A stretch of DNA of 58,056 bases, from the IMG/VR virus record IMGVR_UViG_3300021373_003097, positions 1 to 58,056 of that record. One strand, 5' to 3'. Of the stretch, positions 1 through 58,056 are shown in pieces. Source of the DNA: a virus. Its lineage: Duplodnaviria > Caudoviricetes. The notes beneath the pieces are model-generated. The model searched no databases. It was not told the origin of the DNA and worked only from the letters and a program-made list of their open reading frames with translations. The first letter of the stretch is position 1; each line of letters opens with the position of its first letter. The position numbers and the translations under genes were made by a program.

Positions 1-1
1 T

Positions 2-334
2 CTACCCGAGACGACTGAGACATTAACCGCCGGAGGGATCAAGGATCTTGCAACTAAAGGTAGGGCATGTGTCTTTGAAGTCATGGACAGGAATGGTCTC
101 AATGCCATCGAGAAGACATTTGAGCTAGCTGTGTACTGGAAAGACAATCATCTATTCGATAATTTAATCATGAGCTACGACACTGTAGATCCAAACACAG
201 ATCTAAACGCTCAGATCGTAGTCACTATGCCGGAAGTCTCTGACACCTTTACTGGAAACTTCAGCCGAAACGTAAGCACTGAATTCAACTATAAGACTTT
301 AATCGATAATGCAATTGCAGAATGCGGCGTATAA
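2..334 (+). CDS. C-terminal part of a gene truncated by the window start; probable end of a gp5-like hub protein with a degenerate peptidase M15-like domain
   Basis: Frame is open from nt 2 (LPETTETLTAGGIKDLATKGRACVFEVM...). It lies directly upstream of gp25. LFDNLIMSYD resembles the FDQLILEY motif of phage M15A-like domains. Confidence 0.45.
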   Translation, partial: LPETTETLTAGGIKDLATKGRACVFEVMDRNGLNAIEKTFELAVYWKDNHLFDNLIMSYDTVDPNTDLNAQIVVTMPEVSDTFTGNFSRNVSTEFNYKTLIDNAIAECGV

Positions 335-337
335 ATA
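330..337 (+). promoter_or_regulatory. T4-type late promoter
   Basis: Exact TATAAATA upstream of gp25. Confidence 0.85.
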
Positions 338-361
338 AACTTAAAAACAAGGCAACTATTC

Positions 362-811
362 ATGGCAGTAAGAAGAAGCTTTTCGGTAGAAGACACTAAT
401 CTCAATAACACTTCGGTTATTGTTGCGTCTAGACCTGAAAACTACTCTGACATCGACTTGACTCTGGACACTAAACCTTCCGGAGACATCTTCAAGAAGA
501 CAGACGCTGCCTCAGTCAAGCAGTCTATTAAGAATATCCTGCTGACTAATCACGGTGAAAAGCCTTATGATTACTTTTTTGGAGCAAACTTAGCATCCTA
601 TCTGTTTGAACTCAATGATCCTAGTATCGTGAGAGAGATGGAAAAGGACATTAAGTTCGCTGTAGAGAACTATGAACCGAGAGCTGAGATTCTAGAGATC
701 CAAGTGATCAACAACATTGATGTAAATGATGTAAGAGTTGTTGTAAAGTTTAAAATTATTTCTACAGATGAGGTTGTTGTTCTTACGACTTCCCTTACAA
801 GGATCAAATAA
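362..811 (+). CDS. gp25: baseplate wedge subunit gp25
   Basis: YSDIDL...SVKQSIKNILLTNHGEKPY..FG...YEPRAEI motifs; precedes gp6. Confidence 0.93.
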   Translation: MAVRRSFSVEDTNLNNTSVIVASRPENYSDIDLTLDTKPSGDIFKKTDAASVKQSIKNILLTNHGEKPYDYFFGANLASYLFELNDPSIVREMEKDIKFAVENYEPRAEILEIQVINNIDVNDVRVVVKFKIISTDEVVVLTTSLTRIK

Positions 812-813
812 CA

Positions 814-2688
814 ATGGCACTACCAGCAAAGCAGACCATACATACTTCAAGCTTAGACTTTGATAACATCAAGGCGAGCATCAAGGAGTACTTAAACGGT
901 CAGACAGAGTTTCAAGATTACGACTTTGAAGGGTCTGGTCTCTCTGTACTACTTGATGTACTGGCCTTCAACACTCATCAGAACGCGCTGCTGGCCAACT
1001 TTGGATTGAATGAGTCTTTTCTGACAACTGCTCAGACACGATCAAGCATGATCAATCACGCCCTAAACTTAGGATACGTACCTAGATCTAAGTCTGGCGC
1101 AAAGGCTACGGTGAACCTCTCGGTCAATCTTGCAGGCGTGTCTCCTAAACCAGCAACCATCACTATTCCAGAATTTACTTCTTTCACATCCGTAGTTGAT
1201 GGTGTAACGTATACCTTCTACACTCTAGATGAGTACATCGGATATGACAGGACCGGCACAGGAATCTATACCTTTGAGGTCAAGTCCGGAGATAAGAACA
1301 TCGTTATCTCTGAAGGCCAACTTAAGACTAAGACGTTCAAGTGTAATGACGCTGCAGAGAGACAGGTGTATGTCATTCCTGACAAGAACTTAGACATCTC
1401 TACACTCAGCGTAACGGTGTTCGACTCCCCTACATCCGAAGAGTTCGAGATCTATGAGAGAAACAACGACATTAAAGAGTACAACGAAGATACCAAGCTG
1501 TTCTTACCGGTAGAGACATATAACGGGTTCTATGAGATCAGCTTTGGTGACGGACAAGCAACGGGACGAGCTCCAGTTCCAGGTAACGTTATCAAGGCAC
1601 AATACCTTGCATCTAACGGAGTCGCTGCTAATACTGCAAACGTGTTCAGCCCAACAGATCAGATTGAAATCAACTCTCAGTCCTACAACATTATCGTGAC
1701 TACAGTATCTAGAGCAGGTCTAGGTGCAGAGAAAGAATCAGTGGAGTCTATCAGGAACAACGCCCCGTTAAATCTTCTGACTTCATCCAGATTGGTTACT
1801 TCTGGAGATTATAGAACTATCATTCAGTCTCGTATTCCTGGAATCAAGTCTGTAAACGCCTGGGGTGGAGAGGATAATGTTCCGGCAAAGTACGGTAAGG
1901 TTCTCGTGTCTCTCATCTTTGAAGATGATGTTGATGCAACTCAGAAGGCTTTGATTCAAAACACTATTACTGAAGACATTACAGACAACCTTTCAATCAT
2001 CTCAGTTGGGATGGAGTTTGTGGACCCGACATTTACATACTTAAACACTATCACTGAAGTTAAGTATGACGAGTCCTTGACAAACCGAACTCCTCAAAGT
2101 ATTGAGAACTTAGTAAAGACTAATGTATCGACATTCTTTAATAATAACTTAGGTAAGTTTAATGATGTCTTTAGAAAGTCAAAGCTGACTACTTCTATTG
2201 ACAACACTGACAATGCTATCTTATCTTCAAACGTATCGATTGAGATGGAGTCAAGATTTAATCCTGTCATTAATCCTAATACTAATCAAATCGTTTCTTC
2301 GGATTACGAGATCTCATTTGTAAATCAGATCTCACAACCGACTTCTTCTGCTCCTGTAGTTAAGAGTGACTTCTTTACATTTAAGGGTGTACTCTGTAAT
2401 ATTCAGAACAAGCTTGGATCAACTAAGCTGCAGATCTTTGATCAAGAAGGCAAGATCCGACAGGACAATGTTGGCGAGTATGTACCTGATTCCGGTAAAG
2501 TGAAGCTCAAAGGCTTTACTCCAGTGTCTATCTCAAGTGGAAACTCTTTCTTAAAGATTAAAGCTACTCCAAAAAATGATTCTACTATCAAGCCTTTAAG
2601 AAACAACGTTGTTACTTTAGGTGAAAACTTAGTTACTGCAGTGGCTGATGTAGATGCTGCTAACTCTACAGTAGGTACAACTGACTAA
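814..2688 (+). CDS. gp6: baseplate wedge subunit gp6
   Basis: LDFDNIKASIKEYL..QTEFQDYDFEGSGLSVLLDVLAFNT, FGDG, RLVTSGDY and AWGGED motifs. Confidence 0.95.
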   Translation: MALPAKQTIHTSSLDFDNIKASIKEYLNGQTEFQDYDFEGSGLSVLLDVLAFNTHQNALLANFGLNESFLTTAQTRSSMINHALNLGYVPRSKSGAKATVNLSVNLAGVSPKPATITIPEFTSFTSVVDGVTYTFYTLDEYIGYDRTGTGIYTFEVKSGDKNIVISEGQLKTKTFKCNDAAERQVYVIPDKNLDISTLSVTVFDSPTSEEFEIYERNNDIKEYNEDTKLFLPVETYNGFYEISFGDGQATGRAPVPGNVIKAQYLASNGVAANTANVFSPTDQIEINSQSYNIIVTTVSRAGLGAEKESVESIRNNAPLNLLTSSRLVTSGDYRTIIQSRIPGIKSVNAWGGEDNVPAKYGKVLVSLIFEDDVDATQKALIQNTITEDITDNLSIISVGMEFVDPTFTYLNTITEVKYDESLTNRTPQSIENLVKTNVSTFFNNNLGKFNDVFRKSKLTTSIDNTDNAILSSNVSIEMESRFNPVINPNTNQIVSSDYEISFVNQISQPTSSAPVVKSDFFTFKGVLCNIQNKLGSTKLQIFDQEGKIRQDNVGEYVPDSGKVKLKGFTPVSISSGNSFLKIKATPKNDSTIKPLRNNVVTLGENLVTAVADVDAANSTVGTTD

Positions 2689-3749
2689 TGGCTGAAACAC
2701 TCGTTGATCTTGACCGCAATGACTTAATATATAATCAACCTATAGTTGATAATGTACTGCCTCAGTACTTTCAAGATCAGTATCCGCAGTTTGTCAGCCT
2801 TTTGGATAAGTACTACGACTGGCTAAGAACGTATACAGATTCCGACGGCAGGACTCCTATAGGAGAGCTTGAGGATATTGCATACCTTAAGGACAGAGAG
2901 ATCACTCCGGAAAGATTCTTAGACTTTATCTATGATGAGCTTACAGTTGGTTTGTCCTCAGATAACTTTACTCAGTCTAGATTCTTTGCTAAGTTCTTGC
3001 CATTCTTTTATAAGACAAGAGGAACTGCAGTATCTGCTGAAGGCTTCTTAAAGTTCTTAAATGGAGATGACATCGAGCTGTCTTATCCAAAAGATCAGAC
3101 CTTTGTTGTAGGTCAGTCTGAACTTGGCTCTGAATCTTTGAGGTTCATCCAAGATTCTTATTACTATCAGATCTACTCTATCCTAGTCAAGTCTCCAGTT
3201 CCTGTTTCCGAATGGAAAGATCTCTACAAGCAGTACATTCATCCTGCCGGTTGGGAGATATTCTCAGCCCTATTCATTGAAGGTATCGCTAGCAATGTAG
3301 GCATTGTAAATCCAATGCCGACTGCTGTAGAAGAAGCCGCACCTCTCATCGTATCTAGCTTGGCTGAATTTGATGTTCAAGCGATTGGATCTAGATCCAA
3401 CATCACTGCAGTTGATGCTACTATTCAGAAGCGTATGTATGTTGACGGTGAGTACAACTACTACACTGCACAGGAAGAAATTCTGTACGATTCACCGTAC
3501 AATCAGTACAATGATCTCAGTGAGCCTCTTGATCCTAACTCAAGACTGTTCAGCTCAACTGACGATCAGACTTACCTCAACTTTAACTTGGCCAACTCTG
3601 ATGGAACTCACACCATGGATGATTCCGACAGCGCCGGCGGATCGACTATCTTTACTCTTGATAGATTGAATGTCTTTAAGACTATCGACTTCTCCAACAC
3701 TATTGAGACATTCGATGAAGCCAAATTTGATTATTACAGTGACTCTTAA
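2688..3749 (+). CDS. gp7: baseplate wedge protein, gp7-like (short form)
   Basis: LPQYFQDQYPQFVSLLDKYYDWL, FYKTRGT and IQDSYYYQIYS...HPAGW motifs; follows gp6. Confidence 0.7.
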   Translation: MAETLVDLDRNDLIYNQPIVDNVLPQYFQDQYPQFVSLLDKYYDWLRTYTDSDGRTPIGELEDIAYLKDREITPERFLDFIYDELTVGLSSDNFTQSRFFAKFLPFFYKTRGTAVSAEGFLKFLNGDDIELSYPKDQTFVVGQSELGSESLRFIQDSYYYQIYSILVKSPVPVSEWKDLYKQYIHPAGWEIFSALFIEGIASNVGIVNPMPTAVEEAAPLIVSSLAEFDVQAIGSRSNITAVDATIQKRMYVDGEYNYYTAQEEILYDSPYNQYNDLSEPLDPNSRLFSSTDDQTYLNFNLANSDGTHTMDDSDSAGGSTIFTLDRLNVFKTIDFSNTIETFDEAKFDYYSDS

Positions 3750-3762
3750 CTCAACATGTTGT

Positions 3763-3770
3763 TATAAATA
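3763..3770 (+). promoter_or_regulatory. T4-type late promoter
   Basis: Exact TATAAATA in the intergenic gap. Confidence 0.85.
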
Positions 3771-3801
3771 ATTTAAACACTTATAAAAGGTCTCCTCTCA
3801 A

Positions 3802-5583
3802 ATGCCTTTAACATATTTAGATTCAGACTACATTCTTGATCGCGGTCTTATCGCCAACGATAACCTGGGTGATACTTTACGTGAGGCTGCCTTTAAGATC
3901 AATAACAACTTTGAAGATCTGGACTCTGCAATCAACCTAGTGGCAACCACTCCTTTAGGTACCACTTCAAAGTACTCGGTTGCCCTTAATCTTCTTGACT
4001 CTGTAGGTAGAGCCGGAACGCTCCTTACAGATCGTCTGGGTGTAGGTGATCCTGTCTACTACGATACTTCTTCCGGGCTATGGACGGGTGCATATGCAGA
4101 CTCCGAAAGATATGCAACTCACGTTATTGTAAGGTATCGCTCCATCGACAGTGATCAGATCTTTGAGATTGCAAGTACCGGCACGTTTGATCTGGACTCA
4201 GACAGCGCATCTCCTACTCTGACTGCAAACAGAGAGTATTACTTACCTGACTCTGCAGGTGGAGCTCCGTCCACTGTAAAGCCTCTGAGCGGTGATTATC
4301 AAGAGCTCTACTACGCTCTTGACTCCGACACCATCGATGTAAATATTGGCACTCATAGTGAGCGTAGAGTATACTTCGAGCAGGTACCTAGTATTTCTGG
4401 AGGGCAAACACTCCTTTCTGGATTAGATTCAGTGAATGTATCTGATCTTGACGTCTATAAGAACGGTATACTTCTTTCTAAGTCTCTTGACTATGTGGTC
4501 AACAGCGAGACTCAAATCACAATGATTACTTCTCTTGATGATTCAGATATTGTAAGAGTCAGATCAAATACCAGCGAAAGGGTGGCTTCTTCAGGTGGTG
4601 GAGGTGCAACTATCCTTTCTGATGGATCAGATATCGGCGTTTCATATGGAGTAGGCGGCCAGTCAGTTACACTTAGCTTTGACAGTGCAGCGTATGTTAA
4701 AGCTGGGGCAGCTGGTCAGCCAAATGGTGTTGCGCAGCTGAATGCTTCAAGTGTAGTTCCAGTAGCTCAGATTCCTAATCCAGTTCCAAATGCAACTAAT
4801 GCAACCTTTGCGACTAGCGCGACTAACGCTGACAGCGCCAATTTTGCGACGACTGCAGGAACAGCTACAAATGCTACTAACGCTACGAATGCCGACAGCG
4901 CGGGGCAGGCTACAAAGTGGACCATTGCTAGAACCATTACTTTCGGTGGAGACTTAACCGGAAGCTTCAGTATAGATGGTTCTCAAGATGTAACGGCCAG
5001 CGCGACAGTCTCTGGCAGCGGATCGGGTGGATTTGTATCTGGAACTAAGATGCTCTTCCAGCAGGCTGCCGCTCCGACCGGCTGGACTATTGACACTACT
5101 CATAACAACAAGGCACTGAGAATCGTAAATGGAACCGTGACTCCTAGCAGCGGAGGGTCAGTTGCCTTTACTACAGCATTTGCATCTTCTAGAACGGTGT
5201 CCGGATCTGTTGGTGGAACTTCCTTGACAGAGGCTCAACTGCCATCACATGACCACGGAGATGGAAATCTTTCAATCAGCAATCACTCCCATGATATGGA
5301 TGACGCATCGCAGGGTATCACTAACTTCAATGTGTCAGTCAACGCTAATACTATTGGAGTGAACACCACCTCTGGTCCTTTTACCGCACTCTCCGGCATT
5401 TCTTCCGTAAACGTCAATAGCGTAAGCAGGTTAGGGAACAGCATGAATACCGGTAACCAATCTGCGAATATCAGTGGTAATACAGGCAATGCTGGATCCG
5501 GAAACACCCACACTCACTCTTGGTCCGGTAGCGTCAACGTTGGTGTACAGTATGTAGATTTTATCATTTGCACTAAAACTTAA
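3802..5583 (+). CDS. baseplate-attached short tail fibre-like protein
   Basis: gp9/gp10-like N-terminus (ANDNLGDTLREAAFKINNNF), NAT/TNA repeats, collar-like MLFQQAAAPTGWT, and tip motifs LTEAQLPSHDH, NHSH, THTH. Confidence 0.75.
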   Translation: MPLTYLDSDYILDRGLIANDNLGDTLREAAFKINNNFEDLDSAINLVATTPLGTTSKYSVALNLLDSVGRAGTLLTDRLGVGDPVYYDTSSGLWTGAYADSERYATHVIVRYRSIDSDQIFEIASTGTFDLDSDSASPTLTANREYYLPDSAGGAPSTVKPLSGDYQELYYALDSDTIDVNIGTHSERRVYFEQVPSISGGQTLLSGLDSVNVSDLDVYKNGILLSKSLDYVVNSETQITMITSLDDSDIVRVRSNTSERVASSGGGGATILSDGSDIGVSYGVGGQSVTLSFDSAAYVKAGAAGQPNGVAQLNASSVVPVAQIPNPVPNATNATFATSATNADSANFATTAGTATNATNATNADSAGQATKWTIARTITFGGDLTGSFSIDGSQDVTASATVSGSGSGGFVSGTKMLFQQAAAPTGWTIDTTHNNKALRIVNGTVTPSSGGSVAFTTAFASSRTVSGSVGGTSLTEAQLPSHDHGDGNLSISNHSHDMDDASQGITNFNVSVNANTIGVNTTSGPFTALSGISSVNVNSVSRLGNSMNTGNQSANISGNTGNAGSGNTHTHSWSGSVNVGVQYVDFIICTKT

Positions 5584-5596
5584 CATGGAGAATTGA

Positions 5597-5911
5597 ATGA
5601 AGCACCAGCCAAAACAGAATTGCCCTTTGAATAAGTTTAAACCATGCAAGCAGTTTGATTGTGGATGGTACATTCAGGTAAGAGGAGTAGATCCGAACAC
5701 TGGACAAGAGGTTGATGATTGGGGATGTGCCATGCAGTGGCTCCCAGTCCTTATGATTGAGAATTCTAGTAGACAAAGAGAGACTGCAGCTTCAGTCCAG
5801 TCCTTTAGAAATGAAGTTGTAAGTATTAATGAAGCAAACGCACTTCTAGCGTTTCAAGAACAAAACAAGAAAGAGCAGCCACCTAAGCTGATCGATAGTA
5901 AAGAGGAATAG
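5597..5911 (+). CDS. Cys-rich hypothetical protein, possible fibre assembly factor
   Basis: RBS GGAG; CPL..PC...DC...WGC pattern; directly after the fibre gene. Confidence 0.6.
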   Translation: MKHQPKQNCPLNKFKPCKQFDCGWYIQVRGVDPNTGQEVDDWGCAMQWLPVLMIENSSRQRETAASVQSFRNEVVSINEANALLAFQEQNKKEQPPKLIDSKEE

Positions 5912-5916
5912 AACGG

Positions 5917-6102
5917 ATGTCAAGAGCTAATGATCTAGCATCACTTATTAAGAGCGGTACTGGGATTGATTCTGATGGAGTCGGCATTGGTGCTATCTCT
6001 GAGCAGAAGATTAAGAACGGCGCAGTAACAGCTCAGAAGCTGGCGCCGGGAGCGGCAGCAACTACAGGTAAAGCGATCGCTATGTCGATCGTATTTGGAT
6101 AA
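5917..6102 (+). CDS. small virion protein with hydrophobic C-terminal helix
   Basis: AVTAQKLA repeat-like segment; ends KAIAMSIVFG. Confidence 0.6.
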   Translation: MSRANDLASLIKSGTGIDSDGVGIGAISEQKIKNGAVTAQKLAPGAAATTGKAIAMSIVFG

Positions 6103-6118
6103 TTAAGGAGAGTAACCA

Positions 6119-6505
6119 ATGGCAGCGCCAAACATTGTCAACGTATCTAGTATCTACGGCAGCACTGTAGGGAAAAATATTAATAATACTGCAGACTCTG
6201 ACGTCACAGTCTTAGAAGGTCGTGCTAATAAAGTCTTAAAGGTGAACATTATTCGTGCAGCCAACGTTCATCCTACTGAGAACGACAGCCTGACGATTAA
6301 CTTTGTTGACTCTGCCTCCAACTCATTTTCTCTCGTGCAAGACATGGAGATTGCAATCCGTCAGGCTTTACCTGCGCTGGAAGGAAGCATCTATCTTTCT
6401 GAAAGTGATAAAATTACAATGAGAAGATTAAACAACGGTAACCTTGCATCTGACTCTGCAACTATTCACGGCATCATTTCATTTGAAGAGCTGGATGACG
6501 CATAA
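6119..6505 (+). CDS. small beta-rich virion adaptor protein
   Basis: RBS AAGGAG; begins MAAPNIVNV; resembles 21092..21442. Confidence 0.65.
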   Translation: MAAPNIVNVSSIYGSTVGKNINNTADSDVTVLEGRANKVLKVNIIRAANVHPTENDSLTINFVDSASNSFSLVQDMEIAIRQALPALEGSIYLSESDKITMRRLNNGNLASDSATIHGIISFEELDDA

Positions 6506-7527
6506 TGGGACGTAACTCTCAACTCAATGGGGGATTTAATTTAGGCTCTCCTATGGTCTACAACGAAGCTCTTAGAGAACCTAGTTTTGCTTCAGTCGGA
6601 ACAAGACACCGTAGATCTACGAGATTTCTTCCAGGAAAAGATTGGGCATACTACAATGGCCTGACTTCAGACACTACAGTCAATGCAAATAACGAATTGA
6701 CATTAACACCAGATCTTGGAGATTCTTTCGGAATCCACATGGCATATGATGGAAGTCGGTTTTTGATGTTAGATGAAAACACTGGAACCGACACTGTTAA
6801 AGTTTATGTGTTGTCAACTCCATACGATATTTCAACTGCAACTGAAGTTGTAGGTAACAGATTTACATCTTCTATAACTAACGGCTCGTGTTCTCTTTGG
6901 GCTAGCCCAGACGGAACGCGTCTTTCTATTTCAACAAATGATAACAGTACTGGCGCAGAAAGAATTCGGACATATACGACTACAACTCCTTGGGATTTTT
7001 CTACTGTAACTAATACTGGAGCGACGTCGCTGGGTAACATCAACACACATGGACATTCATGGACCAGCGATGGGAGATATGTTGTAGTTGCGGCAAACAC
7101 GGTAGGTAGTTACAATACTACTAGTAATGCTTTAATTCTATTTGGTCCTACTTCTACTCCATATGAGTTTGGTGCAACTACAGTGGCGACTTATCAAGAA
7201 GCAAGTATGCTTGCTTTAACCAACGCTAGCCCAGTAGGAAACGTCGCGACACCTGAAGGGGTGCACATTTCAGATGATGGAAGAAAAATTCTGACGCTTG
7301 ATAGTAGCGCAGGTCGTATTAATGAATTTACTATGTCTACTCCATTTGATCTTTCAACGCTGTCTGTCTCCGATTCAGCTTGGCTAGCGCGAAGTACAAC
7401 TTCCTCTTTATATATTGAAAGAGACATGTCTGTTAAGGCTGATGGAACAAGGATCTGGGTGAGTGGAAATTATCAAGATGTATATCATTATATTACTGGC
7501 GGGAGCCAGAATCAGCTCAAACCTTAA
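6505..7527 (+). CDS. beta-propeller-like virion or receptor-binding protein
   Basis: Repeated blades DG(S/T/R).. and LSTPYDISTA, TTPWDFST, STPFDLST. Confidence 0.65.
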   Translation: MGRNSQLNGGFNLGSPMVYNEALREPSFASVGTRHRRSTRFLPGKDWAYYNGLTSDTTVNANNELTLTPDLGDSFGIHMAYDGSRFLMLDENTGTDTVKVYVLSTPYDISTATEVVGNRFTSSITNGSCSLWASPDGTRLSISTNDNSTGAERIRTYTTTTPWDFSTVTNTGATSLGNINTHGHSWTSDGRYVVVAANTVGSYNTTSNALILFGPTSTPYEFGATTVATYQEASMLALTNASPVGNVATPEGVHISDDGRKILTLDSSAGRINEFTMSTPFDLSTLSVSDSAWLARSTTSSLYIERDMSVKADGTRIWVSGNYQDVYHYITGGSQNQLKP

Positions 7528-7533
7528 TAAATA
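7526..7533 (+). promoter_or_regulatory. late promoter variant
   Basis: AATAAATA (7/8 match) in the intergenic gap before the gp9-like gene. Confidence 0.5.
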
Positions 7534-7561
7534 AACAAAAGAATTATTAGAGTTAGGAAAC

Positions 7562-7996
7562 ATGGTTCGACAAATTATTTCAACAGGAACTACAGCAAAT
7601 GACGGAACCGGAGATGACTTAAGATCCGGAGGGATCAAGATCAATTCCAATTTCGAAGAGCTGTACACCTTTATGCCGGGTGGACTTGTTCAGAACATTA
7701 CCGGGGAAGCAGTAGTTTCTCTAGACTCTAGCACATTGTATCTGTTCAACATGGACAGCACTCCTGCCGGAAGCTTTACACTTTCAGATGGAAGCTCAGT
7801 GGGAGAGATTAAGAGAATCATCAATAAGTCTGACTCTGATGTAGATGTCTCTATTACAATCGGTTCAAGTGGACTGGCGTATCCTAAGTCCTCTACCGGT
7901 CTCACCATTACAAATAAGATCGCCTTTGATCTCATGTGGGATGGTACTGAATGGCACTTAGATAGAGACTCAGATTCAAGACTAACGATAACCTAA
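7562..7996 (+). CDS. baseplate fibre-connector protein with gp9-like N-terminus
   Basis: ISTGTTANDGTGDDLRSGGIKINSNFEELY, the gp9/gp10 N-terminal signature. Confidence 0.7.
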   Translation: MVRQIISTGTTANDGTGDDLRSGGIKINSNFEELYTFMPGGLVQNITGEAVVSLDSSTLYLFNMDSTPAGSFTLSDGSSVGEIKRIINKSDSDVDVSITIGSSGLAYPKSSTGLTITNKIAFDLMWDGTEWHLDRDSDSRLTIT

Positions 7997-8008
7997 CGGA
8001 TTAGATAG

Positions 8009-9373
8009 ATGACAGCAATCGCAACACCATCATTTAAAAAAGCAATCATCGAGAATCTGATAACTGATCTAGCAGATTCCGGAGAGACTTACTACTTGGC
8101 TATCGGTAAGTCTGATGCTTGGGATGAGAATGAAACTGTACCGACTACGGTTAATACTAGAGAAGAAGAGCGCAAGTTCAGGTCTAACATGCAGTCGATC
8201 AAGAAGATCTCTGACGGGACCTTCGCTGCAACAAGATACAACTGGTCTTCCGGTACAGTCTATAAAGCATACAGCGATGCAGTAACTCTAGCATCTCTCG
8301 GTGCATACTACGTATTCACTGAATCTCAAAGAGTCTATGTCTGCATGGAGCAGGGCAAAGATGATGCCGGTGTTACTCAGATCTCGTCTGTCAATCCAGA
8401 CACTGTAGGCACCGGTACAGATCCTGTAAGAGCCGCAGACAACTATGTATGGAAGTACCTCTTCTCTATCACTTCTGTAAACACCAACAAGTTCCTTTCG
8501 GCTAACTTCATTCCTGTGAGCTTGATTCTTACTGCCGGTAATCTTATTGAGACTGAGCAGCTGAATGTTCAAAACTCGGCTGCAGCAGGATCTATCATTG
8601 GATACCGAGTAGTTACACCGGGTACCGACTATCCAGATAGCTGCCAGCAAGTCTCTGTTGTAGGTAATGGCTCCGGAGCAGGGGTGACTATTAAGACTCT
8701 TAACGGCGCAGTGGTCAAGGCTACTATTGAAGACTCGACTGATGGCTCTCTCAAGATCGGCTCTGGGTATGACTTTGCTGATGTAGTTATCGGTGACTCC
8801 AACAATGGAGCCGCAGTCATCAGGCCAATCGTTTCTATTAAAGGTCTTGGTGCAGATCCAAGAGAGGATATTAATGCCAATCATATCATGTTCAACTCGC
8901 AGCCTTCAGGCAGCGAATCAGGAGACTTCCTGGTAGGTACAGGGGCTGACTTCCGCCAGGTTGGAATCTTAAGGAATCCAAAGAACTTCAATAATTCTGA
9001 CTTTACTGAAACGACTGGATCTACGTTGAGAAAGCTTCAGTTGAATCCTGCGTCTGTAACCGGAACGTTTCCTGTAGATGCAGTGATCAGAGGGCAGAGC
9101 TCAAGTGCAGCTGCTTATGTAGATAAGTATGATGCTGCAAATAACATCATTTATTTCCACCAGAATGAAGGTACTGGGTTTACTCAATTCTCTAACGGAG
9201 AGGCTATTGTAGACTCAGATAACTCAGCTTCTAACCAGGCAAACCTTTCAAGTGTGGATTCTGATGGTGAAGTCAATGCATTTAGCGGAGACGTTCTCTA
9301 CATTGAAAATAAGAGTCCTGTTTCTAGAGATGCGGCTCAGACAGAAGATATTAAGATAATCTTTAAGCTTTAA
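8009..9373 (+). CDS. gp8: baseplate wedge subunit gp8
   Basis: YYLAIGKSDAW, RYNWSSGTVY, YVWKYLF, FRQVGILRNP and SGDVLYIENKSPVSR...EDIKII motifs. Confidence 0.9.
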   Translation: MTAIATPSFKKAIIENLITDLADSGETYYLAIGKSDAWDENETVPTTVNTREEERKFRSNMQSIKKISDGTFAATRYNWSSGTVYKAYSDAVTLASLGAYYVFTESQRVYVCMEQGKDDAGVTQISSVNPDTVGTGTDPVRAADNYVWKYLFSITSVNTNKFLSANFIPVSLILTAGNLIETEQLNVQNSAAAGSIIGYRVVTPGTDYPDSCQQVSVVGNGSGAGVTIKTLNGAVVKATIEDSTDGSLKIGSGYDFADVVIGDSNNGAAVIRPIVSIKGLGADPREDINANHIMFNSQPSGSESGDFLVGTGADFRQVGILRNPKNFNNSDFTETTGSTLRKLQLNPASVTGTFPVDAVIRGQSSSAAAYVDKYDAANNIIYFHQNEGTGFTQFSNGEAIVDSDNSASNQANLSSVDSDGEVNAFSGDVLYIENKSPVSRDAAQTEDIKIIFKL

Positions 9374-9382
9374 GGTACTCAG

Positions 9383-12300
9383 ATGACTGACTTTACAAAC
9401 ACGACATTTCAAAACACTTATAAGGATGATTTTGTCGATTCTGATAACTATCACCGCATCTTATTCAATTCTGGTAGGACTCTTCAGGCGCGTGAACTTA
9501 CTCAGCTCCAGACAATCATTCAGACCGAAGTGTCCAGGTTCGGGGATCATGTATTTAAAGACGGCTCCTTAGTCATTCCTGGAGGCCTTTCCCTCGATAC
9601 AATTGAGTTTGTAAAGCTTGATGGTAACCCTGACATCTCTGCCTTTGCTGTAGGCGACGTCATCACTGAAGATGTCAGCGGCGTAAAGGCCAAGATCTTA
9701 CGAATCGAGCAGTACGTCAGCTCTTCTGAACCTGCAACCTTTTACATCACGTATACAGATGCAAACGGCCAGGTACCTACTACATCTCCTATCAGGTTCA
9801 CTCCATACAACTCCGGTACGGGTATCGGCGTACTCAGAAAGTCCGGAGCATCTGTAAATGTTCAGGTGACAAACACTACAGAAGATCCTGCTGTAGGAGC
9901 TGGAACGGCCGTATCGGTTGCAACAGGAAGCTTCTATGCTCTTAAGCACTTTGTCCAGTGCAATCCTCAGACAGTCATGGTTGCTAAGTACAGCGCAACT
10001 CCTACAGTCGATATCGGGTTCAAAGTCACTGAAAGCATAGTCACCGCAGAAGATGAGTCTGCACTCTACGATAATCAGAACGTTCTTCCTAATGAGACTG
10101 CACCAGGTGCTGACAGGTACAAGATCAATCTTGAACTCACTACATCTGATGCTATTGACTCAGATGAAAACTTTATCTACTTGAACCGATTAGTAGAAGG
10201 TGAGTTCTTAAAAGAGATCGACAGAAGCACATACAATATTATCGGAGAAGAGTCTGCACTTCGTACATTTGAAGAGTCCGGCGACTATATCGTTGAGAGC
10301 TTAGACTTAGACTTTACTCCTGATTCAGACGCAGGCTTAGTAGCTGAGCTTGGACCAGGCATTGCATACATCAAAGGTTATAGATTTAACCAGCAGTCGA
10401 CTCTTCCTATTAAAGTAAACAAGGCAAGAGACTTCCAAGAGATTGAGAACGATACTGTATCTGCGTTTTTTGGAAACTACCTGAACATCGATGGAACTAC
10501 TATCAAGGGAGTGCCGAACATCGATGTGTTTGAAGTTCAGACTCTTTATGATAACGTTAACTTAGGCGGCGCCAATATCGGTACTGCCAGGGTACGTCAG
10601 GTTGAGCAGAACGGTGCAGACTATAAGTACTACCTGTTTGATGTTAACATTAGTCCTGGATACAAGTTCACTGCAGCTAAGAGTATCGGAACTAGCTCTA
10701 CAAGCTACGGCAACATCATTACAGAGAACAATGCAGCTGTACTTAAAGAGGCTGATGAGAATAACCTGTTCTTTGATCTTCCTAGAATTCGCCCCAAGTC
10801 ATTTGACGATATTCAGTTTGTCGTCCAGCGTAGAATCTCTGGTCTGACAACCGACGGCAGTGGTATTGAAACTATCGATGTAGATGTTTCTGGATCTGAA
10901 GCATTCACTAACACTACTACCTGGATCGCAGCATTTGACTCTGATGGTGGGCACGTTGCACCTGTAATCACCCTTCAGCAGGTAACAAACGCAAATGACC
11001 GAGCACAGCTGGACTTTGGAGCTACATATGCCAACAAGAACTTTGAGGTTCTGGTTGCAGTTCAGAAGTCTTATACTCCGGCAAGTGCAGTTATCAGATC
11101 GAAGACTATCACAAACACTACAGTGACTACTACAATTGATTCTGATGGAAGCGGTATCCTCTATATTCCTCTGTCTAAAGCAGACATTTACAATGTAACT
11201 AGAGTCACTGACTCAGACTCAGATGGAGTAGACCTGTCCGGATTCTTTACACTAGATAATGGACAGAGAGATAACTTCTACGGTGAGGGTAGACTCATCC
11301 TCAACACTGGAGTTACAGCTCCATCCGGAAACGTATTCGTTAGATACGACTACTTTGCACATGGGACAGGCCACTTCTTTGGTCCTACATCCTACACTGG
11401 ATTGAACCTGGACAGTATTCCTACATACACCACAAAGCTCGGTGAAGAAGTTGAATTAAGAAACGTATTAGACTTTAGACCGAGAAAAGGTGACGGAGAC
11501 ACTGAGTACTCCACCGGCACCGCGATTGTCAATGAGATTCCTACAAATACTAGCCTGATCACTTCAGATATCGAGTACTATCTTCCTAGAAGAGACATCT
11601 TGGTTCTTACTGCAAACAATGAAGTCGAGTACATTGAAGGAACCAGCTCTTTTAATCCAGTGTACCCAACTACACCTAATGATGCAATGAAGATCTATGA
11701 GATTGATCTTGAAGCTTACACTGATGATGAAGACGATGTAGACTTCTCTTCCATCGGTAACATCAGGTACACTATGGCAGATATCGCTAGACTTGAAGAC
11801 AGGATTGAAAGGGTAGAAGAGACTACTACTCTCAGCCTTCTTGAGTTAAATGCAGCAAACATTGAAGTTCTCGATGACAGTGGGAACAACCGGTTTAAGA
11901 ACGGGTTCTTTGCTGATAACTTTGAGACTAATGATTTTGTAGATATCAGCACCGGCGAGTTCTTTGCTTCCTTTGATGAAGATCAGGATTTGATCCAGCC
12001 TCTGTTTACGAGTAAGAGTGCAAACCTCTTTGTAGACTCCGGAGCATCTTCTGGAGTGACTGTAGCCGGAGAGCTTGTCATGCTTTCCTATAACGACTCC
12101 GCAGTCATCTCTCAGCTGGTAGCATCTGAGACTGAAAACGTCAATCCATTCGCAATCATCTCTCATGTAGGTTCTATTGAGATGGTGCCTTCGGTTGACA
12201 ACTGGACTGAAGTCAATGAGGTCAGAAACGGCCGGTTGATCGTTCAGCCTAGAAGAGTAGCTCAAAGAGTTCAGTTAAGAAGAAGAGCAATTGCTAGTAT

Positions 12301-14536
12301 TGACTGGCGCAGAACTAGAAATGGAAGGCTTGTTGCTAGAAGACGTATTCGTCGTAGACTTCCATTCTCTATTAGAGCTATCATTTTAAGAAACAGAAGA
12401 AATGCAAGAAGGATTCGTCCTTTACCAGAGGTGAACCAACAGTGGAACGTAACTTCAACTACAAGAAGAACTCAAGCCGGTACCACTATCACCACTGTAA
12501 GAGAAAGAACTGAGCTTTCTGACTTTATCAGACCTAGACTAGTATTCTTCCGTGCACGTGGCCTGCGTCCACGCAGCAGACACTTCGCTTTCTTTGATGG
12601 TACTTCTGTGACCAACTTTGTTCGCCAAGAGTCATCTGTAAACAGAAACTCTATTAGAAGGTTGGTTGGTGGACGCTTCCGCGGATCTATAAATCACCCT
12701 GATGGAGACACTGTACTTACAAGTGACAGCGCAGGAGAACTTATCGGATCGTTCTTTATTCCTGCAAACAGGTTCCAGACCGGCGACAGGGAGTTCAAGC
12801 TGATTGATATCAGTGTGGATGATGAAGATGCTGCTCTTTCTCATGCCAGCAGCACTTACAGTGCCAATGGTACAGTGATTACTAGAGAGATCAGCACTCG
12901 ATTCATTCCTCGTCCAAGACCAAGAAGACGTCGTAGAAGATCCAGAAGAAGAGATCCTCTGGCGCAATCGTTCCAGCTTCCAATGGAAACGGGTGGATTC
13001 ATCAGCAAGATCGACGTATTCTTCAAGACACGTCCGACTGAGAACATTCCGATTAGAATGCAAATTCGTCCTATGATTGCCGGTGTTCCTTCTGAGGAGT
13101 TCCTTGCTGAGACTACAGTGTTTAGAGATGAAGTCCAGATCCCTGGAGATCTGGATGACATGACGACAATCGCATCTAGTCCTACTAGCTTCCCATTCGA
13201 AGAGCCTGTGTACCTGCAGCCCGAAACTGAGTACTGCTTTGTCCTCTTAGCAGATACTAATGATTATAATGTCTACGTTGCAAAGGCAGGCGACTTTGAG
13301 ATCGGTACTACTGAAAGAAGAATCAGGCGTCAACCTACCCTCGGATCTATGTTCTTATCACAGAACTCTAGAACCTGGACACCTGACCAGTCCAGAGACC
13401 TGATGTTTGAGATCTATGCAGCATCCTTTAGCACTGGTACCACTGGCACTGCATACTTAAGAAATGATGACATTGAACCGGATCTTCTTGGTAACAACCC
13501 AATCTTTATCGATTCAGGCGAGACAGATGTATTCATCAGGCACCCTAACAGTGGATTGATGAAAGGTGACACAGTTGTTATCGATGGATTAGATTCCAGC
13601 GGAGACTACGGAGGAATTACTGGGACCTCTATCCTTGGCAACAGGACAGTTCAGCGTGTAGACGGATACGGAATCCTGATCACTGCAGATTCTGCTGCAA
13701 CTTCATCCACCGTCACTGGAGGAGACTCAGTCACTGCTACTCAAAACATGATGTTTGACAGGGTTGTACCTAACATCGAAACGTTTATTCGACCAGAAGT
13801 ATCCTTGACCCTGTCAGCTAACTTTATCAACGGTGTATCGCTGTCTAGGGCAAATGAAGTGACTCAGACAGTAGGATACTCTGCGTCTACTACAAACCAC
13901 ATCTTTGACGGAAACGAGCCTATCATCCTTGAAGCTCCATCGATGGTTGCCGGCAGAACCCTAGAGGTAACTAACTTAGGTGCAAATAGATCTGCCAATA
14001 TAACTGCAAGCTTCAGCACTACTAACAAGTGGCTGTCTCCAGTCATCGATATGCAGACGGCTGAGTTAGGCCTATTCAACAATATCATTGATGACCAAGT
14101 GGACTCAGCGGGGCTGGAAACGGCCCTGACCAATGCTCCAGTTAGCTACGTTGCGGAAACAGATCCTGTTGACGGGACTGCTCTTGCTAAGTATGTTTCT
14201 TCAAACATTAATCTTGAGGAGCCAGCGGTAGGGCTTAAGATCTTCATCGGTGCAAACAGACCTTCTGGCTCTAATATCGATGTTTACTACAAGCTGGTAT
14301 CTGCAGGTGAAGACACTGCTATCGAAGATATCAATTGGGTATACATCAGTGAAGAGAGTAATAATCCTACAGATGATGATCCATCGGTCTACAGAGAGTA
14401 TGAGTACCTGATCGGCGGAAACACTGGAACTCTTGATCCATTCTCTACCTTCAAGATCAAGGTAGTGTTTAGATCTGGAAATACATCTAAGGTCCCAAGA
14501 CTTAGAGATATCAGGGCAATCGCTTTAGGAACATAA
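9383..14536 (+). CDS. large baseplate/virion structural protein (DUF4815/VrlC-like)
   Basis: YKDDF..NYHRILFNSGRTLQARELTQLQT, APGADRYKI, RFKNGFFADNF, NVNPFA and DPLAQSF motifs. Confidence 0.85.
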   Translation: MTDFTNTTFQNTYKDDFVDSDNYHRILFNSGRTLQARELTQLQTIIQTEVSRFGDHVFKDGSLVIPGGLSLDTIEFVKLDGNPDISAFAVGDVITEDVSGVKAKILRIEQYVSSSEPATFYITYTDANGQVPTTSPIRFTPYNSGTGIGVLRKSGASVNVQVTNTTEDPAVGAGTAVSVATGSFYALKHFVQCNPQTVMVAKYSATPTVDIGFKVTESIVTAEDESALYDNQNVLPNETAPGADRYKINLELTTSDAIDSDENFIYLNRLVEGEFLKEIDRSTYNIIGEESALRTFEESGDYIVESLDLDFTPDSDAGLVAELGPGIAYIKGYRFNQQSTLPIKVNKARDFQEIENDTVSAFFGNYLNIDGTTIKGVPNIDVFEVQTLYDNVNLGGANIGTARVRQVEQNGADYKYYLFDVNISPGYKFTAAKSIGTSSTSYGNIITENNAAVLKEADENNLFFDLPRIRPKSFDDIQFVVQRRISGLTTDGSGIETIDVDVSGSEAFTNTTTWIAAFDSDGGHVAPVITLQQVTNANDRAQLDFGATYANKNFEVLVAVQKSYTPASAVIRSKTITNTTVTTTIDSDGSGILYIPLSKADIYNVTRVTDSDSDGVDLSGFFTLDNGQRDNFYGEGRLILNTGVTAPSGNVFVRYDYFAHGTGHFFGPTSYTGLNLDSIPTYTTKLGEEVELRNVLDFRPRKGDGDTEYSTGTAIVNEIPTNTSLITSDIEYYLPRRDILVLTANNEVEYIEGTSSFNPVYPTTPNDAMKIYEIDLEAYTDDEDDVDFSSIGNIRYTMADIARLEDRIERVEETTTLSLLELNAANIEVLDDSGNNRFKNGFFADNFETNDFVDISTGEFFASFDEDQDLIQPLFTSKSANLFVDSGASSGVTVAGELVMLSYNDSAVISQLVASETENVNPFAIISHVGSIEMVPSVDNWTEVNEVRNGRLIVQPRRVAQRVQLRRRAIASIDWRRTRNGRLVARRRIRRRLPFSIRAIILRNRRNARRIRPLPEVNQQWNVTSTTRRTQAGTTITTVRERTELSDFIRPRLVFFRARGLRPRSRHFAFFDGTSVTNFVRQESSVNRNSIRRLVGGRFRGSINHPDGDTVLTSDSAGELIGSFFIPANRFQTGDREFKLIDISVDDEDAALSHASSTYSANGTVITREISTRFIPRPRPRRRRRRSRRRDPLAQSFQLPMETGGFISKIDVFFKTRPTENIPIRMQIRPMIAGVPSEEFLAETTVFRDEVQIPGDLDDMTTIASSPTSFPFEEPVYLQPETEYCFVLLADTNDYNVYVAKAGDFEIGTTERRIRRQPTLGSMFLSQNSRTWTPDQSRDLMFEIYAASFSTGTTGTAYLRNDDIEPDLLGNNPIFIDSGETDVFIRHPNSGLMKGDTVVIDGLDSSGDYGGITGTSILGNRTVQRVDGYGILITADSAATSSTVTGGDSVTATQNMMFDRVVPNIETFIRPEVSLTLSANFINGVSLSRANEVTQTVGYSASTTNHIFDGNEPIILEAPSMVAGRTLEVTNLGANRSANITASFSTTNKWLSPVIDMQTAELGLFNNIIDDQVDSAGLETALTNAPVSYVAETDPVDGTALAKYVSSNINLEEPAVGLKIFIGANRPSGSNIDVYYKLVSAGEDTAIEDINWVYISEESNNPTDDDPSVYREYEYLIGGNTGTLDPFSTFKIKVVFRSGNTSKVPRLRDIRAIALGT

Positions 14537-14537
14537 T

Positions 14538-14738
14538 ATGTCATTGATTAAAGTTGAAGGGCACGATTATCTTTACAGAAATGGAAGTGGTGCCATCGTT
14601 AACATGAATAAAAAAGGTCTGGCTCAGGCCAAGATGCAGAAGAAGAAAAGAGAAAAAGAAAAGAGACGTATCGAGAATCTTGAGGAAGAAGTTTCACAAT
14701 TAAAAAGAATGATCCAAACAATTATCGATAAGCAATAA
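14538..14738 (+). CDS. small coiled-coil hypothetical protein
   Basis: KVEGHDYLYR..SGAIVN followed by a coiled-coil; usual neighbour of the preceding gene. Confidence 0.7.
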   Translation: MSLIKVEGHDYLYRNGSGAIVNMNKKGLAQAKMQKKKREKEKRRIENLEEEVSQLKRMIQTIIDKQ

Positions 14739-14750
14739 TAAATTGAAGAA

Positions 14751-14758
14751 TATAAATA
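14751..14758 (+). promoter_or_regulatory. T4-type late promoter
   Basis: Exact TATAAATA. Confidence 0.85.
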
Positions 14759-14795
14759 AGTATATTATTTTACGCGAGTATCTGAAGGAATAACA

Positions 14796-15155
14796 ATGGC
14801 TCAGAAAAGAGACCTTACAGTTGATCAAGGAAGTGATGTTGCTATTGAACTTCACTTAGTGGAGGAAGACAATACTCCTAAAGATATTGAAGGCTACTTT
14901 GTCAGCGGAATGATTAAGAAGACGTATAACACTACTGATAGTGATTACATCTTTAATTTTTCTGTAAGCTATGGGCAACCTTTGACTGACGGGATCATTA
15001 ACCTCTTCTTAGATAAGAGTGTGACTGGTTCCATGAAGGCCGGAAGATACGTTTATGATGTTGAATTAAGAAATACTGATGGTATTGACAGCGCTACAAC
15101 AATCGAAAGAATCCTAGAAGGAAAACTGACAGTAACACCTTCGGTGACGAGATAA
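14796..15155 (+). CDS. virion adaptor protein (Ig/BppU-N-like)
   Basis: LTVDQGSD...GRYVYDVEL...RILEGKLTVTPSVT. Confidence 0.7.
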   Translation: MAQKRDLTVDQGSDVAIELHLVEEDNTPKDIEGYFVSGMIKKTYNTTDSDYIFNFSVSYGQPLTDGIINLFLDKSVTGSMKAGRYVYDVELRNTDGIDSATTIERILEGKLTVTPSVTR

Positions 15156-15157
15156 AC

Positions 15158-15511
15158 ATGCCAACTTATGTAAGTGAACTAAGACGAACTAAAGAGGCTA
15201 AGAAAGTCAAGGTAGAATATAAGAACACTACCTTAGTCGAAAAGATTGTTATTGGTAGTCCTGTAGGGACTCTTAGGACTGCTGCCAGAACTGACTTGTC
15301 CATCATCAATGCTCAAGATGCTTTTGACAGTGATGGTAATGCTTTGCAGGGCATCGCCAACAATACCCTTAGAGCTTCTCAGGGATTATCTGAGATTAAA
15401 GATGGCAGTATATTAACGTTTAATGATGATGCTTCTAGCGGCGCTAGTTATCGTGGATGGAGAGCGAAAGTAGTATTAGATAAACAGACGATTAACGGGG
15501 GCAAGTTCTAA
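15158..15511 (+). CDS. small fibre-associated protein
   Basis: DGSILTFN..W motif; ends INGGKF. Confidence 0.6.
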   Translation: MPTYVSELRRTKEAKKVKVEYKNTTLVEKIVIGSPVGTLRTAARTDLSIINAQDAFDSDGNALQGIANNTLRASQGLSEIKDGSILTFNDDASSGASYRGWRAKVVLDKQTINGGKF

Positions 15512-17491
15512 ATGGCTGCCATAATTCTTTTAAAACGTTCGGACTCGGCGACTGCTCCCGCAGATGATGCCCTTCAGCGGGGTGAACCGGCATATACCTT
15601 TGCCACATCAACAGGCGGTGCACCGAATCCTAGCGTAATCGCTGGTGATAGATTATTCATCGGTGTTCCAGACGGAACTGGAAGCAGAGCAGCTATCATT
15701 GGTGGTGAGTACTACACCAAGAAGATGGACCATACTCCAGGTGTTCTTCAAACAACGTTGGCATCTGATAACAACTACGGTACGGTCGTTCTTGTAGATA
15801 GTGAAGGTGTCATTGACAAGTGGAGAGTAGATAATCTTCGCTTTGGTGAAAATGATAGCAACACAATTACGACCGCTAGCGGAAACCTGATTTTAAACTC
15901 ACAGACAGGTGTAATTGAATTCAGCGGAGCCGTGCTGGACAGCATCAGCAGTGTCACTGCAGACTCCGCAACTTTTGACAAGATCACTGTAACTGGAACT
16001 GGCGCTAACATTACTGTTGCCAATCTAAATGTTACTGATTCTGCCAACATTGCGTTCTTTACAGCAGACTCCGCAAAGATCGATTCGGCAGAGATTGATG
16101 TTCTATACGTAACGGACTCGGCATACGTAGTCAATAGAATCCGCACAGCATATGTCCTTGCAGACTCTGCAAAGATCGGCAGCCTGATATTTGACGGCAC
16201 TAATATCCAGTCCACTTCAGACAGCGGTACGATTACGATTAATCCATGGCCAGTTGGAGATTCTGGCGAAGTAATCATTAAAGGTAACCTCAGGGTAGAT
16301 GGTACCACTACAACTATCAACTCAACTGAGCTTACTGTAAATGACATTAAGATCATTCTCGGCGACTCTGCTGGTCAGGCATCTGATCTCCAAGGTGCTG
16401 GTATTCAGATCGGTGACTCAGCTAGCTGGGCAGGAGAAACTAACACTACACCACCTCAGCTTCTGTGGGATGATGGCAATGATAGGTTTGACTTTAATAG
16501 AAATGTTAGAGTCAACAATGAGATTAATACTAACACTCTACGAGCAATCAATGTCATTACAACCGGTGTAGCTACTCTTGCCGGCCTGAATGTAAGTGAC
16601 TCTGCGTATATTCCTAATCTTAGAGCTGACAGCGCACATTTAGTAGATGTAGATATTGATTCTGGTCACGCTATTAGATTTACTGCAGATAGTATAACAG
16701 TAACTAACCTGACGGTTACCGGCACTACGGGTGGAACTTCATTCACTACGTTAAATGTTACTGACTCTGCTTATATCAATAATCTATTTGCAGATTCAGC
16801 ATATATAGCTGGAGGTGAAGCAAACCTGACGTTCTTAGACGTCGGCGATTCTGCATATATCAATAATCTATTTGTAGATTCTGCTTACCTGTCGTTTGGA
16901 AGAATTGCAGATGCATATGTTGACAGCGCTTATATCACTCAGCTCTATGGATCTCAAGTAGACATTGATTCTGCCAGCATCAGTAACTCCTACTTAGTCT
17001 ATGCTGATGTAGACAAAGCGCATATCGACAGCGTAGATATTGATAGGCTTCAAGTCGACTCTGCAGACATAACTAACCTATACGTAGACTCTGCTCATGC
17101 CCTGACGCTTTCTGCAGACTCCGCTACGTTTGACATCTTAAGAATCACGGACTCTGTCGGTCTTAAGACGCTGTTCGACTCTACAGACTTTATCTTCATT
17201 GATGCTCCAGGTAAGCCTCAGGTTGCGCTTAAAGCAGAGGCCATTGAAGACTTTGTCGGAGACATGGTTGATCATACAACCATTAGTGATCAGACCAATA
17301 TCAGAGTTACGTATGACAGCACAGCAGGTGCGCTTGACTTTGAAGTTCCATTTGCCACCTCAGTTGCAAACAAGAACTCGGGCAGTGGTATTGCAGGCGG
17401 AGCCGGTGTAGCCAAGTTTGCTGACAGCGATTTCTTTGTTGATTCAAATGGATTTGTAGCCATTACACAGGTAGACGGCGGAACGTTCTAA
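15512..17491 (+). CDS. tail fibre protein with periodic DSA beta repeats
   Basis: N-terminal IILLKRS...GEPAYT, GNLRVDGTTTTINST, 5/10-residue DSA periodicity; ends VDGGTF. Confidence 0.8.
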   Translation: MAAIILLKRSDSATAPADDALQRGEPAYTFATSTGGAPNPSVIAGDRLFIGVPDGTGSRAAIIGGEYYTKKMDHTPGVLQTTLASDNNYGTVVLVDSEGVIDKWRVDNLRFGENDSNTITTASGNLILNSQTGVIEFSGAVLDSISSVTADSATFDKITVTGTGANITVANLNVTDSANIAFFTADSAKIDSAEIDVLYVTDSAYVVNRIRTAYVLADSAKIGSLIFDGTNIQSTSDSGTITINPWPVGDSGEVIIKGNLRVDGTTTTINSTELTVNDIKIILGDSAGQASDLQGAGIQIGDSASWAGETNTTPPQLLWDDGNDRFDFNRNVRVNNEINTNTLRAINVITTGVATLAGLNVSDSAYIPNLRADSAHLVDVDIDSGHAIRFTADSITVTNLTVTGTTGGTSFTTLNVTDSAYINNLFADSAYIAGGEANLTFLDVGDSAYINNLFVDSAYLSFGRIADAYVDSAYITQLYGSQVDIDSASISNSYLVYADVDKAHIDSVDIDRLQVDSADITNLYVDSAHALTLSADSATFDILRITDSVGLKTLFDSTDFIFIDAPGKPQVALKAEAIEDFVGDMVDHTTISDQTNIRVTYDSTAGALDFEVPFATSVANKNSGSGIAGGAGVAKFADSDFFVDSNGFVAITQVDGGTF

Positions 17492-17492
17492 G

Positions 17493-17500
17493 TATAAATA
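17493..17500 (+). promoter_or_regulatory. T4-type late promoter
   Basis: Exact TATAAATA right after the stop codon. Confidence 0.85.
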
Positions 17501-17506
17501 AATGAA

Positions 17507-17536
17507 AGTGGCGGGGCTCATATAGTTGTCGCCACT
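17507..17536 (+). promoter_or_regulatory. intergenic stem-loop
   Basis: AGTGGCG...CGCCACT arms, extendable by G-U pairs; no U-tract follows. Confidence 0.5.
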
Positions 17537-17588
17537 ATAAAATATAAATCTTTAGACTTTATAGTCGTATGGAAAACCTGGAGACGTA

Positions 17589-20500
17589 ATGTCAGCTACT
17601 ATTAAACTGCGCCGTAGTTCGGTTGCTGGTAACAAACCTACAACTGATCAGCTCGCATTAGGCGAGGTAGCCATCAACACGCATGATGGCACGATGTTCT
17701 TCAAAAGAGATAAAGAAGGCCAGCTCTCTATTGTAGAACTGGGCGGGTCTGCTGTAGCAGAAAACGTTTTCTATGTTTCCAAAAGCGGCGATGACAGTAA
17801 CGATGGCAGTAGTCTCGACAAAGCATTCCTTACGATCGATAAAGCTTTAGAAGAAGCGGCCAAGAGAAGAGGTTCAGTTGGTCTTGACTCCGATGGCGCT
17901 GAAGGATCTGTACTTGAAAATAAAACTAGAAGAGATCTGGGTCTTTACATTGACGGATCTAAGTACGATATTGCTTTAGGAACTACGTTTAATCAGATCT
18001 TCCAAGGACGGGCCGGATCCTACACTAAAGGTAAAGACGAAGTAATAACTAGCCTCGACTATGTTAAAGCTAGCTTCTCGGCCACGAGCGGAGACCCTAT
18101 AGGCCTTTCTCGTATAAGAAATACACCTAGCATAGTTACAAGATCCAATGATTACTGGAACGAACTTAAAGATATTATCGATAGCGGTAGAGATAACGCC
18201 GATACACTAGACTCAAATTCATACTTACAAATAACTGGTTACTACACTAACTCCACAGTTGAGGATAATGCTACACGATCTAGAAGACTTCTTCTAGACA
18301 ATAAGCTTTTCTTTGCTGAAGAAGTAAGTAACTATATTGAAAAGCAGATTGCTGAAGCACCTACATGGTATGAGTTTAACTATAACAAAGGCAAGTGTAA
18401 TAGAGACACTAAGCTGCTCGTAGACGCAGTTAGATATGATACTCTCTTTGGAACTAACATTAGATCCGTGTCAGCGGCCATCAGATACTACAATGGAACA
18501 GCTAATACGGTACTGAACAATCAAAAGACCCAGACCGTACAGTCCTTTACTAAGGCAAAAGAGTTTACTTCCCTTAACTTAACTGATGCTGGTACGATTA
18601 CTACTGCAGAAGCTTTGTGGGACGAAATCATTGAGATTGTAGATAGTGGATCTGCAGACATTGATGCAGGATCCGGAGTGGCAGATGCCTATAACTACGC
18701 TACTCCGATCGGATCTGCAACCTTCCCGACTAACAGAGATTCTGACTTCGGTCATGCTGCCAATCAATTGTATGTAAATAAGCTTCACATTCAAGAAGAA
18801 ATCATTGGATGGATTCTAAAGCAGGTGACGGATCAGACTGCTCCATTCACTTCTTCCTTCTCATACGATAGTGTGTCGTGCAAAAGAGACGTGGGTCTGG
18901 TACTGGATGCAGTTATCTATGACACTATCTATGGAGGTAACTTACAATCATACGATGCGGCCATTGCATACTATGTAGGAGCACAGGCACAGTATGGTGA
19001 CGGAGAGAAAGAAGAAACTATTGCTGCCCTTCAGAGACTGAAGGACGTAGTCAGTGATGTGGTTCTAGCTAATAACATTACAGAGTCTCAAGACCCTTCG
19101 TACTATACTGGAAATCAGTTAACTAATGCTAATGCTGGAGATTCAGCTTCAGCAATATTTGCCGCAGCTCGTATCGAAGATATTATTGGATATCTTGAGA
19201 CTGATGGTGGTGATGCACCAACTAGATTATATCCAGATACGTCTTGGCCATCTGCTACTCTACGGGGGCAGTTTATTCGTCTGGAGGACAGTGCCCAACA
19301 ATCAATTGCCGATTCTACCGTAGGATGGATTAATGAGCAAGTTGACTTAGCTGAAGACTTTAACAGTTTCAACTATGACTCTAATGTTAGAGTTAAGTCT
19401 AAGAGAGATACCAGATTTACCATTGAAGCTTTGACCTACGATGCAACATATCTTGGTAATGCAGGAAGCTACGACAACGCAGCGTTCTTCCAGAATGATG
19501 GACCTCAGATCCCTAAAGTACAGAGAGGGATCTGTAAAGCTGCTTTCAATAGACTCAGCACTGTAGTTAATCAAGTACTGCTCGGTGACTCTGTCGAGCT
19601 ATCTGATAGCACTAACGCATATAACGGTAACTTACAGCAGTTTAATAGTGTTTATCCAGATTCGGCTAAAGCCACTGAGCTTTCTAGCCTGATCAGCATG
19701 ACTGCTAGAGTTATCGACAGTGGACTGGATGCACTTCCTGCATCTAGAATCACTCCTGATCTTGACACAGAGGCTAACTTCGACTCCGCTACTCTGAACA
19801 CCGGAGGCATCGACTACAAAGCGGCGTTTGATCAGATCACTGAGGAAGACTCAAACATCATTGATAACACCATTACTCATCTTGACAGCGTGTATCCGCT
19901 ACTGTTTGATATCGGTGATAGGTACCAGGATGTACTTGATGCGCCAGAGATTGCATCTACCATCTATGTTAAGACTGGTGAATATCTTGTTAACAATCCA
20001 GTAGAGATTCCAAAGAACGTTTCTCTCATTGGTGATAACTTGAAGAACACTAGCATCAGACCTAAGAACAAGACGTCTGACGTATTCTACCTGAACAACA
20101 ATGCCTACGTCAGTGACTTCACTTTCCGCGATCACCTGCAGCCAGCTGCAGTGTTCTGCTGGGACCCTGCTGGAACTCCAGATACGAATGTAATCGTAAA
20201 CTCTCCATATATTAGAAACTGCACGTCTATCACTGGTCCTGATCTTAGTCGTAATGATGATGGAACGTATGTGTATCCGGACAGCTCAGGTGATCTGTAT
20301 ACTCCAGCATCCGGTGGGGATGGTATCAGAAACGACGGTAACCATTCAGGTGGTATTAGATCAATGGTTGTTGACTCCTTTACACAAATCAACCAGGGTG
20401 GTAAAGGTATCTACCTAAAGAACAGAGGCTACTGTCAGCTGGTATCAGTGTTTACTGTATACTGTGATGTAGCGTTCTTAGCAGAAGACGGTGGCTTTGC

Positions 20501-21089
20501 TTCTATCACTAACTCTAACAGCTCATTTGGTAACGTAGGACTTAAAGCAACAGGCGTATCTACATCTCTCTACTCAGCAACAGTTGATGGTGATCAGGGA
20601 ACAATTGAAAACACTGTTAACCTGACTGGTTTGACACAGATGCCGAACATCTCTGATGCAGCTAAGTTTGCAGATGATCCTTTATACTACACGGTAGACT
20701 CTGCGTATTACGACTCTTCAACTGGAACCGGCACAATTAAGCTTCTAGAAACGTTTGATTCAGATGTAGTAAATGGAAGTCAGACAGTTAACTTCCATCA
20801 AAGAAGTGCTCTTTCTTCATCTGGTCATACGTTCGAATGGATCGGTACCGGTACAGATGTACGTACTGCATTCCCATACAGAGGTGGTGTACCTGCACAA
20901 GCAGATGAAGTTATTCAAGACTCTAACAGGGCGGGTCTCTGTTTCGTTACTAGTACCGACCAGAAAGGTGACTTCAGAGTTGGTGAAGACTTCTTAATTC
21001 AAAGATCAACTGGAACAATTGAGGGTGATGCATTTGATCGAAGCCTCTTTGCTCGTATCACTCCATTCTCACTCGCACTCGAGGATTAA
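17589..21089 (+). CDS. large virion fibre protein: Mtd-N-like N-terminus, helical CxRD repeats, beta-helix domain
   Basis: IKLRRSSVAGNKPT..LALGEVAINTHDG; FYVSKSGDDSNDG; four (K/S)(C/T/S)xRD...YD repeats; SPYIRNCTS, SMVVDSFTQ and SSGHTFEWIGTG. Confidence 0.75.
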   Translation: MSATIKLRRSSVAGNKPTTDQLALGEVAINTHDGTMFFKRDKEGQLSIVELGGSAVAENVFYVSKSGDDSNDGSSLDKAFLTIDKALEEAAKRRGSVGLDSDGAEGSVLENKTRRDLGLYIDGSKYDIALGTTFNQIFQGRAGSYTKGKDEVITSLDYVKASFSATSGDPIGLSRIRNTPSIVTRSNDYWNELKDIIDSGRDNADTLDSNSYLQITGYYTNSTVEDNATRSRRLLLDNKLFFAEEVSNYIEKQIAEAPTWYEFNYNKGKCNRDTKLLVDAVRYDTLFGTNIRSVSAAIRYYNGTANTVLNNQKTQTVQSFTKAKEFTSLNLTDAGTITTAEALWDEIIEIVDSGSADIDAGSGVADAYNYATPIGSATFPTNRDSDFGHAANQLYVNKLHIQEEIIGWILKQVTDQTAPFTSSFSYDSVSCKRDVGLVLDAVIYDTIYGGNLQSYDAAIAYYVGAQAQYGDGEKEETIAALQRLKDVVSDVVLANNITESQDPSYYTGNQLTNANAGDSASAIFAAARIEDIIGYLETDGGDAPTRLYPDTSWPSATLRGQFIRLEDSAQQSIADSTVGWINEQVDLAEDFNSFNYDSNVRVKSKRDTRFTIEALTYDATYLGNAGSYDNAAFFQNDGPQIPKVQRGICKAAFNRLSTVVNQVLLGDSVELSDSTNAYNGNLQQFNSVYPDSAKATELSSLISMTARVIDSGLDALPASRITPDLDTEANFDSATLNTGGIDYKAAFDQITEEDSNIIDNTITHLDSVYPLLFDIGDRYQDVLDAPEIASTIYVKTGEYLVNNPVEIPKNVSLIGDNLKNTSIRPKNKTSDVFYLNNNAYVSDFTFRDHLQPAAVFCWDPAGTPDTNVIVNSPYIRNCTSITGPDLSRNDDGTYVYPDSSGDLYTPASGGDGIRNDGNHSGGIRSMVVDSFTQINQGGKGIYLKNRGYCQLVSVFTVYCDVAFLAEDGGFASITNSNSSFGNVGLKATGVSTSLYSATVDGDQGTIENTVNLTGLTQMPNISDAAKFADDPLYYTVDSAYYDSSTGTGTIKLLETFDSDVVNGSQTVNFHQRSALSSSGHTFEWIGTGTDVRTAFPYRGGVPAQADEVIQDSNRAGLCFVTSTDQKGDFRVGEDFLIQRSTGTIEGDAFDRSLFARITPFSLALED

Positions 21090-21091
21090 AC

Positions 21092-21442
21092 ATGGCTGAC
21101 CTAAACGTATTTAAAACAGTTGCACAAACAGTTGCTGATTCGAATCAACATCCTGATATAATCATCTATTCAGCTCCAGTAAACTATACTGGAATCGTGC
21201 TTTCGACTCAAGTTGCAAATGTAGATGCTGACAGCGACGTAGACTTGACATTTACTTATCACGACTCAGGTGCTGATCCAGGGACTGAGCTATTAAAAGA
21301 TTTTACTATTCCAACCGGTGATGCTACTAATGCCACTGCAGGTAAGCTTGTAGTTCAAGCTAGTCATTATTTAAAGATGAGATCTAGCAAGACGGATAGT
21401 TTAAAAGTTATATTAGGTGTACTGGAATCTTTGAATGGCTAA
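21092..21442 (+). CDS. small beta-rich virion adaptor protein
   Basis: LNVFKTV...IYSAP...QVANV...KLVV...LKVILGVLE; resembles 6119..6505. Confidence 0.65.
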   Translation: MADLNVFKTVAQTVADSNQHPDIIIYSAPVNYTGIVLSTQVANVDADSDVDLTFTYHDSGADPGTELLKDFTIPTGDATNATAGKLVVQASHYLKMRSSKTDSLKVILGVLESLNG

Positions 21443-24400
21443 AGACATCCGCCTCCTTAGCGGTAGAATCAAGACTAAAGCTCAGGATAAACTAGATCCG
21501 AGACGTACAGATTTTATAAGTCTGGATAACGTTGAACCTAACTTAGGTTCTCCGGACTCTGACTATAGAATCTCCAGCTCTCTTCAAGATGGAACTAGGT
21601 TTTGGATGACGCCTAAGGGCGGAGGTCTTAAAGTTGGCTCAGACCCAAACAACGTTACTCAACTTCAGGGTGACGAGTTAACTTTTACGATTGATACCAA
21701 TAAATTCACTCCTTTTGATAATGTAAAAAGCACTAGTACTACTCTCGCTCAGGTCTTAGATGATCTAGATTCTTCTATTGGATATGCCACTTCGATTGCT
21801 CTCTCTGCTGTTCTCGTTGACAGCAACTTTAATGGTGATGGGACTCCAGGGAAAGAGTTAAGTCTTGACAGCTCATTAGAAATCAACAGCATCACTGATG
21901 CTAGGTTTATTAGAGCCGACAGCATCGGTGACTCTAATACATTCTTTACGGGTGACGGCTCACTGCTGTTTAACCTTCCAATCGTAGACAGTGACATCGA
22001 TAGCATTGCGAGACACGCTTTAACTGGTGGATTAGGCATCAGCTACACTCCTGATGATGGTGTCATTTCTATAGATTCATTTGCTACTGGAGTTACTCTT
22101 AACGGGTTGACTGTAACTGATGATGTACTGATCAGCGGTAACTTGACTGTTACTGGTGATCAGACTATCGTTAATACTCAAGAATTAAAAGTAGACGATG
22201 CTCTTATCCAGCTTGCTGTAGGAAATGAAACGTCAGATGATGTTGACATCGGGTTCATCGGTCACTACTACAGCAACACCTATGGTGAAGTTCACACCGG
22301 TCTGTTTAGAGATGCTAGTAACCAAGAGTGGTATCTTTTCCATGAGCACATTGAATCTTCATTTGATACTGGAACCACTACAGCCGTAATTAACAGAAGT
22401 GACGTATCTCCCAGAAGCTTTAAACTAGCTGACCTTAATGTATTTGAGATCGATGCTGTAGACGGTCAGTTTGACAGTGCAACCATAACTAACGGCACAC
22501 TGACTCTCGCTACATCTGACATGACTGTCACCAATGGTGATATCTCCATGACAAATGGAGGAATCACTACAGACAGTATTCACACTACAAATTTAACAGT
22601 ATTTCATATCGACAGCGCCGACAGCGCATTTATCCGCAGATTGAGCTTTGACTCTCTGGACAGCGGAGTCGTCGTGCCGCTCTTTGCTCTGCCAGCAGAT
22701 TTCGTCGCAGCAGCCAGTGAAGATAGTATTGATTCTTCTCGTATTCCTGACCTGTACTTAAGAAACGATGGGGATGATACTACTACAGGAATCATTACGG
22801 CAAAGGGCTTTATCGGCTCTGATCTTACTATCGATGACAGCGCATATATCGATGTATCGTATATTAGAGTACTCACTGGTGATTCTGCTACGTTTAATCA
22901 GTTTACAGGTAGATTAATCGGTCTCGCTGATTCTGCTCTTAGCGCTGATAAGCTTACAGCTACTAAAACGTTCGAAGTATCAGGTGATGTAACTACAACA
23001 ACTCCGCTTCCTACATTTGATGGAACCGGTAATGTCGATATGTCGGTGTCTATTAATAATGGAGCAGTAGACTCTGATGCGCTTGGAACGGACGCTGTAG
23101 CTACAGATAAGATTCAAGACAATGCAGTAACTGCAGATAAGATTGCTCCTGGTGCTGTTGACTCTGACATTAGAGCTTTGGTTACCAAGGCGTATCTCGA
23201 TTCTGCAAATATCGATGCAGATACTCTTGACTCTTTCAATTCCAACCAATTCTTAAGATCTGATGTTGCAGATGATGTTGAAGCCGATCTTACTTTTAAG
23301 GACAATGTCCAAGCTAGATTTGGTGATGGCGGTGATCTTAAGATTTACCACGACACTATAAACAGCTTCATCTCTGAAGTAGGTACCGGTGATCTTTATA
23401 TCACTACCAACGGTCAAGAAGTACTTATCAAAGACTCTGAGAACGGTAAGCTTTCAGCTGAGTTTATTCCAGATAGTGCAGTAGATCTTTACTATAATGG
23501 TAACCTAAAGTTTGAGACCACCAATACCGGTGCTAAAGTCACTGGAATTATCGAAGCAGATTCTGGTACCCTTAACGGTAACAGAATCATCACTACTGCA
23601 GACTTTGGTGATGGTGGAGGTATCAACGCCGATGAGCTTGATGGTTTAAACTCTACTCAGTTCCTGCGCTCTGATTCAGATGACAGCATGGCCGGAACTC
23701 TGTTTATCGATGACAGTCTTTCAGCTAATAACATCACAAGAAGAAATTCTTCGGTCGTAGTTGGAACTTATGGTTCACCGACCCAGATCCCCATCGTTAA
23801 AGTTGATGCATCTGGTTTCGTTGATAGTGTGGGTATTGCTGCAGTAGCAGGTGTTGATAGTGTAGAATTTGATAGCGCTACTGGTAAGTTTACAGTATTC
23901 CTTGCTACCAACGATTCACTGTCAGCTAATATTACCCTTGATCCATTTACTACAGCAGATCTTACAGAAGATTCTACTGCACTTTACTATACAGATGCTA
24001 GAGCAGACTCTGCAGCTAGAAGTGCAATCAGCGTAGCAAATATCGGCTCAGCCTTTAATATTGGAAGCGGGCCGGTTAACAATCCAGCGTCATATGGACT
24101 TTACTATGATTCTGCCAGCGGAGTCATATCCTTTAACGGACTGGATAGCGATGACATCTTAACTGTTCTTGGAGCTACTACCAGTGAAGGTGATGGCGGT
24201 GAGACTGGAAGCAACGTAGTATTCAGTGCTGACAGTATCCAGACAAACAAACTGACAGTATTTGCCAGCTTCTTAGTAGACAACTCTTCTCTTGCTGGAA
24301 CAGACAGTGGATTCGTAGGATTCTATCATATTGATAGTGTAGACAGTGCATACATCAGAAACTTACACGTTAATACACTGACCTTTGATTCTATTGGTAC

Positions 24401-27400
24401 TACGATTCCTCTCAGCGCATTGCCTGATTCAGTTGTTTCAGCCGGAACAGATGGAACTCTAGACTCTTCGCAGATTCCAGATCTCTACTTAAGAAATGAT
24501 GGAGATGATTCTACTTCAGGAGTGATCACTGCTAAAGGATTCATTGGATCTGATCTAAGCATTGATGACAGTGCATATATCAACAACCTTCATTTAGACT
24601 CTGGATACATCGTCTTTGCTCATATCGATAGTGCGCACTTAGACATTGACAGCGCAAACATCACTACCTTGACGGGTGCATCTGCTACGTTTGATAGCCT
24701 GTTCGGCGGCTTGGATGGGTCTTACTTAAATAACAGCAGTGTCGGCAACGCCAAGTTAGCTAATTCTACTATCAGCATCTCTGACAGCAACGGCAACAGC
24801 CAGACCGTCGCCCTTGGTCAAGAAATCGCATTCTCCGAAGGTGCTGATATCGATATAGCTGTAGGCGGTACTCGTACGGTTACCATCACTAATACCAGTA
24901 CGCTTGATACAGTGACCAGTAGAGATAATTCTACCAGTAATGCTATCACTGTAGGTAACTTTAGAACTACTGGCTACATTCGTGGACCTTCTACTCTTAC
25001 AATTGATCCTGCAGATTGGGATAGTATTAGCGGTACTGTAAGAATCTTAGGTGATCTTCAAGTTGATGGTACTACCACTACAGTTAACTCGACTGAAGTT
25101 ACTATCAACGACAAGACTCTAACCTTAGCGGATAACTCTGCATCCGCCGCGGTGGCCGATGGGGCCGGCCTAATCATTGATGGAGCTAATGCTACCTGGC
25201 TCTATAAGGATATATCCGTAACCGGTTCTGACAGCGCTTGGGTGTCTAACATCAGAGTAGTCGCTCCTAGGTTTGCCGGAAACTTGGCTGCAGGATTTAT
25301 CGATACTGGAACCCTTGATGCAGATCGTATTCCAGATGACTTCTTGCAAGATGGAGACTCTGCAAACTTTAGGTTTATTGACGTTGATTCTGCCAGCATT
25401 GACTCTGCGTTTATCAGCAGGCTTTCTGGCGACTCTGCTAGATTTACAGACTTCTATGGTAACCTGACTGGTAACGTAACCGGTGATGCAGATGGTGCAG
25501 ATAGTGCAACTACTGCACTTAAGCTTAAGACGGCTAGAAATATCGCCATCTCTGGACCCGTCGCCGGCAACACAGACTTTGATGGTTCTCAGGCAATCAC
25601 TATCACTGTTACTCAGCAGAGCAACAGTGTTACCCTCGGTACTCACACCGCAGGAGACTACGTAGCATCTATCACTGCTGGTAATGGGATCATAACCAGC
25701 GGTACAACTGACAGTGAAAATAATACAGTCACCATCAGCGTAGACTCCAGTAATCTTCAGGGGCTATTTAGTGCCGGAACCGGCGTTACTATTAATAGCG
25801 GTATTATTAGTATTGGTCAGGACGTAGCTACAACTGCGGATGTAACATTTGCTAAGGTTACAGCTGACAGTGTGGTTGCCAACAACATCATTAATATTGG
25901 TGAAGCTACTACCAGAGATAAGCTGACGATCGGTGGCGCCAGTGCAGGAGACCTGTTTGGTATCACTTTAGTAGATCCAAGTACAGCCACTTCCGGTGGA
26001 CACGTTAGTTACAGGGACAGCAATGAGACTTTAACTCTAGGCAAGATTACCAGTAGCGTCAAGTCTCATGCCGTTGTTATTGACGATGACTTTGTTGGTA
26101 TCTTTAATGAGAATCCATCGGTTGAACTTGACGTAACAGGAGGCATCACCGCATCTGCTACGATTACTGCTAACCAATTCAACGGCGGCGGCAGTAACCT
26201 GACGGATCTGAATGCAGATGCACTGACTAGTGGAACTGTTGATTCTGCTAGAATCTCTGGTCCCTATCCAGGAATCACATCAGTTGGAACTCTGGATGAT
26301 GGTGAGATTTCGTCAACCTTTGGTGACATTGATATTGGAAATAGTTACTTTACAGGTGACGGTAGAAACATCACTAATCTGGATGCAGGTGAACTTATAA
26401 ACGTCACTGGAGTTGTACCAAGTAGTGTTATAAGTGGATCTTACACAGGTATCACTGAAGTTGGTGCACTAGTAGCCGGATCTATTGATAGTAACTTTGG
26501 TGCCATCAATATTGGTACATCTATTTTTACGGGTGATGGCTCAGGATTATTCAACGTCGATGCTGCAACAATCGGCGGCCTGGATCCAACAGATCTTTCT
26601 AGAATAGTTGTCACTACAAGCTCAACTGGACCAACTTCCACTGGTCAGTATGCTAAGATCGCTACTTACGGTTTAGGTGCTGGAGCTAACGGAACGTTCC
26701 TCTATGCCCTTCTTCCAGAAGGGACTGGAACTAATAACTCCGGTGCAACTATCCTTTCTGTTCAGATGTCAAAAGGAAGCCCTCACACAGCCACGGTTGA
26801 AATCATGGCAATGGGTGGACCTGCACCGTTTAATGATGACGCTTTCCGTATAGTAAACACTGGATCTGCATCCAGCCCCGAGCTTTGGATCCAGTCAAAC
26901 ATCTCCGGTGTCGTTATTCAGGTCTTTGAAATCACTAGACATCAAGACGCTATCAGTGTTACGTATAATGACGGAGCTACATGGCAGTCTACGACACCTT
27001 CTACTAACGGAACTCCCGTAATCAGTAACGGATTGACCTACAGGGGTGATCCTATCTTGACGGCTGGGGCCGACATCGATAGCGCGAATATTAACAACCC
27101 TATCATCAGCGGCGATGTCATCCTTCCTTCGGTTGTAACGTTTGATGATGGTAGCGGAGACAGCGATACCAACAGACCAGGTGGAGATACTTTACTTAAG
27201 CATGGATCTACGATCACTCAAAATACTACAAACACAGTGACCTTAGATGAAAATGATGCTACTAAAGCTGTAGGTGGAAAGTACCTGATCTCTGCCCAAA
27301 GAGGTATCGCTTCTCATATGACAGAGATCAACTTTGTAGTAGCAAATAACAACACAGTCCATGCAGCTGAATTTGGTACGGTCACTAGCTTAGGTGACTT

Positions 27401-27518
27401 GTTCTCAGTAGAGATGGATGTCTCAGGTGGAAACGTGAGACTAAGGATTACTCCGGACAATACGAGTAAAACAATATTTAAATTCAGCTCTACAGTGTTT
27501 TATGATGATGGCACATAA
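21435..27518 (+). CDS. long tail fibre protein (2027 aa)
   Basis: LDGLNSTQFLRSD-type motifs, FGDGGDLKIYHD, LQVDGTTTTVNST, ATTALKLKTARNI and internal repeats. Confidence 0.85.
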   Translation: MAKDIRLLSGRIKTKAQDKLDPRRTDFISLDNVEPNLGSPDSDYRISSSLQDGTRFWMTPKGGGLKVGSDPNNVTQLQGDELTFTIDTNKFTPFDNVKSTSTTLAQVLDDLDSSIGYATSIALSAVLVDSNFNGDGTPGKELSLDSSLEINSITDARFIRADSIGDSNTFFTGDGSLLFNLPIVDSDIDSIARHALTGGLGISYTPDDGVISIDSFATGVTLNGLTVTDDVLISGNLTVTGDQTIVNTQELKVDDALIQLAVGNETSDDVDIGFIGHYYSNTYGEVHTGLFRDASNQEWYLFHEHIESSFDTGTTTAVINRSDVSPRSFKLADLNVFEIDAVDGQFDSATITNGTLTLATSDMTVTNGDISMTNGGITTDSIHTTNLTVFHIDSADSAFIRRLSFDSLDSGVVVPLFALPADFVAAASEDSIDSSRIPDLYLRNDGDDTTTGIITAKGFIGSDLTIDDSAYIDVSYIRVLTGDSATFNQFTGRLIGLADSALSADKLTATKTFEVSGDVTTTTPLPTFDGTGNVDMSVSINNGAVDSDALGTDAVATDKIQDNAVTADKIAPGAVDSDIRALVTKAYLDSANIDADTLDSFNSNQFLRSDVADDVEADLTFKDNVQARFGDGGDLKIYHDTINSFISEVGTGDLYITTNGQEVLIKDSENGKLSAEFIPDSAVDLYYNGNLKFETTNTGAKVTGIIEADSGTLNGNRIITTADFGDGGGINADELDGLNSTQFLRSDSDDSMAGTLFIDDSLSANNITRRNSSVVVGTYGSPTQIPIVKVDASGFVDSVGIAAVAGVDSVEFDSATGKFTVFLATNDSLSANITLDPFTTADLTEDSTALYYTDARADSAARSAISVANIGSAFNIGSGPVNNPASYGLYYDSASGVISFNGLDSDDILTVLGATTSEGDGGETGSNVVFSADSIQTNKLTVFASFLVDNSSLAGTDSGFVGFYHIDSVDSAYIRNLHVNTLTFDSIGTTIPLSALPDSVVSAGTDGTLDSSQIPDLYLRNDGDDSTSGVITAKGFIGSDLSIDDSAYINNLHLDSGYIVFAHIDSAHLDIDSANITTLTGASATFDSLFGGLDGSYLNNSSVGNAKLANSTISISDSNGNSQTVALGQEIAFSEGADIDIAVGGTRTVTITNTSTLDTVTSRDNSTSNAITVGNFRTTGYIRGPSTLTIDPADWDSISGTVRILGDLQVDGTTTTVNSTEVTINDKTLTLADNSASAAVADGAGLIIDGANATWLYKDISVTGSDSAWVSNIRVVAPRFAGNLAAGFIDTGTLDADRIPDDFLQDGDSANFRFIDVDSASIDSAFISRLSGDSARFTDFYGNLTGNVTGDADGADSATTALKLKTARNIAISGPVAGNTDFDGSQAITITVTQQSNSVTLGTHTAGDYVASITAGNGIITSGTTDSENNTVTISVDSSNLQGLFSAGTGVTINSGIISIGQDVATTADVTFAKVTADSVVANNIINIGEATTRDKLTIGGASAGDLFGITLVDPSTATSGGHVSYRDSNETLTLGKITSSVKSHAVVIDDDFVGIFNENPSVELDVTGGITASATITANQFNGGGSNLTDLNADALTSGTVDSARISGPYPGITSVGTLDDGEISSTFGDIDIGNSYFTGDGRNITNLDAGELINVTGVVPSSVISGSYTGITEVGALVAGSIDSNFGAINIGTSIFTGDGSGLFNVDAATIGGLDPTDLSRIVVTTSSTGPTSTGQYAKIATYGLGAGANGTFLYALLPEGTGTNNSGATILSVQMSKGSPHTATVEIMAMGGPAPFNDDAFRIVNTGSASSPELWIQSNISGVVIQVFEITRHQDAISVTYNDGATWQSTTPSTNGTPVISNGLTYRGDPILTAGADIDSANINNPIISGDVILPSVVTFDDGSGDSDTNRPGGDTLLKHGSTITQNTTNTVTLDENDATKAVGGKYLISAQRGIASHMTEINFVVANNNTVHAAEFGTVTSLGDLFSVEMDVSGGNVRLRITPDNTSKTIFKFSSTVFYDDGT
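22602..22850 (+). repeat. intragenic repeat, copy 1 (about 85 aa; copy 2 at 24321..24581)
   Basis: IPDLYLRNDGDDTTTGIITAKGFIGSDLTIDDSAYI versus IPDLYLRNDGDDSTSGVITAKGFIGSDLSIDDSAYI. Confidence 0.9.
24321..24581 (+). repeat. intragenic repeat, copy 2
   Basis: Matches 22602..22850 in protein and partly in DNA (tacttaagaaa[c/t]gatgg[g/a]gatgat). Confidence 0.9.
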
Positions 27519-27520
27519 TG

Positions 27521-27528
27521 TATAAATA
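27521..27528 (+). promoter_or_regulatory. T4-type late promoter
   Basis: Exact TATAAATA. Confidence 0.85.
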
Positions 27529-27562
27529 ATTAAAATCTAAATGCTACTGGGGAGAGTGAACC

Positions 27563-28537
27563 GTGGCGGGCAATGATAAAGACTTTATAGTCAAAAATGA
27601 CTTACAAGTCAAAGGCTCTGGCGTATCTTTATTTGATTCCGGCGACGTTGTCGTAGGCGGCGACCTTCGAGTAAAAGCCGATTCATCTGTCGATTTCCTG
27701 ACTATCGATAGCGACGGAGTTACCTTAGCTTCTCCTGGTATCTTTACTGGAGACGGATCCGGTCTCACTGGAATCACTGCTGACATTACTGGTGCATCGG
27801 TATTTGACTTATCGAATGTAGATAGCTCTGGCGTCACTCCTATTCAGAACTATGTTCTGGCATTTGACTCTGCAACTCAAAAATTTATTCCATCTGCTGC
27901 AGTAGCAGTATTAGAGATTGAGAACGACAGTGACGTACTTCAAGCTGTAAGAACAGTAGTAGATCTTGGAGACATTAGTGATGTAGATTCCAACGCAAGT
28001 ATAAGTGGAGCCGGCGCAGATCCTCAAGAAGGACAGTCTCTTGTATGGGACAACACTCTTCAGAAATGGAAAGCCGGTTCAGCTTCAGCTACTGCTACAG
28101 CCACAGTTGACAGTGTAGGGGCAAGAAACACATCTCCTCTCTCTGGAGAGCTGTTCTATGACTTAGATCAAGAAGGTCTATATGTTTACGATGGAAACGA
28201 CTGGGAGCTAGCAGCCCCACAGCTTTCCTCATTTGAGTTTATTCAGCCTGGCACCTTTAACAGCTTTTTATCAACTACTACATATACTCCTAGCACCACA
28301 ATATACTTACAAAACTTAAAGGCAGTTACTAGAGACTCTCACCAAGGAATTACTTTTAGTATAGTTAAAAATGGGACTAACCTAACACCCAGCTTTAGCA
28401 TTCCTGCAGGCCAATTAAGATCAAGCGCAGAGTTTAGCTCTCCGGTTACTATCACTGGAACCGATAGTGTAGGATTAGTCGGTTCTGTAACAAGCGGGGA
28501 CGCTACCATCTTGGCCGTTGAGGTCTTCTTTAAATAA
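27563..28537 (+). CDS. distal fibre-associated protein (GTG start)
   Basis: NDKDFIVKNDLQV, FTGDGSGLTGI, LSNVD..VLAFDSATQKF and GELFYD..LYVYDGNDW motifs. Confidence 0.7.
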   Translation: MAGNDKDFIVKNDLQVKGSGVSLFDSGDVVVGGDLRVKADSSVDFLTIDSDGVTLASPGIFTGDGSGLTGITADITGASVFDLSNVDSSGVTPIQNYVLAFDSATQKFIPSAAVAVLEIENDSDVLQAVRTVVDLGDISDVDSNASISGAGADPQEGQSLVWDNTLQKWKAGSASATATATVDSVGARNTSPLSGELFYDLDQEGLYVYDGNDWELAAPQLSSFEFIQPGTFNSFLSTTTYTPSTTIYLQNLKAVTRDSHQGITFSIVKNGTNLTPSFSIPAGQLRSSAEFSSPVTITGTDSVGLVGSVTSGDATILAVEVFFK

Positions 28538-28561
28538 GCACATGAAAAGGAAAATGTAAAA

Positions 28562-31120
28562 ATGACAGTTTTTACTCAAGCGTTTAACCTCAGCGATAAC
28601 GTTAAGTACATGAACTTTAAGGTTGATACTACTCCTTCTGGAGGAGGTAATGCTACTGCTAGAACTACTCTTGATGATCGTAAAGAGCTGATGCACAAGA
28701 TTCAAGAGTGGATTTCAACTGAAGTAGATAACCAGCAGATCCCAATCAATAATACTCTAGGATGGCAAAGGATTGATGGGGCTGATTCTGCAGGAGCAAT
28801 TCTTAACAACGCGGAAGGCGTCTACAATACCGGCACTGGAAATGCAGTGTATGGATTTTTAAGAGCCAAGTGTTATGACTATGATACTAGTGGACACTGG
28901 AAGTATCTTAGATTAAAGCTGTTTGAAAGAAATGAAGATGATGTTTTTGGGTCCGACGGAGTTAGATACAGGTCCGCTAACAGCGTCTTGGTTTTACGAT
29001 ACGACGTATACTCGGACTGGCCGAATATTACTGCTGAAGACTCAGCCGCGACCGTAGACTCTATCAATGGAGGGTTCAACTCAGCTGAAGCTGATGGATA
29101 CGGATCCACTGATCTTAATGCCGGGACGATCAACGGGGAGATGTATGGAACTGCGAACAATCCAATTGGATTTGATGCAGCTTATAACTCAAACTCAACT
29201 GCATTTAACAATATGGAGCATCCATCGAATAATTATATTTATTGGAAGAGGTACATGTTCGGCAACAATGGTGGTCTCCCCCGTCCAGTGTCTCGCAGCG
29301 CAATGAACTCTACTACATCTACGCTGTCCGCCAATATCGGCCTTTGGCCGGGAGACGGAAGAAAAGGGTACAGTCTCGGACATAACTTCTATCCTCATTA
29401 TTTTGGTGTCACTGGATTTGGAGACAGTGACTTGTCTAAGACTAACTCTTATGGTGAGCTCAAGCTTATCATTGATGGCAATGGAACCTTATGGGGATTT
29501 GGAGATCAAGATAATGTCGGAGCAACTGGAGTAGATAGTGCAAGTGGAACTGGTGGACACAGAGGAGTGAATGCTTCTGGTGCAAACGCCAGATACCTGT
29601 CCTTGTTTGTAAGTCAGCACCAAGACGATAACCCCGAAAGACAAGAGGAGTACAATACTATCTTGTTCGCTGGAGAGTATAAGAAAGAATTTGGTGAACC
29701 AACGGCAAGTGGATCTAACTATATTCATAATGGACTCAAGCTTAACGCTCATAACCTCCTAATGAACAATGGAGTAGCTACACCTCCTAACTACAAGTGG
29801 TTTGAACAGGCCGGACACACCGCTAACAATGATACCCAAAACCAGACACCGTCAACCACTCTTACCAGATCTTCTCTCTACTACACGTTCGCCTCCACCA
29901 CCAATAACGTTCCTAATAATTTAGCGATCAATTCAACCGCCAGTTACAACACTATAGCAAACGGAAACAACTATGCTGGTGACAATGTTAACTCTATCAG
30001 ATCGACTGTAACCAACAACACTAGTATCGTTGAAGGGATCGGGCACTCCTTGATGGGAGATCAAGTCGGTGGCAACCATAGCTTAAATATAGGACTCTAT
30101 CAGAATAGATCCAGATCTGTTGGTCTTGATGGAGACCCAGCCGAGTCAAGATGGAAGAGCGAGATGTCCGGAAACACTGCCCGAAGCACTTCTAGCAATA
30201 ACAATTGGGGCGGAGGCACCTACGCCGGTCAGCATGGTCAGAATCATACCTGGTTGGGCAATGATGGCGCTCAGTTTGCTCTAACCGAATATCCTACTAG
30301 ATCTTTCCAGGGAGGGTGGAGCGCTGGAAACAACATAACTCAAAAAGAATCTATACAGCAGTACGATAACTACACCACTCCGGCTTCCGGAAGACAGGCA
30401 CTTTCTGCTACTAGACTGCATATGGGATATCTTGGATATGTTGGTCATGAAAGCAGCAAGAAAGCTATATCTTTAAATGAAATTTTCTTTGGATCTAGAC
30501 ACGGCATGTTTGGAGACGACGGAGAAGAAGTTCAAGGTACCTTGAGTGCATACTATCCAGGTGATCCAGCGATTCCTGGAAGAGTCTCTACATTTGGACC
30601 TTCTATCCCTCTCGTATCTGATGTGTATGATTCAGCAGAAGGTAACGCTCAAGACACGTATTCCCAAAGTAGAGAGTATGTACAAGAATTTCATCCTTTA
30701 GCTAATGACCAGTCTCAATACTCAGTGTATGAGCCGGTTCTTTCAGTTGGAACCTGGAGGTCGCATGGGCAAAATGAAGCTGAGAATGCTGACTGGATAA
30801 ATGTGACGAATTCAAACGTCGTTGCAGCTATGGCCACAAACACTGCCAATGTCGCCAATAATGATGGCTTTGATCCTGATACCGGAGCATTAGGTACTCC
30901 CGGAGGAACATCAAAGTCCAACAGCGCGTTTGCCATGTTAGGTAGAACATATGGTCTTAAGATCTTTGGCCCTTATACTCACGATAAATATAACTTCTTG
31001 GATGCAGTTTCTATTCAGCTAGATAATGAAGACTTCTATGCGGTCAACCCAAACAACGCGGTTGACCACTGGGTTGTTCCAATGAATCATGATCAGTGTG
31101 CATTCTTGTTTAAAAAATAA
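28562..31120 (+). CDS. hypothetical virion protein, possible receptor-binding protein (852 aa)
   Basis: Long N/G/S/T-rich ORF in the fibre cluster; no recognisable family. Confidence 0.6.
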   Translation: MTVFTQAFNLSDNVKYMNFKVDTTPSGGGNATARTTLDDRKELMHKIQEWISTEVDNQQIPINNTLGWQRIDGADSAGAILNNAEGVYNTGTGNAVYGFLRAKCYDYDTSGHWKYLRLKLFERNEDDVFGSDGVRYRSANSVLVLRYDVYSDWPNITAEDSAATVDSINGGFNSAEADGYGSTDLNAGTINGEMYGTANNPIGFDAAYNSNSTAFNNMEHPSNNYIYWKRYMFGNNGGLPRPVSRSAMNSTTSTLSANIGLWPGDGRKGYSLGHNFYPHYFGVTGFGDSDLSKTNSYGELKLIIDGNGTLWGFGDQDNVGATGVDSASGTGGHRGVNASGANARYLSLFVSQHQDDNPERQEEYNTILFAGEYKKEFGEPTASGSNYIHNGLKLNAHNLLMNNGVATPPNYKWFEQAGHTANNDTQNQTPSTTLTRSSLYYTFASTTNNVPNNLAINSTASYNTIANGNNYAGDNVNSIRSTVTNNTSIVEGIGHSLMGDQVGGNHSLNIGLYQNRSRSVGLDGDPAESRWKSEMSGNTARSTSSNNNWGGGTYAGQHGQNHTWLGNDGAQFALTEYPTRSFQGGWSAGNNITQKESIQQYDNYTTPASGRQALSATRLHMGYLGYVGHESSKKAISLNEIFFGSRHGMFGDDGEEVQGTLSAYYPGDPAIPGRVSTFGPSIPLVSDVYDSAEGNAQDTYSQSREYVQEFHPLANDQSQYSVYEPVLSVGTWRSHGQNEAENADWINVTNSNVVAAMATNTANVANNDGFDPDTGALGTPGGTSKSNSAFAMLGRTYGLKIFGPYTHDKYNFLDAVSIQLDNEDFYAVNPNNAVDHWVVPMNHDQCAFLFKK

Positions 31121-31135
31121 AAAAAGGTCTATATA

Positions 31136-31900
31136 ATGTTTAACCTGCTAAATCGCAAGCCTATCATTGAATTTGTATCTATTGATCCTGCATATTCATA
31201 CATTCCTAAACCTGATAACTCTAGAAAATTTCTTCCAACTTGGATCAAGAGAATGAAGGAGATGACCTCTGAAGGCCAAGATAGTAGAAACCGGAAGCTA
31301 GATACTGTTAGAAAATGCGTGCCTTTTCTCGATGCAATGAAAGCGGGATATATGATTCCCGCACCTTGTGATATCTGGATAAAAGTATATAAAGAAAACA
31401 ATACGTATACAAAAGAAGTCAGGTCCTCTATTAATCTAGGAGGTGAGGTAGCCGAAGTTATAAGTGAACACGCAATACCTCAAATGAGTCCGGACTCTCC
31501 TTATAGAGGCCTGATACTTAAGTTTATTAATGCTTGGAAGATTAATACTAGGCCAGGATACTCTTGTCTTTTTATTAATCCTATTAATCATGGCAACAAA
31601 TACTTTGAATCTTTTGCTGGTGTAGTGGATACTGATAGCTACCACAATATTATTAACTTTCCGTTTAGGATTTTAAATCCAAACAATGAAGAAACGTTTG
31701 AATTTATGATCAAGAGAGGAGAGCCTATTATTCAGGTAATTCCATTTAAGAGATCTGAAGCATATGCAAAGTGCAATGTAAGAGGAGCTAAAGATTTTAA
31801 TGAATGGAAGCATGAGTTAAAAGATAAAGATTATGTTGCTGGTAATTTTTCATGGTATCGTGAGCACACTGTAGAAAAAAAGATTACTTTGGAGAAGTAA
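31136..31900 (+). CDS. DUF6065-like / dUTPase-fold-like hypothetical protein
   Basis: CVPFLDAMKAGY, KFINAWKINTRPGYSCLF, GVVDTD and IKRGEPIIQVIPFKR; AT-rich. Confidence 0.55.
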   Translation: MFNLLNRKPIIEFVSIDPAYSYIPKPDNSRKFLPTWIKRMKEMTSEGQDSRNRKLDTVRKCVPFLDAMKAGYMIPAPCDIWIKVYKENNTYTKEVRSSINLGGEVAEVISEHAIPQMSPDSPYRGLILKFINAWKINTRPGYSCLFINPINHGNKYFESFAGVVDTDSYHNIINFPFRILNPNNEETFEFMIKRGEPIIQVIPFKRSEAYAKCNVRGAKDFNEWKHELKDKDYVAGNFSWYREHTVEKKITLEK

Positions 31901-31903
31901 AAG

Positions 31904-33829
31904 TTGGCTGATAACTATCCATTCGACTCAGATAACGTACCGTACAGCGCAGTCTTTAACCAAGACTATACTGCTGACAGCGCTATAGCTGTTTCTACAC
32001 TATTTTCTACGACTACACCAGTGTCCTTGATCACTATTATTGGTGGAGCAGGTGGTACTTCTGGCGGGGTTGGCGGTACAGGTGGGTCAGTTACAACCTT
32101 AGATACTACCTATAGTGCTTCTCGGGGTTCTTACTCTGGCGGAGATGGTGGAGCTGGTGGCGGTGCTCTTGGTAATGGAGCCGGAGGTGGTGGAGCTGCA
32201 GGATACTCTGGTGCAGGTGGAGATGCTGGATCCGCTGGAACAGGTGGAGCTGGAGGAGGCGGTGGTGCTTCTACTAATCAGCTGTTACTTGGCGGTGGCG
32301 GTGTAGGTCTATTCGGTGAAGGAACATCAGGTGCTGCTGGTACTGATTCTACTGCAGCGGGCGGTGGTTCTTCCTTTACTACGATTCATGGTGATCCATA
32401 CTTAGGTAACGTTACATTACTTCTAACTGGCGATAGCACGATAACCCCAGTTAACTTTGGAAGGTCAGACGGATTCTCTGCTACATATCATAACGCCTAC
32501 CCCGATTCAGCTGGTGCCTTTACAACTGGTAAGTATGGTAGCGCATTCTCTTTCAATGGTGAAGATCAATATATTTCTTTAACCGGTGGGGATTTGTCTG
32601 GCGGTGACTGGACCATTGAGATGTGGGTTAATTATGATAGCATGACTCAATTCTCAGGGCCAATTGCTACTGATATGGATAAGGTACTACCAGCGGGTAA
32701 TACAGCAGGGGAATTTGATTTCCATATTCGAACCACAACCGCGCCTCACCGTATGTCTTTTTTCGTTAGAAATGATGGCAGTTCCCCGACAACTTTTGAT
32801 ATTGAAAATGATAGCGTAGCAATTACTGCTGGAACCTGGCACCATGTCGCAGCTTCATTTGTATCCTCTACTAATACTATATATGTAGGTGTTGACGGTA
32901 CAGTGTCCTCGAGTACGAACGCTGCATTTGCAAGTATTTCATTAGGTGCTGAAGATGCGCTTCAGATTGGCAAAAATAGAACTAACAACCAATTTTTTAA
33001 TGGTCAGATCGATGATATACGGTTAACCAAAGGTGTAGCACGATATACCTCTAGCTATACGGTACCCGCAGCAGCGCATTCTTCAGCACCTGGGGCTAGT
33101 GGAACGGATGGGTTTATTGATAGTGATGGTGCGCTGCTTAATTTTTCTTCAGCCCCCACCGGCACAATCAATGTTATTGACTATTCTACTGCTCCTGTAA
33201 CCAGTGGATTGATCATACATCTTGATGCGGGAGTAACTTCATCATACCCTGGTTCTGGATCAACATGGTACGACATTACTGCAAACAACAATGATTTTAC
33301 TCTTACTAACAGTCCGACTTATTCAAGCGCCAACGGGGGCAAGTTTCAGTTTAATGGTACTAATCAGTATGCCACCGGAGGGCCAAACCTAAGTACGTCT
33401 AACTGTACAACTATTGCTATTCAAAGGTATGCTACTAATAACAATAGCGCTAGAGGTAGAGTTACTGCCGGTAATGCTAACAACTGGCTCTTGGGCATAT
33501 GGGGTAATAATACATCAGTTTACTACGCTAATGGATGGCTTACTCCTACCAATACCGGAACTGATACTGACTGGCACATTCATGCTGGTACTGAAAACTA
33601 CAGTGGCGATTCTAGAGTTTTGTATGATAACAATGCTGTGGTTTCCGGGCAGACTGCTAGCGGTGGTTCTCAGGGACCAAATGGGTTTTCCATAGGTAGA
33701 TGGGGGGCTGGAAGTAGTGAGTATTCAGATTGTGAAGTAGCAGTGCTTCTAGTTTATAACAGGGTGCTTAGTACAACCGAGTTAACTACTATATTCGATT
33801 TCTATAAAAGTAGATTTGGAATTTCTTAA
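31904..33829 (+). CDS. virion protein with a partial Gly-rich domain and two LamG/concanavalin A-like domains (TTG start)
   Basis: DWTIEMWV...WHHVA...FNGQIDDIRLTKGVARY; second domain GLIIHLDAG..SYPGSGSTWYD...VYNRVLS. Confidence 0.8.
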   Translation: MADNYPFDSDNVPYSAVFNQDYTADSAIAVSTLFSTTTPVSLITIIGGAGGTSGGVGGTGGSVTTLDTTYSASRGSYSGGDGGAGGGALGNGAGGGGAAGYSGAGGDAGSAGTGGAGGGGGASTNQLLLGGGGVGLFGEGTSGAAGTDSTAAGGGSSFTTIHGDPYLGNVTLLLTGDSTITPVNFGRSDGFSATYHNAYPDSAGAFTTGKYGSAFSFNGEDQYISLTGGDLSGGDWTIEMWVNYDSMTQFSGPIATDMDKVLPAGNTAGEFDFHIRTTTAPHRMSFFVRNDGSSPTTFDIENDSVAITAGTWHHVAASFVSSTNTIYVGVDGTVSSSTNAAFASISLGAEDALQIGKNRTNNQFFNGQIDDIRLTKGVARYTSSYTVPAAAHSSAPGASGTDGFIDSDGALLNFSSAPTGTINVIDYSTAPVTSGLIIHLDAGVTSSYPGSGSTWYDITANNNDFTLTNSPTYSSANGGKFQFNGTNQYATGGPNLSTSNCTTIAIQRYATNNNSARGRVTAGNANNWLLGIWGNNTSVYYANGWLTPTNTGTDTDWHIHAGTENYSGDSRVLYDNNAVVSGQTASGGSQGPNGFSIGRWGAGSSEYSDCEVAVLLVYNRVLSTTELTTIFDFYKSRFGIS

Positions 33830-33843
33830 GGGATAGATAACTA

Positions 33844-34865
33844 ATGTCTGATAAGGGTTTATATGGTGGAGGTGGCGGTTCAGCCGCATCTAGTGCTTCC
33901 TTAGTAGTAAAGGTGGTCACGGCCAGCGTGGTGCTGTAAGAATCATTTATCCTACTCCAAGTGGACAGAGTGACACTACTACTATTCTTGATAGAGGATT
34001 GCCTGCTCTCGCTGAATCTGTTTCTGTTAATCCAGGTGGACACCTTTACACAACTACAGGTACCCATACATTTACTGTTCCTACTGGCGTTACGTCTATC
34101 ACTGCTGTTGCTGTTGGTGCAGGTGGAGGAGGAGGAGGTTCTACGGGATCTACTGGTAGTACTCGAGCTGCTGGCGGCGGCGGAGCGCTTTATTATGCTA
34201 ATGCGATATCTGTTACCCCAGGAGAATCTTTAACAGTAGTCGTCGGCACTAGAGGTTCTGGTGGTGGAACTGGAGGTAGTGGGAGTAACGGAGGAAACTC
34301 GAGTATTGCAAGAGGAGGTACTACTCTTCTTTTAGCTGAAGGTGGTGATGGCGGCACTACATCAGCAGTTAATGGTGGTTTAACGTCGAATTGTATTGGT
34401 GATGGTGGCGGTAATGGTGGAGGCGGTAGTATTTCGACCAGCGCCGGTACCGGAGGAGGCGGAGCTGGAGGTTATAGCGGATCTGGTGGTGCGGCGAACA
34501 GCGCAGGATCTGGCGGCGGCGGTGGAGGCGGTAGTCGTAGGCTTTCTGACCAAAGAACTGGTGGTGGTGGCGGAGTTGGCGTCTACGGTGAAGGCGCTAG
34601 TGGCGGCGCCTCGTCGACGAGTAGCGTCAGCGGCCGGGGAGGTTCAGACGGAAATGGTGGTGGGGTCTCCGCCGCCGGCGCTGGTGGAGCCTATGGTGGC
34701 GGCGGTGGATCACGATTTGATGATGGTTCTGCAGGCGGTGGGGCCAATGGAGCTCATGGCGCCGTAAGAATTATTTGGGGTACTGAAATTACTAGATCAT
34801 TCCCTACAACCAATGTCGCTGTTAGTACAACATACACAAACGGCGAATCCGAGTCGTTAAATTAA
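33844..34865 (+). pseudogene. Gly-rich domain virion protein interrupted by a -1 frame change near 33894-33903
   Basis: ATG at 33844 gives MSDKGLYGGGGGSAASSAS, stopping at 33939. The motif continues in the -1 frame (SSKGGHGQRGAVRIIYP...), which is open from 33894 to 34865 and contains the listed ORF 33999..34865. Confidence 0.65.
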
Positions 34866-34876
34866 GGAATAAGTAA

Positions 34877-35974
34877 TTGGCTTTAAAGTTTCCAGATTCA
34901 GCAGATTCAGCCGACTTAGCGGCAGCAGGCTACAGCCAGGTTATTATTCTGGGTGGTGGGGACTCGACTGCTACAACCTGGACTATTCCTGAAGGCGTAG
35001 ACTCGTTTAGCATTATGGCTATTGGAGCAGGTGGAGCTGCAGGTTACTCTAATTCTACTAGTGCAGGAGGCGGTGGAGGAGGCGGAGGTCTTGCCTACCT
35101 GAACAATATCGCAGTCACACAGGGTGATCAAGAAATCATCTCTATTACTGTAGGTGGTGGGCAGCTAGGTGTGGGAGCCAATTCTGATGGCGGTGATGCT
35201 ACTGACCTAACTGTTACTATGAATCTCACTACTGCCAATCCAGCATTAAACTTATCCGGATATAACATAAATCCATATGGCCAGCAAGAGTTTTTAGATG
35301 CAGATTCAGATGCAAAGGCAATCATGTATATTGGAGCAGCTAGACTCGCTCCTTCGGCATCTAATCTTTTTGATTCATATCCAACTCTCAACCTGATATT
35401 CGATGATAGTGCTTCGTCTACAGCAGATCAGTTTGTATATGTTCAGCCAACTGGATCCTTTGGCACTGCATATCCATTCTCCGTGGGAGTAGATGGAGCG
35501 CAGACGCTATTTGATATTGCAAATGAAGGTGCATTCTCAAGAATTCAATCTTTAGCTGAACCAGATCCAAATACAACAAACAGGTGGGGATATAACCCAG
35601 CGACTTTTAACTACGCTTCTGATCCTAGTACGTACCTTTTCAAGAGAACAGACACCTTGGCTCATCTAGGGACTGACAGTGACCTGTATATTCCTCAAAG
35701 CATTCTTGATGCTGGATTTGCAACTTTAGATGATCAGCCAACAACAGTTTTAGGTACAATCGATTCATTTGATGTTGGAGGAGGAGCCTTTACTCTGTTC
35801 AGCATTTCTAGTGCAATCCAGTCTATTCAGATTGGAAATTTACCAGGACAATCTCCTTATGTTGATAGCGGTGGCACAATCATCATCAGTGCTGTACAAG
35901 ATCCATCGGATTATCAAGGATACGGCCCACCTGACTTAAGACAGATTCTAATTGAAAAAAATCTTACTCCGTAG
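34877..35974 (+). CDS. virion protein carrying the N-terminal third of a Gly-rich domain plus an unknown domain (TTG start)
   Basis: WTIPEGVDSFSIMAIGAGG...GGGGGGLAYLNNIAVTQGD; RBS AAGGA. Confidence 0.7.
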   Translation: MALKFPDSADSADLAAAGYSQVIILGGGDSTATTWTIPEGVDSFSIMAIGAGGAAGYSNSTSAGGGGGGGGLAYLNNIAVTQGDQEIISITVGGGQLGVGANSDGGDATDLTVTMNLTTANPALNLSGYNINPYGQQEFLDADSDAKAIMYIGAARLAPSASNLFDSYPTLNLIFDDSASSTADQFVYVQPTGSFGTAYPFSVGVDGAQTLFDIANEGAFSRIQSLAEPDPNTTNRWGYNPATFNYASDPSTYLFKRTDTLAHLGTDSDLYIPQSILDAGFATLDDQPTTVLGTIDSFDVGGGAFTLFSISSAIQSIQIGNLPGQSPYVDSGGTIIISAVQDPSDYQGYGPPDLRQILIEKNLTP

Positions 35975-35975
35975 T

Positions 35976-35983
35976 TATAAATA
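35976..35983 (+). promoter_or_regulatory. T4-type late promoter
   Basis: Exact TATAAATA. Confidence 0.85.
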
Positions 35984-36010
35984 ATTAGCCAATAAGAGGA
36001 GTGTATTCGA

Positions 36011-36667
36011 ATGGCTTTGACTTTAGACACTTTTAACACAAATGCATATGTAGCTTCCGCTACTACTCTTGCAAATAGAGATGAATATCATTATTTGGTA
36101 AGAGCTGTGCCTGATGAAAATTTTAAGAAAACCATCAAGAGAATATTTAACAAGCCTTTATCTACTAGAGGAGGTGCACTTGGAGATTCTGGAGAGACAT
36201 GGCACATTGTAGTTGCGGCTGACCCAAATCTTGACTCTTCAATAGAAAGTACAGAAGCCTTTAAAGTGTGGTCTTCGCCTAGACTTGTAGTTAAGGAAGG
36301 TATATATGTAGAATCAGATGGTTCCAATCCTATGGACCTCGGCCCAGATGTAGACGAGTTTTTAACTAGAGATCTAGCAGTTGGCCATTCTGACTCCATG
36401 AATTCTGGACATATCTTAGATATAAAAGAAGTATTTGGAGATTCTGCATGGCGAGCACATCCGGATCTGTCTCACTTCTTTGATGCCTCTGGATTCTATA
36501 GATATGATGATACAGCATCAGAGTGGATTGCCGGCTTAATTGGCTTAGAAGAAGTGGATTCTTCCTCTATTTTAAGCATGGTTTCTTCTAGAGAACTTTT
36601 ATTAGGAGAGAATGCTCCTAGTTGGGTAACTGAAGCTTCTAGTGATAGTGCCGCTGATAGCGCGTAG
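36011..36667 (+). CDS. hypothetical late protein
   Basis: Own late promoter and GAGGAG RBS; acidic and DS-rich. Confidence 0.7.
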   Translation: MALTLDTFNTNAYVASATTLANRDEYHYLVRAVPDENFKKTIKRIFNKPLSTRGGALGDSGETWHIVVAADPNLDSSIESTEAFKVWSSPRLVVKEGIYVESDGSNPMDLGPDVDEFLTRDLAVGHSDSMNSGHILDIKEVFGDSAWRAHPDLSHFFDASGFYRYDDTASEWIAGLIGLEEVDSSSILSMVSSRELLLGENAPSWVTEASSDSAADSA

Positions 36668-36668
36668 T

Positions 36669-36676
36669 TATAAATA
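36669..36676 (+). promoter_or_regulatory. T4-type late promoter
   Basis: Exact TATAAATA before gp13. Confidence 0.85.
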
Positions 36677-36705
36677 TATGTAACTAGCCCTTAAGAGGAA
36701 GAAGA

Positions 36706-37461
36706 ATGCCACAGCCAAGTAGTAGAGACGAATTAATTGATTACTGTCTGAGAAGACTTGGTGCGCCGGTAATCGAGATTAACGTTGATATAGATCAGCT
36801 TGAAGACAGGACTGATGATACACTCCAGCTGTTTCAGGAATACCATACTGATGCAGTTGTCCGTACCTTTCTCAAGCACCAGGTTACAGCAGACGATGTA
36901 ACTAATGGATATGTTACTGTCGATGATAGTATTACCTATATCAAGAAGCTGTTCCAAATTAACTCTACTGGTGGATCTTCTGCCGGCATGTTCGACATCA
37001 AGTATCAGATCTCCTTAAATGAGATCTACGACTTGAACACCTTTATCGGTGACTTAGCTTATTATGAGCAGATCAAGCAGTATCTAACTTTAATTGATAT
37101 GCAATTGACTGGCTTTCCTCAGATTGACTTTAATCGTCACCAGAATCGTGTTTACATTCACGGTGAGTTCTCAGAGGAGAACATTAAGGAAGGCGCCTAC
37201 TTAGTATTTGAGACATTCAAGATCGTTGATCCTGAAACATATACCGACGTCTATAATGATATCTTTGTCAAGGAGTACCTGACACAGGCTATCAAGCAGC
37301 AGTGGGGTGCAAACCTTATTAAGTTTGAAGGTATGCAGCTTCCAGGTGGAGTGATGCTAAATGGCAGACAGCTCTACGATGATGCTACACAAGAGATGCA
37401 GAGACTAGAGGAAAAGTTAAGAAACACCTATGAGCTTCCTATCGACTTTTTCGTAGGATAA
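36706..37461 (+). CDS. gp13: neck protein gp13
   Basis: LIDYCLRRLGAPVIEINV...KQQWGANLIKF.GMQLPGGV.LNG. Confidence 0.95.
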   Translation: MPQPSSRDELIDYCLRRLGAPVIEINVDIDQLEDRTDDTLQLFQEYHTDAVVRTFLKHQVTADDVTNGYVTVDDSITYIKKLFQINSTGGSSAGMFDIKYQISLNEIYDLNTFIGDLAYYEQIKQYLTLIDMQLTGFPQIDFNRHQNRVYIHGEFSEENIKEGAYLVFETFKIVDPETYTDVYNDIFVKEYLTQAIKQQWGANLIKFEGMQLPGGVMLNGRQLYDDATQEMQRLEEKLRNTYELPIDFFVG

Positions 37462-37465
37462 GATC

Positions 37466-38428
37466 ATGGCTACAAACCTCTACTTCAGTCAAAAAGTAAA
37501 ATCAGAGCAAGATCTATACGAGAACATCGTCATCGAATCTTTAAAGATGTACGGCCAAGATCTTCTATATCTTCCTAGAACAATCATAGCTCAAGATAAC
37601 GTGTTTAGAGAAGACGTAACTTCAAAGTTTGAAGATGCATATCAAATAGAGATGTATCTTGAAAACATTGATGGCTATGCTGGAGATGGAGACCTGTTTA
37701 CTAGATTTGGCGTAGAGATTAGAGATCAGGCCAACTTTATAATGTCTAAGAAAAGATGGGATGAAACGATGCAAGATGCGTTGTCATCTCAATTGAGACC
37801 TTATGAAGGTGACTTGATCTATATACCGCTTACTAACTCTATATTTGAGATCACTAAGGTAGAAGATGAAAGACCTTTCTACCAGCTATCTAACCTTCCT
37901 GTTTATCGATTAACATGCGAGCTCTTTGAGTACAGCGGCGAGGCGTTCAATACTGGTCAGGAAGTCGACATTATTGAAACCAACTTTGCGTTCCAGACTA
38001 TCCTTGCACTTTCTGACAGCGCCACTACGTCTCTCGGTGGAAGCATTAGTCTAGACAGCGCTGACATGACGCAGTACATTGGAGAACTGGATAGCTCCGG
38101 TACAATCACTCAGACCTTAGCAAATAATGTTACTATATCTGGAGAGATGGTGAAGTTTGAGGGCGCTCTATATGAATCGGATGGATCTGGCAATGAGGTA
38201 CTCACAAGCCCAGCTAAGCTGTATCTTGCAAATGTTGGAGCAGATGACGGACTGTACCATACGTTTACTGCCGGTGCATTGAACTTATCAACAGGGAGCT
38301 TGATCTATGCAACAGCTTCTAGTGAGAACATGCCAGATATTGATAATCAGCAGAACGATGCATTTGAAACTTCTGGAGACGACTTCTTAGACTTCAGTGA
38401 AAGCAATCCGTTTGGAGAACCTACGTAA
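37466..38428 (+). CDS. gp14: neck protein gp14
   Basis: EQDLYENIVIESLKMYG.D..YLPR, RPYEGDLIY.P, FYQL...Y.L.CELFEYS, and C-terminal DFSESNPFG. Confidence 0.95.
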   Translation: MATNLYFSQKVKSEQDLYENIVIESLKMYGQDLLYLPRTIIAQDNVFREDVTSKFEDAYQIEMYLENIDGYAGDGDLFTRFGVEIRDQANFIMSKKRWDETMQDALSSQLRPYEGDLIYIPLTNSIFEITKVEDERPFYQLSNLPVYRLTCELFEYSGEAFNTGQEVDIIETNFAFQTILALSDSATTSLGGSISLDSADMTQYIGELDSSGTITQTLANNVTISGEMVKFEGALYESDGSGNEVLTSPAKLYLANVGADDGLYHTFTAGALNLSTGSLIYATASSENMPDIDNQQNDAFETSGDDFLDFSESNPFGEPT

Positions 38429-39228
38429 TGTTTGGACAGCACTTCTACCATGAAAAGATTCGAAAGTGTGTAGCCACGTTTGGCACCATGTTCAATAACC
38501 TCTACGTTGTTAGAAAAGACGCATCTGGTTCAGTTATCAACCAGATGAAAGTGCCTCTTGCATATGCGCCTAAGCAGAAGTTTCTTGACAGGATCAACCA
38601 GTCACCTGATCTAGACGATGAAAGATTCGTAGCAATAAAGCTGCCAAGGATGTCTTTTGAGATCTCTTCTATGTACTATGATCCTGCTAGACAGCTACCA
38701 AAGCTAAACAATTTTACCAAGCTAGTCACAAGCGATAATACAAAAAGAACAAAGTTCTTTACCTCAGTTCCGTATATTATCAACTTCCAATTGAATATTC
38801 TTGCTAAGACAAATGAAGATGCTGTTCAAATCGTAGAGCAGATCTTACCTTTCTTCAATCCAGCATACACAGTTACTATGAAGCAGTTCAGTGATTATCC
38901 GGATATTACTGAGGATATACCTATCTCACTGATCGGTATCTCGTACTCCGACGACTTTGACGGAGCGTTGGAAAGCAGAAGAACTATTATCTACTCACTT
39001 GATTTCGAGATGAAGACTTCATTCTATGGACCGATCTCTGACTCCTCTATCATCAGAAAGTCTATCGTTGACTTTAGAGACCCTAGTATATCATATAGCC
39101 TTTCAGATTCAGATGATAACTTTATTCAAAGAATGACAGTTAATCTCAATCCTCTGGATGCAAATCCAGAAGACAGTTACGGTTACACAACATCATTCTT
39201 ATATCCTGGAGAAGGTGACAGTTTATGA
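38428..39228 (+). CDS. gp15: tail sheath stabiliser / terminator gp15
   Basis: FYHEKIRK...FGTMFNN, KVPLAYAPKQKF, LPRMSFE and QIVEQILPFF.P. Confidence 0.95.
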   Translation: MFGQHFYHEKIRKCVATFGTMFNNLYVVRKDASGSVINQMKVPLAYAPKQKFLDRINQSPDLDDERFVAIKLPRMSFEISSMYYDPARQLPKLNNFTKLVTSDNTKRTKFFTSVPYIINFQLNILAKTNEDAVQIVEQILPFFNPAYTVTMKQFSDYPDITEDIPISLIGISYSDDFDGALESRRTIIYSLDFEMKTSFYGPISDSSIIRKSIVDFRDPSISYSLSDSDDNFIQRMTVNLNPLDANPEDSYGYTTSFLYPGEGDSL

Positions 39229-39605
39229 GCAACATAGTACCTAAGAAAGATATGCCGGAAAGCGTGCATTCTAGTTATGATGAAGACTTAGATCTCATTC
39301 GCTCTACTCTTCGAAGTCTTTTGATCCAAGGTGAAGAAGGCCTTCAACTTGCACAGGCCGTTGCTGACGAGATGCAGCATCCTCGGGCCATTGAAGTCTT
39401 GAGTGGTATGATTAAGCAGCAGTCAGACAATGCTCACGCTCTATTAAAGATGCATAAGAATAATCAAGAAATCAACGTCACTCAGGCTAAAGGAAAGCCT
39501 GAAGAAAACAAGGCTCTTACACAGAATGTATTTGTAGGCTCAACAGCAGAACTCCAGAAGATGTTGAGAGGTGAACCGGAGATAATCAACGGCGAAGAGT
39601 TATAA
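39225..39605 (+). CDS. gp16: terminase small subunit gp16
   Basis: HPRAIEV and NVFVGSTAELQKML. Confidence 0.9.
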   Translation: MSNIVPKKDMPESVHSSYDEDLDLIRSTLRSLLIQGEEGLQLAQAVADEMQHPRAIEVLSGMIKQQSDNAHALLKMHKNNQEINVTQAKGKPEENKALTQNVFVGSTAELQKMLRGEPEIINGEEL

Positions 39606-39608
39606 ATA
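39601..39608 (+). promoter_or_regulatory. T4-type late promoter
   Basis: Exact TATAAATA overlapping the gp16 stop codon. Confidence 0.85.
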
Positions 39609-39641
39609 AAAACAAATTAGTTTTAACGGAAGAAGCTTAAA

Positions 39642-41906
39642 ATGGCAATAGTTCTACGCTCTTTAAAAGGATCTGCTCTAACATTTAGTCAGTTAGACAA
39701 CAACTTCTCTGAACTTGATTCGAGAATCTTAGATTCTAGCGAAGTGTCCGATATCATTGACTCTGACTACATTCAATCAAGACAGCTTCTCACTACTCCA
39801 GCTGAAGGTCTAGATTCAGACGCAGTCATTGATCTGGTAGATTCAGATTATATTGAAGCTAGATTTGGAGACACCTTCGATTCTGACTATGTTAAGGCAA
39901 GAATGCTTTCATTGGATGGGGGTGTCTTAAATCAGAAGTACGGAGAGTACATTCATGATCCTAATCCGATAGTCTTCAGCGTAGTAGTTTCATCTAAGAC
40001 TTCAGCTCACAGATATCAAGGTACAGGCTCATCTAACGGATATGTGATTGAAGGTACTGAAGGACCGTTCATTGAACTCGTACCAGGTAACACTTATCAG
40101 TTCGATCAGTCAGATGCCTCCAACAGCTTCCATCCAATTAAGTTCTATCTTGAGCCAGACCAGACTACACTGTATGAGACTGGAGTAACATATGCAGGTA
40201 CTCCTGGTCAAGCCGGTGGGAGAACTCAGATCGTAGTAAGTGACAGCACTCCAGGTACTCTGTATTACATGTGTGAGAATCATAGCTACATGGGTAACGC
40301 TGTACATACAATGAATAACGTTGCAGGATTTGATGGAGCTTTCTCATCCTTAACAGGAACTCCTACTACACTTTCTGGTTATGGTATCACGGATGCTCAA
40401 GCAACCTTAGTATCAGGTACAAACATTAAGACGATCAATGGGTCATCACTGGTCGGATCTGGTGATTTAATCGTAAGCGGAGGTACTGCATACGGAGATG
40501 CAAACGTAGATTCTAACCTGAATACTAATACTGCAACTTCTGGTCAGGTTCTTTCTTGGACCGGCACTGACTACGATTGGGTCGCTCAGACGGGCGGATC
40601 AGGTTCTTCTGTTACAGTAAGTCACATTGTAGACATGAGTCTCCTTGACTCTGTAGGCAGAGCAGGTACACTTCTCTCTGCAGCTCTCGGTGTAGGTGAT
40701 GGTGTCTACTATGACTCCGACGCTGGAGTATGGACAGGGGCCTATAAAGATTCAGCTCATGTAGCTTCTCATGTTATTGTAAGTTACAATACATCTGCCA
40801 GTGAATTTAAGATCGCTCAGACAGGTATCTTTACACTCGACTCTGATGGTGGAGCTCCTACTCTTAAAAAGAACGCGTACTTCTTCTTAGCTGACTCTGC
40901 AGGACTGACTCCAGTAACAACCTCCCCTGACTCTGGAATCTACCAGTCGCTGTTCTATACACTTGATTCTAATATCATTGATGTAAACGTTAGTGAAGCT
41001 CAGAAGTCAGTGATAGCGACAGGTGGCGGAGGCGGAGGCGGTACTTCATATACAGATGCAAATTTAGATTCGCATTTAAATACAAACACTGCCACTTCAA
41101 ACCAAATACTTGCTTGGAACGGTAGTGATTATGATTGGCGTGCTCAGAGAAGTGTCTACAACTCTATAGAGAGCCTAGACTCCCCTAGTGGATCTCAAAC
41201 CGGAATACATGCAGTAAACACTACTAGCGGCACAATAACGTTCGTTGGTACTGGCGGAATTTCAGTAGATGTTAGTGGAGGCTCTGGGTCTTCAGTAAGC
41301 GACAGCGCATATATTGTAATTGACGGAACAGGTGTAGGCGGCGGAGGATCCGGCGACATCACTGCTGTAAACATCACAGCTGGCACGGGTCTGACTGGAA
41401 CAGTGAGCACAGCATCTGGCGACCACACTCAAACGCTAGCTCTTGACTCAGCGGGTATTGGAGCAGGCACCTACGGCAGCACGAGCAACACGACTAAGAT
41501 CGACACTATCACCGTCGACGCTTATGGTCGAGTAACGAATGTAGCGACTGGAGGTATCAGCGCAACTGCATCTGCAGGAGGATCAAGCACTCAAGTTCAA
41601 TACAATAGCGGTGGAGCTTTAGCGGGTGATGCCGGAATGGTTTATAATGCTACTACTAATACTCTTACTGTAGAGAACCTTGAAGTTACTGGATCTGGAT
41701 CTACAAATACAATTTCTTCTTCTGGAGACGTTGTCTTAGATGCAGGAAACAGAGTTAGAGTAGATGGCACGGTACCATTTAGACTACCTAATGTTACGAC
41801 TACTCAGCAGAACGCGATTGGAGCTGCAGCGGGTGATCTGGTGTTCAACACTTCAACTGGTAAAGTAACAGTCTATACCGGTTCAGCTTGGGTGGCACTG
41901 CACTAA
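39642..41906 (+). CDS. mosaic virion fibre protein with a cupredoxin-like module
   Basis: LRSLKGSALTFSQLDNNF; YQFDQSDASN..HP...LYYMCENHSYMG; PTTLSGYGITDA; ITVDAYGRVT; QVQYNSGG. Confidence 0.75.
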   Translation: MAIVLRSLKGSALTFSQLDNNFSELDSRILDSSEVSDIIDSDYIQSRQLLTTPAEGLDSDAVIDLVDSDYIEARFGDTFDSDYVKARMLSLDGGVLNQKYGEYIHDPNPIVFSVVVSSKTSAHRYQGTGSSNGYVIEGTEGPFIELVPGNTYQFDQSDASNSFHPIKFYLEPDQTTLYETGVTYAGTPGQAGGRTQIVVSDSTPGTLYYMCENHSYMGNAVHTMNNVAGFDGAFSSLTGTPTTLSGYGITDAQATLVSGTNIKTINGSSLVGSGDLIVSGGTAYGDANVDSNLNTNTATSGQVLSWTGTDYDWVAQTGGSGSSVTVSHIVDMSLLDSVGRAGTLLSAALGVGDGVYYDSDAGVWTGAYKDSAHVASHVIVSYNTSASEFKIAQTGIFTLDSDGGAPTLKKNAYFFLADSAGLTPVTTSPDSGIYQSLFYTLDSNIIDVNVSEAQKSVIATGGGGGGGTSYTDANLDSHLNTNTATSNQILAWNGSDYDWRAQRSVYNSIESLDSPSGSQTGIHAVNTTSGTITFVGTGGISVDVSGGSGSSVSDSAYIVIDGTGVGGGGSGDITAVNITAGTGLTGTVSTASGDHTQTLALDSAGIGAGTYGSTSNTTKIDTITVDAYGRVTNVATGGISATASAGGSSTQVQYNSGGALAGDAGMVYNATTNTLTVENLEVTGSGSTNTISSSGDVVLDAGNRVRVDGTVPFRLPNVTTTQQNAIGAAAGDLVFNTSTGKVTVYTGSAWVALH
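40491..40589 (+). repeat. 33-aa intragenic direct repeat, copy 1 (copy 2 at 41049..41147)
   Basis: YGDANVDSNLNTNTATSGQVLSWTGTDYDWVAQ versus YTDANLDSHLNTNTATSNQILAWNGSDYDWRAQ. Confidence 0.9.
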
Positions 41907-43474
41907 TGGAAAAAGAATACGTAGTTACACTTAAGAATGCAGAAGACGCAGATCAGTTCTATTCAGAGATGACAGCTTCTTCTGGAGACGGAGTTGTTCC
42001 TAATAGAACAGTTGATGTTGTAAACGCCAGACCAGGTAGTCTTCGTAATACTGAATACTCTCTAACAGAAGAAGAAGCCGCAGCTCTTAAAGAAGATGAT
42101 AGAGTATTAGACGTAGAGATTCCAGTGCACTTAATGGAAAATGTTAGTTCTGGCCCTGCACTAACTCAGACCGGAGATTTTGATAAAACGACTTCTAGTA
42201 CAGGTGATAATATAAACTGGGGATTGATTAGAAGCAACAATACAGCTAATAACTATGGCCTTGGATCAGCTACATCTGAAAATTATAATTATTTCTTAGA
42301 TGGTACCGGAGTAGACATTGTCGTTAAAGATTCTGGGATTGAAGCCAATCACCCAGAATGGGAAGATGCCAACGGCACAAGTAGACTTCAGCAGATAAAC
42401 TGGTACACTGAGGCTGGAGTTTCAGGTACACAGAGCTCTTCATTTTACACAGATAACAGCGGCCACGGTACGCATGTTGCTGGCATTGCCGCCGGTAAAA
42501 ATTATGGCTGGGCAAAAGGTGCTAGAATATATGCCATGAAAATTGAAGGCACCGGCGCGATAGCAGAATCTGGAGTAACATATTCTGCGTATGATCTAAT
42601 TAGGCTTTGGCACAATAATAAGCCAGTAGATCCAGCCACTGGATATAAAAGACCAACAATTGTAAACTCTAGTTGGGGCTGGTACAACACTTTTACAGTG
42701 GTTCCAACTAATTATGGCTTAAACTATAGAGGAGTTTCATATTTAGGGGCTTCTATAGATACTGCAGCTGAACGTTTAGCTAAGGGGTGGAGAGGCGATC
42801 AGACCAATTATGAGCAACCATTTCGCAACACTGCTATAGACGCAGAAGTAGAGGATATGATTAATGCCGGCGTGATTTTTGTTCATGCTGCCGGAAACTA
42901 TGGATTTAAAATTGATTTACCAGGTGGTCCTGATTATAATAATTATTCATACAACCTCAATAATAATAATGGAAGATACAACCAAGGCATGAGCCCAACA
43001 GGAGCGTCAAACAGAAATAACGGCTTTGGAGATTCAATCGAAGTCGGAGCAATTGATAGGGCTGCATACTCTTCTAGCTTAGATCAAAGAACTGTCTATA
43101 GTAATACTGGACCTGGAGTAGATATCTATGCTCCAGGGGAAAATATAATGAGTGCATGGAGAACTGCTACTGGAGGACAATATGGAAGTGGATCTACATA
43201 TTTTTGGAATTCAAGCTATAGACAAAAAAATATAGGCGGAACTTCGATGGCATGCCCTCAAGTAGCAGGACTTGCAGCATTGGTGGCCCAGCTCAATCCG
43301 CACTTTACTTCAGCGCAGATGAAAGATTATATTAAAACAAAGTGCTCAACTACTGGATACATATATGATGCTGGAGGAAATAATAATTTTTCAGATGGTC
43401 GCGCTTTATATGGTGGCGGAGACTTATTCTTAAAAAATCCATTTAACAGTCAGTACTCATACCAGGTAGGATAA
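41906..43474 (+). CDS. subtilisin-like serine protease (S8) with an I9-like prodomain
   Basis: Catalytic motifs DIVVKDSG, HGTHVAG and GTSMACP; oxyanion-hole AAGN; ATG overlaps the upstream stop (TAATG). Confidence 0.92.
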   Translation: MEKEYVVTLKNAEDADQFYSEMTASSGDGVVPNRTVDVVNARPGSLRNTEYSLTEEEAAALKEDDRVLDVEIPVHLMENVSSGPALTQTGDFDKTTSSTGDNINWGLIRSNNTANNYGLGSATSENYNYFLDGTGVDIVVKDSGIEANHPEWEDANGTSRLQQINWYTEAGVSGTQSSSFYTDNSGHGTHVAGIAAGKNYGWAKGARIYAMKIEGTGAIAESGVTYSAYDLIRLWHNNKPVDPATGYKRPTIVNSSWGWYNTFTVVPTNYGLNYRGVSYLGASIDTAAERLAKGWRGDQTNYEQPFRNTAIDAEVEDMINAGVIFVHAAGNYGFKIDLPGGPDYNNYSYNLNNNNGRYNQGMSPTGASNRNNGFGDSIEVGAIDRAAYSSSLDQRTVYSNTGPGVDIYAPGENIMSAWRTATGGQYGSGSTYFWNSSYRQKNIGGTSMACPQVAGLAALVAQLNPHFTSAQMKDYIKTKCSTTGYIYDAGGNNNFSDGRALYGGGDLFLKNPFNSQYSYQVG

Positions 43475-43479
43475 AAAAA

Positions 43480-43893
43480 ATGGCAAGAGTAAATTCAAAC
43501 TTAAACACTGGTACAACTGGAGACACTGGGCCTCAAGGACCTCAGGGGATTCAGGGCACGGCTGGAAATGATGGAACTAATGGCGCCGACGGAGGACGAA
43601 ATATTCCTCAGGCTACTAGCACTACCGTAACTACAGCAGATGCAGGTGATCACCTCTTAGTCTCTTCTGATGTCACCATCAATACATCTACTGGATTTTC
43701 AGCAGGAGACGTTGTGACTATCGTCAACAATTCCGACGTCACTATTGATATCATACACTCTGGTCTCACAGTTTACTTAGCTGGTACAGCACAAGCCATT
43801 GCATCCCCAAGAACATTGGCGGCTAGAGGAGTGGCTTCAGCCCTGTGCACAGCTAGTAATACATACTACATAAGCGGAGCTGGACTTACATAA
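43480..43893 (+). CDS. small collagen-like fibre protein
   Basis: Nine Gly-X-Y triplets (43510..43590) followed by a small beta domain ending ISGAGLT. Confidence 0.7.
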   Translation: MARVNSNLNTGTTGDTGPQGPQGIQGTAGNDGTNGADGGRNIPQATSTTVTTADAGDHLLVSSDVTINTSTGFSAGDVVTIVNNSDVTIDIIHSGLTVYLAGTAQAIASPRTLAARGVASALCTASNTYYISGAGLT

Positions 43894-46235
43894 TGGCTTT
43901 AGTACAAGCATTAATGATGGCATATAGAAAAGAAGTTGCGTTTCCAGTTGAGAGCGGAATGGCTTCTGGAGATATTCCGATTGAACAATGGTTTGACCAT
44001 CCTAGTGAAGAGTCTGGTAATTTTGAAGGGTGGGCCGTAGCTGTTTCTGGAGATGGACTAACAGCCGTTATCGGTGCGCCTGAAGACAGTAGCCAGGTAA
44101 CTGATGGTGGAAGAGTCACTATTTGGGAATACCAATCTGGAACTTGGACATATGTAAGAGCAATTGGTCAAGATACTGCTGATAGGTCAACAGATGATAA
44201 ACTTGGTTACTCTGTAGATATTTCCTATGATGGTTCGGTGATTGTAGTTGGCGCTGAGAACTCTAGGCACGGCGGCACTACCGGCACTAGAACTGGAGTT
44301 GCTTATGTTTTTGAAAGACCATCAGGTGGTTGGTCTACACTAACAGCCAGCACTGCGGCTGGAGCCAAGCTTAGACCTACAACATCAAATATTATTATGA
44401 ACTTTGGTCTTTCAGTGGCAGTTTCAGGAGATGGAAACACTGTTGTGGTCGGTGCACCAGACGATAGTAATACGACAGTCTCAGGTTACTACGGATTGGT
44501 CTATCTTTTTGAAAAACCTTCTGGAGGATGGGTGGACACATATGAAGACTATGTATTATATACTAACTTTAACACTAGTTCAAATGATGATTTAGGCACA
44601 GCTGTAGATATTTCTCATGATGGCTCGGTAGTAGTTGCTGGTGCACCAGAGTATGATGTAAGCAGCGGTGTTAATAACGGAGCTGTTGGAGTCTTTGAAA
44701 AAGGAAGTGGGTGGAGTACCGGCAGTGGTAATCATGTTGACACTTTGTTTTCTAAAGATCTTAACTCTTCGCAGAATAGTGAAGAGTTTGGATCTTCAGT
44801 TGCAATTTCAGCTGATGCTAATGTGATTGTAGTCGGCGCACCGCGGGATCCGACTAATTCTGGACAAACCATATCCGGAAGTGCGTATGTTCACCTTAGA
44901 AAAACTACCGGTGATCTTTTATGGAATACATTCGGTGACGCTCAGTTAGCCCAAAGCTTTACAACTTCTAATGGTCACCAATTAGGAATATCGGTAGATG
45001 TATCTAATACTGGAAAGGTCATAGTTGTTGGAGCTAAAGGTTTTGATGATACAAGTCAAACGGATGTTGGAGCAGTCTTTGTCTACACTGAGCCAACAGG
45101 AGGTTGGACTTCCGGAATCGATAATGGATCAGGTGATCCACCTCTCACAGAAGATTATGTGATTACTCCTTCTAGTGGTTGGTCCAGTCAATCATATGGA
45201 AACTCTGTATCAATCTCAGATGATGCAACAAAAATGATAACAGCTGCGTATGAAGCAGATCATCCGTATTATCTTAGTAATATGACAACAGCTGAATATG
45301 ATACTATTGGAGCTATTTATGGGTATACGCATTCACCACTCTTGACCAACTGGGGTTCTTCTATAACTGGGATAACTGGTGGGACCGCTGGGGGAGCTGA
45401 AATAATAAACCTTGAAAGAGATTCAGTATGTGCAGTTCTAGATGCAAGTGGAAACCGTGTAGATGGTTACCTCTGGCACGCTTATCGTACAGGAGGAGGG
45501 GCTACTGGTGTTGACTATATAGATATTGAACTTTTAAAAGGTGATGCGAATACCGGGCAACTTGAATCAGTGTATAAGCACCGGTGCTATGAAGAAGATT
45601 ATGCTCGTTGGAAACCTAATCATGTATGTGATACTGGAACCAGTTTAGTTTTAACTACTACAGAAAATCAGTATGATAATGCTAGAGTCTTAGTCGTAAA
45701 AAAGATAACGGGTGAAACTTTCAGACTAAACACAACAAATACAAATTTCCCTGCAATGGCCAATAGCTTACAGTACAGCGGAAATAACTTTTGGGGTGAT
45801 CTATTTAGTTGTGTGTATGATCCTGTCTATGATGACGTGATCTTAGCGTATGCAGATCCTTTAACTAATTTTGCAAATAGCACTTATCATAATAAGTTTG
45901 TCAGGTTTACTAACTATAATAGTACTACTACTACTTTTGGTGAAACATGTAATGTTAGTGTTGGAAGTTCTGGATTTACTAGAGCAGTTGATGCTAATCA
46001 GGCAGAAGGCTATATAGATCGTGATCCTGACACTGGTTATTTTGTTTATAGTGGATTAAATCAAAAGTGTAGAAGATATCAGCGCACAGGGACTAATACT
46101 TTTGTTGCTATTGACGAGTTTACCAGAGCCTCTAGCAATCTATGGCAACTTATATATCAGAATGATGGAACACTGTACTTTAGAGGTGAAAACTCCAGTG
46201 GAAGTTATAATCAAGAAACACTCTATAGACATTAA
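43893..46235 (+). CDS. FG-GAP repeat beta-propeller protein with an unknown C-terminal domain
   Basis: About seven repeats of (F/L)GxSV(A/D)(I/V)SxDGxxxVVGAP...GxxYVFE. Confidence 0.88.
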   Translation: MALVQALMMAYRKEVAFPVESGMASGDIPIEQWFDHPSEESGNFEGWAVAVSGDGLTAVIGAPEDSSQVTDGGRVTIWEYQSGTWTYVRAIGQDTADRSTDDKLGYSVDISYDGSVIVVGAENSRHGGTTGTRTGVAYVFERPSGGWSTLTASTAAGAKLRPTTSNIIMNFGLSVAVSGDGNTVVVGAPDDSNTTVSGYYGLVYLFEKPSGGWVDTYEDYVLYTNFNTSSNDDLGTAVDISHDGSVVVAGAPEYDVSSGVNNGAVGVFEKGSGWSTGSGNHVDTLFSKDLNSSQNSEEFGSSVAISADANVIVVGAPRDPTNSGQTISGSAYVHLRKTTGDLLWNTFGDAQLAQSFTTSNGHQLGISVDVSNTGKVIVVGAKGFDDTSQTDVGAVFVYTEPTGGWTSGIDNGSGDPPLTEDYVITPSSGWSSQSYGNSVSISDDATKMITAAYEADHPYYLSNMTTAEYDTIGAIYGYTHSPLLTNWGSSITGITGGTAGGAEIINLERDSVCAVLDASGNRVDGYLWHAYRTGGGATGVDYIDIELLKGDANTGQLESVYKHRCYEEDYARWKPNHVCDTGTSLVLTTTENQYDNARVLVVKKITGETFRLNTTNTNFPAMANSLQYSGNNFWGDLFSCVYDPVYDDVILAYADPLTNFANSTYHNKFVRFTNYNSTTTTFGETCNVSVGSSGFTRAVDANQAEGYIDRDPDTGYFVYSGLNQKCRRYQRTGTNTFVAIDEFTRASSNLWQLIYQNDGTLYFRGENSSGSYNQETLYRH

Positions 46236-46255
46236 TAATATGAAAGTGAATAGAT

Positions 46256-46495
46256 ATGATAATGACAGAATTGACAAAGGGGATATTCAAACTCCTTAAA
46301 AGACTCATTGGTGAGTCAAGCATTGCATTAGCAATCATTTATACTATCGGGCATATCTTTATTGCCACGATCTGCAACTGGTTAATCACCGGTGCAGCTA
46401 TGGAGTTAGCGGCTATAGATGCTATTGTAGAACCCATCATTAACGGGATCTGGTTCTACGTACTCCATAAACTAGCAAAGAGATTTATTAAGTGA
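46256..46495 (+). CDS. small membrane protein, DUF2061-like
   Basis: Hydrophobic IYTIGHIFIA...ITGA...VEPIINGIWFYVLH. Confidence 0.6.
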   Translation: MIMTELTKGIFKLLKRLIGESSIALAIIYTIGHIFIATICNWLITGAAMELAAIDAIVEPIINGIWFYVLHKLAKRFIK

Positions 46496-48078
46496 ACGAA
46501 ACATATCTTGGTAATGCCCAAGTAAAGAAAGATGGCGTAGAGCAAGGATGGACTAAACAGGACATCGAAGAGTACCAGCGCTGTATGAAAGATCCAGTGT
46601 ACTTTGCTGAAACCTACGGCAAAGTGATTAATCTAGATAAAGGCTTAGTTCCTTTTAAGTTATATCCTTATCAGAAGGAGATGTTTAATCATTTTAACGA
46701 TAATAGATTTTCCATTGTATTGGCGTGTCGTCAGTCTGGTAAGTCTATTAGTTCGTGTATGTACATCCTCTGGTACGCCCTATTTCATCCAGATCAGACG
46801 ATTGCTGTACTAGCTAACAAAGGTGCTACCGCAAGAGAAATGCTAGCACGTATTACTTTGGCTCTAGAAAATACACCGTTCTTTTTACAACCTGGTACCA
46901 AGGCTCTAAATAAAGGATCGATCGAGTTTAGTAACAACTCTCGTATTATTGCAGCAGCTACATCTGGTTCTTCTATTCGTGGTCTTGCAGTAAATCTATT
47001 GTTTCTGGACGAGTTTGCATTTGTAGAAGACGCTGCAACATTCTACACATCTACATATCCTGTTATCTCATCTGGTAAAACATCTAGAGTTATTATTACA
47101 TCTACCGCTAATGGTATTGGTAATACATTTCACAAAATTTACGAAGGCTCAATACAAGAAGTAAATGAGTTTAAACCATTCCGTGTAGACTGGTGGGACG
47201 TACCAGGAAGAGATGAAGAGTGGAAACGCCAAACTATTGCCAATACCTCAGAGCTTCAGTTCCAGCAGGAGTTCGGTAACACGTTCTTTGGAACAGGCAA
47301 TACTCTTATCTCTGCTGATGCATTGATGAATATGAAAGCAATAAATCCTATTGCTAATTTTGACAATGTAAAAGTCTATGAAGAACCAAAAGCAAACCAT
47401 GATTATATTATGTCAGTAGATGTTGCTAAAGGCCGCGGTCAAGACTATTCTACATTTAATATTATTGATATTTCTAGTAGACCATTTAAGCAGGTCGCAT
47501 GCTATAGAAGTAATATAATTTCTCCTATTCTTTTTCCGGATATTATTCATAAATGGGCAAAGAAATATAATGAAGCATATGTTATTATTGAATCAAATGA
47601 TGCAGGTTCTGTAGTTGCTAATGGTCTTTACTATGATATTGAATATGAAAATGTACATGTAGAGTCTATGATTAAAGCAAACGCTATTGGTGTTACAATG
47701 AATCGAAAAGTAAAGCGTATTGGTTGTTCTAATCTCAAAGACTTGATTGAAGAAAACCGGCTGCATATTGTTGACTTAGATACAATTAGTGAGTGTTCTA
47801 CTTTTGAAGCAAGACGTGATTCTTTTGAAGCATCCGATGGTAACCATGATGACTTAGTAATGAACTTAGTTCTGTTTGCATGGTATGTCGGAAGTCAATC
47901 TTTTTTGAATAACACTGACGTCAATTTAAAGCAAATGTTATATGAAGAAAAGATGAAGCAGATTGAAGATGAAGTGGTTCCGTTTGGCTTTGTTGATAAC
48001 GGCCAGGAAGAACAGAATGAAACAGAAGTTGTCGGTGGTCAGGTCTGGAAAGTTTCAGAACGAACAGAATTGTTCTAA
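46492..48078 (+). CDS. gp17: terminase large subunit gp17 (GTG start)
   Basis: Walker A RQSGKS, Walker B LLFLDEFAF, ITSTANG; nuclease motifs VDVAKGRGQDYS and HDDLVM. Confidence 0.97.
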   Translation: MNETYLGNAQVKKDGVEQGWTKQDIEEYQRCMKDPVYFAETYGKVINLDKGLVPFKLYPYQKEMFNHFNDNRFSIVLACRQSGKSISSCMYILWYALFHPDQTIAVLANKGATAREMLARITLALENTPFFLQPGTKALNKGSIEFSNNSRIIAAATSGSSIRGLAVNLLFLDEFAFVEDAATFYTSTYPVISSGKTSRVIITSTANGIGNTFHKIYEGSIQEVNEFKPFRVDWWDVPGRDEEWKRQTIANTSELQFQQEFGNTFFGTGNTLISADALMNMKAINPIANFDNVKVYEEPKANHDYIMSVDVAKGRGQDYSTFNIIDISSRPFKQVACYRSNIISPILFPDIIHKWAKKYNEAYVIIESNDAGSVVANGLYYDIEYENVHVESMIKANAIGVTMNRKVKRIGCSNLKDLIEENRLHIVDLDTISECSTFEARRDSFEASDGNHDDLVMNLVLFAWYVGSQSFLNNTDVNLKQMLYEEKMKQIEDEVVPFGFVDNGQEEQNETEVVGGQVWKVSERTELF

Positions 48079-48089
48079 AACAAAATATT

Positions 48090-48097
48090 TATAAATA
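48090..48097 (+). promoter_or_regulatory. T4-type late promoter
   Basis: Exact TATAAATA before gp18. Confidence 0.85.
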
Positions 48098-48169
48098 TCA
48101 ATGTTGTATTGAACATTCTTATTATGTGTACTTATAATTAATACAAACGAAAACTAAGAGGACTTTCAA

Positions 48170-49912
48170 ATGGCTTTATTTTCGCCTTCCGAGTCTCCTG
48201 CAGTAACTGTCAAAGAAGTTGATCTTACCGGCTTTGCTCCGAACGTACAGACAACTACTGGCGCATTTGTTGGTAACTTTCGCTGGGGACCAGTCGACAC
48301 CCCGACATTAGTTAGCGATGAAGCTAATTTGACTGAAAAGTTTGCTGCACCAGACACAAACACAACAGAAGATTTTCACACCGCTACCTCTTTCTTAACG
48401 TACTCTAATAGTATGTACAATATTAGAGTGGTAGATGGTAGTGCTAGAAACTCCTTTGATTCTTCAGGTGGGGCATCGACTGCACCTACAGTAAATAACA
48501 ACGAAGATCTGGAGAATCAACTCTCTACTCTTTCTACGGCAGGTCATACTTTCATCGGCATGTTTCCTGGAGCATTAGGTAACTCTCTTAAAGTAGAGAT
48601 GTGTCCTGCTGACTCAACTAGTGGTACTCTTTTCTCTACATGGAACCACGCAGGTGAGTTTGACACTAAGCCAGGGACATCTGATTTTGCTTCTAATCTT
48701 GGAGCTTTTAATGACGAGGTTCATGTAGTAGTTGTAGACGAAGACGGCGTACTTACAGGTACAGCCGGAAACGTTTTGGAAAGATACCCATACGTTTCTT
48801 TGGCGGCCAACGCTAAGAATACAGATGGATCTACAAACTATGTTTTAGACGTCATCAACAATAATTCCAGATACGTAGCAGCAGTAGGCTTTGATTCGGA
48901 TTACGATTCGACAGGAGCCGGTGATGATGCTATCAGTGGAAAAAATTACAGAGCTGATGGAAGCACTTTAGGTAGATTCAGCGCTAGTCTCACTGGAGGC
49001 GTAGATGCCAGCAGCATTACGACTTCTAACATTACATCTGGATACGATCTTGTTCAAGATCAAGACACTTTCCAGGTAGACTTCCTTATCGCTAATAACT
49101 TCAGCGCAGCAGGAGATAACGAGACAATTGCAGAGCATTGTATCGCAATCTCTGAAGCTCGTAAAGACTGTATCACTGTAGTATCTCCTAACAAGGCTGC
49201 AGTAGTCAACAACTCCGGATCTGAAAACACAAGTGTCAAGACTTTTGCAGACACTCTGACCAGATCTTCATATGCCTTTATGGATAACCAACACCTTAAA
49301 GTGTTTGATAAGTATAACGATAAGTACATCTTTGTCCCTGCTTGTGGAGCAACTGCTGGTGTCATGGCAAGATCTGATAAAGACACTGCGCCTTGGTACT
49401 CTCCAGCTGGCCTCAACAGAGGTACCTACTTCAACGTTGTTGGGTTGGCATACAATCCATCTAAGGCTGAAAGAGATGAGCTGTACAAGTCTGGAGTCAA
49501 CTCCATCACTAACTTGCCTGGACAGGGTGTAACTCTGTTCGGTGATAAGACTATGCTTGGACGTCCGTCTGCGTTTGATCGTATCAACGTTCGTAGGCTT
49601 TTTATCACTCTCGAAAGAGCAATTGGTAGAGCTGCACAAAGCGTGCTGTTCGAGCTTAACGATGAATTCACTAGAGCTGAGTTTGTCAATATCGTTGAGC
49701 CTGTTCTCAGAGACGTTAAAGGCAGAAGAGGTATCACTGACTTCAGAGTAGTTTGTGACGAGACAAACAACACTGGAGCCGTGATTGATAGAAATGAGTT
49801 AGTAGCTTCTATCTTTGTCAAGCCTTCTCGTTCGATTAACTACATCACTCTGAACTTTGTAGCTACTCGTACAGGAGTTGACTTCCAAGAAGTAGTTGGT
49901 CAGGCATTTTAA
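48170..49912 (+). CDS. gp18: tail sheath protein gp18
   Basis: SPAVTVKEVDLT, FRWGPV, PWYSPAG, LFGDKT...AFDRINVRRLF and INYITLNFVA. Confidence 0.97.
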   Translation: MALFSPSESPAVTVKEVDLTGFAPNVQTTTGAFVGNFRWGPVDTPTLVSDEANLTEKFAAPDTNTTEDFHTATSFLTYSNSMYNIRVVDGSARNSFDSSGGASTAPTVNNNEDLENQLSTLSTAGHTFIGMFPGALGNSLKVEMCPADSTSGTLFSTWNHAGEFDTKPGTSDFASNLGAFNDEVHVVVVDEDGVLTGTAGNVLERYPYVSLAANAKNTDGSTNYVLDVINNNSRYVAAVGFDSDYDSTGAGDDAISGKNYRADGSTLGRFSASLTGGVDASSITTSNITSGYDLVQDQDTFQVDFLIANNFSAAGDNETIAEHCIAISEARKDCITVVSPNKAAVVNNSGSENTSVKTFADTLTRSSYAFMDNQHLKVFDKYNDKYIFVPACGATAGVMARSDKDTAPWYSPAGLNRGTYFNVVGLAYNPSKAERDELYKSGVNSITNLPGQGVTLFGDKTMLGRPSAFDRINVRRLFITLERAIGRAAQSVLFELNDEFTRAEFVNIVEPVLRDVKGRRGITDFRVVCDETNNTGAVIDRNELVASIFVKPSRSINYITLNFVATRTGVDFQEVVGQAF

Positions 49913-49925
49913 AGGAGATTAAAAG

Positions 49926-50453
49926 ATGGCTATTTTAGGAGTCGATGACTTCAAGGCAAAGCTGAAAGGTGGAGGTGCTAGACCTAATCTATTTAGAGCT
50001 ACAATTAACTTTCCAGCATATGCCCAAGGTGATGTAGAAGTCACCTCTTTCATGTGTCGTGCAGCGCAGCTTCCTGCTTCTGTTATGACTGAAATCATTG
50101 TACCATTCCGTGGTCGTGAGTTAAAGATTGCTGGTGACCGTACGTTTGAAACGTGGACACCGACTATCATTAACGACACTGACTTCAACGTTCGTAACGC
50201 TATGGAGCGCTGGATGAATGGTATCAATGCTCACTCTGCAAACACTGGTCTGGTTAATCCTACGGATTATCAAGCAGACTTGATCGTAGAGCAGTTGGAT
50301 AAAGATGAAACTATCCTGAAGACATACAACTTCCGGGGTTGCTTCCCAACTAGTATCTCTCCAATCGAGCTGTCTTACGATCAGGCGGCTGTCATTGAAG
50401 AGTTTACTGTAGACTTCCAAGTTCAGTACTGGGAATCTAACACGACCGACTAA
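49926..50453 (+). CDS. gp19: tail tube protein gp19
   Basis: GGARPNLF, AQLPAS, FRGRELKIAGDRTF..W, and IEEFTVDFQVQYW. Confidence 0.96.
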   Translation: MAILGVDDFKAKLKGGGARPNLFRATINFPAYAQGDVEVTSFMCRAAQLPASVMTEIIVPFRGRELKIAGDRTFETWTPTIINDTDFNVRNAMERWMNGINAHSANTGLVNPTDYQADLIVEQLDKDETILKTYNFRGCFPTSISPIELSYDQAAVIEEFTVDFQVQYWESNTTD

Positions 50454-50459
50454 AGTCGG

Positions 50460-50467
50460 AATAAATA
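50460..50467 (+). promoter_or_regulatory. late promoter variant
   Basis: AATAAATA between gp19 and gp20. Confidence 0.55.
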
Positions 50468-50469
50468 AA

Positions 50470-50508
50470 GTAGGGGAGAGAATAGGCTTTCCCCTACTCT
50501 TATATTTG
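50470..50508 (+). terminator. probable intrinsic terminator after gp19
   Basis: Stem GTAGGGGAGAG / CTTTCCCCTAC, loop AATAGG, then TCTTATATTT. Confidence 0.65.
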
Positions 50509-50518
50509 GAGATTAATT

Positions 50519-52060
50519 TTGGCAGACGATAGTTTAAAACTCTTTGGCTTGGAGATTAAGAGAGCCAGAAGAGAGAAAGAAAAAGAGCAGCTTCCATCTA
50601 TTGTTCCGCCCTTAGATGATGATGGCGCAGGTTATATCACTGCTGCCGGCAGTCACTATGGATCTTATGTAGATCTTAGTGGTGACCAAGCTAAGGATGA
50701 TAAGGATCTAATCAAGAAGTATAGGATGATTGCCCTACATCCTGAAGTGGACGCTGCTATAGAAGACATTGTCAATGAAGTTATTTCGGGTGAAGATGAC
50801 CTGATAGAACTAAACATGGACAATGTAAAAGTTACTGATTCTATTAAGAAGCAGATTAAAGAAGAATTCGATAATGTTGCAGCGATGCTGGATTTTCAGA
50901 ACTATGCGCATGACATTTTCCGTAGATACTACGTAGATGGAAGAATCTACCATCATTTGGTTATAGATCCAAAGAGGCCTCAGGAAGGCATTCAAGAGAT
51001 CCGACCGATTGACGCACTTAAGATCCGTAAGGTAAAAGAGGTAAAGAAGGAAAAAGATCCTGTTACCGGTGCAAACATTGTCAAGACTATTAATGAGTAC
51101 TTTATCTACTCAGAAGACAAGTCGGCAGGTATGAATAACTACACTAGTGGCACAAAGAATCATAACGCAGTAAAGATCTCTCCTGATGCTATTAGCTATG
51201 TGACCAGCGGACTTCTAGATGCCGGCCGTAGAAAAGTAATTTCTTATCTCCATAAAGCTTTGAAGCCTGTTAATCAGCTCCGTATGATGGAAGATGCACT
51301 GGTTATCTACAGATTGGCTAGAGCGCCTGAGCGCCGTATCTTTTACATCGATGTAGGTAACTTACCTAGAGGTAAGGCAGAACAGTATCTTAAAGATATC
51401 ATGTCTAGATACCGCAATAAGCTTGTGTATGACGCAAACACTGGTGATCTGAAGAATGATTCTAAGCATATGTCTATGCTTGAAGACTTTTGGCTTCCAC
51501 GCCGTGAAGGTGGAAGAGGCACTGAGATCAGCACGTTGCCCGGCGGTGAGAACCTAGGCCAGATTGAGGATATCCTCTATTTCCAGAAGAAGCTTTACAA
51601 GGCACTTAACGTACCTACAAGTAGATTGACGCCAGAAGATCAGCCATCTGGTATCTTAGGACGTAGCTCTGAGATTACAAGAGACGAGTATAAGTTTCAA
51701 AAGTTTATCAACAGGTTGCGGCGCAGATTCTCCGATCTGTTCTATAATGTTTTAAAGAAGCAATTAGTTCTTAAAGGAATCATTACAGAGGAAGACTGGG
51801 ATGAGTGGAAAGGTGATCTGTACGTAGATTACATTACCGATAACTACTTCTCTGAACTTAAAGAGACCGAAATGCTGAGAGAGCGTGTTGGTATGCTTCA
51901 GCAGATTGAACCATACTTAGGTACTTTCTACTCTAAGGAATGGGCTCAAAAAAATGTATTAATGCTGACTGATGACGATATCAAAACTATGCGAAATCAA
52001 ATTGATCAAGAAAAGAAAGACGGTGAAATTCCGGATCAAGATGAAGAGCCAGATATTTGA
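50519..52060 (+). CDS. gp20: portal protein gp20 (TTG start)
   Basis: HPEVDAAIEDIVNE, YRLARAPERRIFYIDVGNLP and EDFWLPRREGGRGTEI. Confidence 0.97.
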   Translation: MADDSLKLFGLEIKRARREKEKEQLPSIVPPLDDDGAGYITAAGSHYGSYVDLSGDQAKDDKDLIKKYRMIALHPEVDAAIEDIVNEVISGEDDLIELNMDNVKVTDSIKKQIKEEFDNVAAMLDFQNYAHDIFRRYYVDGRIYHHLVIDPKRPQEGIQEIRPIDALKIRKVKEVKKEKDPVTGANIVKTINEYFIYSEDKSAGMNNYTSGTKNHNAVKISPDAISYVTSGLLDAGRRKVISYLHKALKPVNQLRMMEDALVIYRLARAPERRIFYIDVGNLPRGKAEQYLKDIMSRYRNKLVYDANTGDLKNDSKHMSMLEDFWLPRREGGRGTEISTLPGGENLGQIEDILYFQKKLYKALNVPTSRLTPEDQPSGILGRSSEITRDEYKFQKFINRLRRRFSDLFYNVLKKQLVLKGIITEEDWDEWKGDLYVDYITDNYFSELKETEMLRERVGMLQQIEPYLGTFYSKEWAQKNVLMLTDDDIKTMRNQIDQEKKDGEIPDQDEEPDI

Positions 52061-52076
52061 TTAAAAACAAAATTAT

Positions 52077-52084
52077 TATAAATA
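52077..52084 (+). promoter_or_regulatory. T4-type late promoter
   Basis: Exact TATAAATA. Confidence 0.85.
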
Positions 52085-52114
52085 AAATCACGTGCAATTA
52101 TAAGGACTTTTTCA

Positions 52115-52357
52115 ATGGTTGAGAATATTGATAATTTTTTAGACAATGTAGCAAACAAGAACTTTGTAGAGGCAGAGAAGCAATTCTCTGACATGATCAG
52201 CACACGATTAGCGGATCGCCTTGAATCGCATAAGGCTATGATCGCTAACCAGGTATACAATGGCGTTGATCCTGAAGAAGACGTAGAGCTTGAAGATGAA
52301 GACGAAATTGAAGTAGAAACCGAAGAAGAAACAGAAGTCGAAGATGAAGACGTTTAA
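52115..52357 (+). CDS. prohead core protein, gp67-like
   Basis: Small protein with an acidic tail, positioned after gp20. Confidence 0.7.
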   Translation: MVENIDNFLDNVANKNFVEAEKQFSDMISTRLADRLESHKAMIANQVYNGVDPEEDVELEDEDEIEVETEEETEVEDEDV

Positions 52358-52559
52358 AGAGTTTGCCAAAAACATCTCTCCTAAGGGTCACAAGATCATT
52401 AAGGTCTTGAACCTGAAAGGCGGAGAGACTATGGTAACTAAAGACAAACAGGGTAAGTTCAACGTAATGTTTGACAACCAGGTGGTCGATACTCTGCGTA
52501 CTGAAAAAGAAGCAATGAGAGCTGCCAAGCAATTCGGCAGCATGATGGGTAAAAGGTAG
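52344..52559 (+). CDS. prohead core protein, gp68-like
   Basis: MKTFKEF start typical of head-internal proteins; positioned before gp21. Confidence 0.55.
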   Translation: MKTFKEFAKNISPKGHKIIKVLNLKGGETMVTKDKQGKFNVMFDNQVVDTLRTEKEAMRAAKQFGSMMGKR

Positions 52560-52565
52560 ATTCAA

Positions 52566-53216
52566 ATGAAACTGATCACAGAACATACAGAACAGGTTTC
52601 TTATATCGTCGAAGCTAAAGAAGGCGGCGGTAAGAATTACATTATTGAAGGTATCTTTGCCCAGGCGGAACAGAAGAACCGCAATGGAAGAATTTATCCA
52701 AAAGCAATTTTGGAATCAGCAGTTTCTAAGTATGATAAGGAACAGGTGAAAACCCAGCGTGCAGTAGGTGAGCTGAATCACCCTGCAGGTCCTATCATTA
52801 ACTTAGATAAAGTTTCCCATCGCATTACCGAACTGAATTGGGACGGTAATAACGTGATGGGGAAAGCACTTATTCTTGACACCCCTAATGGTAAGATTGT
52901 GAAAGGTCTCTTAGACGGTGGAGTTAAGCTAGGTGTTTCAACTCGTGGTATGGGAACTCTTGAGCAAAAAGGTGGAGTGAACATGGTCGGTAAAGACTTT
53001 GTTCTTAACACTGTAGATATCGTACAAGATCCATCTGCACCGTCAGCTTTCGTTAATGGGATTATGGAAGGTGTAGAGTGGGTATGGAACAACGGTGTCT
53101 TAGAGCCTCAGGAAATTGAGCAAATTGAGACTGAAATTAAGAATGCTTCTAGATCTGATCGCTCTGCGGTTGAGATGCGGGAGTTTAAGAATTTCCTCTC
53201 TAGATTAAATTTTTAA
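52566..53216 (+). CDS. gp21: prohead protease gp21
   Basis: NRNGRIYP, GELNHP, LGVSTRGMG and DIVQDPSAP. Confidence 0.97.
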   Translation: MKLITEHTEQVSYIVEAKEGGGKNYIIEGIFAQAEQKNRNGRIYPKAILESAVSKYDKEQVKTQRAVGELNHPAGPIINLDKVSHRITELNWDGNNVMGKALILDTPNGKIVKGLLDGGVKLGVSTRGMGTLEQKGGVNMVGKDFVLNTVDIVQDPSAPSAFVNGIMEGVEWVWNNGVLEPQEIEQIETEIKNASRSDRSAVEMREFKNFLSRLNF

Positions 53217-53222
53217 CAGGAG

Positions 53223-54380
53223 ATGAATATGTCCGATAAAGAACTTTATGAAGACATCGAATCTGTTGAAGAAATGGTCGTGGATCCAGATCCTGAAGAG
53301 GAAGAAGCTCACGACGAATCTGAAGCAGAAGCAGATGCTGATGAAGTGTCTGAAGCAAGAGCTGCTGCACCTGAAGTAGATGGTGCAAAGGCTGCAGCTG
53401 ACGATGCGGCTAAGATCAAAGCATCCGCTCCATCGAAAGCTAAGGTACCAGGCGGAGAGGCACAAAAGGGTGACCAAGTTGCCGATAAGATTCCTGGCAC
53501 TAAAGCTGGTATGATCAATGCAATGTATCAAGAAATGAACAAGATGAAGAAGTCTAACCTTTCTGCTTCTTACGGAAAAATCATGTCTGCTATGAAGGCA
53601 GAAGGTTTTGAAGTAGAAGAGGAAGAAGCTGCTCCAGCTCTCCATGAGAAAGCTGATGCAGTACAAGTCGACTTCACTGCAGACATGGACGCTTTGGTTG
53701 AATCCGAAGCTACTCTGTCTGAAGCGTTCAAAGACAAGGCAGCTGTTATCTTTGAAGCAGCTATCAAGTCTAAAGTTTCTGATGAAGTTGCACGTATTGA
53801 ATCCGAACTTCAAGAAGAATTTGCTGAAGAAGTACAAACTGCACGTGAAGAGATGATCGAGCAGGTTGACGGATACATGAACTACGTTGTAGAAAAGTTC
53901 ATGGAAGAGAACAAGCTGGCAATCGAAAACGGTATTCGTACCGAGATCGCTGAAGAATTCATGGGCAAGCTGAAGGACCTCTTTACTGAGTCCTACATCG
54001 AAGTTCCAGAGTCCAAGGTTGATCTGGTTGACGAGCTCTCTGAGCAGGTCACTGATCTTGAAGCAAGACTCAATGAAGCCACTGAAACTGCCATTGAGCA
54101 AACTCAGTTCATGGAAGAACTCATGCGCGATGCTATCATCCGTGAGCACTCCCGCGATCTGGCTGAAACTCAGGTAGAGAAGTTGAAGACCCTGGCTGAA
54201 GAGCTGGATTTTGAAGACCCCGAAACTTTCGCTTCGAAGGTTGAGACGGTCAAGGAATCTTACTTCACCAAGAAGAAAGTAACTGTAGCTGGAGAACAGA
54301 TCGATGAGTCTGCTGAAGAGCAGGAAGTCACTGGTACTATGGCTATGTACGTTAACGCACTTAAAAGAACTAACCAATAA
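53223..54380 (+). CDS. gp22: prohead scaffold protein gp22
   Basis: Acidic coiled-coil; LSEAFKDKAAVIFEAAI and ENKLAIENGIRTEIAE.F...LK.LF.E.YIEVPE. Confidence 0.93.
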   Translation: MNMSDKELYEDIESVEEMVVDPDPEEEEAHDESEAEADADEVSEARAAAPEVDGAKAAADDAAKIKASAPSKAKVPGGEAQKGDQVADKIPGTKAGMINAMYQEMNKMKKSNLSASYGKIMSAMKAEGFEVEEEEAAPALHEKADAVQVDFTADMDALVESEATLSEAFKDKAAVIFEAAIKSKVSDEVARIESELQEEFAEEVQTAREEMIEQVDGYMNYVVEKFMEENKLAIENGIRTEIAEEFMGKLKDLFTESYIEVPESKVDLVDELSEQVTDLEARLNEATETAIEQTQFMEELMRDAIIREHSRDLAETQVEKLKTLAEELDFEDPETFASKVETVKESYFTKKKVTVAGEQIDESAEEQEVTGTMAMYVNALKRTNQ

Positions 54381-54401
54381 TAAAAGGAAGGTGTTTCAAT
54401 T

Positions 54402-55748
54402 ATGACTCCTACAATTTCTTACGATAATCTCGTACAGAAGTGGGCACCAGTACTGAATGAAGAGACTGCTGGTTCTATTTCTGACCCATACCGCAAAAAA
54501 GTAACTGCGGCTATTCTCGAAAACCAAGAGCGTGCAATGCGCGAAGAAGCTGCTTGGGGTTCCTTTGGTACCCTGAACGAGGACGCTCCTACCAACGCAA
54601 TGGGCGCTTCTAGCTCTACTGCTGCAGACGGTCGTATCGATACTTTCGATCCAGTACTGATCTCCCTGGTACGTCGTGCTATGCCTAACCTGATGGCTTA
54701 CGACATCTGTGGTGTACAGCCAATGACCGGTCCTACTGGCCTCATCTTCGCGATGAAGTCCACCTACACCGATCAAGATCCTGCAAACGAAGCTCTGTTT
54801 AGTGAAGCTAACACTGCGTTTTCCGGTGATGACACCTTCTCGCAGCCTAGCTCTACTTCCGGTGCTGACTCTGCAGCTGGTCGTGATACTGCTCTTGCTG
54901 GTAACGGTATGACCAGAGCAGCCGGTGAAGCTCTCGGCGACTCCGCTACTAACCAGTTCGCTGAGATGGCATTCACCATCGAGCAGCAGACTGTAACTGC
55001 TAAGACTCGTGCCCTGAAGGCTGAGTACACCATGGAACTGGCTCAGGACCTGAAGGCAATCCATGGTCTCGATGCAGAGACAGAGCTGGCTAACATCCTG
55101 TCTGCAGAGATTCTGGCCGAAATCAACCGTGAAGTTGTTCGTTCCATCAACTCCCAAGCTAAGCTGGGCGCTGGTACGGCTAACACGGCTGTTAACGGTA
55201 TCTTTGACCTGGATACAGACGCTGACGGTCGTTGGTCGGTTGAGAAGTTCAAGGGCCTGATCGTGCAGATCGAGCGTGAAGCAAACCAGATCGCAAAAGA
55301 CACCCGTCGCGGTAAGGGTAACTTCATCGTATGTTCGTCCGACGTAGCTTCCGCTCTGGCAGCTTCCGGTATGCTGGACTACACTCCTGCAATGTCGACC
55401 AACCTCAACGTTGACGACACAGGCAACACCTTCGCTGGTGTACTGAACGGCCGTATGCGTGTCTACATTGACCCATACTCCACAGACGACTACATCAACG
55501 TCGGCTACAAGGGTACCAACCCATACGACGCTGGTCTCTTCTACTGCCCATACGTTCCACTGACAATGGTTCGCGCCGTTGGTGAGAACACCTTCCAGCC
55601 AAAGATTGGCTTTAAGACTCGTTACGGCATGACTGCTAACCCATTCGTTCTGGGTGCACAGGCTGCTTCGACTGGTCTGCCAGCTGGTGGTAACAACCAG
55701 TACTACAGAATCTTCCGCGTTGATAACATCCTCGTTGAAACTGCGTAA
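54402..55748 (+). CDS. gp23: major capsid protein gp23
   Basis: KWAPVL, GVQPMTGPTGLIFAM, RALKAEYTMELAQDLKAIHGLDAE and FQPKIGFKTRYG. Confidence 0.99.
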   Translation: MTPTISYDNLVQKWAPVLNEETAGSISDPYRKKVTAAILENQERAMREEAAWGSFGTLNEDAPTNAMGASSSTAADGRIDTFDPVLISLVRRAMPNLMAYDICGVQPMTGPTGLIFAMKSTYTDQDPANEALFSEANTAFSGDDTFSQPSSTSGADSAAGRDTALAGNGMTRAAGEALGDSATNQFAEMAFTIEQQTVTAKTRALKAEYTMELAQDLKAIHGLDAETELANILSAEILAEINREVVRSINSQAKLGAGTANTAVNGIFDLDTDADGRWSVEKFKGLIVQIEREANQIAKDTRRGKGNFIVCSSDVASALAASGMLDYTPAMSTNLNVDDTGNTFAGVLNGRMRVYIDPYSTDDYINVGYKGTNPYDAGLFYCPYVPLTMVRAVGENTFQPKIGFKTRYGMTANPFVLGAQAASTGLPAGGNNQYYRIFRVDNILVETA

Positions 55749-55773
55749 GCTGTAGATAACTATAAAAATATAG

Positions 55774-55781
55774 TATAAATA
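55774..55781 (+). promoter_or_regulatory. T4-type late promoter
   Basis: Exact TATAAATA before gp3. Confidence 0.85.
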
Positions 55782-55783
55782 CT

Positions 55784-55816
55784 AGGGTGGATCGAAAGGT
55801 CCACCCTTTCTTTTTA
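55784..55816 (+). terminator. intrinsic terminator after gp23
   Basis: AGGGTGGATC-GAAA-GGTCCACCCT followed by TTCTTTTTT. Confidence 0.92.
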
Positions 55817-55829
55817 TGCGGAGCTAGAC

Positions 55830-56315
55830 ATGTCACTAACTGCAAACAAGAACTACTTGCAACCTACTGGATTTAAAGTTGTCATCAATAGAGTCAACTA
55901 TCCAAACTTAAACTTCTTTGCGCAAAGTATCAGTCACCCTGATGTATCTTTAGGTGGCCCGACCTTACCATATAAAAGAATTGGAAACGTCAACTTTCCG
56001 GGAGACGCTCTAGAATACTCAGAGCTTAACATTCAGTTTATTTTAGATGAAGACATTGAGTCTTACACTGAGCTTTATAACTGGATGGTAGACATGGTTA
56101 ACAAGGACTTCAAGCCTCAGACAGACACAGATCCAACTCAGATGGACATCTCAGTATCTATCCTGACTAGTCATAACAATCAGAATAAGACTGTGACCTA
56201 CAAAGGCTGCAACCCAACAAGCATTAGCGGTCTTGAATTAACTTCAGTAGCATCTACAGTTGAGTACCTGACATTTAATGCATCATTCTCATTTACAGGG
56301 TTCCAATTTACTTAA
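55830..56315 (+). CDS. gp3: tail tube terminator gp3
   Basis: NYLQPTGFK, FFAQS, PGDALEYSEL...F.LDED...Y.E.YNW and PTSISGL. Confidence 0.9.
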   Translation: MSLTANKNYLQPTGFKVVINRVNYPNLNFFAQSISHPDVSLGGPTLPYKRIGNVNFPGDALEYSELNIQFILDEDIESYTELYNWMVDMVNKDFKPQTDTDPTQMDISVSILTSHNNQNKTVTYKGCNPTSISGLELTSVASTVEYLTFNASFSFTGFQFT

Positions 56316-56335
56316 AAGTGTGGTATAATACACTT
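56316..56335 (+). promoter_or_regulatory. sigma70-type extended -10 promoter for uvsY
   Basis: TGTGGTATAAT (TGn-TATAAT) flanked by the inverted repeat AAGTGT/ACACTT; no good -35 element. Confidence 0.6.
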
Positions 56336-56360
56336 AGTTAAAACTCAATTTGGATTTATT

Positions 56361-56810
56361 ATGAAACTTGATTTGGAAAGCATCCTAGAGATGTGGAAAG
56401 AAGACTGCGTCATTGAAGAAATGAACTTGGATGAAGAGTCTCGTAAAACACCATCCTTACATGCCAAGTATCTAGAGATTCATTCTCTCACAAAACTTAG
56501 ATTAAAGAAAGCTGAGCTTGATCAGAAGATTCTGCTCAAAGACAAATGGCTGTACTATAATGGTAAGATGGATGGCGAGGCTATTCAAGAAAAAGGGTGG
56601 AGCTTTGATCCTTTCAATGGCCTTAAAGTCTTGAAGGGAGACATGGATCATTACTACGATTCTGATACGGATATCCAGCAGTCAGAAGAAAAGATCGCTT
56701 ATTACAAGACGATCCTAGAGACTTTAAAAGAGATTATAGATAACCTCAGATGGCGCCATCAGACTATTAAGAACATGATTGAGTGGCGAAGGTTTGAATC
56801 CGGAGGATAA
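56361..56810 (+). CDS. uvsY: recombination mediator UvsY
   Basis: LDEESRKTPSLHAKYL, KWLYYNGK and IKNMIEWRRF; gp3-uvsY-uvsW synteny. Confidence 0.92.
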   Translation: MKLDLESILEMWKEDCVIEEMNLDEESRKTPSLHAKYLEIHSLTKLRLKKAELDQKILLKDKWLYYNGKMDGEAIQEKGWSFDPFNGLKVLKGDMDHYYDSDTDIQQSEEKIAYYKTILETLKEIIDNLRWRHQTIKNMIEWRRFESGG

Positions 56811-56811
56811 T

Positions 56812-57207
56812 ATGGCTTTATTTGTAGATGAAGAGTTTACTTCCCACGCTGGATTGCGATTGGGATGGAAGATCGAAATGGATGCTCTAGATGAAGATGA
56901 CTGGAGATGTCTAGCTAAAATGATCTTAGAGTATGAAACTAGACCATTTCGTGAAGCAGTAGGTATACCGCGAGGAGGTAAGCTTCTAGGTGATATTCTA
57001 AACGAATCATCTACTGGTAATCCTGATGATCCGGTTTTAATTGTTGATGATGTCTATACTACAGGCACGAGCTTTAGAGAATTTATTTCAGAAAATTACT
57101 TAGTGACGCCGGTCATCTGTTGGGCAGTTTTTGCTCGCGATGTTGTGTCTTCTAATGTTAATGTCTTATTTCAGATGCCATCTAGTATGAGACCTAAGCT
57201 TAAGTAA
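56812..57207 (+). CDS. small type I phosphoribosyltransferase (orotate PRT-like)
   Basis: FTSHAG...WKIE.DAL, GIPRGG and the PRPP-binding loop LIVDDVYTTGTS; GGAGG RBS before ATG 56812. Confidence 0.8.
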   Translation: MALFVDEEFTSHAGLRLGWKIEMDALDEDDWRCLAKMILEYETRPFREAVGIPRGGKLLGDILNESSTGNPDDPVLIVDDVYTTGTSFREFISENYLVTPVICWAVFARDVVSSNVNVLFQMPSSMRPKLK

Positions 57208-58056
57208 TGGAACTTAAGTCAAATACCTTACATGTACGTAAGAAGAATCATTCCCAACTCCTTGTAGTATCTGAACCTCACATTGCAAATGAGCTGAATG
57301 ATTTCTTTTCATTTGAAGTGCCAGGTGCCAAATACATGCCTGCCTTTAAAAGAGGGTGGGACGGTAAGGTGCGACTATATGACATCAAGAAACAAGAGCT
57401 TCCTTGTGGTTTGTATGAATACCTAGACGAGTTCACTAAACCTCGTAACTACACGATTGAGCTAGATCATGATACGACATATGGAAGGCCGGACAGCAGT
57501 CTGGCAGTTGAGCCAAAAGATCTAGCAAAGTTTATCAAATCATTGAACCTGCCGTTTGAGCCTAGAGACTACCAGTTTAATGCCGTGGCTCAGGCAATTC
57601 ACTCTAAAAGACTCATACTGCTTTCGCCTACAGGTTCTGGTAAATCCTTAATCATATACATTTTGATGCGATGGTACTTAGAAAACCATGACAAGCGCGC
57701 AGTGATTGTAGTGCCTACCACATCTTTGGTCCAGCAGATGTACACTGATTTTGAGGAGTATGCTCAGAACGACGACTTTGACGTATCGAAGATGTGTCAC
57801 CGTATCTACTCTGGTATGCCCAAGCATAATGTTCCTGAGCGGGTCTTTATCTCTACATGGCAATCGATCTACAAGCTTCCGGGCACGTGGTTCGAGCAAT
57901 TTGGTGCAGTGTTTGGAGACGAGGTGCATAACTTTAAAGCTAAGTCCTTATCCGGTATCATGAACAAGTCACGTGAAGCTGAGTTTCGATTTGGTACCAC
58001 AGGCACACTGGATGGAACTCAGACACATAAACTTGTGCTGGAAGGTTTGTTTGGTA
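57207..58056 (+). CDS. uvsW: DNA helicase UvsW (truncated by the window end)
   Basis: Translated by hand from ATG 57207: FEVPGAKYMP..WDGKVRL, PRDYQ, LSPTGSGKS, VPTTSLV.QM, STWQS, DEVH. Confidence 0.95.
   Translation, partial: MELKSNTLHVRKKNHSQLLVVSEPHIANELNDFFSFEVPGAKYMPAFKRGWDGKVRLYDIKKQELPCGLYEYLDEFTKPRNYTIELDHDTTYGRPDSSLAVEPKDLAKFIKSLNLPFEPRDYQFNAVAQAIHSKRLILLSPTGSGKSLIIYILMRWYLENHDKRAVIVVPTTSLVQQMYTDFEEYAQNDDFDVSKMCHRIYSGMPKHNVPERVFISTWQSIYKLPGTWFEQFGAVFGDEVHNFKAKSLSGIMNKSREAEFRFGTTGTLDGTQTHKLVLEGLFG

Follow-up and report, generated by a model that had tools for sequence, protein, structure and literature searches.

Tailed phages assemble their virions in the cytoplasm. In mycobacteriophages, glycosyltransferases encoded beside the structural genes modify capsid and tail-tube proteins and are not known to use a short sequon, and in staphylococci the Ser-Asp repeat adhesins are O-GlcNAcylated by SdgB and SdgA. 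Canonical pentapeptide repeats read A(D/N)LXX, position i-1 being D or N, and in the Rfr fold that they form two repeat positions point inward. Bacteroidota have a general O-glycosylation system with the sequon D-(S/T)-(A/I/L/V/M/T), as given in the available parts of PMC12871550 and PMC8550257. According to the former, it modifies non-cytoplasmic proteins after the glycan has been flipped to the periplasm, takes T as well as S as the acceptor, and favours L, I, V, T, A, S or M in the next position. The autotransporter heptosyltransferases (BAHT: TibC, AAH) act on AIDA-I and TibA (PMC4358343, available part). Finally, pelagimyophages and cyanomyophages carry a hypervariable block of fibre genes, the host recognition cluster (HRC), inside the structural module; in pelagimyophages it contains glycosyltransferases, proposed to alter the host surface (PMC7029224, available part).

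We analysed a 58-kb contig from an uncultured marine T4-like phage (the window, i.e. the whole stretch of DNA), in which 21 distal-tail proteins are encoded between positions 3802 and 41906. Pooled (11380 aa), these proteins contained 245 Asp-Ser (DS) dipeptides, with 96.6 expected (O/E 2.54, z 15), the biggest deviation among all dipeptides. SD, DT and ES, the comparison proposed with the original prediction, showed no such excess. The reverse order, SD, was found 105 times (96.6 expected) and ES 24 times (38.5 expected), and DT was the most depleted dipeptide of all, with 45 vs 94.0 (0.48 of expectation, and still 0.59 with DS set aside). The residue that follows also matters: DSA occurred 79 times vs 8.2 expected (9.7-fold) and DSD, the second commonest form, 44 times vs 8.5 (5.2-fold). 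Only A (3.9-fold) and D (2.2-fold) were enriched after the Ser of DS; L, I and T were under-represented there.

Expectations were calculated per protein, and significance was determined by 1000 composition-keeping shuffles of each. Seven proteins reached p≤0.002 (those starting at 3802, 15512, 17589, 21435, 27563, 34877 and 39642) and seven further ones had p values of 0.008-0.032 (6119, 7562, 9383, 21092, 31136, 31904 and 36011). The remaining 23 window proteins together had 34 DS vs 39.9 expected and none had p<0.05 in the shuffles; the protein at 2688 had p=0.076. The DS excess is real, acts at the protein level and is confined to the distal-tail proteins. Composition alone, which had been named as a possible refutation, is contradicted by the shuffles. 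The idea that DS marks outer virion proteins in general needs one qualification, as some exposed-looking parts lack the excess: an FG-GAP protein (3 vs 5.8 expected), a subtilase (2 vs 2.6), an 852-aa protein (6 vs 4.6) and the C-terminal tips of the 3802 and 39642 proteins. As counted before, DS is absent from gp25 (362-811), gp19 (49926), gp3 (55830), gp16 (39225), gp21 (52566) and gp22 (53223), and gp17 has one.

This pattern resembles each of the modification systems above in part. With the Bacteroidota system it shares a three-residue acceptor, Asp before the hydroxyl residue, a small or aliphatic residue after it and many sites per protein; that system, however, acts on exported targets, accepts Thr and belongs to hosts of another phylum, whereas here only Ser is used, followed by A or D. 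The staphylococcal adhesins likewise have many Asp-flanked serines per protein, glycosylated in the cytoplasm, and D-S-D is the second form here, but their SD arrays are long and uninterrupted; the window has no SD enrichment, its sites lie scattered and most often take the form DSA. Virion proteins coated with sugar by phage-encoded enzymes, as in mycobacteriophages, are here only proposed, and in contrast to those phages the window shows distal-tail proteins, a strict tripeptide and no transferase in the structural module. The BAHT targets are repeat-built beta-helical adhesins in which many serines, and not threonines, are densely O-glycosylated; they are bacterial adhesins rather than phage fibres, and a D-S rule is not seen in the available part of PMC4358343.

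The DS-rich genes described below are all on the + strand. The first encodes a 593-aa baseplate-region fibre (3802..5583; 14 DS vs 5.9 expected), with every DS within the N-terminal 365 aa and none in the C-terminal collar-like domain. It is followed by a 128-aa protein (6119..6505; 4 vs 1.0, p=0.008), a 144-aa protein with a gp9/gp10-like N-terminus (7562..7996; 5 vs 1.9), a gp8-like baseplate wedge protein (8009..9373; 6 vs 3.4, and 6-9 vs ~3 in its clade orthologues) and a 1717-aa DUF4815 protein with a weak excess (9383..14536; 17 vs 10.6). The latter is a candidate VrlC, and the block from this protein to the neck genes (~14.5-36.7 kb) is taken as the equivalent of the HRC; unlike the HRCs of pelagimyophages, it is without a recognisable transferase, and the available part of PMC7029224 does not describe a DS tag. 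Within this block, a 659-aa fibre (15512..17491) has 33 DS vs 6.6 expected, 7 SD and no DT (7.4 expected). A 1166-aa fibre that combines a helical region with a pectate-lyase-like beta-helix (17589..21089; 24 DS vs 10.2), a 116-aa protein (21092..21442; 4 vs 1.0, p=0.013) and a 2027-aa fibre (21435..27518; 67 DS vs 24.2, and DT 9 vs 25.6) come next. Residues ~553-830 of the 2027-aa fibre form a module that also occurs in fibre proteins of marine podophages and cyanophages. Further downstream lie a 324-aa protein (27563..28537; 10 vs 3.9, p=0.002), a 641-aa Laminin_G_3 protein (31904..33829; 9 vs 4.6), a 365-aa protein with a Gly_rich_2 N-terminus (34877..35974; 10 vs 3.1) and, directly ahead of the neck genes, a 218-aa protein (36011..36667; 7 vs 2.7). 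A 754-aa fibre (39642..41906; 19 vs 7.1) is inserted between gp16 and gp17 and has N-terminal repeats of the type L-D-S-D-Y-I-x-x-R. Earlier hand counts for the 659-aa fibre (33 DS, 7 SD) and the proteins at 6119 (4), 7562 (5), 21092 (4) and 36011 (7) were all reproduced, and the "dozens" in the 2027-aa fibre are 67.

IMG/VR relatives had the DS excess in common with the window (112 vs 49.6 in relative L011), and in relative G002 it was found in the outer baseplate ORFs (47 vs 25.3) and not in the inner baseplate and hub ORFs (9 vs 14.2). Five comparator phages were without it: C48C1 (80 vs 72.1), P-SSM2 (38 vs 50), Melnitz (43 vs 42), Mosig (12 vs 15) and the cyanophage S-SCSM2R. In the family of the 1166-aa fibre, the 150 best representatives had a median O/E of 0.91 and only three reached an O/E of 2, the highest being a relative at 77% identity. 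Outgroup pair-sites aligned to the DS of this fibre were DS in 61 of 784 cases, and otherwise DA, TS, NS, NT, DQ and others; other phages carry varied polar pairs at these positions. In 148 HSPs of the 1166-aa fibre, DS present only in the window outnumbered DS present only in the outgroup by 723 to 203. Against cultured phages the figures were 83 and 35 for distal proteins, and 37 and 42 for core proteins. Within the clade, DS dipeptides were more conserved than the mean in three orthologue sets (0.52/0.30, 0.48/0.27 and 0.75/0.49), and ~14 of the 33 DS positions of the 659-aa fibre are invariant among 11 homologues (56-62% identity). The family of the 3802 protein (120 homologues) is bimodal. 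The aligned homologues show that DS was gained in the clade at positions varying in other phages and then kept, and that the fold itself, as judged for the 1166-aa fibre family, does not demand DS. Among 16 loci with a TerL of at least 80% identity, only 7 have their neck genes preceded by DS-rich fibre-like ORFs; the trait is patchy and therefore travels with fibre modules. On these comparisons the excess is specific to one clade and to certain modules. In clade relatives, proteins that are not part of the virion had 48 DS vs 76.5 expected, compared with 78 vs 86.5 in C48C1 and 23 vs 31.2 (0.74) in Mosig; by our own estimate this depletion (z ~-1.8 vs comparators) is only suggestive.

It is exceedingly improbable that the excess is an artefact, whether of composition, of a handful of tandem repeats or of a signal in the DNA, for instance GANTC sites. 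The fibres are D- and S-rich, DSAYINNL-type tracts are common to the 2027-aa and 659-aa fibres, and GANTC occurs 352 times vs ~217 by a rough base-frequency estimate. However, the excess remains when composition is kept, SD is at expectation, DS outside strictly 5-periodic tracts still numbers 227 vs 91.1 expected, and the excess persists in 19 proteins when the two repeat-rich fibres are left out. BLAST among the window's own proteins found only three shared modules. All 12 Asp-Ser codon pairs are used, and Asp is followed by AGY codons, from which no GANTC site can arise, as readily as other residues are (38.8% of Ser codons vs 33.3% elsewhere); a signal at the protein level, originally proposed because both Ser codon types occur, was thereby confirmed. 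The preference for GAC before Ser is a next-nucleotide context effect, seen also before Phe and Tyr. Shuffles, dipeptide counts, codon use and non-periodic counts together contradict an artefact. The link to the Bacteroidota sequon, also part of the original prediction, is not supported. By our own tally 128 of the 245 DS have A, I, L, V, M or T as the next residue, 79 of them being DSA, which fits that sequon, but DT is halved, L and I as well as T are low after Ser, and D is enriched there. Moreover, that system is periplasmic and virions are assembled in the cytoplasm, the hosts of the named relatives are cyanobacteria, SAR11 and OM43, and the sole host hint points to Alphaproteobacteria: the closest named cellular proteins to the PstS of a clade relative are from Alphaproteobacteria MAGs (63-64% identity). 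Use of a host system of the Bacteroidota type is therefore very unlikely.

The main rival, a possible explanation that we hold for less probable than a tag, is a structural habit without any reader. DS would be a favoured turn closer, spread by duplication and recombination of fibre modules, in which Asp, placed behind a buried residue, caps the free backbone NH groups and Ser contributes a further hydrogen bond. Such turns would lie at the N-caps and ends (D-S-G) of helices and at pentapeptide-like beta-solenoid corners (A-x-I-D-S). The local context fits: the residue before DS is hydrophobic (phi) in ~50% of cases vs ~30% background, a small residue is found at +2 and phi at +4, and the DS-DS spacing peaks at 10 (19 cases), 15 (10) and 5. 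The 659-aa fibre has a pentapeptide-like A-x-I-D-S tract at residues ~340-560, and a profile of its family matched pentapeptide-repeat proteins of solved structure (4yfo, 5.8e-10; Np275/Np276 2j8k, 8.6e-7; Alr5209 6omx; Rfr 2o6w), with which it shares the 5-residue periodicity and small and aliphatic residues at the two inward-pointing positions. In the profile alignments the register may be read as A(i-2), x, I(i), D(i+1), S(i+2), with DS as the corner pair; unlike in canonical repeats, i-1 varies. The single sequence of this fibre gave no match to Pfam Pentapeptide, the ESM Atlas neighbours of residues 340-560 were beta-solenoid families, all with weak scores, and the AF2 monomer model of the tract was of low confidence. 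In the model of the 1166-aa fibre (pLDDT 83.8), six of the 24 DS are predicted N-caps, a position held by 3.3% of all residues, and DS is the commonest Ncap-N1 pair (6 of 38 helices); in outgroups those sites are occupied by residues that are usual for N-caps (D, N, T, S). The invariant positions of the 659-aa fibre and the association with fibre modules also agree with such a habit. The remaining 18 sites, however, are not N-caps; they include three at helix C-ends, three inside helices, six in loops and five in or next to strands. In these models DS thus occupies several contexts, including N-caps and a non-canonical pentapeptide-like tract, and the turn or cap alternative raised earlier is partly true. 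Furthermore, 147 of the 150 family representatives and the five comparator phages form these folds without DS, DT is depleted even though Thr could fill most caps, and a joint shift to one dipeptide in many unrelated proteins of the distal tail only is unexpected from local structure alone. A cation-binding surface is a less likely reading again. Asp carboxylates and Ser hydroxyls at solenoid corners and loops would bind Ca2+ or Mg2+ from seawater, making the fibres stiffer or linking them to anionic sugars of the host envelope. The limitation to host-contacting parts, the Asp content of the fibres (~10-11%) and the 5- and 10-residue spacing, which would stack Asp along a solenoid, are consistent with this. 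A demand for charge or ligands, however, needs neither the D-then-S order, with SD at expectation, nor A or D at +2; the 25 window proteins compared with Pfam did not match any known Ca-binding family, and marine relatives live in the same ions without the tag.

We favour, with a probability of about 0.5 in total, the reading of phi-D-S-(A/D) as a linear tag recognised in trans, with a Ser-modifying enzyme as its likeliest reader. It agrees with the restriction to the distal tail (21 proteins vs the other 23, outer vs inner ORFs in G002), with the importance of direction and residue identity (SD flat, DT low, DSA and DSD high), with gain at positions that vary in aligned outgroups, with conservation in the clade and absence from the five comparators, and with the several structural contexts of the predicted model. 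The somewhat DS-poor non-virion proteins of the clade are only suggestive, and the dense, Ser-only O-glycosylation by TibC/BAHT may serve as a precedent by analogy (PMC4358343, available part). On the other side, scans of window proteins (37 against PHROGs, 25 against Pfam) turned up no glycosyltransferase, kinase or sugar-nucleotide gene. The sole glycosyltransferase seen in a relative is the GT2 of G002, which was detected in four near-identical contigs and no others; KdsA and KdsB are present in relative G001. S-SCSM2R has KdsA, KdsB and a glycosyltransferase yet no DS excess, and C48C1 and Mosig also have sugar genes without the tag, so that sugar genes do not track the trait. The patchy distribution, the hydrophobic residue before half of the sites, the many sites that fit cap or corner geometry and two sites predicted inside beta-strands of the 1166-aa fibre likewise speak against a tag.

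Of the original prediction, the general idea of a selected protein-level mark on the outer virion, which an enzyme encoded outside the window might read, gains indirect support, the mark being clade-specific, conserved, Ser-specific and found in several contexts; its Bacteroidota connection is not supported. If a tag is indeed read, selection would have introduced phi-D-S-(A/D) into proteins of the outer baseplate and fibres in one marine T4-like clade, and a trans-acting factor made during infection would recognise it. We infer that such a reader exists, acts on these sites and is encoded outside the 58-kb contig. The likeliest reader would be a putative enzyme acting in the cytoplasm on the hydroxyl group of the serine, glycosylation being the tentative leading candidate; a fibre-specific assembly chaperone is a more doubtful second kind. 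Asp-Ser-(Ala/Asp) may thus be a selected, clade-specific tag on the outer baseplate and tail-fibre proteins of these phages, and something may read it.

The dipeptide Asp-Ser (DS) is strongly over-represented in the outer virion proteins encoded in the window, and the individual DS counts behind the original prediction were all reproduced exactly. For a pooled set of 21 proteins encoded between 3802 and 41906, without the neck proteins and gp16 and with the expectation calculated from each protein's own composition, DS was found 245 times against 96.6 expected (z 15), the biggest deviation among all dipeptides. In the comparison with SD, DT and ES, proposed earlier as a check, SD occurred 105 times (96.6 expected) and ES 24 times (38.5 expected), and DT was the most depleted dipeptide (45 against 94.0 expected). 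The remaining 23 proteins contained 34 DS, against 39.9 expected. In shuffling experiments p was at most 0.002 for 7 proteins and between 0.008 and 0.032 for 7 others, and none of the 23 remaining proteins gave p<0.05. The core motif is phi-D-S-(A/D), with phi a hydrophobic residue; DSA was present 79 times against 8.2 expected and DSD 44 times against 8.5. Following DS, A and D were found at 3.9 and 2.2 times expectation, and L, I and T at 0.37, 0.7 and 0.5 times, respectively. Around the pooled sites, hydrophobic residues made up approximately 50% at position -1 and 35-56% at +4. In the listed sites two DS at most were adjacent (DSDS), and there were no long arrays. Among the candidate surface proteins, the excess is absent from the FG-GAP protein, from the subtilase and from an 852-aa protein, and two fibres lack it at their C-terminal tips.

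Selection had been proposed to act on the protein and not on a DNA repeat, and the codons agree with this. All twelve Asp-Ser codon pairs were present, with AGY codons accounting for 38.8% of Ser after Asp and 33.3% elsewhere. Since AGY codons were not avoided after Asp, a DNA-level cause was ruled out. A repeat artefact was rejected as well: most of the proteins show no relationship to one another in BLAST, and outside strictly 5-periodic tracts DS still numbered 227 against 91.1 expected. An artefact of any kind we consider hardly credible. A preference for GAC before Ser was discarded as a signal, as it is a next-nucleotide effect that is present before Phe and Tyr too; in the genes from 3802 to 41906 the share of GAC among Asp codons was 59% when the next base was T, 45% for A, 25% for C and 23% for G. 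The sequence GANTC occurs at 352 sites in the whole window, where a rough estimate from base frequencies alone gives approximately 217, and GAY-TCN Asp-Ser codon pairs supply part of this surplus.

The window is the structural module of a T4-like myophage, with every gene on the + strand and no tRNA genes. It encodes the baseplate wedge (gp25, gp6, gp7-like and gp8-like proteins), followed by a giant DUF4815 protein and a block of fibre genes, and further the neck proteins gp13-15, gp16, gp17, sheath, tube, portal, prohead protease, scaffold and major head protein. Among named phages, the closest relative is Phage C48C1 (Kyanoviridae, host not given), whose TerL is 70% identical; cyanomyophages come next at approximately 46%. 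The block of fibre genes that separates the DUF4815 gene from the neck genes (approximately 14.5-36.7 kb) looks like the putative equivalent of the "host recognition cluster", whose described location in pelagimyophages and cyanomyophages is between VrlC and gp14 (PMC7029224). Within this block sits a DUF6065 protein (31136-31900), whose homologues among GenBank phages are mostly from haloarchaeal myoviruses (HF1, HF2, HRTV and HJTV types, approximately 32% identity) and a few cyanophages, and for which the PDB and the ESM Atlas gave no lead. In the 2027-aa fibre (21435-27518), residues 1346-1394 are similar to the C-terminal portion of a chain in PDB 6e3c that bears the name "Dec protein" (E 0.0014), and the 852-aa protein had no homologue among GenBank phages. 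Four genes (39642-46235) separate gp16 (TerS) from gp17 (TerL), encoding a DS-rich 754-aa fibre (39642-41906), a subtilase (Peptidase_S8, mycosin-like), a 137-aa collagen-like protein and a 780-aa FG-GAP repeat protein. The 754-aa fibre had just one homologue among the ORFs of 80 TerL-related IMG/VR loci, and its N-terminal 110 aa gave no match in tblastn.

That all fibrous phage proteins are rich in DS was ruled out by comparator phages and by family representatives without an excess. In sets of fibre and outer-baseplate proteins, the observed and expected DS numbers were 80 and 72.1 for C48C1, 38 and 50.0 for P-SSM2, 43 and 42.0 for Melnitz, and 12 and 15.0 for Mosig. An IMG/VR relative (L011) contained 112 DS against 49.6 expected, and 28 DT against 55.5. 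Metagenomic homologues of the 659-aa fibre (15512-17491), at 46-53% BLASTP identity, had observed/expected (O/E) ratios for DS of 3.8-4.8, with 0-2 DT against 6.5-9 expected. In G002, a partial genome of another relative, the outer baseplate ORFs contained 47 DS against 25.3 expected, and the inner baseplate and hub ORFs 9 against 14.2. The survey also covered 26 IMG/VR loci in which non-core ORFs totalling at least 400 aa lie upstream of TerL. A DS O/E of at least 2 was found in 7 of the 16 loci with TerL identity of at least 80% (277 DS summed over the 16, against 144.4 expected) and in 0 of the 10 with TerL near 70% (66 against 92.4). DS-poor proteins fill the slot upstream of TerL in 9 of the 16 close relatives, indicating that the trait travels with particular fibre modules. 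The DS excess is real, selected and clade-specific.

Alignment with homologues, suggested earlier to see whether other phages carry a different motif at the same positions, showed varied residue pairs there. The 1166-aa fibre (17589-21089) served as query in an exhaustive HMMER search, which gave 2998 relatives. The best 150 of their cluster representatives were scored; the median DS O/E was 0.91, and a ratio of 2 was reached by three, the top one being 77% identical to the window protein. Opposite the 24 DS of the window protein, the homologues have DS at 61 of 784 pair-sites; the others carry DA, TS, NS, NT, DQ and many more. DS was window-only in 723 cases and outgroup-only in 203. Against cultured phages, the distal proteins had 83 window-only and 35 outgroup-only DS, and the core proteins 37 and 42. 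In the module that the 2027-aa fibre has in common with CRP-9, HTVC142P and SS120-1, these phages have TA, DA, DG and other pairs opposite DS. The family of the 593-aa protein (3802-5583) is bimodal: among its first 18 members the O/E was 2.4-2.9 in 7 and 0-0.5 in 11, and the part in common is a C-terminal domain without DS. Within the clade, conservation of DS exceeded that of the average dipeptide (0.52 versus 0.30, 0.48 versus 0.27 and 0.75 versus 0.49). Other biases were seen outside the clade. The tail fibre of HTVC142P (L093:758-4003) is biased in reverse, with 15 SD and 2 DS against 8.6 expected, and GN, NY and TR are strong outliers (z 9.5-11.6) in the C48C1 fibre set, by our guess owing to an internal repeat of its giant 3232-aa protein.

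A family profile of the 659-aa fibre matched pentapeptide-repeat structures in the PDB (4yfo, 5.8e-10; 4yc5, 1e-9; 2j8k, 8.6e-7; 6omx, 0.0066; 2o6w, 0.44); the single sequence had no Pentapeptide (PF00805) match in Pfam at E<=0.01. In the canonical pentapeptide repeat, A(D/N)LXX, position i-1 is D or N. Although its significant profile match likens the fibre family to pentapeptide-repeat proteins (PF00805, Rfr fold), its repeat is A-x-(I/F/V)-D-S, in which i-1 varies (Y, H, D, T). The register, read from printed alignments, is A(i-2), x(i-1), I(i), D(i+1), S(i+2), and the spacing between DS peaks at 10, 15 and 5. The Rfr fold is a right-handed quadrilateral beta-helix; ESM Atlas neighbours of the tract were beta-solenoid families with weak scores. 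The AF2 monomer of this fibre had a mean pLDDT of 60.5, and below 50 over approximately residues 340-530, the repeat tract; this poor model gives a hint that DS may lie between short strands. For the 1166-aa fibre (mean pLDDT 83.8) all 24 DS were placed. In six, Asp is a helix N-cap and Ser is N1, the first helical residue; N-cap positions make up 3.3% of residues, and DS is the most frequent Ncap-N1 pair (6 of 38 helices). In one further case Asp is the first helical residue, three DS are at helix ends (all D-S-G), three are within helices, six in loops and five in or beside strands. An N-cap with a hydrophobic staple has Asp at the cap and hydrophobic residues at N' and N4; of the 24 modelled DS, the six with D at N-cap and S at N1 show the cap itself. 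Outgroups have other usual cap residues at the N-cap sites.

From these contexts and the repeat register, DS is often a cap or corner. This favours a structural habit of capping or turning, with no reader of the motif, a reading we nevertheless regard as doubtful: local structure does not explain why the clade uniformly uses DS, nor does it account for the 18 modelled sites (of 24) outside N-caps. That DS serves to bind cations is quite unlikely. The reading we prefer, at a probability of about 0.5, is that DS is a tag read in trans. The reader is possibly a Ser-modifying enzyme, although for this part we stay below even odds; a fibre chaperone or some other reader is unlikely. A modification by a Bacteroidota host system, whose sequon the original prediction cited, is very improbable, and neither the pattern nor the biology of the window fits that system. 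Virions of tailed phages assemble in the cytoplasm. The Bacteroidota general O-glycosylation system is described as periplasmic and acting on exported proteins, with acceptor D-(S/T)-(A/I/L/V/M/T), both Ser and Thr being used, and with L, I, V, T, A, S and M favoured after the acceptor (PMC12871550). The likeness is the Asp before the acceptor; in contrast to that sequon, DT is depleted in the window (45 versus 94.0), and after Ser it is A and D that are enriched, with L, I and T low. In G001, another partial relative, the closest named cellular proteins to PstS were from Alphaproteobacteria MAGs (63-64% identity), a weak hint, from one auxiliary gene of a relative, that the host of the clade may not belong to the Bacteroidota. 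Glycosylation has reportedly been described for mycobacteriophage virions, and SD-repeat glycosylation of the SdgB/SdgA type is said to target long tandem Ser-Asp arrays, from which the window differs in having SD near expectation and no such arrays. Dense, Ser-only glycosylation of beta-helical adhesins does exist, as described for TibC-type heptosyltransferases (PMC4358343).

No transferase, kinase or sugar-nucleotide enzyme was found in the window (37 proteins searched with PHROGs, 25 with Pfam). Among five partial relatives (22-40% complete), a GT2 glycosyltransferase was present in one, G002, and was found elsewhere just in near-identical contigs and four GenBank records of other kinds. 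It adjoins a radical SAM/SPASM protein, which also neighbours an IMPDH/GMP-reductase-like gene. PF01973 was found in none of the five; PF06002 was likewise found in none, and its control also had no match in any genome. The genes of G001 include KdsA and KdsB, both scoring above the NCBIfam cut-offs, together with those for an epimerase/dehydratase, a carbamoyltransferase, an FkbM methyltransferase and 2OG oxygenases. The KdsA and KdsB equivalogs, for CMP-Kdo synthesis (L100:2807-5186), are separated by an orphan 200-aa ORF without match in Pfam, NCBIfam, PDB or GenBank phages; a 290-aa ORF beside them, considered as a candidate transferase, proved to be a primase homologue. KdsA was found in just 14 GenBank phage records, and in that search the four comparators lacked it. 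An association of CMP-Kdo genes with the tag was ruled out in one direction by cyanophage S-SCSM2R, where KdsA and KdsB are present, as is a glycosyltransferase, yet DS is not in excess; in C48C1 and Mosig sugar genes are present and the tag is absent. The sugar genes of the relatives do not track the tag.

Several other genes in these genomes were recorded. G001 encodes a 372-aa protein that matches the Druantia DruA domain (PF14236, E 5e-12; L100:1261-2379), and in G002 (L098:2627-3593 and 9038-10694, where the radical SAM/SPASM protein was recorded too) the tail genes have as neighbours a protein with a TnsA-like endonuclease domain and a weak sulfotransferase-like ORF. Mosig has a long run of enzyme genes immediately upstream of its tail-fibre genes (L007:1-19200), with annotations that include two Asp_Arg_Hydrox proteins, a carbamoyltransferase, aminotransferases, MoaA-like proteins and nitroreductases.

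The non-virion proteins of two partial clade relatives contained 48 DS against 76.5 expected, and 83 SD; the DS numbers in C48C1 and Mosig were 78 against 86.5 and 23 against 31.2, respectively. The contrast between clade and comparators is suggestive only. We tentatively propose that, in a marine T4-like clade that probably infects Alphaproteobacteria, a cytoplasmic, sequon-directed Ser modification coats the part of the virion that makes contact with the host. The enzyme, encoded in another part of the genome, would attach a sugar, or some other adduct, to the Ser of phi-D-S-(A/D); with hundreds of such sites modified, the outer baseplate and the fibres would carry the coat. The phage's own non-virion proteins would tend to avoid the tag.

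The tag is easily scored from sequence. Should it be a mere structural habit, it would still mark a lineage of fibre modules and a non-canonical, pentapeptide-like solenoid. Were it an acceptor site, tailed phages would have in it their first short sequon for a virion modification, and abundant marine myophages would carry a coat where the tail meets the host. Such a coat, if true, would have consequences for host range, for resistance to enzymes of hosts or grazers and for the reading of fibre sequences in metagenomes.

Follow-up and report, generated by a model that had tools for sequence, protein, structure and literature searches.

Results

Two neighbouring genes of an uncultured marine T4-like myovirus, here termed A and B, probably encode separately translated receptor-binding (tail-fibre) proteins whose conserved N-termini jointly build a single TNF-like/polyglycine domain of the type known from Pam3 gp24 (Gly_rich_2). 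In our preferred reading, which we judge fairly likely, the N-terminus of B completes the domain of A in trans. The pieces at the starts of the neighbouring genes would probably thus join into a hub with interchangeable host-recognition heads. We infer this physical complementation from features that are themselves observed, namely the conservation of the split, a translation start of B's own, purifying selection, the swapping of modules and the fold of an intact paralogue. The genes lie on the + strand, as do all features given below, in a window of 58,056 nucleotides (the whole stretch of DNA that was analysed). The window and its related contigs, i.e. the group that carries the split domain, derive from uncultured marine T4-like phages. 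A location of A and B in the virion fibre is suggested by the position of the locus between baseplate/fibre genes and a gp13-like neck gene. The initial annotation had proposed one domain split over three genes. For A and B this is upheld by 20/20 related contigs and by selection, while the contribution of a third gene, C, is one admissible tiling only.

An intact Gly_rich_2 copy and partial copies in three genes

The intact copy forms the head of B (34050..34778), within the range 33999..34865 where it had first been noted. It covers positions 1–225 of the 226 in the PF21722 profile with 29.9 bits (curated cut-off 24.3). Its AF2 model (pLDDT 87.1, pTM 0.88) matches the fibre protein gp24 of cyanophage Pam3 (7ypx_A) with a Z of 20.3 and an rmsd of 2.6 over 189 residues at 30% identity, a Bxb1 tail-tip protein with a Z of 15.4, and the ALK/LTK domain with a Z of 8–10 over approximately 131–138 aligned residues. 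Membership of the whole profile above the cut-off is assigned to the intact copy in B only; for this copy the model shows a beta-sandwich that bears a lattice of extended glycine hairpins.

Gene A (31904..33829) encodes 641 amino acids from a TTG start that follows a Shine-Dalgarno-like GGAG by 9 nt. Its glycine-free N-terminal peptide (residues 1–31; 31904..31996) has many invariant alignment columns and remains unaligned to the family HMM built in this analysis. Variable, Thr-rich residues 32–40 directly follow, and no glycine hairpin is present in residues 1–40. Residues 41–157 (32024..32374) are the putative polyglycine core, or "socket", of the split domain, which lacks the closing hairpin and strand. 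Residues 89–152 align to residues 149–213 of the intact copy with an hhalign probability of 97.6%, the family HMM matches residues 42–157 with 22.7–28.6 bits, and the dN/dS of the core is 0.17–0.28; Pfam, PF21722 included, gave no match to the module at E values up to 10. An exhaustive profile search among 1.84 billion representatives recovered the A module in five proteins only, always at residues 1–182, and the closing strand was absent from all five. The core is followed by swappable lectin-like modules (32555..33826), as the initial annotation had described: a Laminin_G_3 domain at residues 218–375 (Pfam) and a LamG-like part at residues ~408–641. In tblastn the latter matches phage proteins annotated as LamG-like, and contigs L004–L006 carry it by itself or in a different setting.

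Gene B (33844..34865) starts with an ATG behind a Shine-Dalgarno-like AAGGG. As printed in the window it consists of two open reading frames, 33844–33939 and 33894–34865, that are one frame apart. One T of a TTT run is absent at 33901–33902 in the window, and it is present in 5/5 aligned relatives and, in run X1, in every independent contig that covers the site, where contigs with the extra T make up 13.4/13.4 of the depth. The break is an error in the window sequence. Because it traces to this single missing T, 33844–34865 constitutes one gene of ~340 amino acids, and a frame of 341 codons with 98% DNA identity to it is open in a related contig (L039, 1559–2577). The supposed last third of the domain starting at 33844 does match the domain end, but in the window its reading frame is interrupted. 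A misassembly would, according to the initial annotation, have refuted its reading; contig mapping in run X1 shows a 1-nt error and no misassembly.

Residues 1–36 of B, the "plug" (33844..33950, including the 1-nt deletion), are assigned by HMM, Pfam and alignment to the last glycine hairpin (YGGGGGS ... GGHGQRG) and the closing strand AVRIIY. The plug spans positions 252–284 of the family HMM (28.8–29.5 bits), and its unbroken form in relatives matches positions 194–225 of the 226 in Pfam Gly_rich_2 with 14.2 bits, below the cut-off of 24.3. Across five relatives 47/55 columns are invariant, and the plug retains the residues that are near-invariant in its range of the family, the YGGGGG motif and G..V-R-I-I. 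Its dS is 0.08–0.34, with the neck gene saturated in the same comparison. A conserved 18-amino-acid linker, PTPSGQSDTTTILDRGLP (33951..34004), follows in the alignment of relatives. Similarity to relatives ends at 34004, where blastn breakpoints also fall, and we therefore place a module breakpoint at this position. Contigs have loose ends at 34003–34004, and the maximum of contig depth, 33864–34003, is flanked by loose ends on both sides.

Gene C (34877..35974; 365 amino acids, TTG start behind AAGGAA) has 10 homologues besides the window protein. With it, all three genes possess a Shine-Dalgarno-like motif and a start of their own, as had been proposed. Its N-terminal peptide MALKFPDSADSADLAAAGYSQVIILGGG (residues 1–28; 34877..34960) is near-invariant (25/36 columns, all within residues 1–28) and has a dS of 0.05–0.28, the neck gene again being saturated; in relatives, variable modules are inserted behind it. 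Residues 31–113 (34967..35215) correspond to no more than the beginning of a Gly_rich_2 domain, in agreement with the first third that had been placed in this gene: they match positions 4–88 of the 226 in PF21722 with 33.6–36.3 bits, residues 32–85 align to 22–77 of the intact copy in hhalign, and the full first glycine hairpin is present. The dN/dS of this part is 0.16–0.43. In all cases it is contiguous with the C-terminal region (35216..35971), which belongs to no known family and for which Pfam and PHROG give no function. The AF2 model of C, built on a shallow alignment, is too low in confidence for use (pLDDT 32.7). In seven contigs (L014, L015, L018, L019, L020, L034 and L040) the partial domain lies 305–620 residues from the N-terminus of C, and it is therefore unlike the N-terminal pieces of A and B. 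Thus the claim that every fragment sits near a protein N-terminus is correct for A and B everywhere, but for C in its short forms only.

The division between A and B is conserved and under selection

One domain in two separately initiated genes is conserved among the relatives. In 20/20 related contigs gene B opens, behind a stop, an RBS and an ATG, with the last hairpin and closing strand of the glycine-rich domain; counted in the stop-to-stop frame, which starts with "LMS", the motif GGHGQRG(A/G)VRI stands at residue 25 (21 genes). A plug fused to an upstream glycine core was not found in any of these 20 contigs. Wherever enough upstream DNA is available an A-type gene precedes B (15/15 contigs), and the order A, B, C is kept in 15 contigs.

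The gene borders consist of short cassettes. At the A|B junction (33827..33843) the TAA stop of A overlaps the AAGG(G/A) RBS, and an in-frame TAA one codon upstream of the ATG marks an independent start of B. The window has this pattern at two sites only, 33827 and 34863 (0.12 expected by chance), the second being the B|C junction TAAGGAATAAGTAATT (34863..34878). The same cassette is present at both B1|B2 and B2|C in L039, where two B genes lie in tandem. The frame offset from A to B is -1 in the window and in L014, L020, L032, L038 and L040, but +1 in L015 and L045; a programmed shift or read-through that joins A and B is therefore ruled out. In seven contigs (L018, L019, L034, L035, L039, L041 and L043) A and B are ~240–390 nt apart, and in the four examined (L034, L035, L039 and L041) the gap holds an ORF of ~100–125 amino acids, a 98-residue part of which has no Pfam match. 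The window has no ORF between A and B.

The dN/dS values of the domain pieces, ~0.16–0.43, indicate purifying selection and run counter to the values near 1 expected of degenerate fragments; for the plug, values of 0.07–0.76 rest on very few changes. Since the break is conserved (20/20), the pieces are under purifying selection and the N-termini are conserved in front of swapped modules, we reject the suggestion that they are remnants of rearrangement. The division of the domain between A and B appears, on these sequence comparisons, to be functional and not a product of decay.

Register of the pieces on the intact domain

Compared with 200 shuffles, all three pieces resemble the intact copy beyond chance, with z = 9.8 (A), 7.9 (C) and 4.9 (B). 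In hmmalign, residues 32–114 of C map to 22–104 of the intact copy, 41–157 of A to 108–216 and 3–37 of B to 229–262. The claim of non-overlapping pieces that together make up one domain is correct in this register, in which they total 235 versus 241 residues, but not in Smith-Waterman alignment, where residues 26–157 of A fall on 62–216 and overlap with C by ~40 residues. Three registers score about equally (40–47), and the overlap depends on the choice among them because the domain is internally repetitive. Of the N-terminal units of a strand plus a GGxGG hairpin the intact copy has three, the C piece two and A one. On the family HMM A ends at about 237–244, ahead of the plug. This mapping fits an incomplete acceptor (A) and an N-terminal donor strand (B); the register of residues 1–88 of A against the family is ambiguous, and it is therefore uncertain whether A lacks only the domain end.

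Discussion

In the mechanism that we propose, residues 1–157 of A would provide the strands of the sandwich and the larger part of the glycine lattice, ending before the last hairpin and the closing beta-strand. Residues 1–36 of B would be exactly that missing hairpin and strand, followed by the conserved linker. The N-terminal peptide of B may insert into the incomplete domain of A like a plug into its socket, much as in donor-strand complementation, and thereby tether B to A. A single hub would then show two heads, the LamG or fibrinogen-like modules of A and the Gly_rich_2 or other module of B, and phages with two B genes could load alternative heads. The first and last glycine loops of the Pam3 domain are described as lying at the centre of the lattice (PMC9608196), so that A without the hairpin of B would miss a central element.

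It could also be that three chains fold as one full-size domain, C contributing the first strands and the first two glycine hairpins (residues 32–114), A residues 41–157 and B residues 3–37, with three sets of heads on display. The tiling without overlap in hmmalign, the distribution of hairpin units (three in the intact copy against two in C and one in A), the lack of a glycine hairpin in residues 1–40 of A where C carries the full first one, and the retained gene order all agree with this, as does, weakly given the shallow alignment, the failure of AF2 to fold C alone. We nevertheless consider it unlikely: registers of equal score overlap A and C, the C piece is always contiguous with the conserved C-terminal 250 residues of its own protein and may lie hundreds of residues inward, and the conserved N-terminal element of C is a different, 28-residue peptide. 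Still a little less likely is its extended form, in which the three pieces, encoded in permuted order, co-fold, each chain bears an exchangeable lectin-like head, and the plug and junction DNA are recombination sites that swap heads and hence host range. Phage receptor-binding proteins are usually built of a conserved N-terminal anchor followed by a variable head, and this general build favours a reading without assembly in trans. The A module would be short but self-sufficient, the N-termini of B and C would be independent anchors (to the baseplate or another fibre) whose DNA is kept as a linker for head exchange by recombination, and the likeness of the plug would be the trace of an old cassette cut. 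The low dS of the plug and the C N-terminus (0.05–0.34) beside a saturated neck gene, the depth peak with loose ends, as of a block common to many genotypes, the breakpoints at 34004 and the identical cassettes at several gene borders are in line with it. We regard it as rather unlikely too, since the segment missing from A is exactly what B begins with, the plug keeps the near-invariant residues of the family, among the 1.84 billion representatives no A-type protein carried a closing strand of its own, and a role as anchor leaves the form of a glycine hairpin plus closing strand unexplained. That the breaks stem from faulty sequencing or assembly, or belong to rearrangement pseudogenes, is highly improbable. 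Such a fault does account for one break, the missing T, but the stop, RBS and start at A|B and at B|C are found again in 20 independent contigs drawn from several studies, and this recurrence together with the dN/dS of the pieces refutes artefact or decay for both borders.

Complementation of A by B, the reading that we favour, would have parallels in known systems. In chaperone-usher pili an incomplete beta-sandwich without its last strand receives this strand from the N-terminal extension of the next subunit. The likeness would be one of working and not of homology, as pilins are Ig-like and here a glycine hairpin would be donated besides the strand. Branched receptor-binding complexes, such as the tailspikes of CBA120 and gp63.1/gp66 of G7C, also have several proteins encoded side by side, each of which docks through a conserved N-terminal part and bears a head that can be exchanged; there, docking takes place between complete adaptor domains, whereas the docking parts here look like fragments of one domain. 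Pam3 gp24 (PDB 7YPX/7YFW), whose fold the intact copy shares, is described as having, where the myovirus fibre binds its receptor, a beta-sandwich that bears a lattice of glycine hairpins (PMC9608196). Its one chain has a helical anchor at the N-terminus and this domain at the C-terminus, while the A/B copy is N-terminal, divided over two genes and followed by lectin-like modules. The polyglycine II sandwich adhesin gp38 of Salmonella phage S16 is, in the same account, a separate small protein that docks on another fibre protein and recognises the host with its glycine lattice (PMC9608196). It is alike in its lattice of glycine-rich motifs for host recognition but docks on the tip of gp37 with its own N-terminal domain and has the whole glycine domain in a single chain; our comparisons gave no match to it, be it in sequence or in fold. 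The extracellular TNF-like/glycine-rich (TG) domain of ALK/LTK is of the same fold class as the intact copy, but it is the single-chain ectodomain of an animal receptor kinase, and the relation is structural only. NrdA of the T4-like phage Aeh1 is reported as a protein in two separately translated parts that reassemble (PMC3045599); it is an enzyme split by a homing-endonuclease insertion, whereas here the starts of modular fibre proteins are concerned, and no endonuclease was identified, the 98-residue part of the gap ORF matching no Pfam family and the window having no such ORF.

The TNF-like/polyglycine domain is a known receptor-binding device of phage fibres that also occurs in the ALK receptor family, in all cases as a single chain. 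No description of such a split domain was found in the literature searched, which covered subscription journals thinly. If correct, a domain always laid out in two genes (perhaps three) and N-terminal in modular proteins would represent a new branched-fibre build, in which the docking element is a shared fold and not a pair of adaptor domains. It would explain head exchange at fixed junctions in abundant uncultured marine T4-like phages, and the small natural plug-and-socket pair (36 + ~157 residues) would be a candidate tool for protein assembly; a three-chain version, if true, would amount to a natural split-domain docking system.

Among the relatives the C-terminal parts differ and the modules downstream of the conserved N-termini (LamG, fibrinogen-like and Gly_rich_2) are swapped; the two tandem B genes of L039 share the same plug. 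Plug, linker and junction cassettes have near-identical DNA in phages that have diverged elsewhere, and therefore probably serve also as recombination points for the exchange of heads. The low dS of the plug could mean a role as recombination linker instead of structural constraint.

Gene B is a single gene that starts with the end of a glycine-rich domain

Genes A (31904–33829), B (33844–34865) and C (34877–35974) all lie on the plus strand. Gene A is a single frame with Laminin_G_3 (Pfam). Its glycine-rich N-terminal module (A') drew no Pfam report, and profile-profile comparison aligns A residues 89–152 to residues 149–213 of the intact copy with a probability of 97.6%; A also matches a custom family HMM. 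As printed in the window, gene B occupies two frames (33844–33939 and 33894–34865) and holds the intact copy, a complete Gly_rich_2 domain (PF21722; Pfam profile positions 1–225 of 226), at 34050–34778. The piece that follows the ATG at 33844 is the end of such a domain (Pfam positions 194–225; 28.8–29.5 bits with the custom family HMM). In gene C, Pfam reports Gly_rich_2 positions 4–88 only, at 34967–35215. Together, these three kinds of search recovered in A, B and C all of the glycine-rich strings listed in the initial annotation. hhalign of the C family against the Gly_rich_2 family aligned C 32–85 as the sole stretch and gave no evidence for a closing strand from the C-terminus of C. The 28-residue N-terminus of C as the source of the missing first strands is a guess that the profile does not support (0.9 bits).

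The piece starting at 33844 had been called the last third of a second domain copy. It does correspond to a domain end, but the segment so described spans a frame change, as a TTT run present in five aligned relatives is one T short in the window, at 33901–33902. In sequencing run X1 (91% of sampled words), both contigs over this site have the extra T (13.4/13.4 depth), and one of them matches 33724–33936 with the extra T as its sole difference. In the other runs mapped on the window, the extra T accounts for depths of 9.54/9.54 (X2), 31.8/52.9 (X3) and 75.3/103.9 (X4), values that are read from contigs and leave room for a rare two-T allele. The independent contig L039 is 98% identical, over its positions 1559–2577, to 33861–34878, with an open frame. 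The frame break inside gene B is a sequence error in the window. Gene B is therefore one gene, encoding a plug (residues 1–36, the last glycine hairpin and closing strand), a linker of 18 residues and an intact Gly_rich_2 head.

The split between A and B is conserved

Related contigs were gathered with A, B and C queries from viral and metagenome collections. After removal of duplicates and of L050, a spurious high-GC match left out of all counts, the set holding the B piece comprised 20 contigs besides the window. The A|B split was found again in every one of them: the B piece is the start of a protein in 20/20 contigs (21 genes, as L039 has two), with a stop-to-stop frame that opens 'LMS' and GGHGQRG(A/G)VRI at residue 25, and in none of the 20 is the piece fused to a glycine core encoded ahead of it. 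All 15 contigs with sufficient DNA have an A-type gene upstream of B (13 with the N-terminus, two cut by the contig end), the remaining six having at most 1241 nt upstream of B. Of 21 contigs, window included, 15 have a C-type gene downstream of B and the other six end soon past B.

A word-based protein search with A' gave one match among 8000 scored candidates, dominated by low-complexity words, and an exhaustive search was used in its place. Among 1.84 billion representatives it returned five proteins; the module is N-terminal in all five, and the closing strand is absent from all of them.

A TAA in the B frame stands one codon upstream of the ATG of B, and the frame offset from A to B varies among contigs, so that B must have its own initiation; the same stops and offsets exclude a programmed frameshift or read-through from A into B. 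Read-through into A from the upstream DUF6065-like gene was also rejected, the frame being common in the window and not in contig L014. Four contigs carry a small ORF of about 100–125 aa between A and B (L034:2610–2995, L035:2630–2995, L039:1300–1535 and L041:2610–2920), which starts MAHYAFLDS in L034 and L035; no Pfam family matched the 98 residues of the L034 ORF that were searched. The A–B gap has the same size in L018, L019 and L043.

Fold of the intact copy and probable completion in trans

The AF2 model of the intact copy (pLDDT 87.1, pTM 0.88) resembles the Pam3 fibre gp24 (Z 20.3, rmsd 2.6 over 189 residues), a Bxb1 tail-tip protein (Z 15.4) and the TNF-like/glycine-rich domain of ALK/LTK (Z 8–10). 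The Pam3 study describes a TNF-like sandwich whose loops reach into a lattice of glycine-rich motifs, with the first and last loops at the lattice centre and receptor binding proposed for the distal tips (PMC9608196). The plug of B is the last loop and closing strand of a Pam3-type domain. Judged from sequence, the N-terminus of B probably completes the domain of A in trans. Literature searches on the topic turned up no account of a glycine-rich fibre domain divided in this way; among T4-like phages, the closest idea is the fragmented NrdA of Aeh1 (PMC3045599).

C may contribute a third piece. Internally the domain repeats a unit made of a strand and a GGxGG hairpin. With hmmalign, C 32–114, A 41–157 and B 3–37 tile without overlap (235 vs 241 residues), as the initial annotation had it; a pairwise alignment gives an alternative register with an A–C overlap of about 40 residues, and the A of L014 gives a third register. 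The three score about equally (means 40–47). The pieces had also been placed near protein N-termini, which holds for A and B, but the piece in C is far from the N-terminus in seven contigs, and in every case it is joined to the C-terminal region of C itself. An AF2 model of gene C (15 sequences) reached a pLDDT of 32.7, too low to use, and the ESM Atlas holds no gene C model. One domain built from C, A and B seems unlikely; as a subset of A+B completion, it does not compete with that reading for likelihood.

Selection and probable recombination

The dN/dS values are 0.17–0.28 for the module of A (dS 0.41–1.17) and 0.16–0.43 for the partial domain of C, far from the value near 1 named for degenerating fragments; these pieces are not decaying. 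With the single-nucleotide error set aside, artefact or decay is a highly improbable account of the arrangement.

Synonymous divergence is low in the plug and linker (dS 0.08–0.34) and in the first 28 codons of C (0.05–0.28); for these pairs, dS of the neck gene is saturated or exceeds 1.3. Contig depth peaks at 33864–34003 with loose ends at either side. In X3 and X4 depth is several-fold higher over 33864–34004, and contigs break at both edges. By blastn, similarity to L012, L032 and L038 ends at 34004 and that to L039 starts at 33861. The block 33864–34004 is common to many phage genotypes with different flanks. The junction cassette (stop, RBS and start) occurs in the window at the A|B (33827..33843) and B|C (34863..34878) borders only, and recurs at the borders B1|B2 and B2|C of L039. 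A rival reading, with no trans-assembly and the N-termini of B and C serving as independent anchors and recombination linkers, would accommodate the low dS and the shared block; the A modules without a closing strand speak against it, and we consider the anchor reading rather unlikely.

Modules are exchanged behind conserved N-termini

Behind its N-terminus, A either has no further module or carries two LamG modules, one that is fibrinogen-C-like, LamG together with Gly_rich_2, or one of unknown type, and B carries one of several Gly_rich_2 types or an unknown module of 420 residues. In C, the 28-residue N-terminus and the C-terminal unit are constant among relatives, and the insert between them is either absent or consists of a LamG-like module or of a full glycine domain together with LamG. 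L039:1539–3640 holds two tandem B-type genes (frames of 341 and 355 codons) with the same N-terminal plug and linker, different Gly_rich_2 heads and the same junction cassette in between; gene B of the window and the first of the pair share 98% DNA identity. An additional gene lies between B and C at L018:4782–5684 (301 aa) and L020:3493–4410 (a 306-codon frame). In L018 its Gly_rich_2 match runs from profile position 16, so that the protein opens with the strand preceding the first glycine run.

The second LamG-like module of A recurs, 67–80% identical, at L004:830–1546, L005:1–558 and L006:2–274, as a stand-alone gene or at the end of other proteins, beside terminase genes. Contigs L004–L011, found through the LamG end of A, were rejected as syntenic loci, having the LamG module alone in common and other contexts.

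Genomic setting

The 58-kb fragment carries a T4-like myovirus structural module, with genes for baseplate wedge, fibre-like proteins, gp13/gp14/gp15-like neck and sheath-stabiliser proteins, terminase, sheath, portal and major head protein. The A-B-C region is flanked by large fibre-like genes and a gp13-like gene, the position of the short-fibre and whisker genes in T4. Against the cultured-phage collection, window 31000–36700 gave zero DNA matches, and B and C gave none by tblastn with the low-complexity filter on; the LamG parts of A were the only portions matched. The identity of gp13 to cultured phages is at most 47%, and by the DNA and gp13 comparisons no cultured phage is close to this one. 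Seawater or marine metagenome is the recorded source of the runs that contain the A-B-C region.

The DUF6065-like gene (31136–31900; PF19541, 25.9 bits against a cut-off of 26.6; phrog_7084) immediately precedes gene A, both in the window and in syntenic relatives; a role for it in modifying fibre proteins would be a guess. In L006 and L012 a gene of 243–249 aa, which may be related to it, also adjoins fibre genes. Neither of two large ORFs, at 21435–27518 (2027 aa) and 28562–31120 (852 aa), is matched by Pfam or PHROG; the 852-aa protein is kept upstream in the related contigs L014, L018 and L020.
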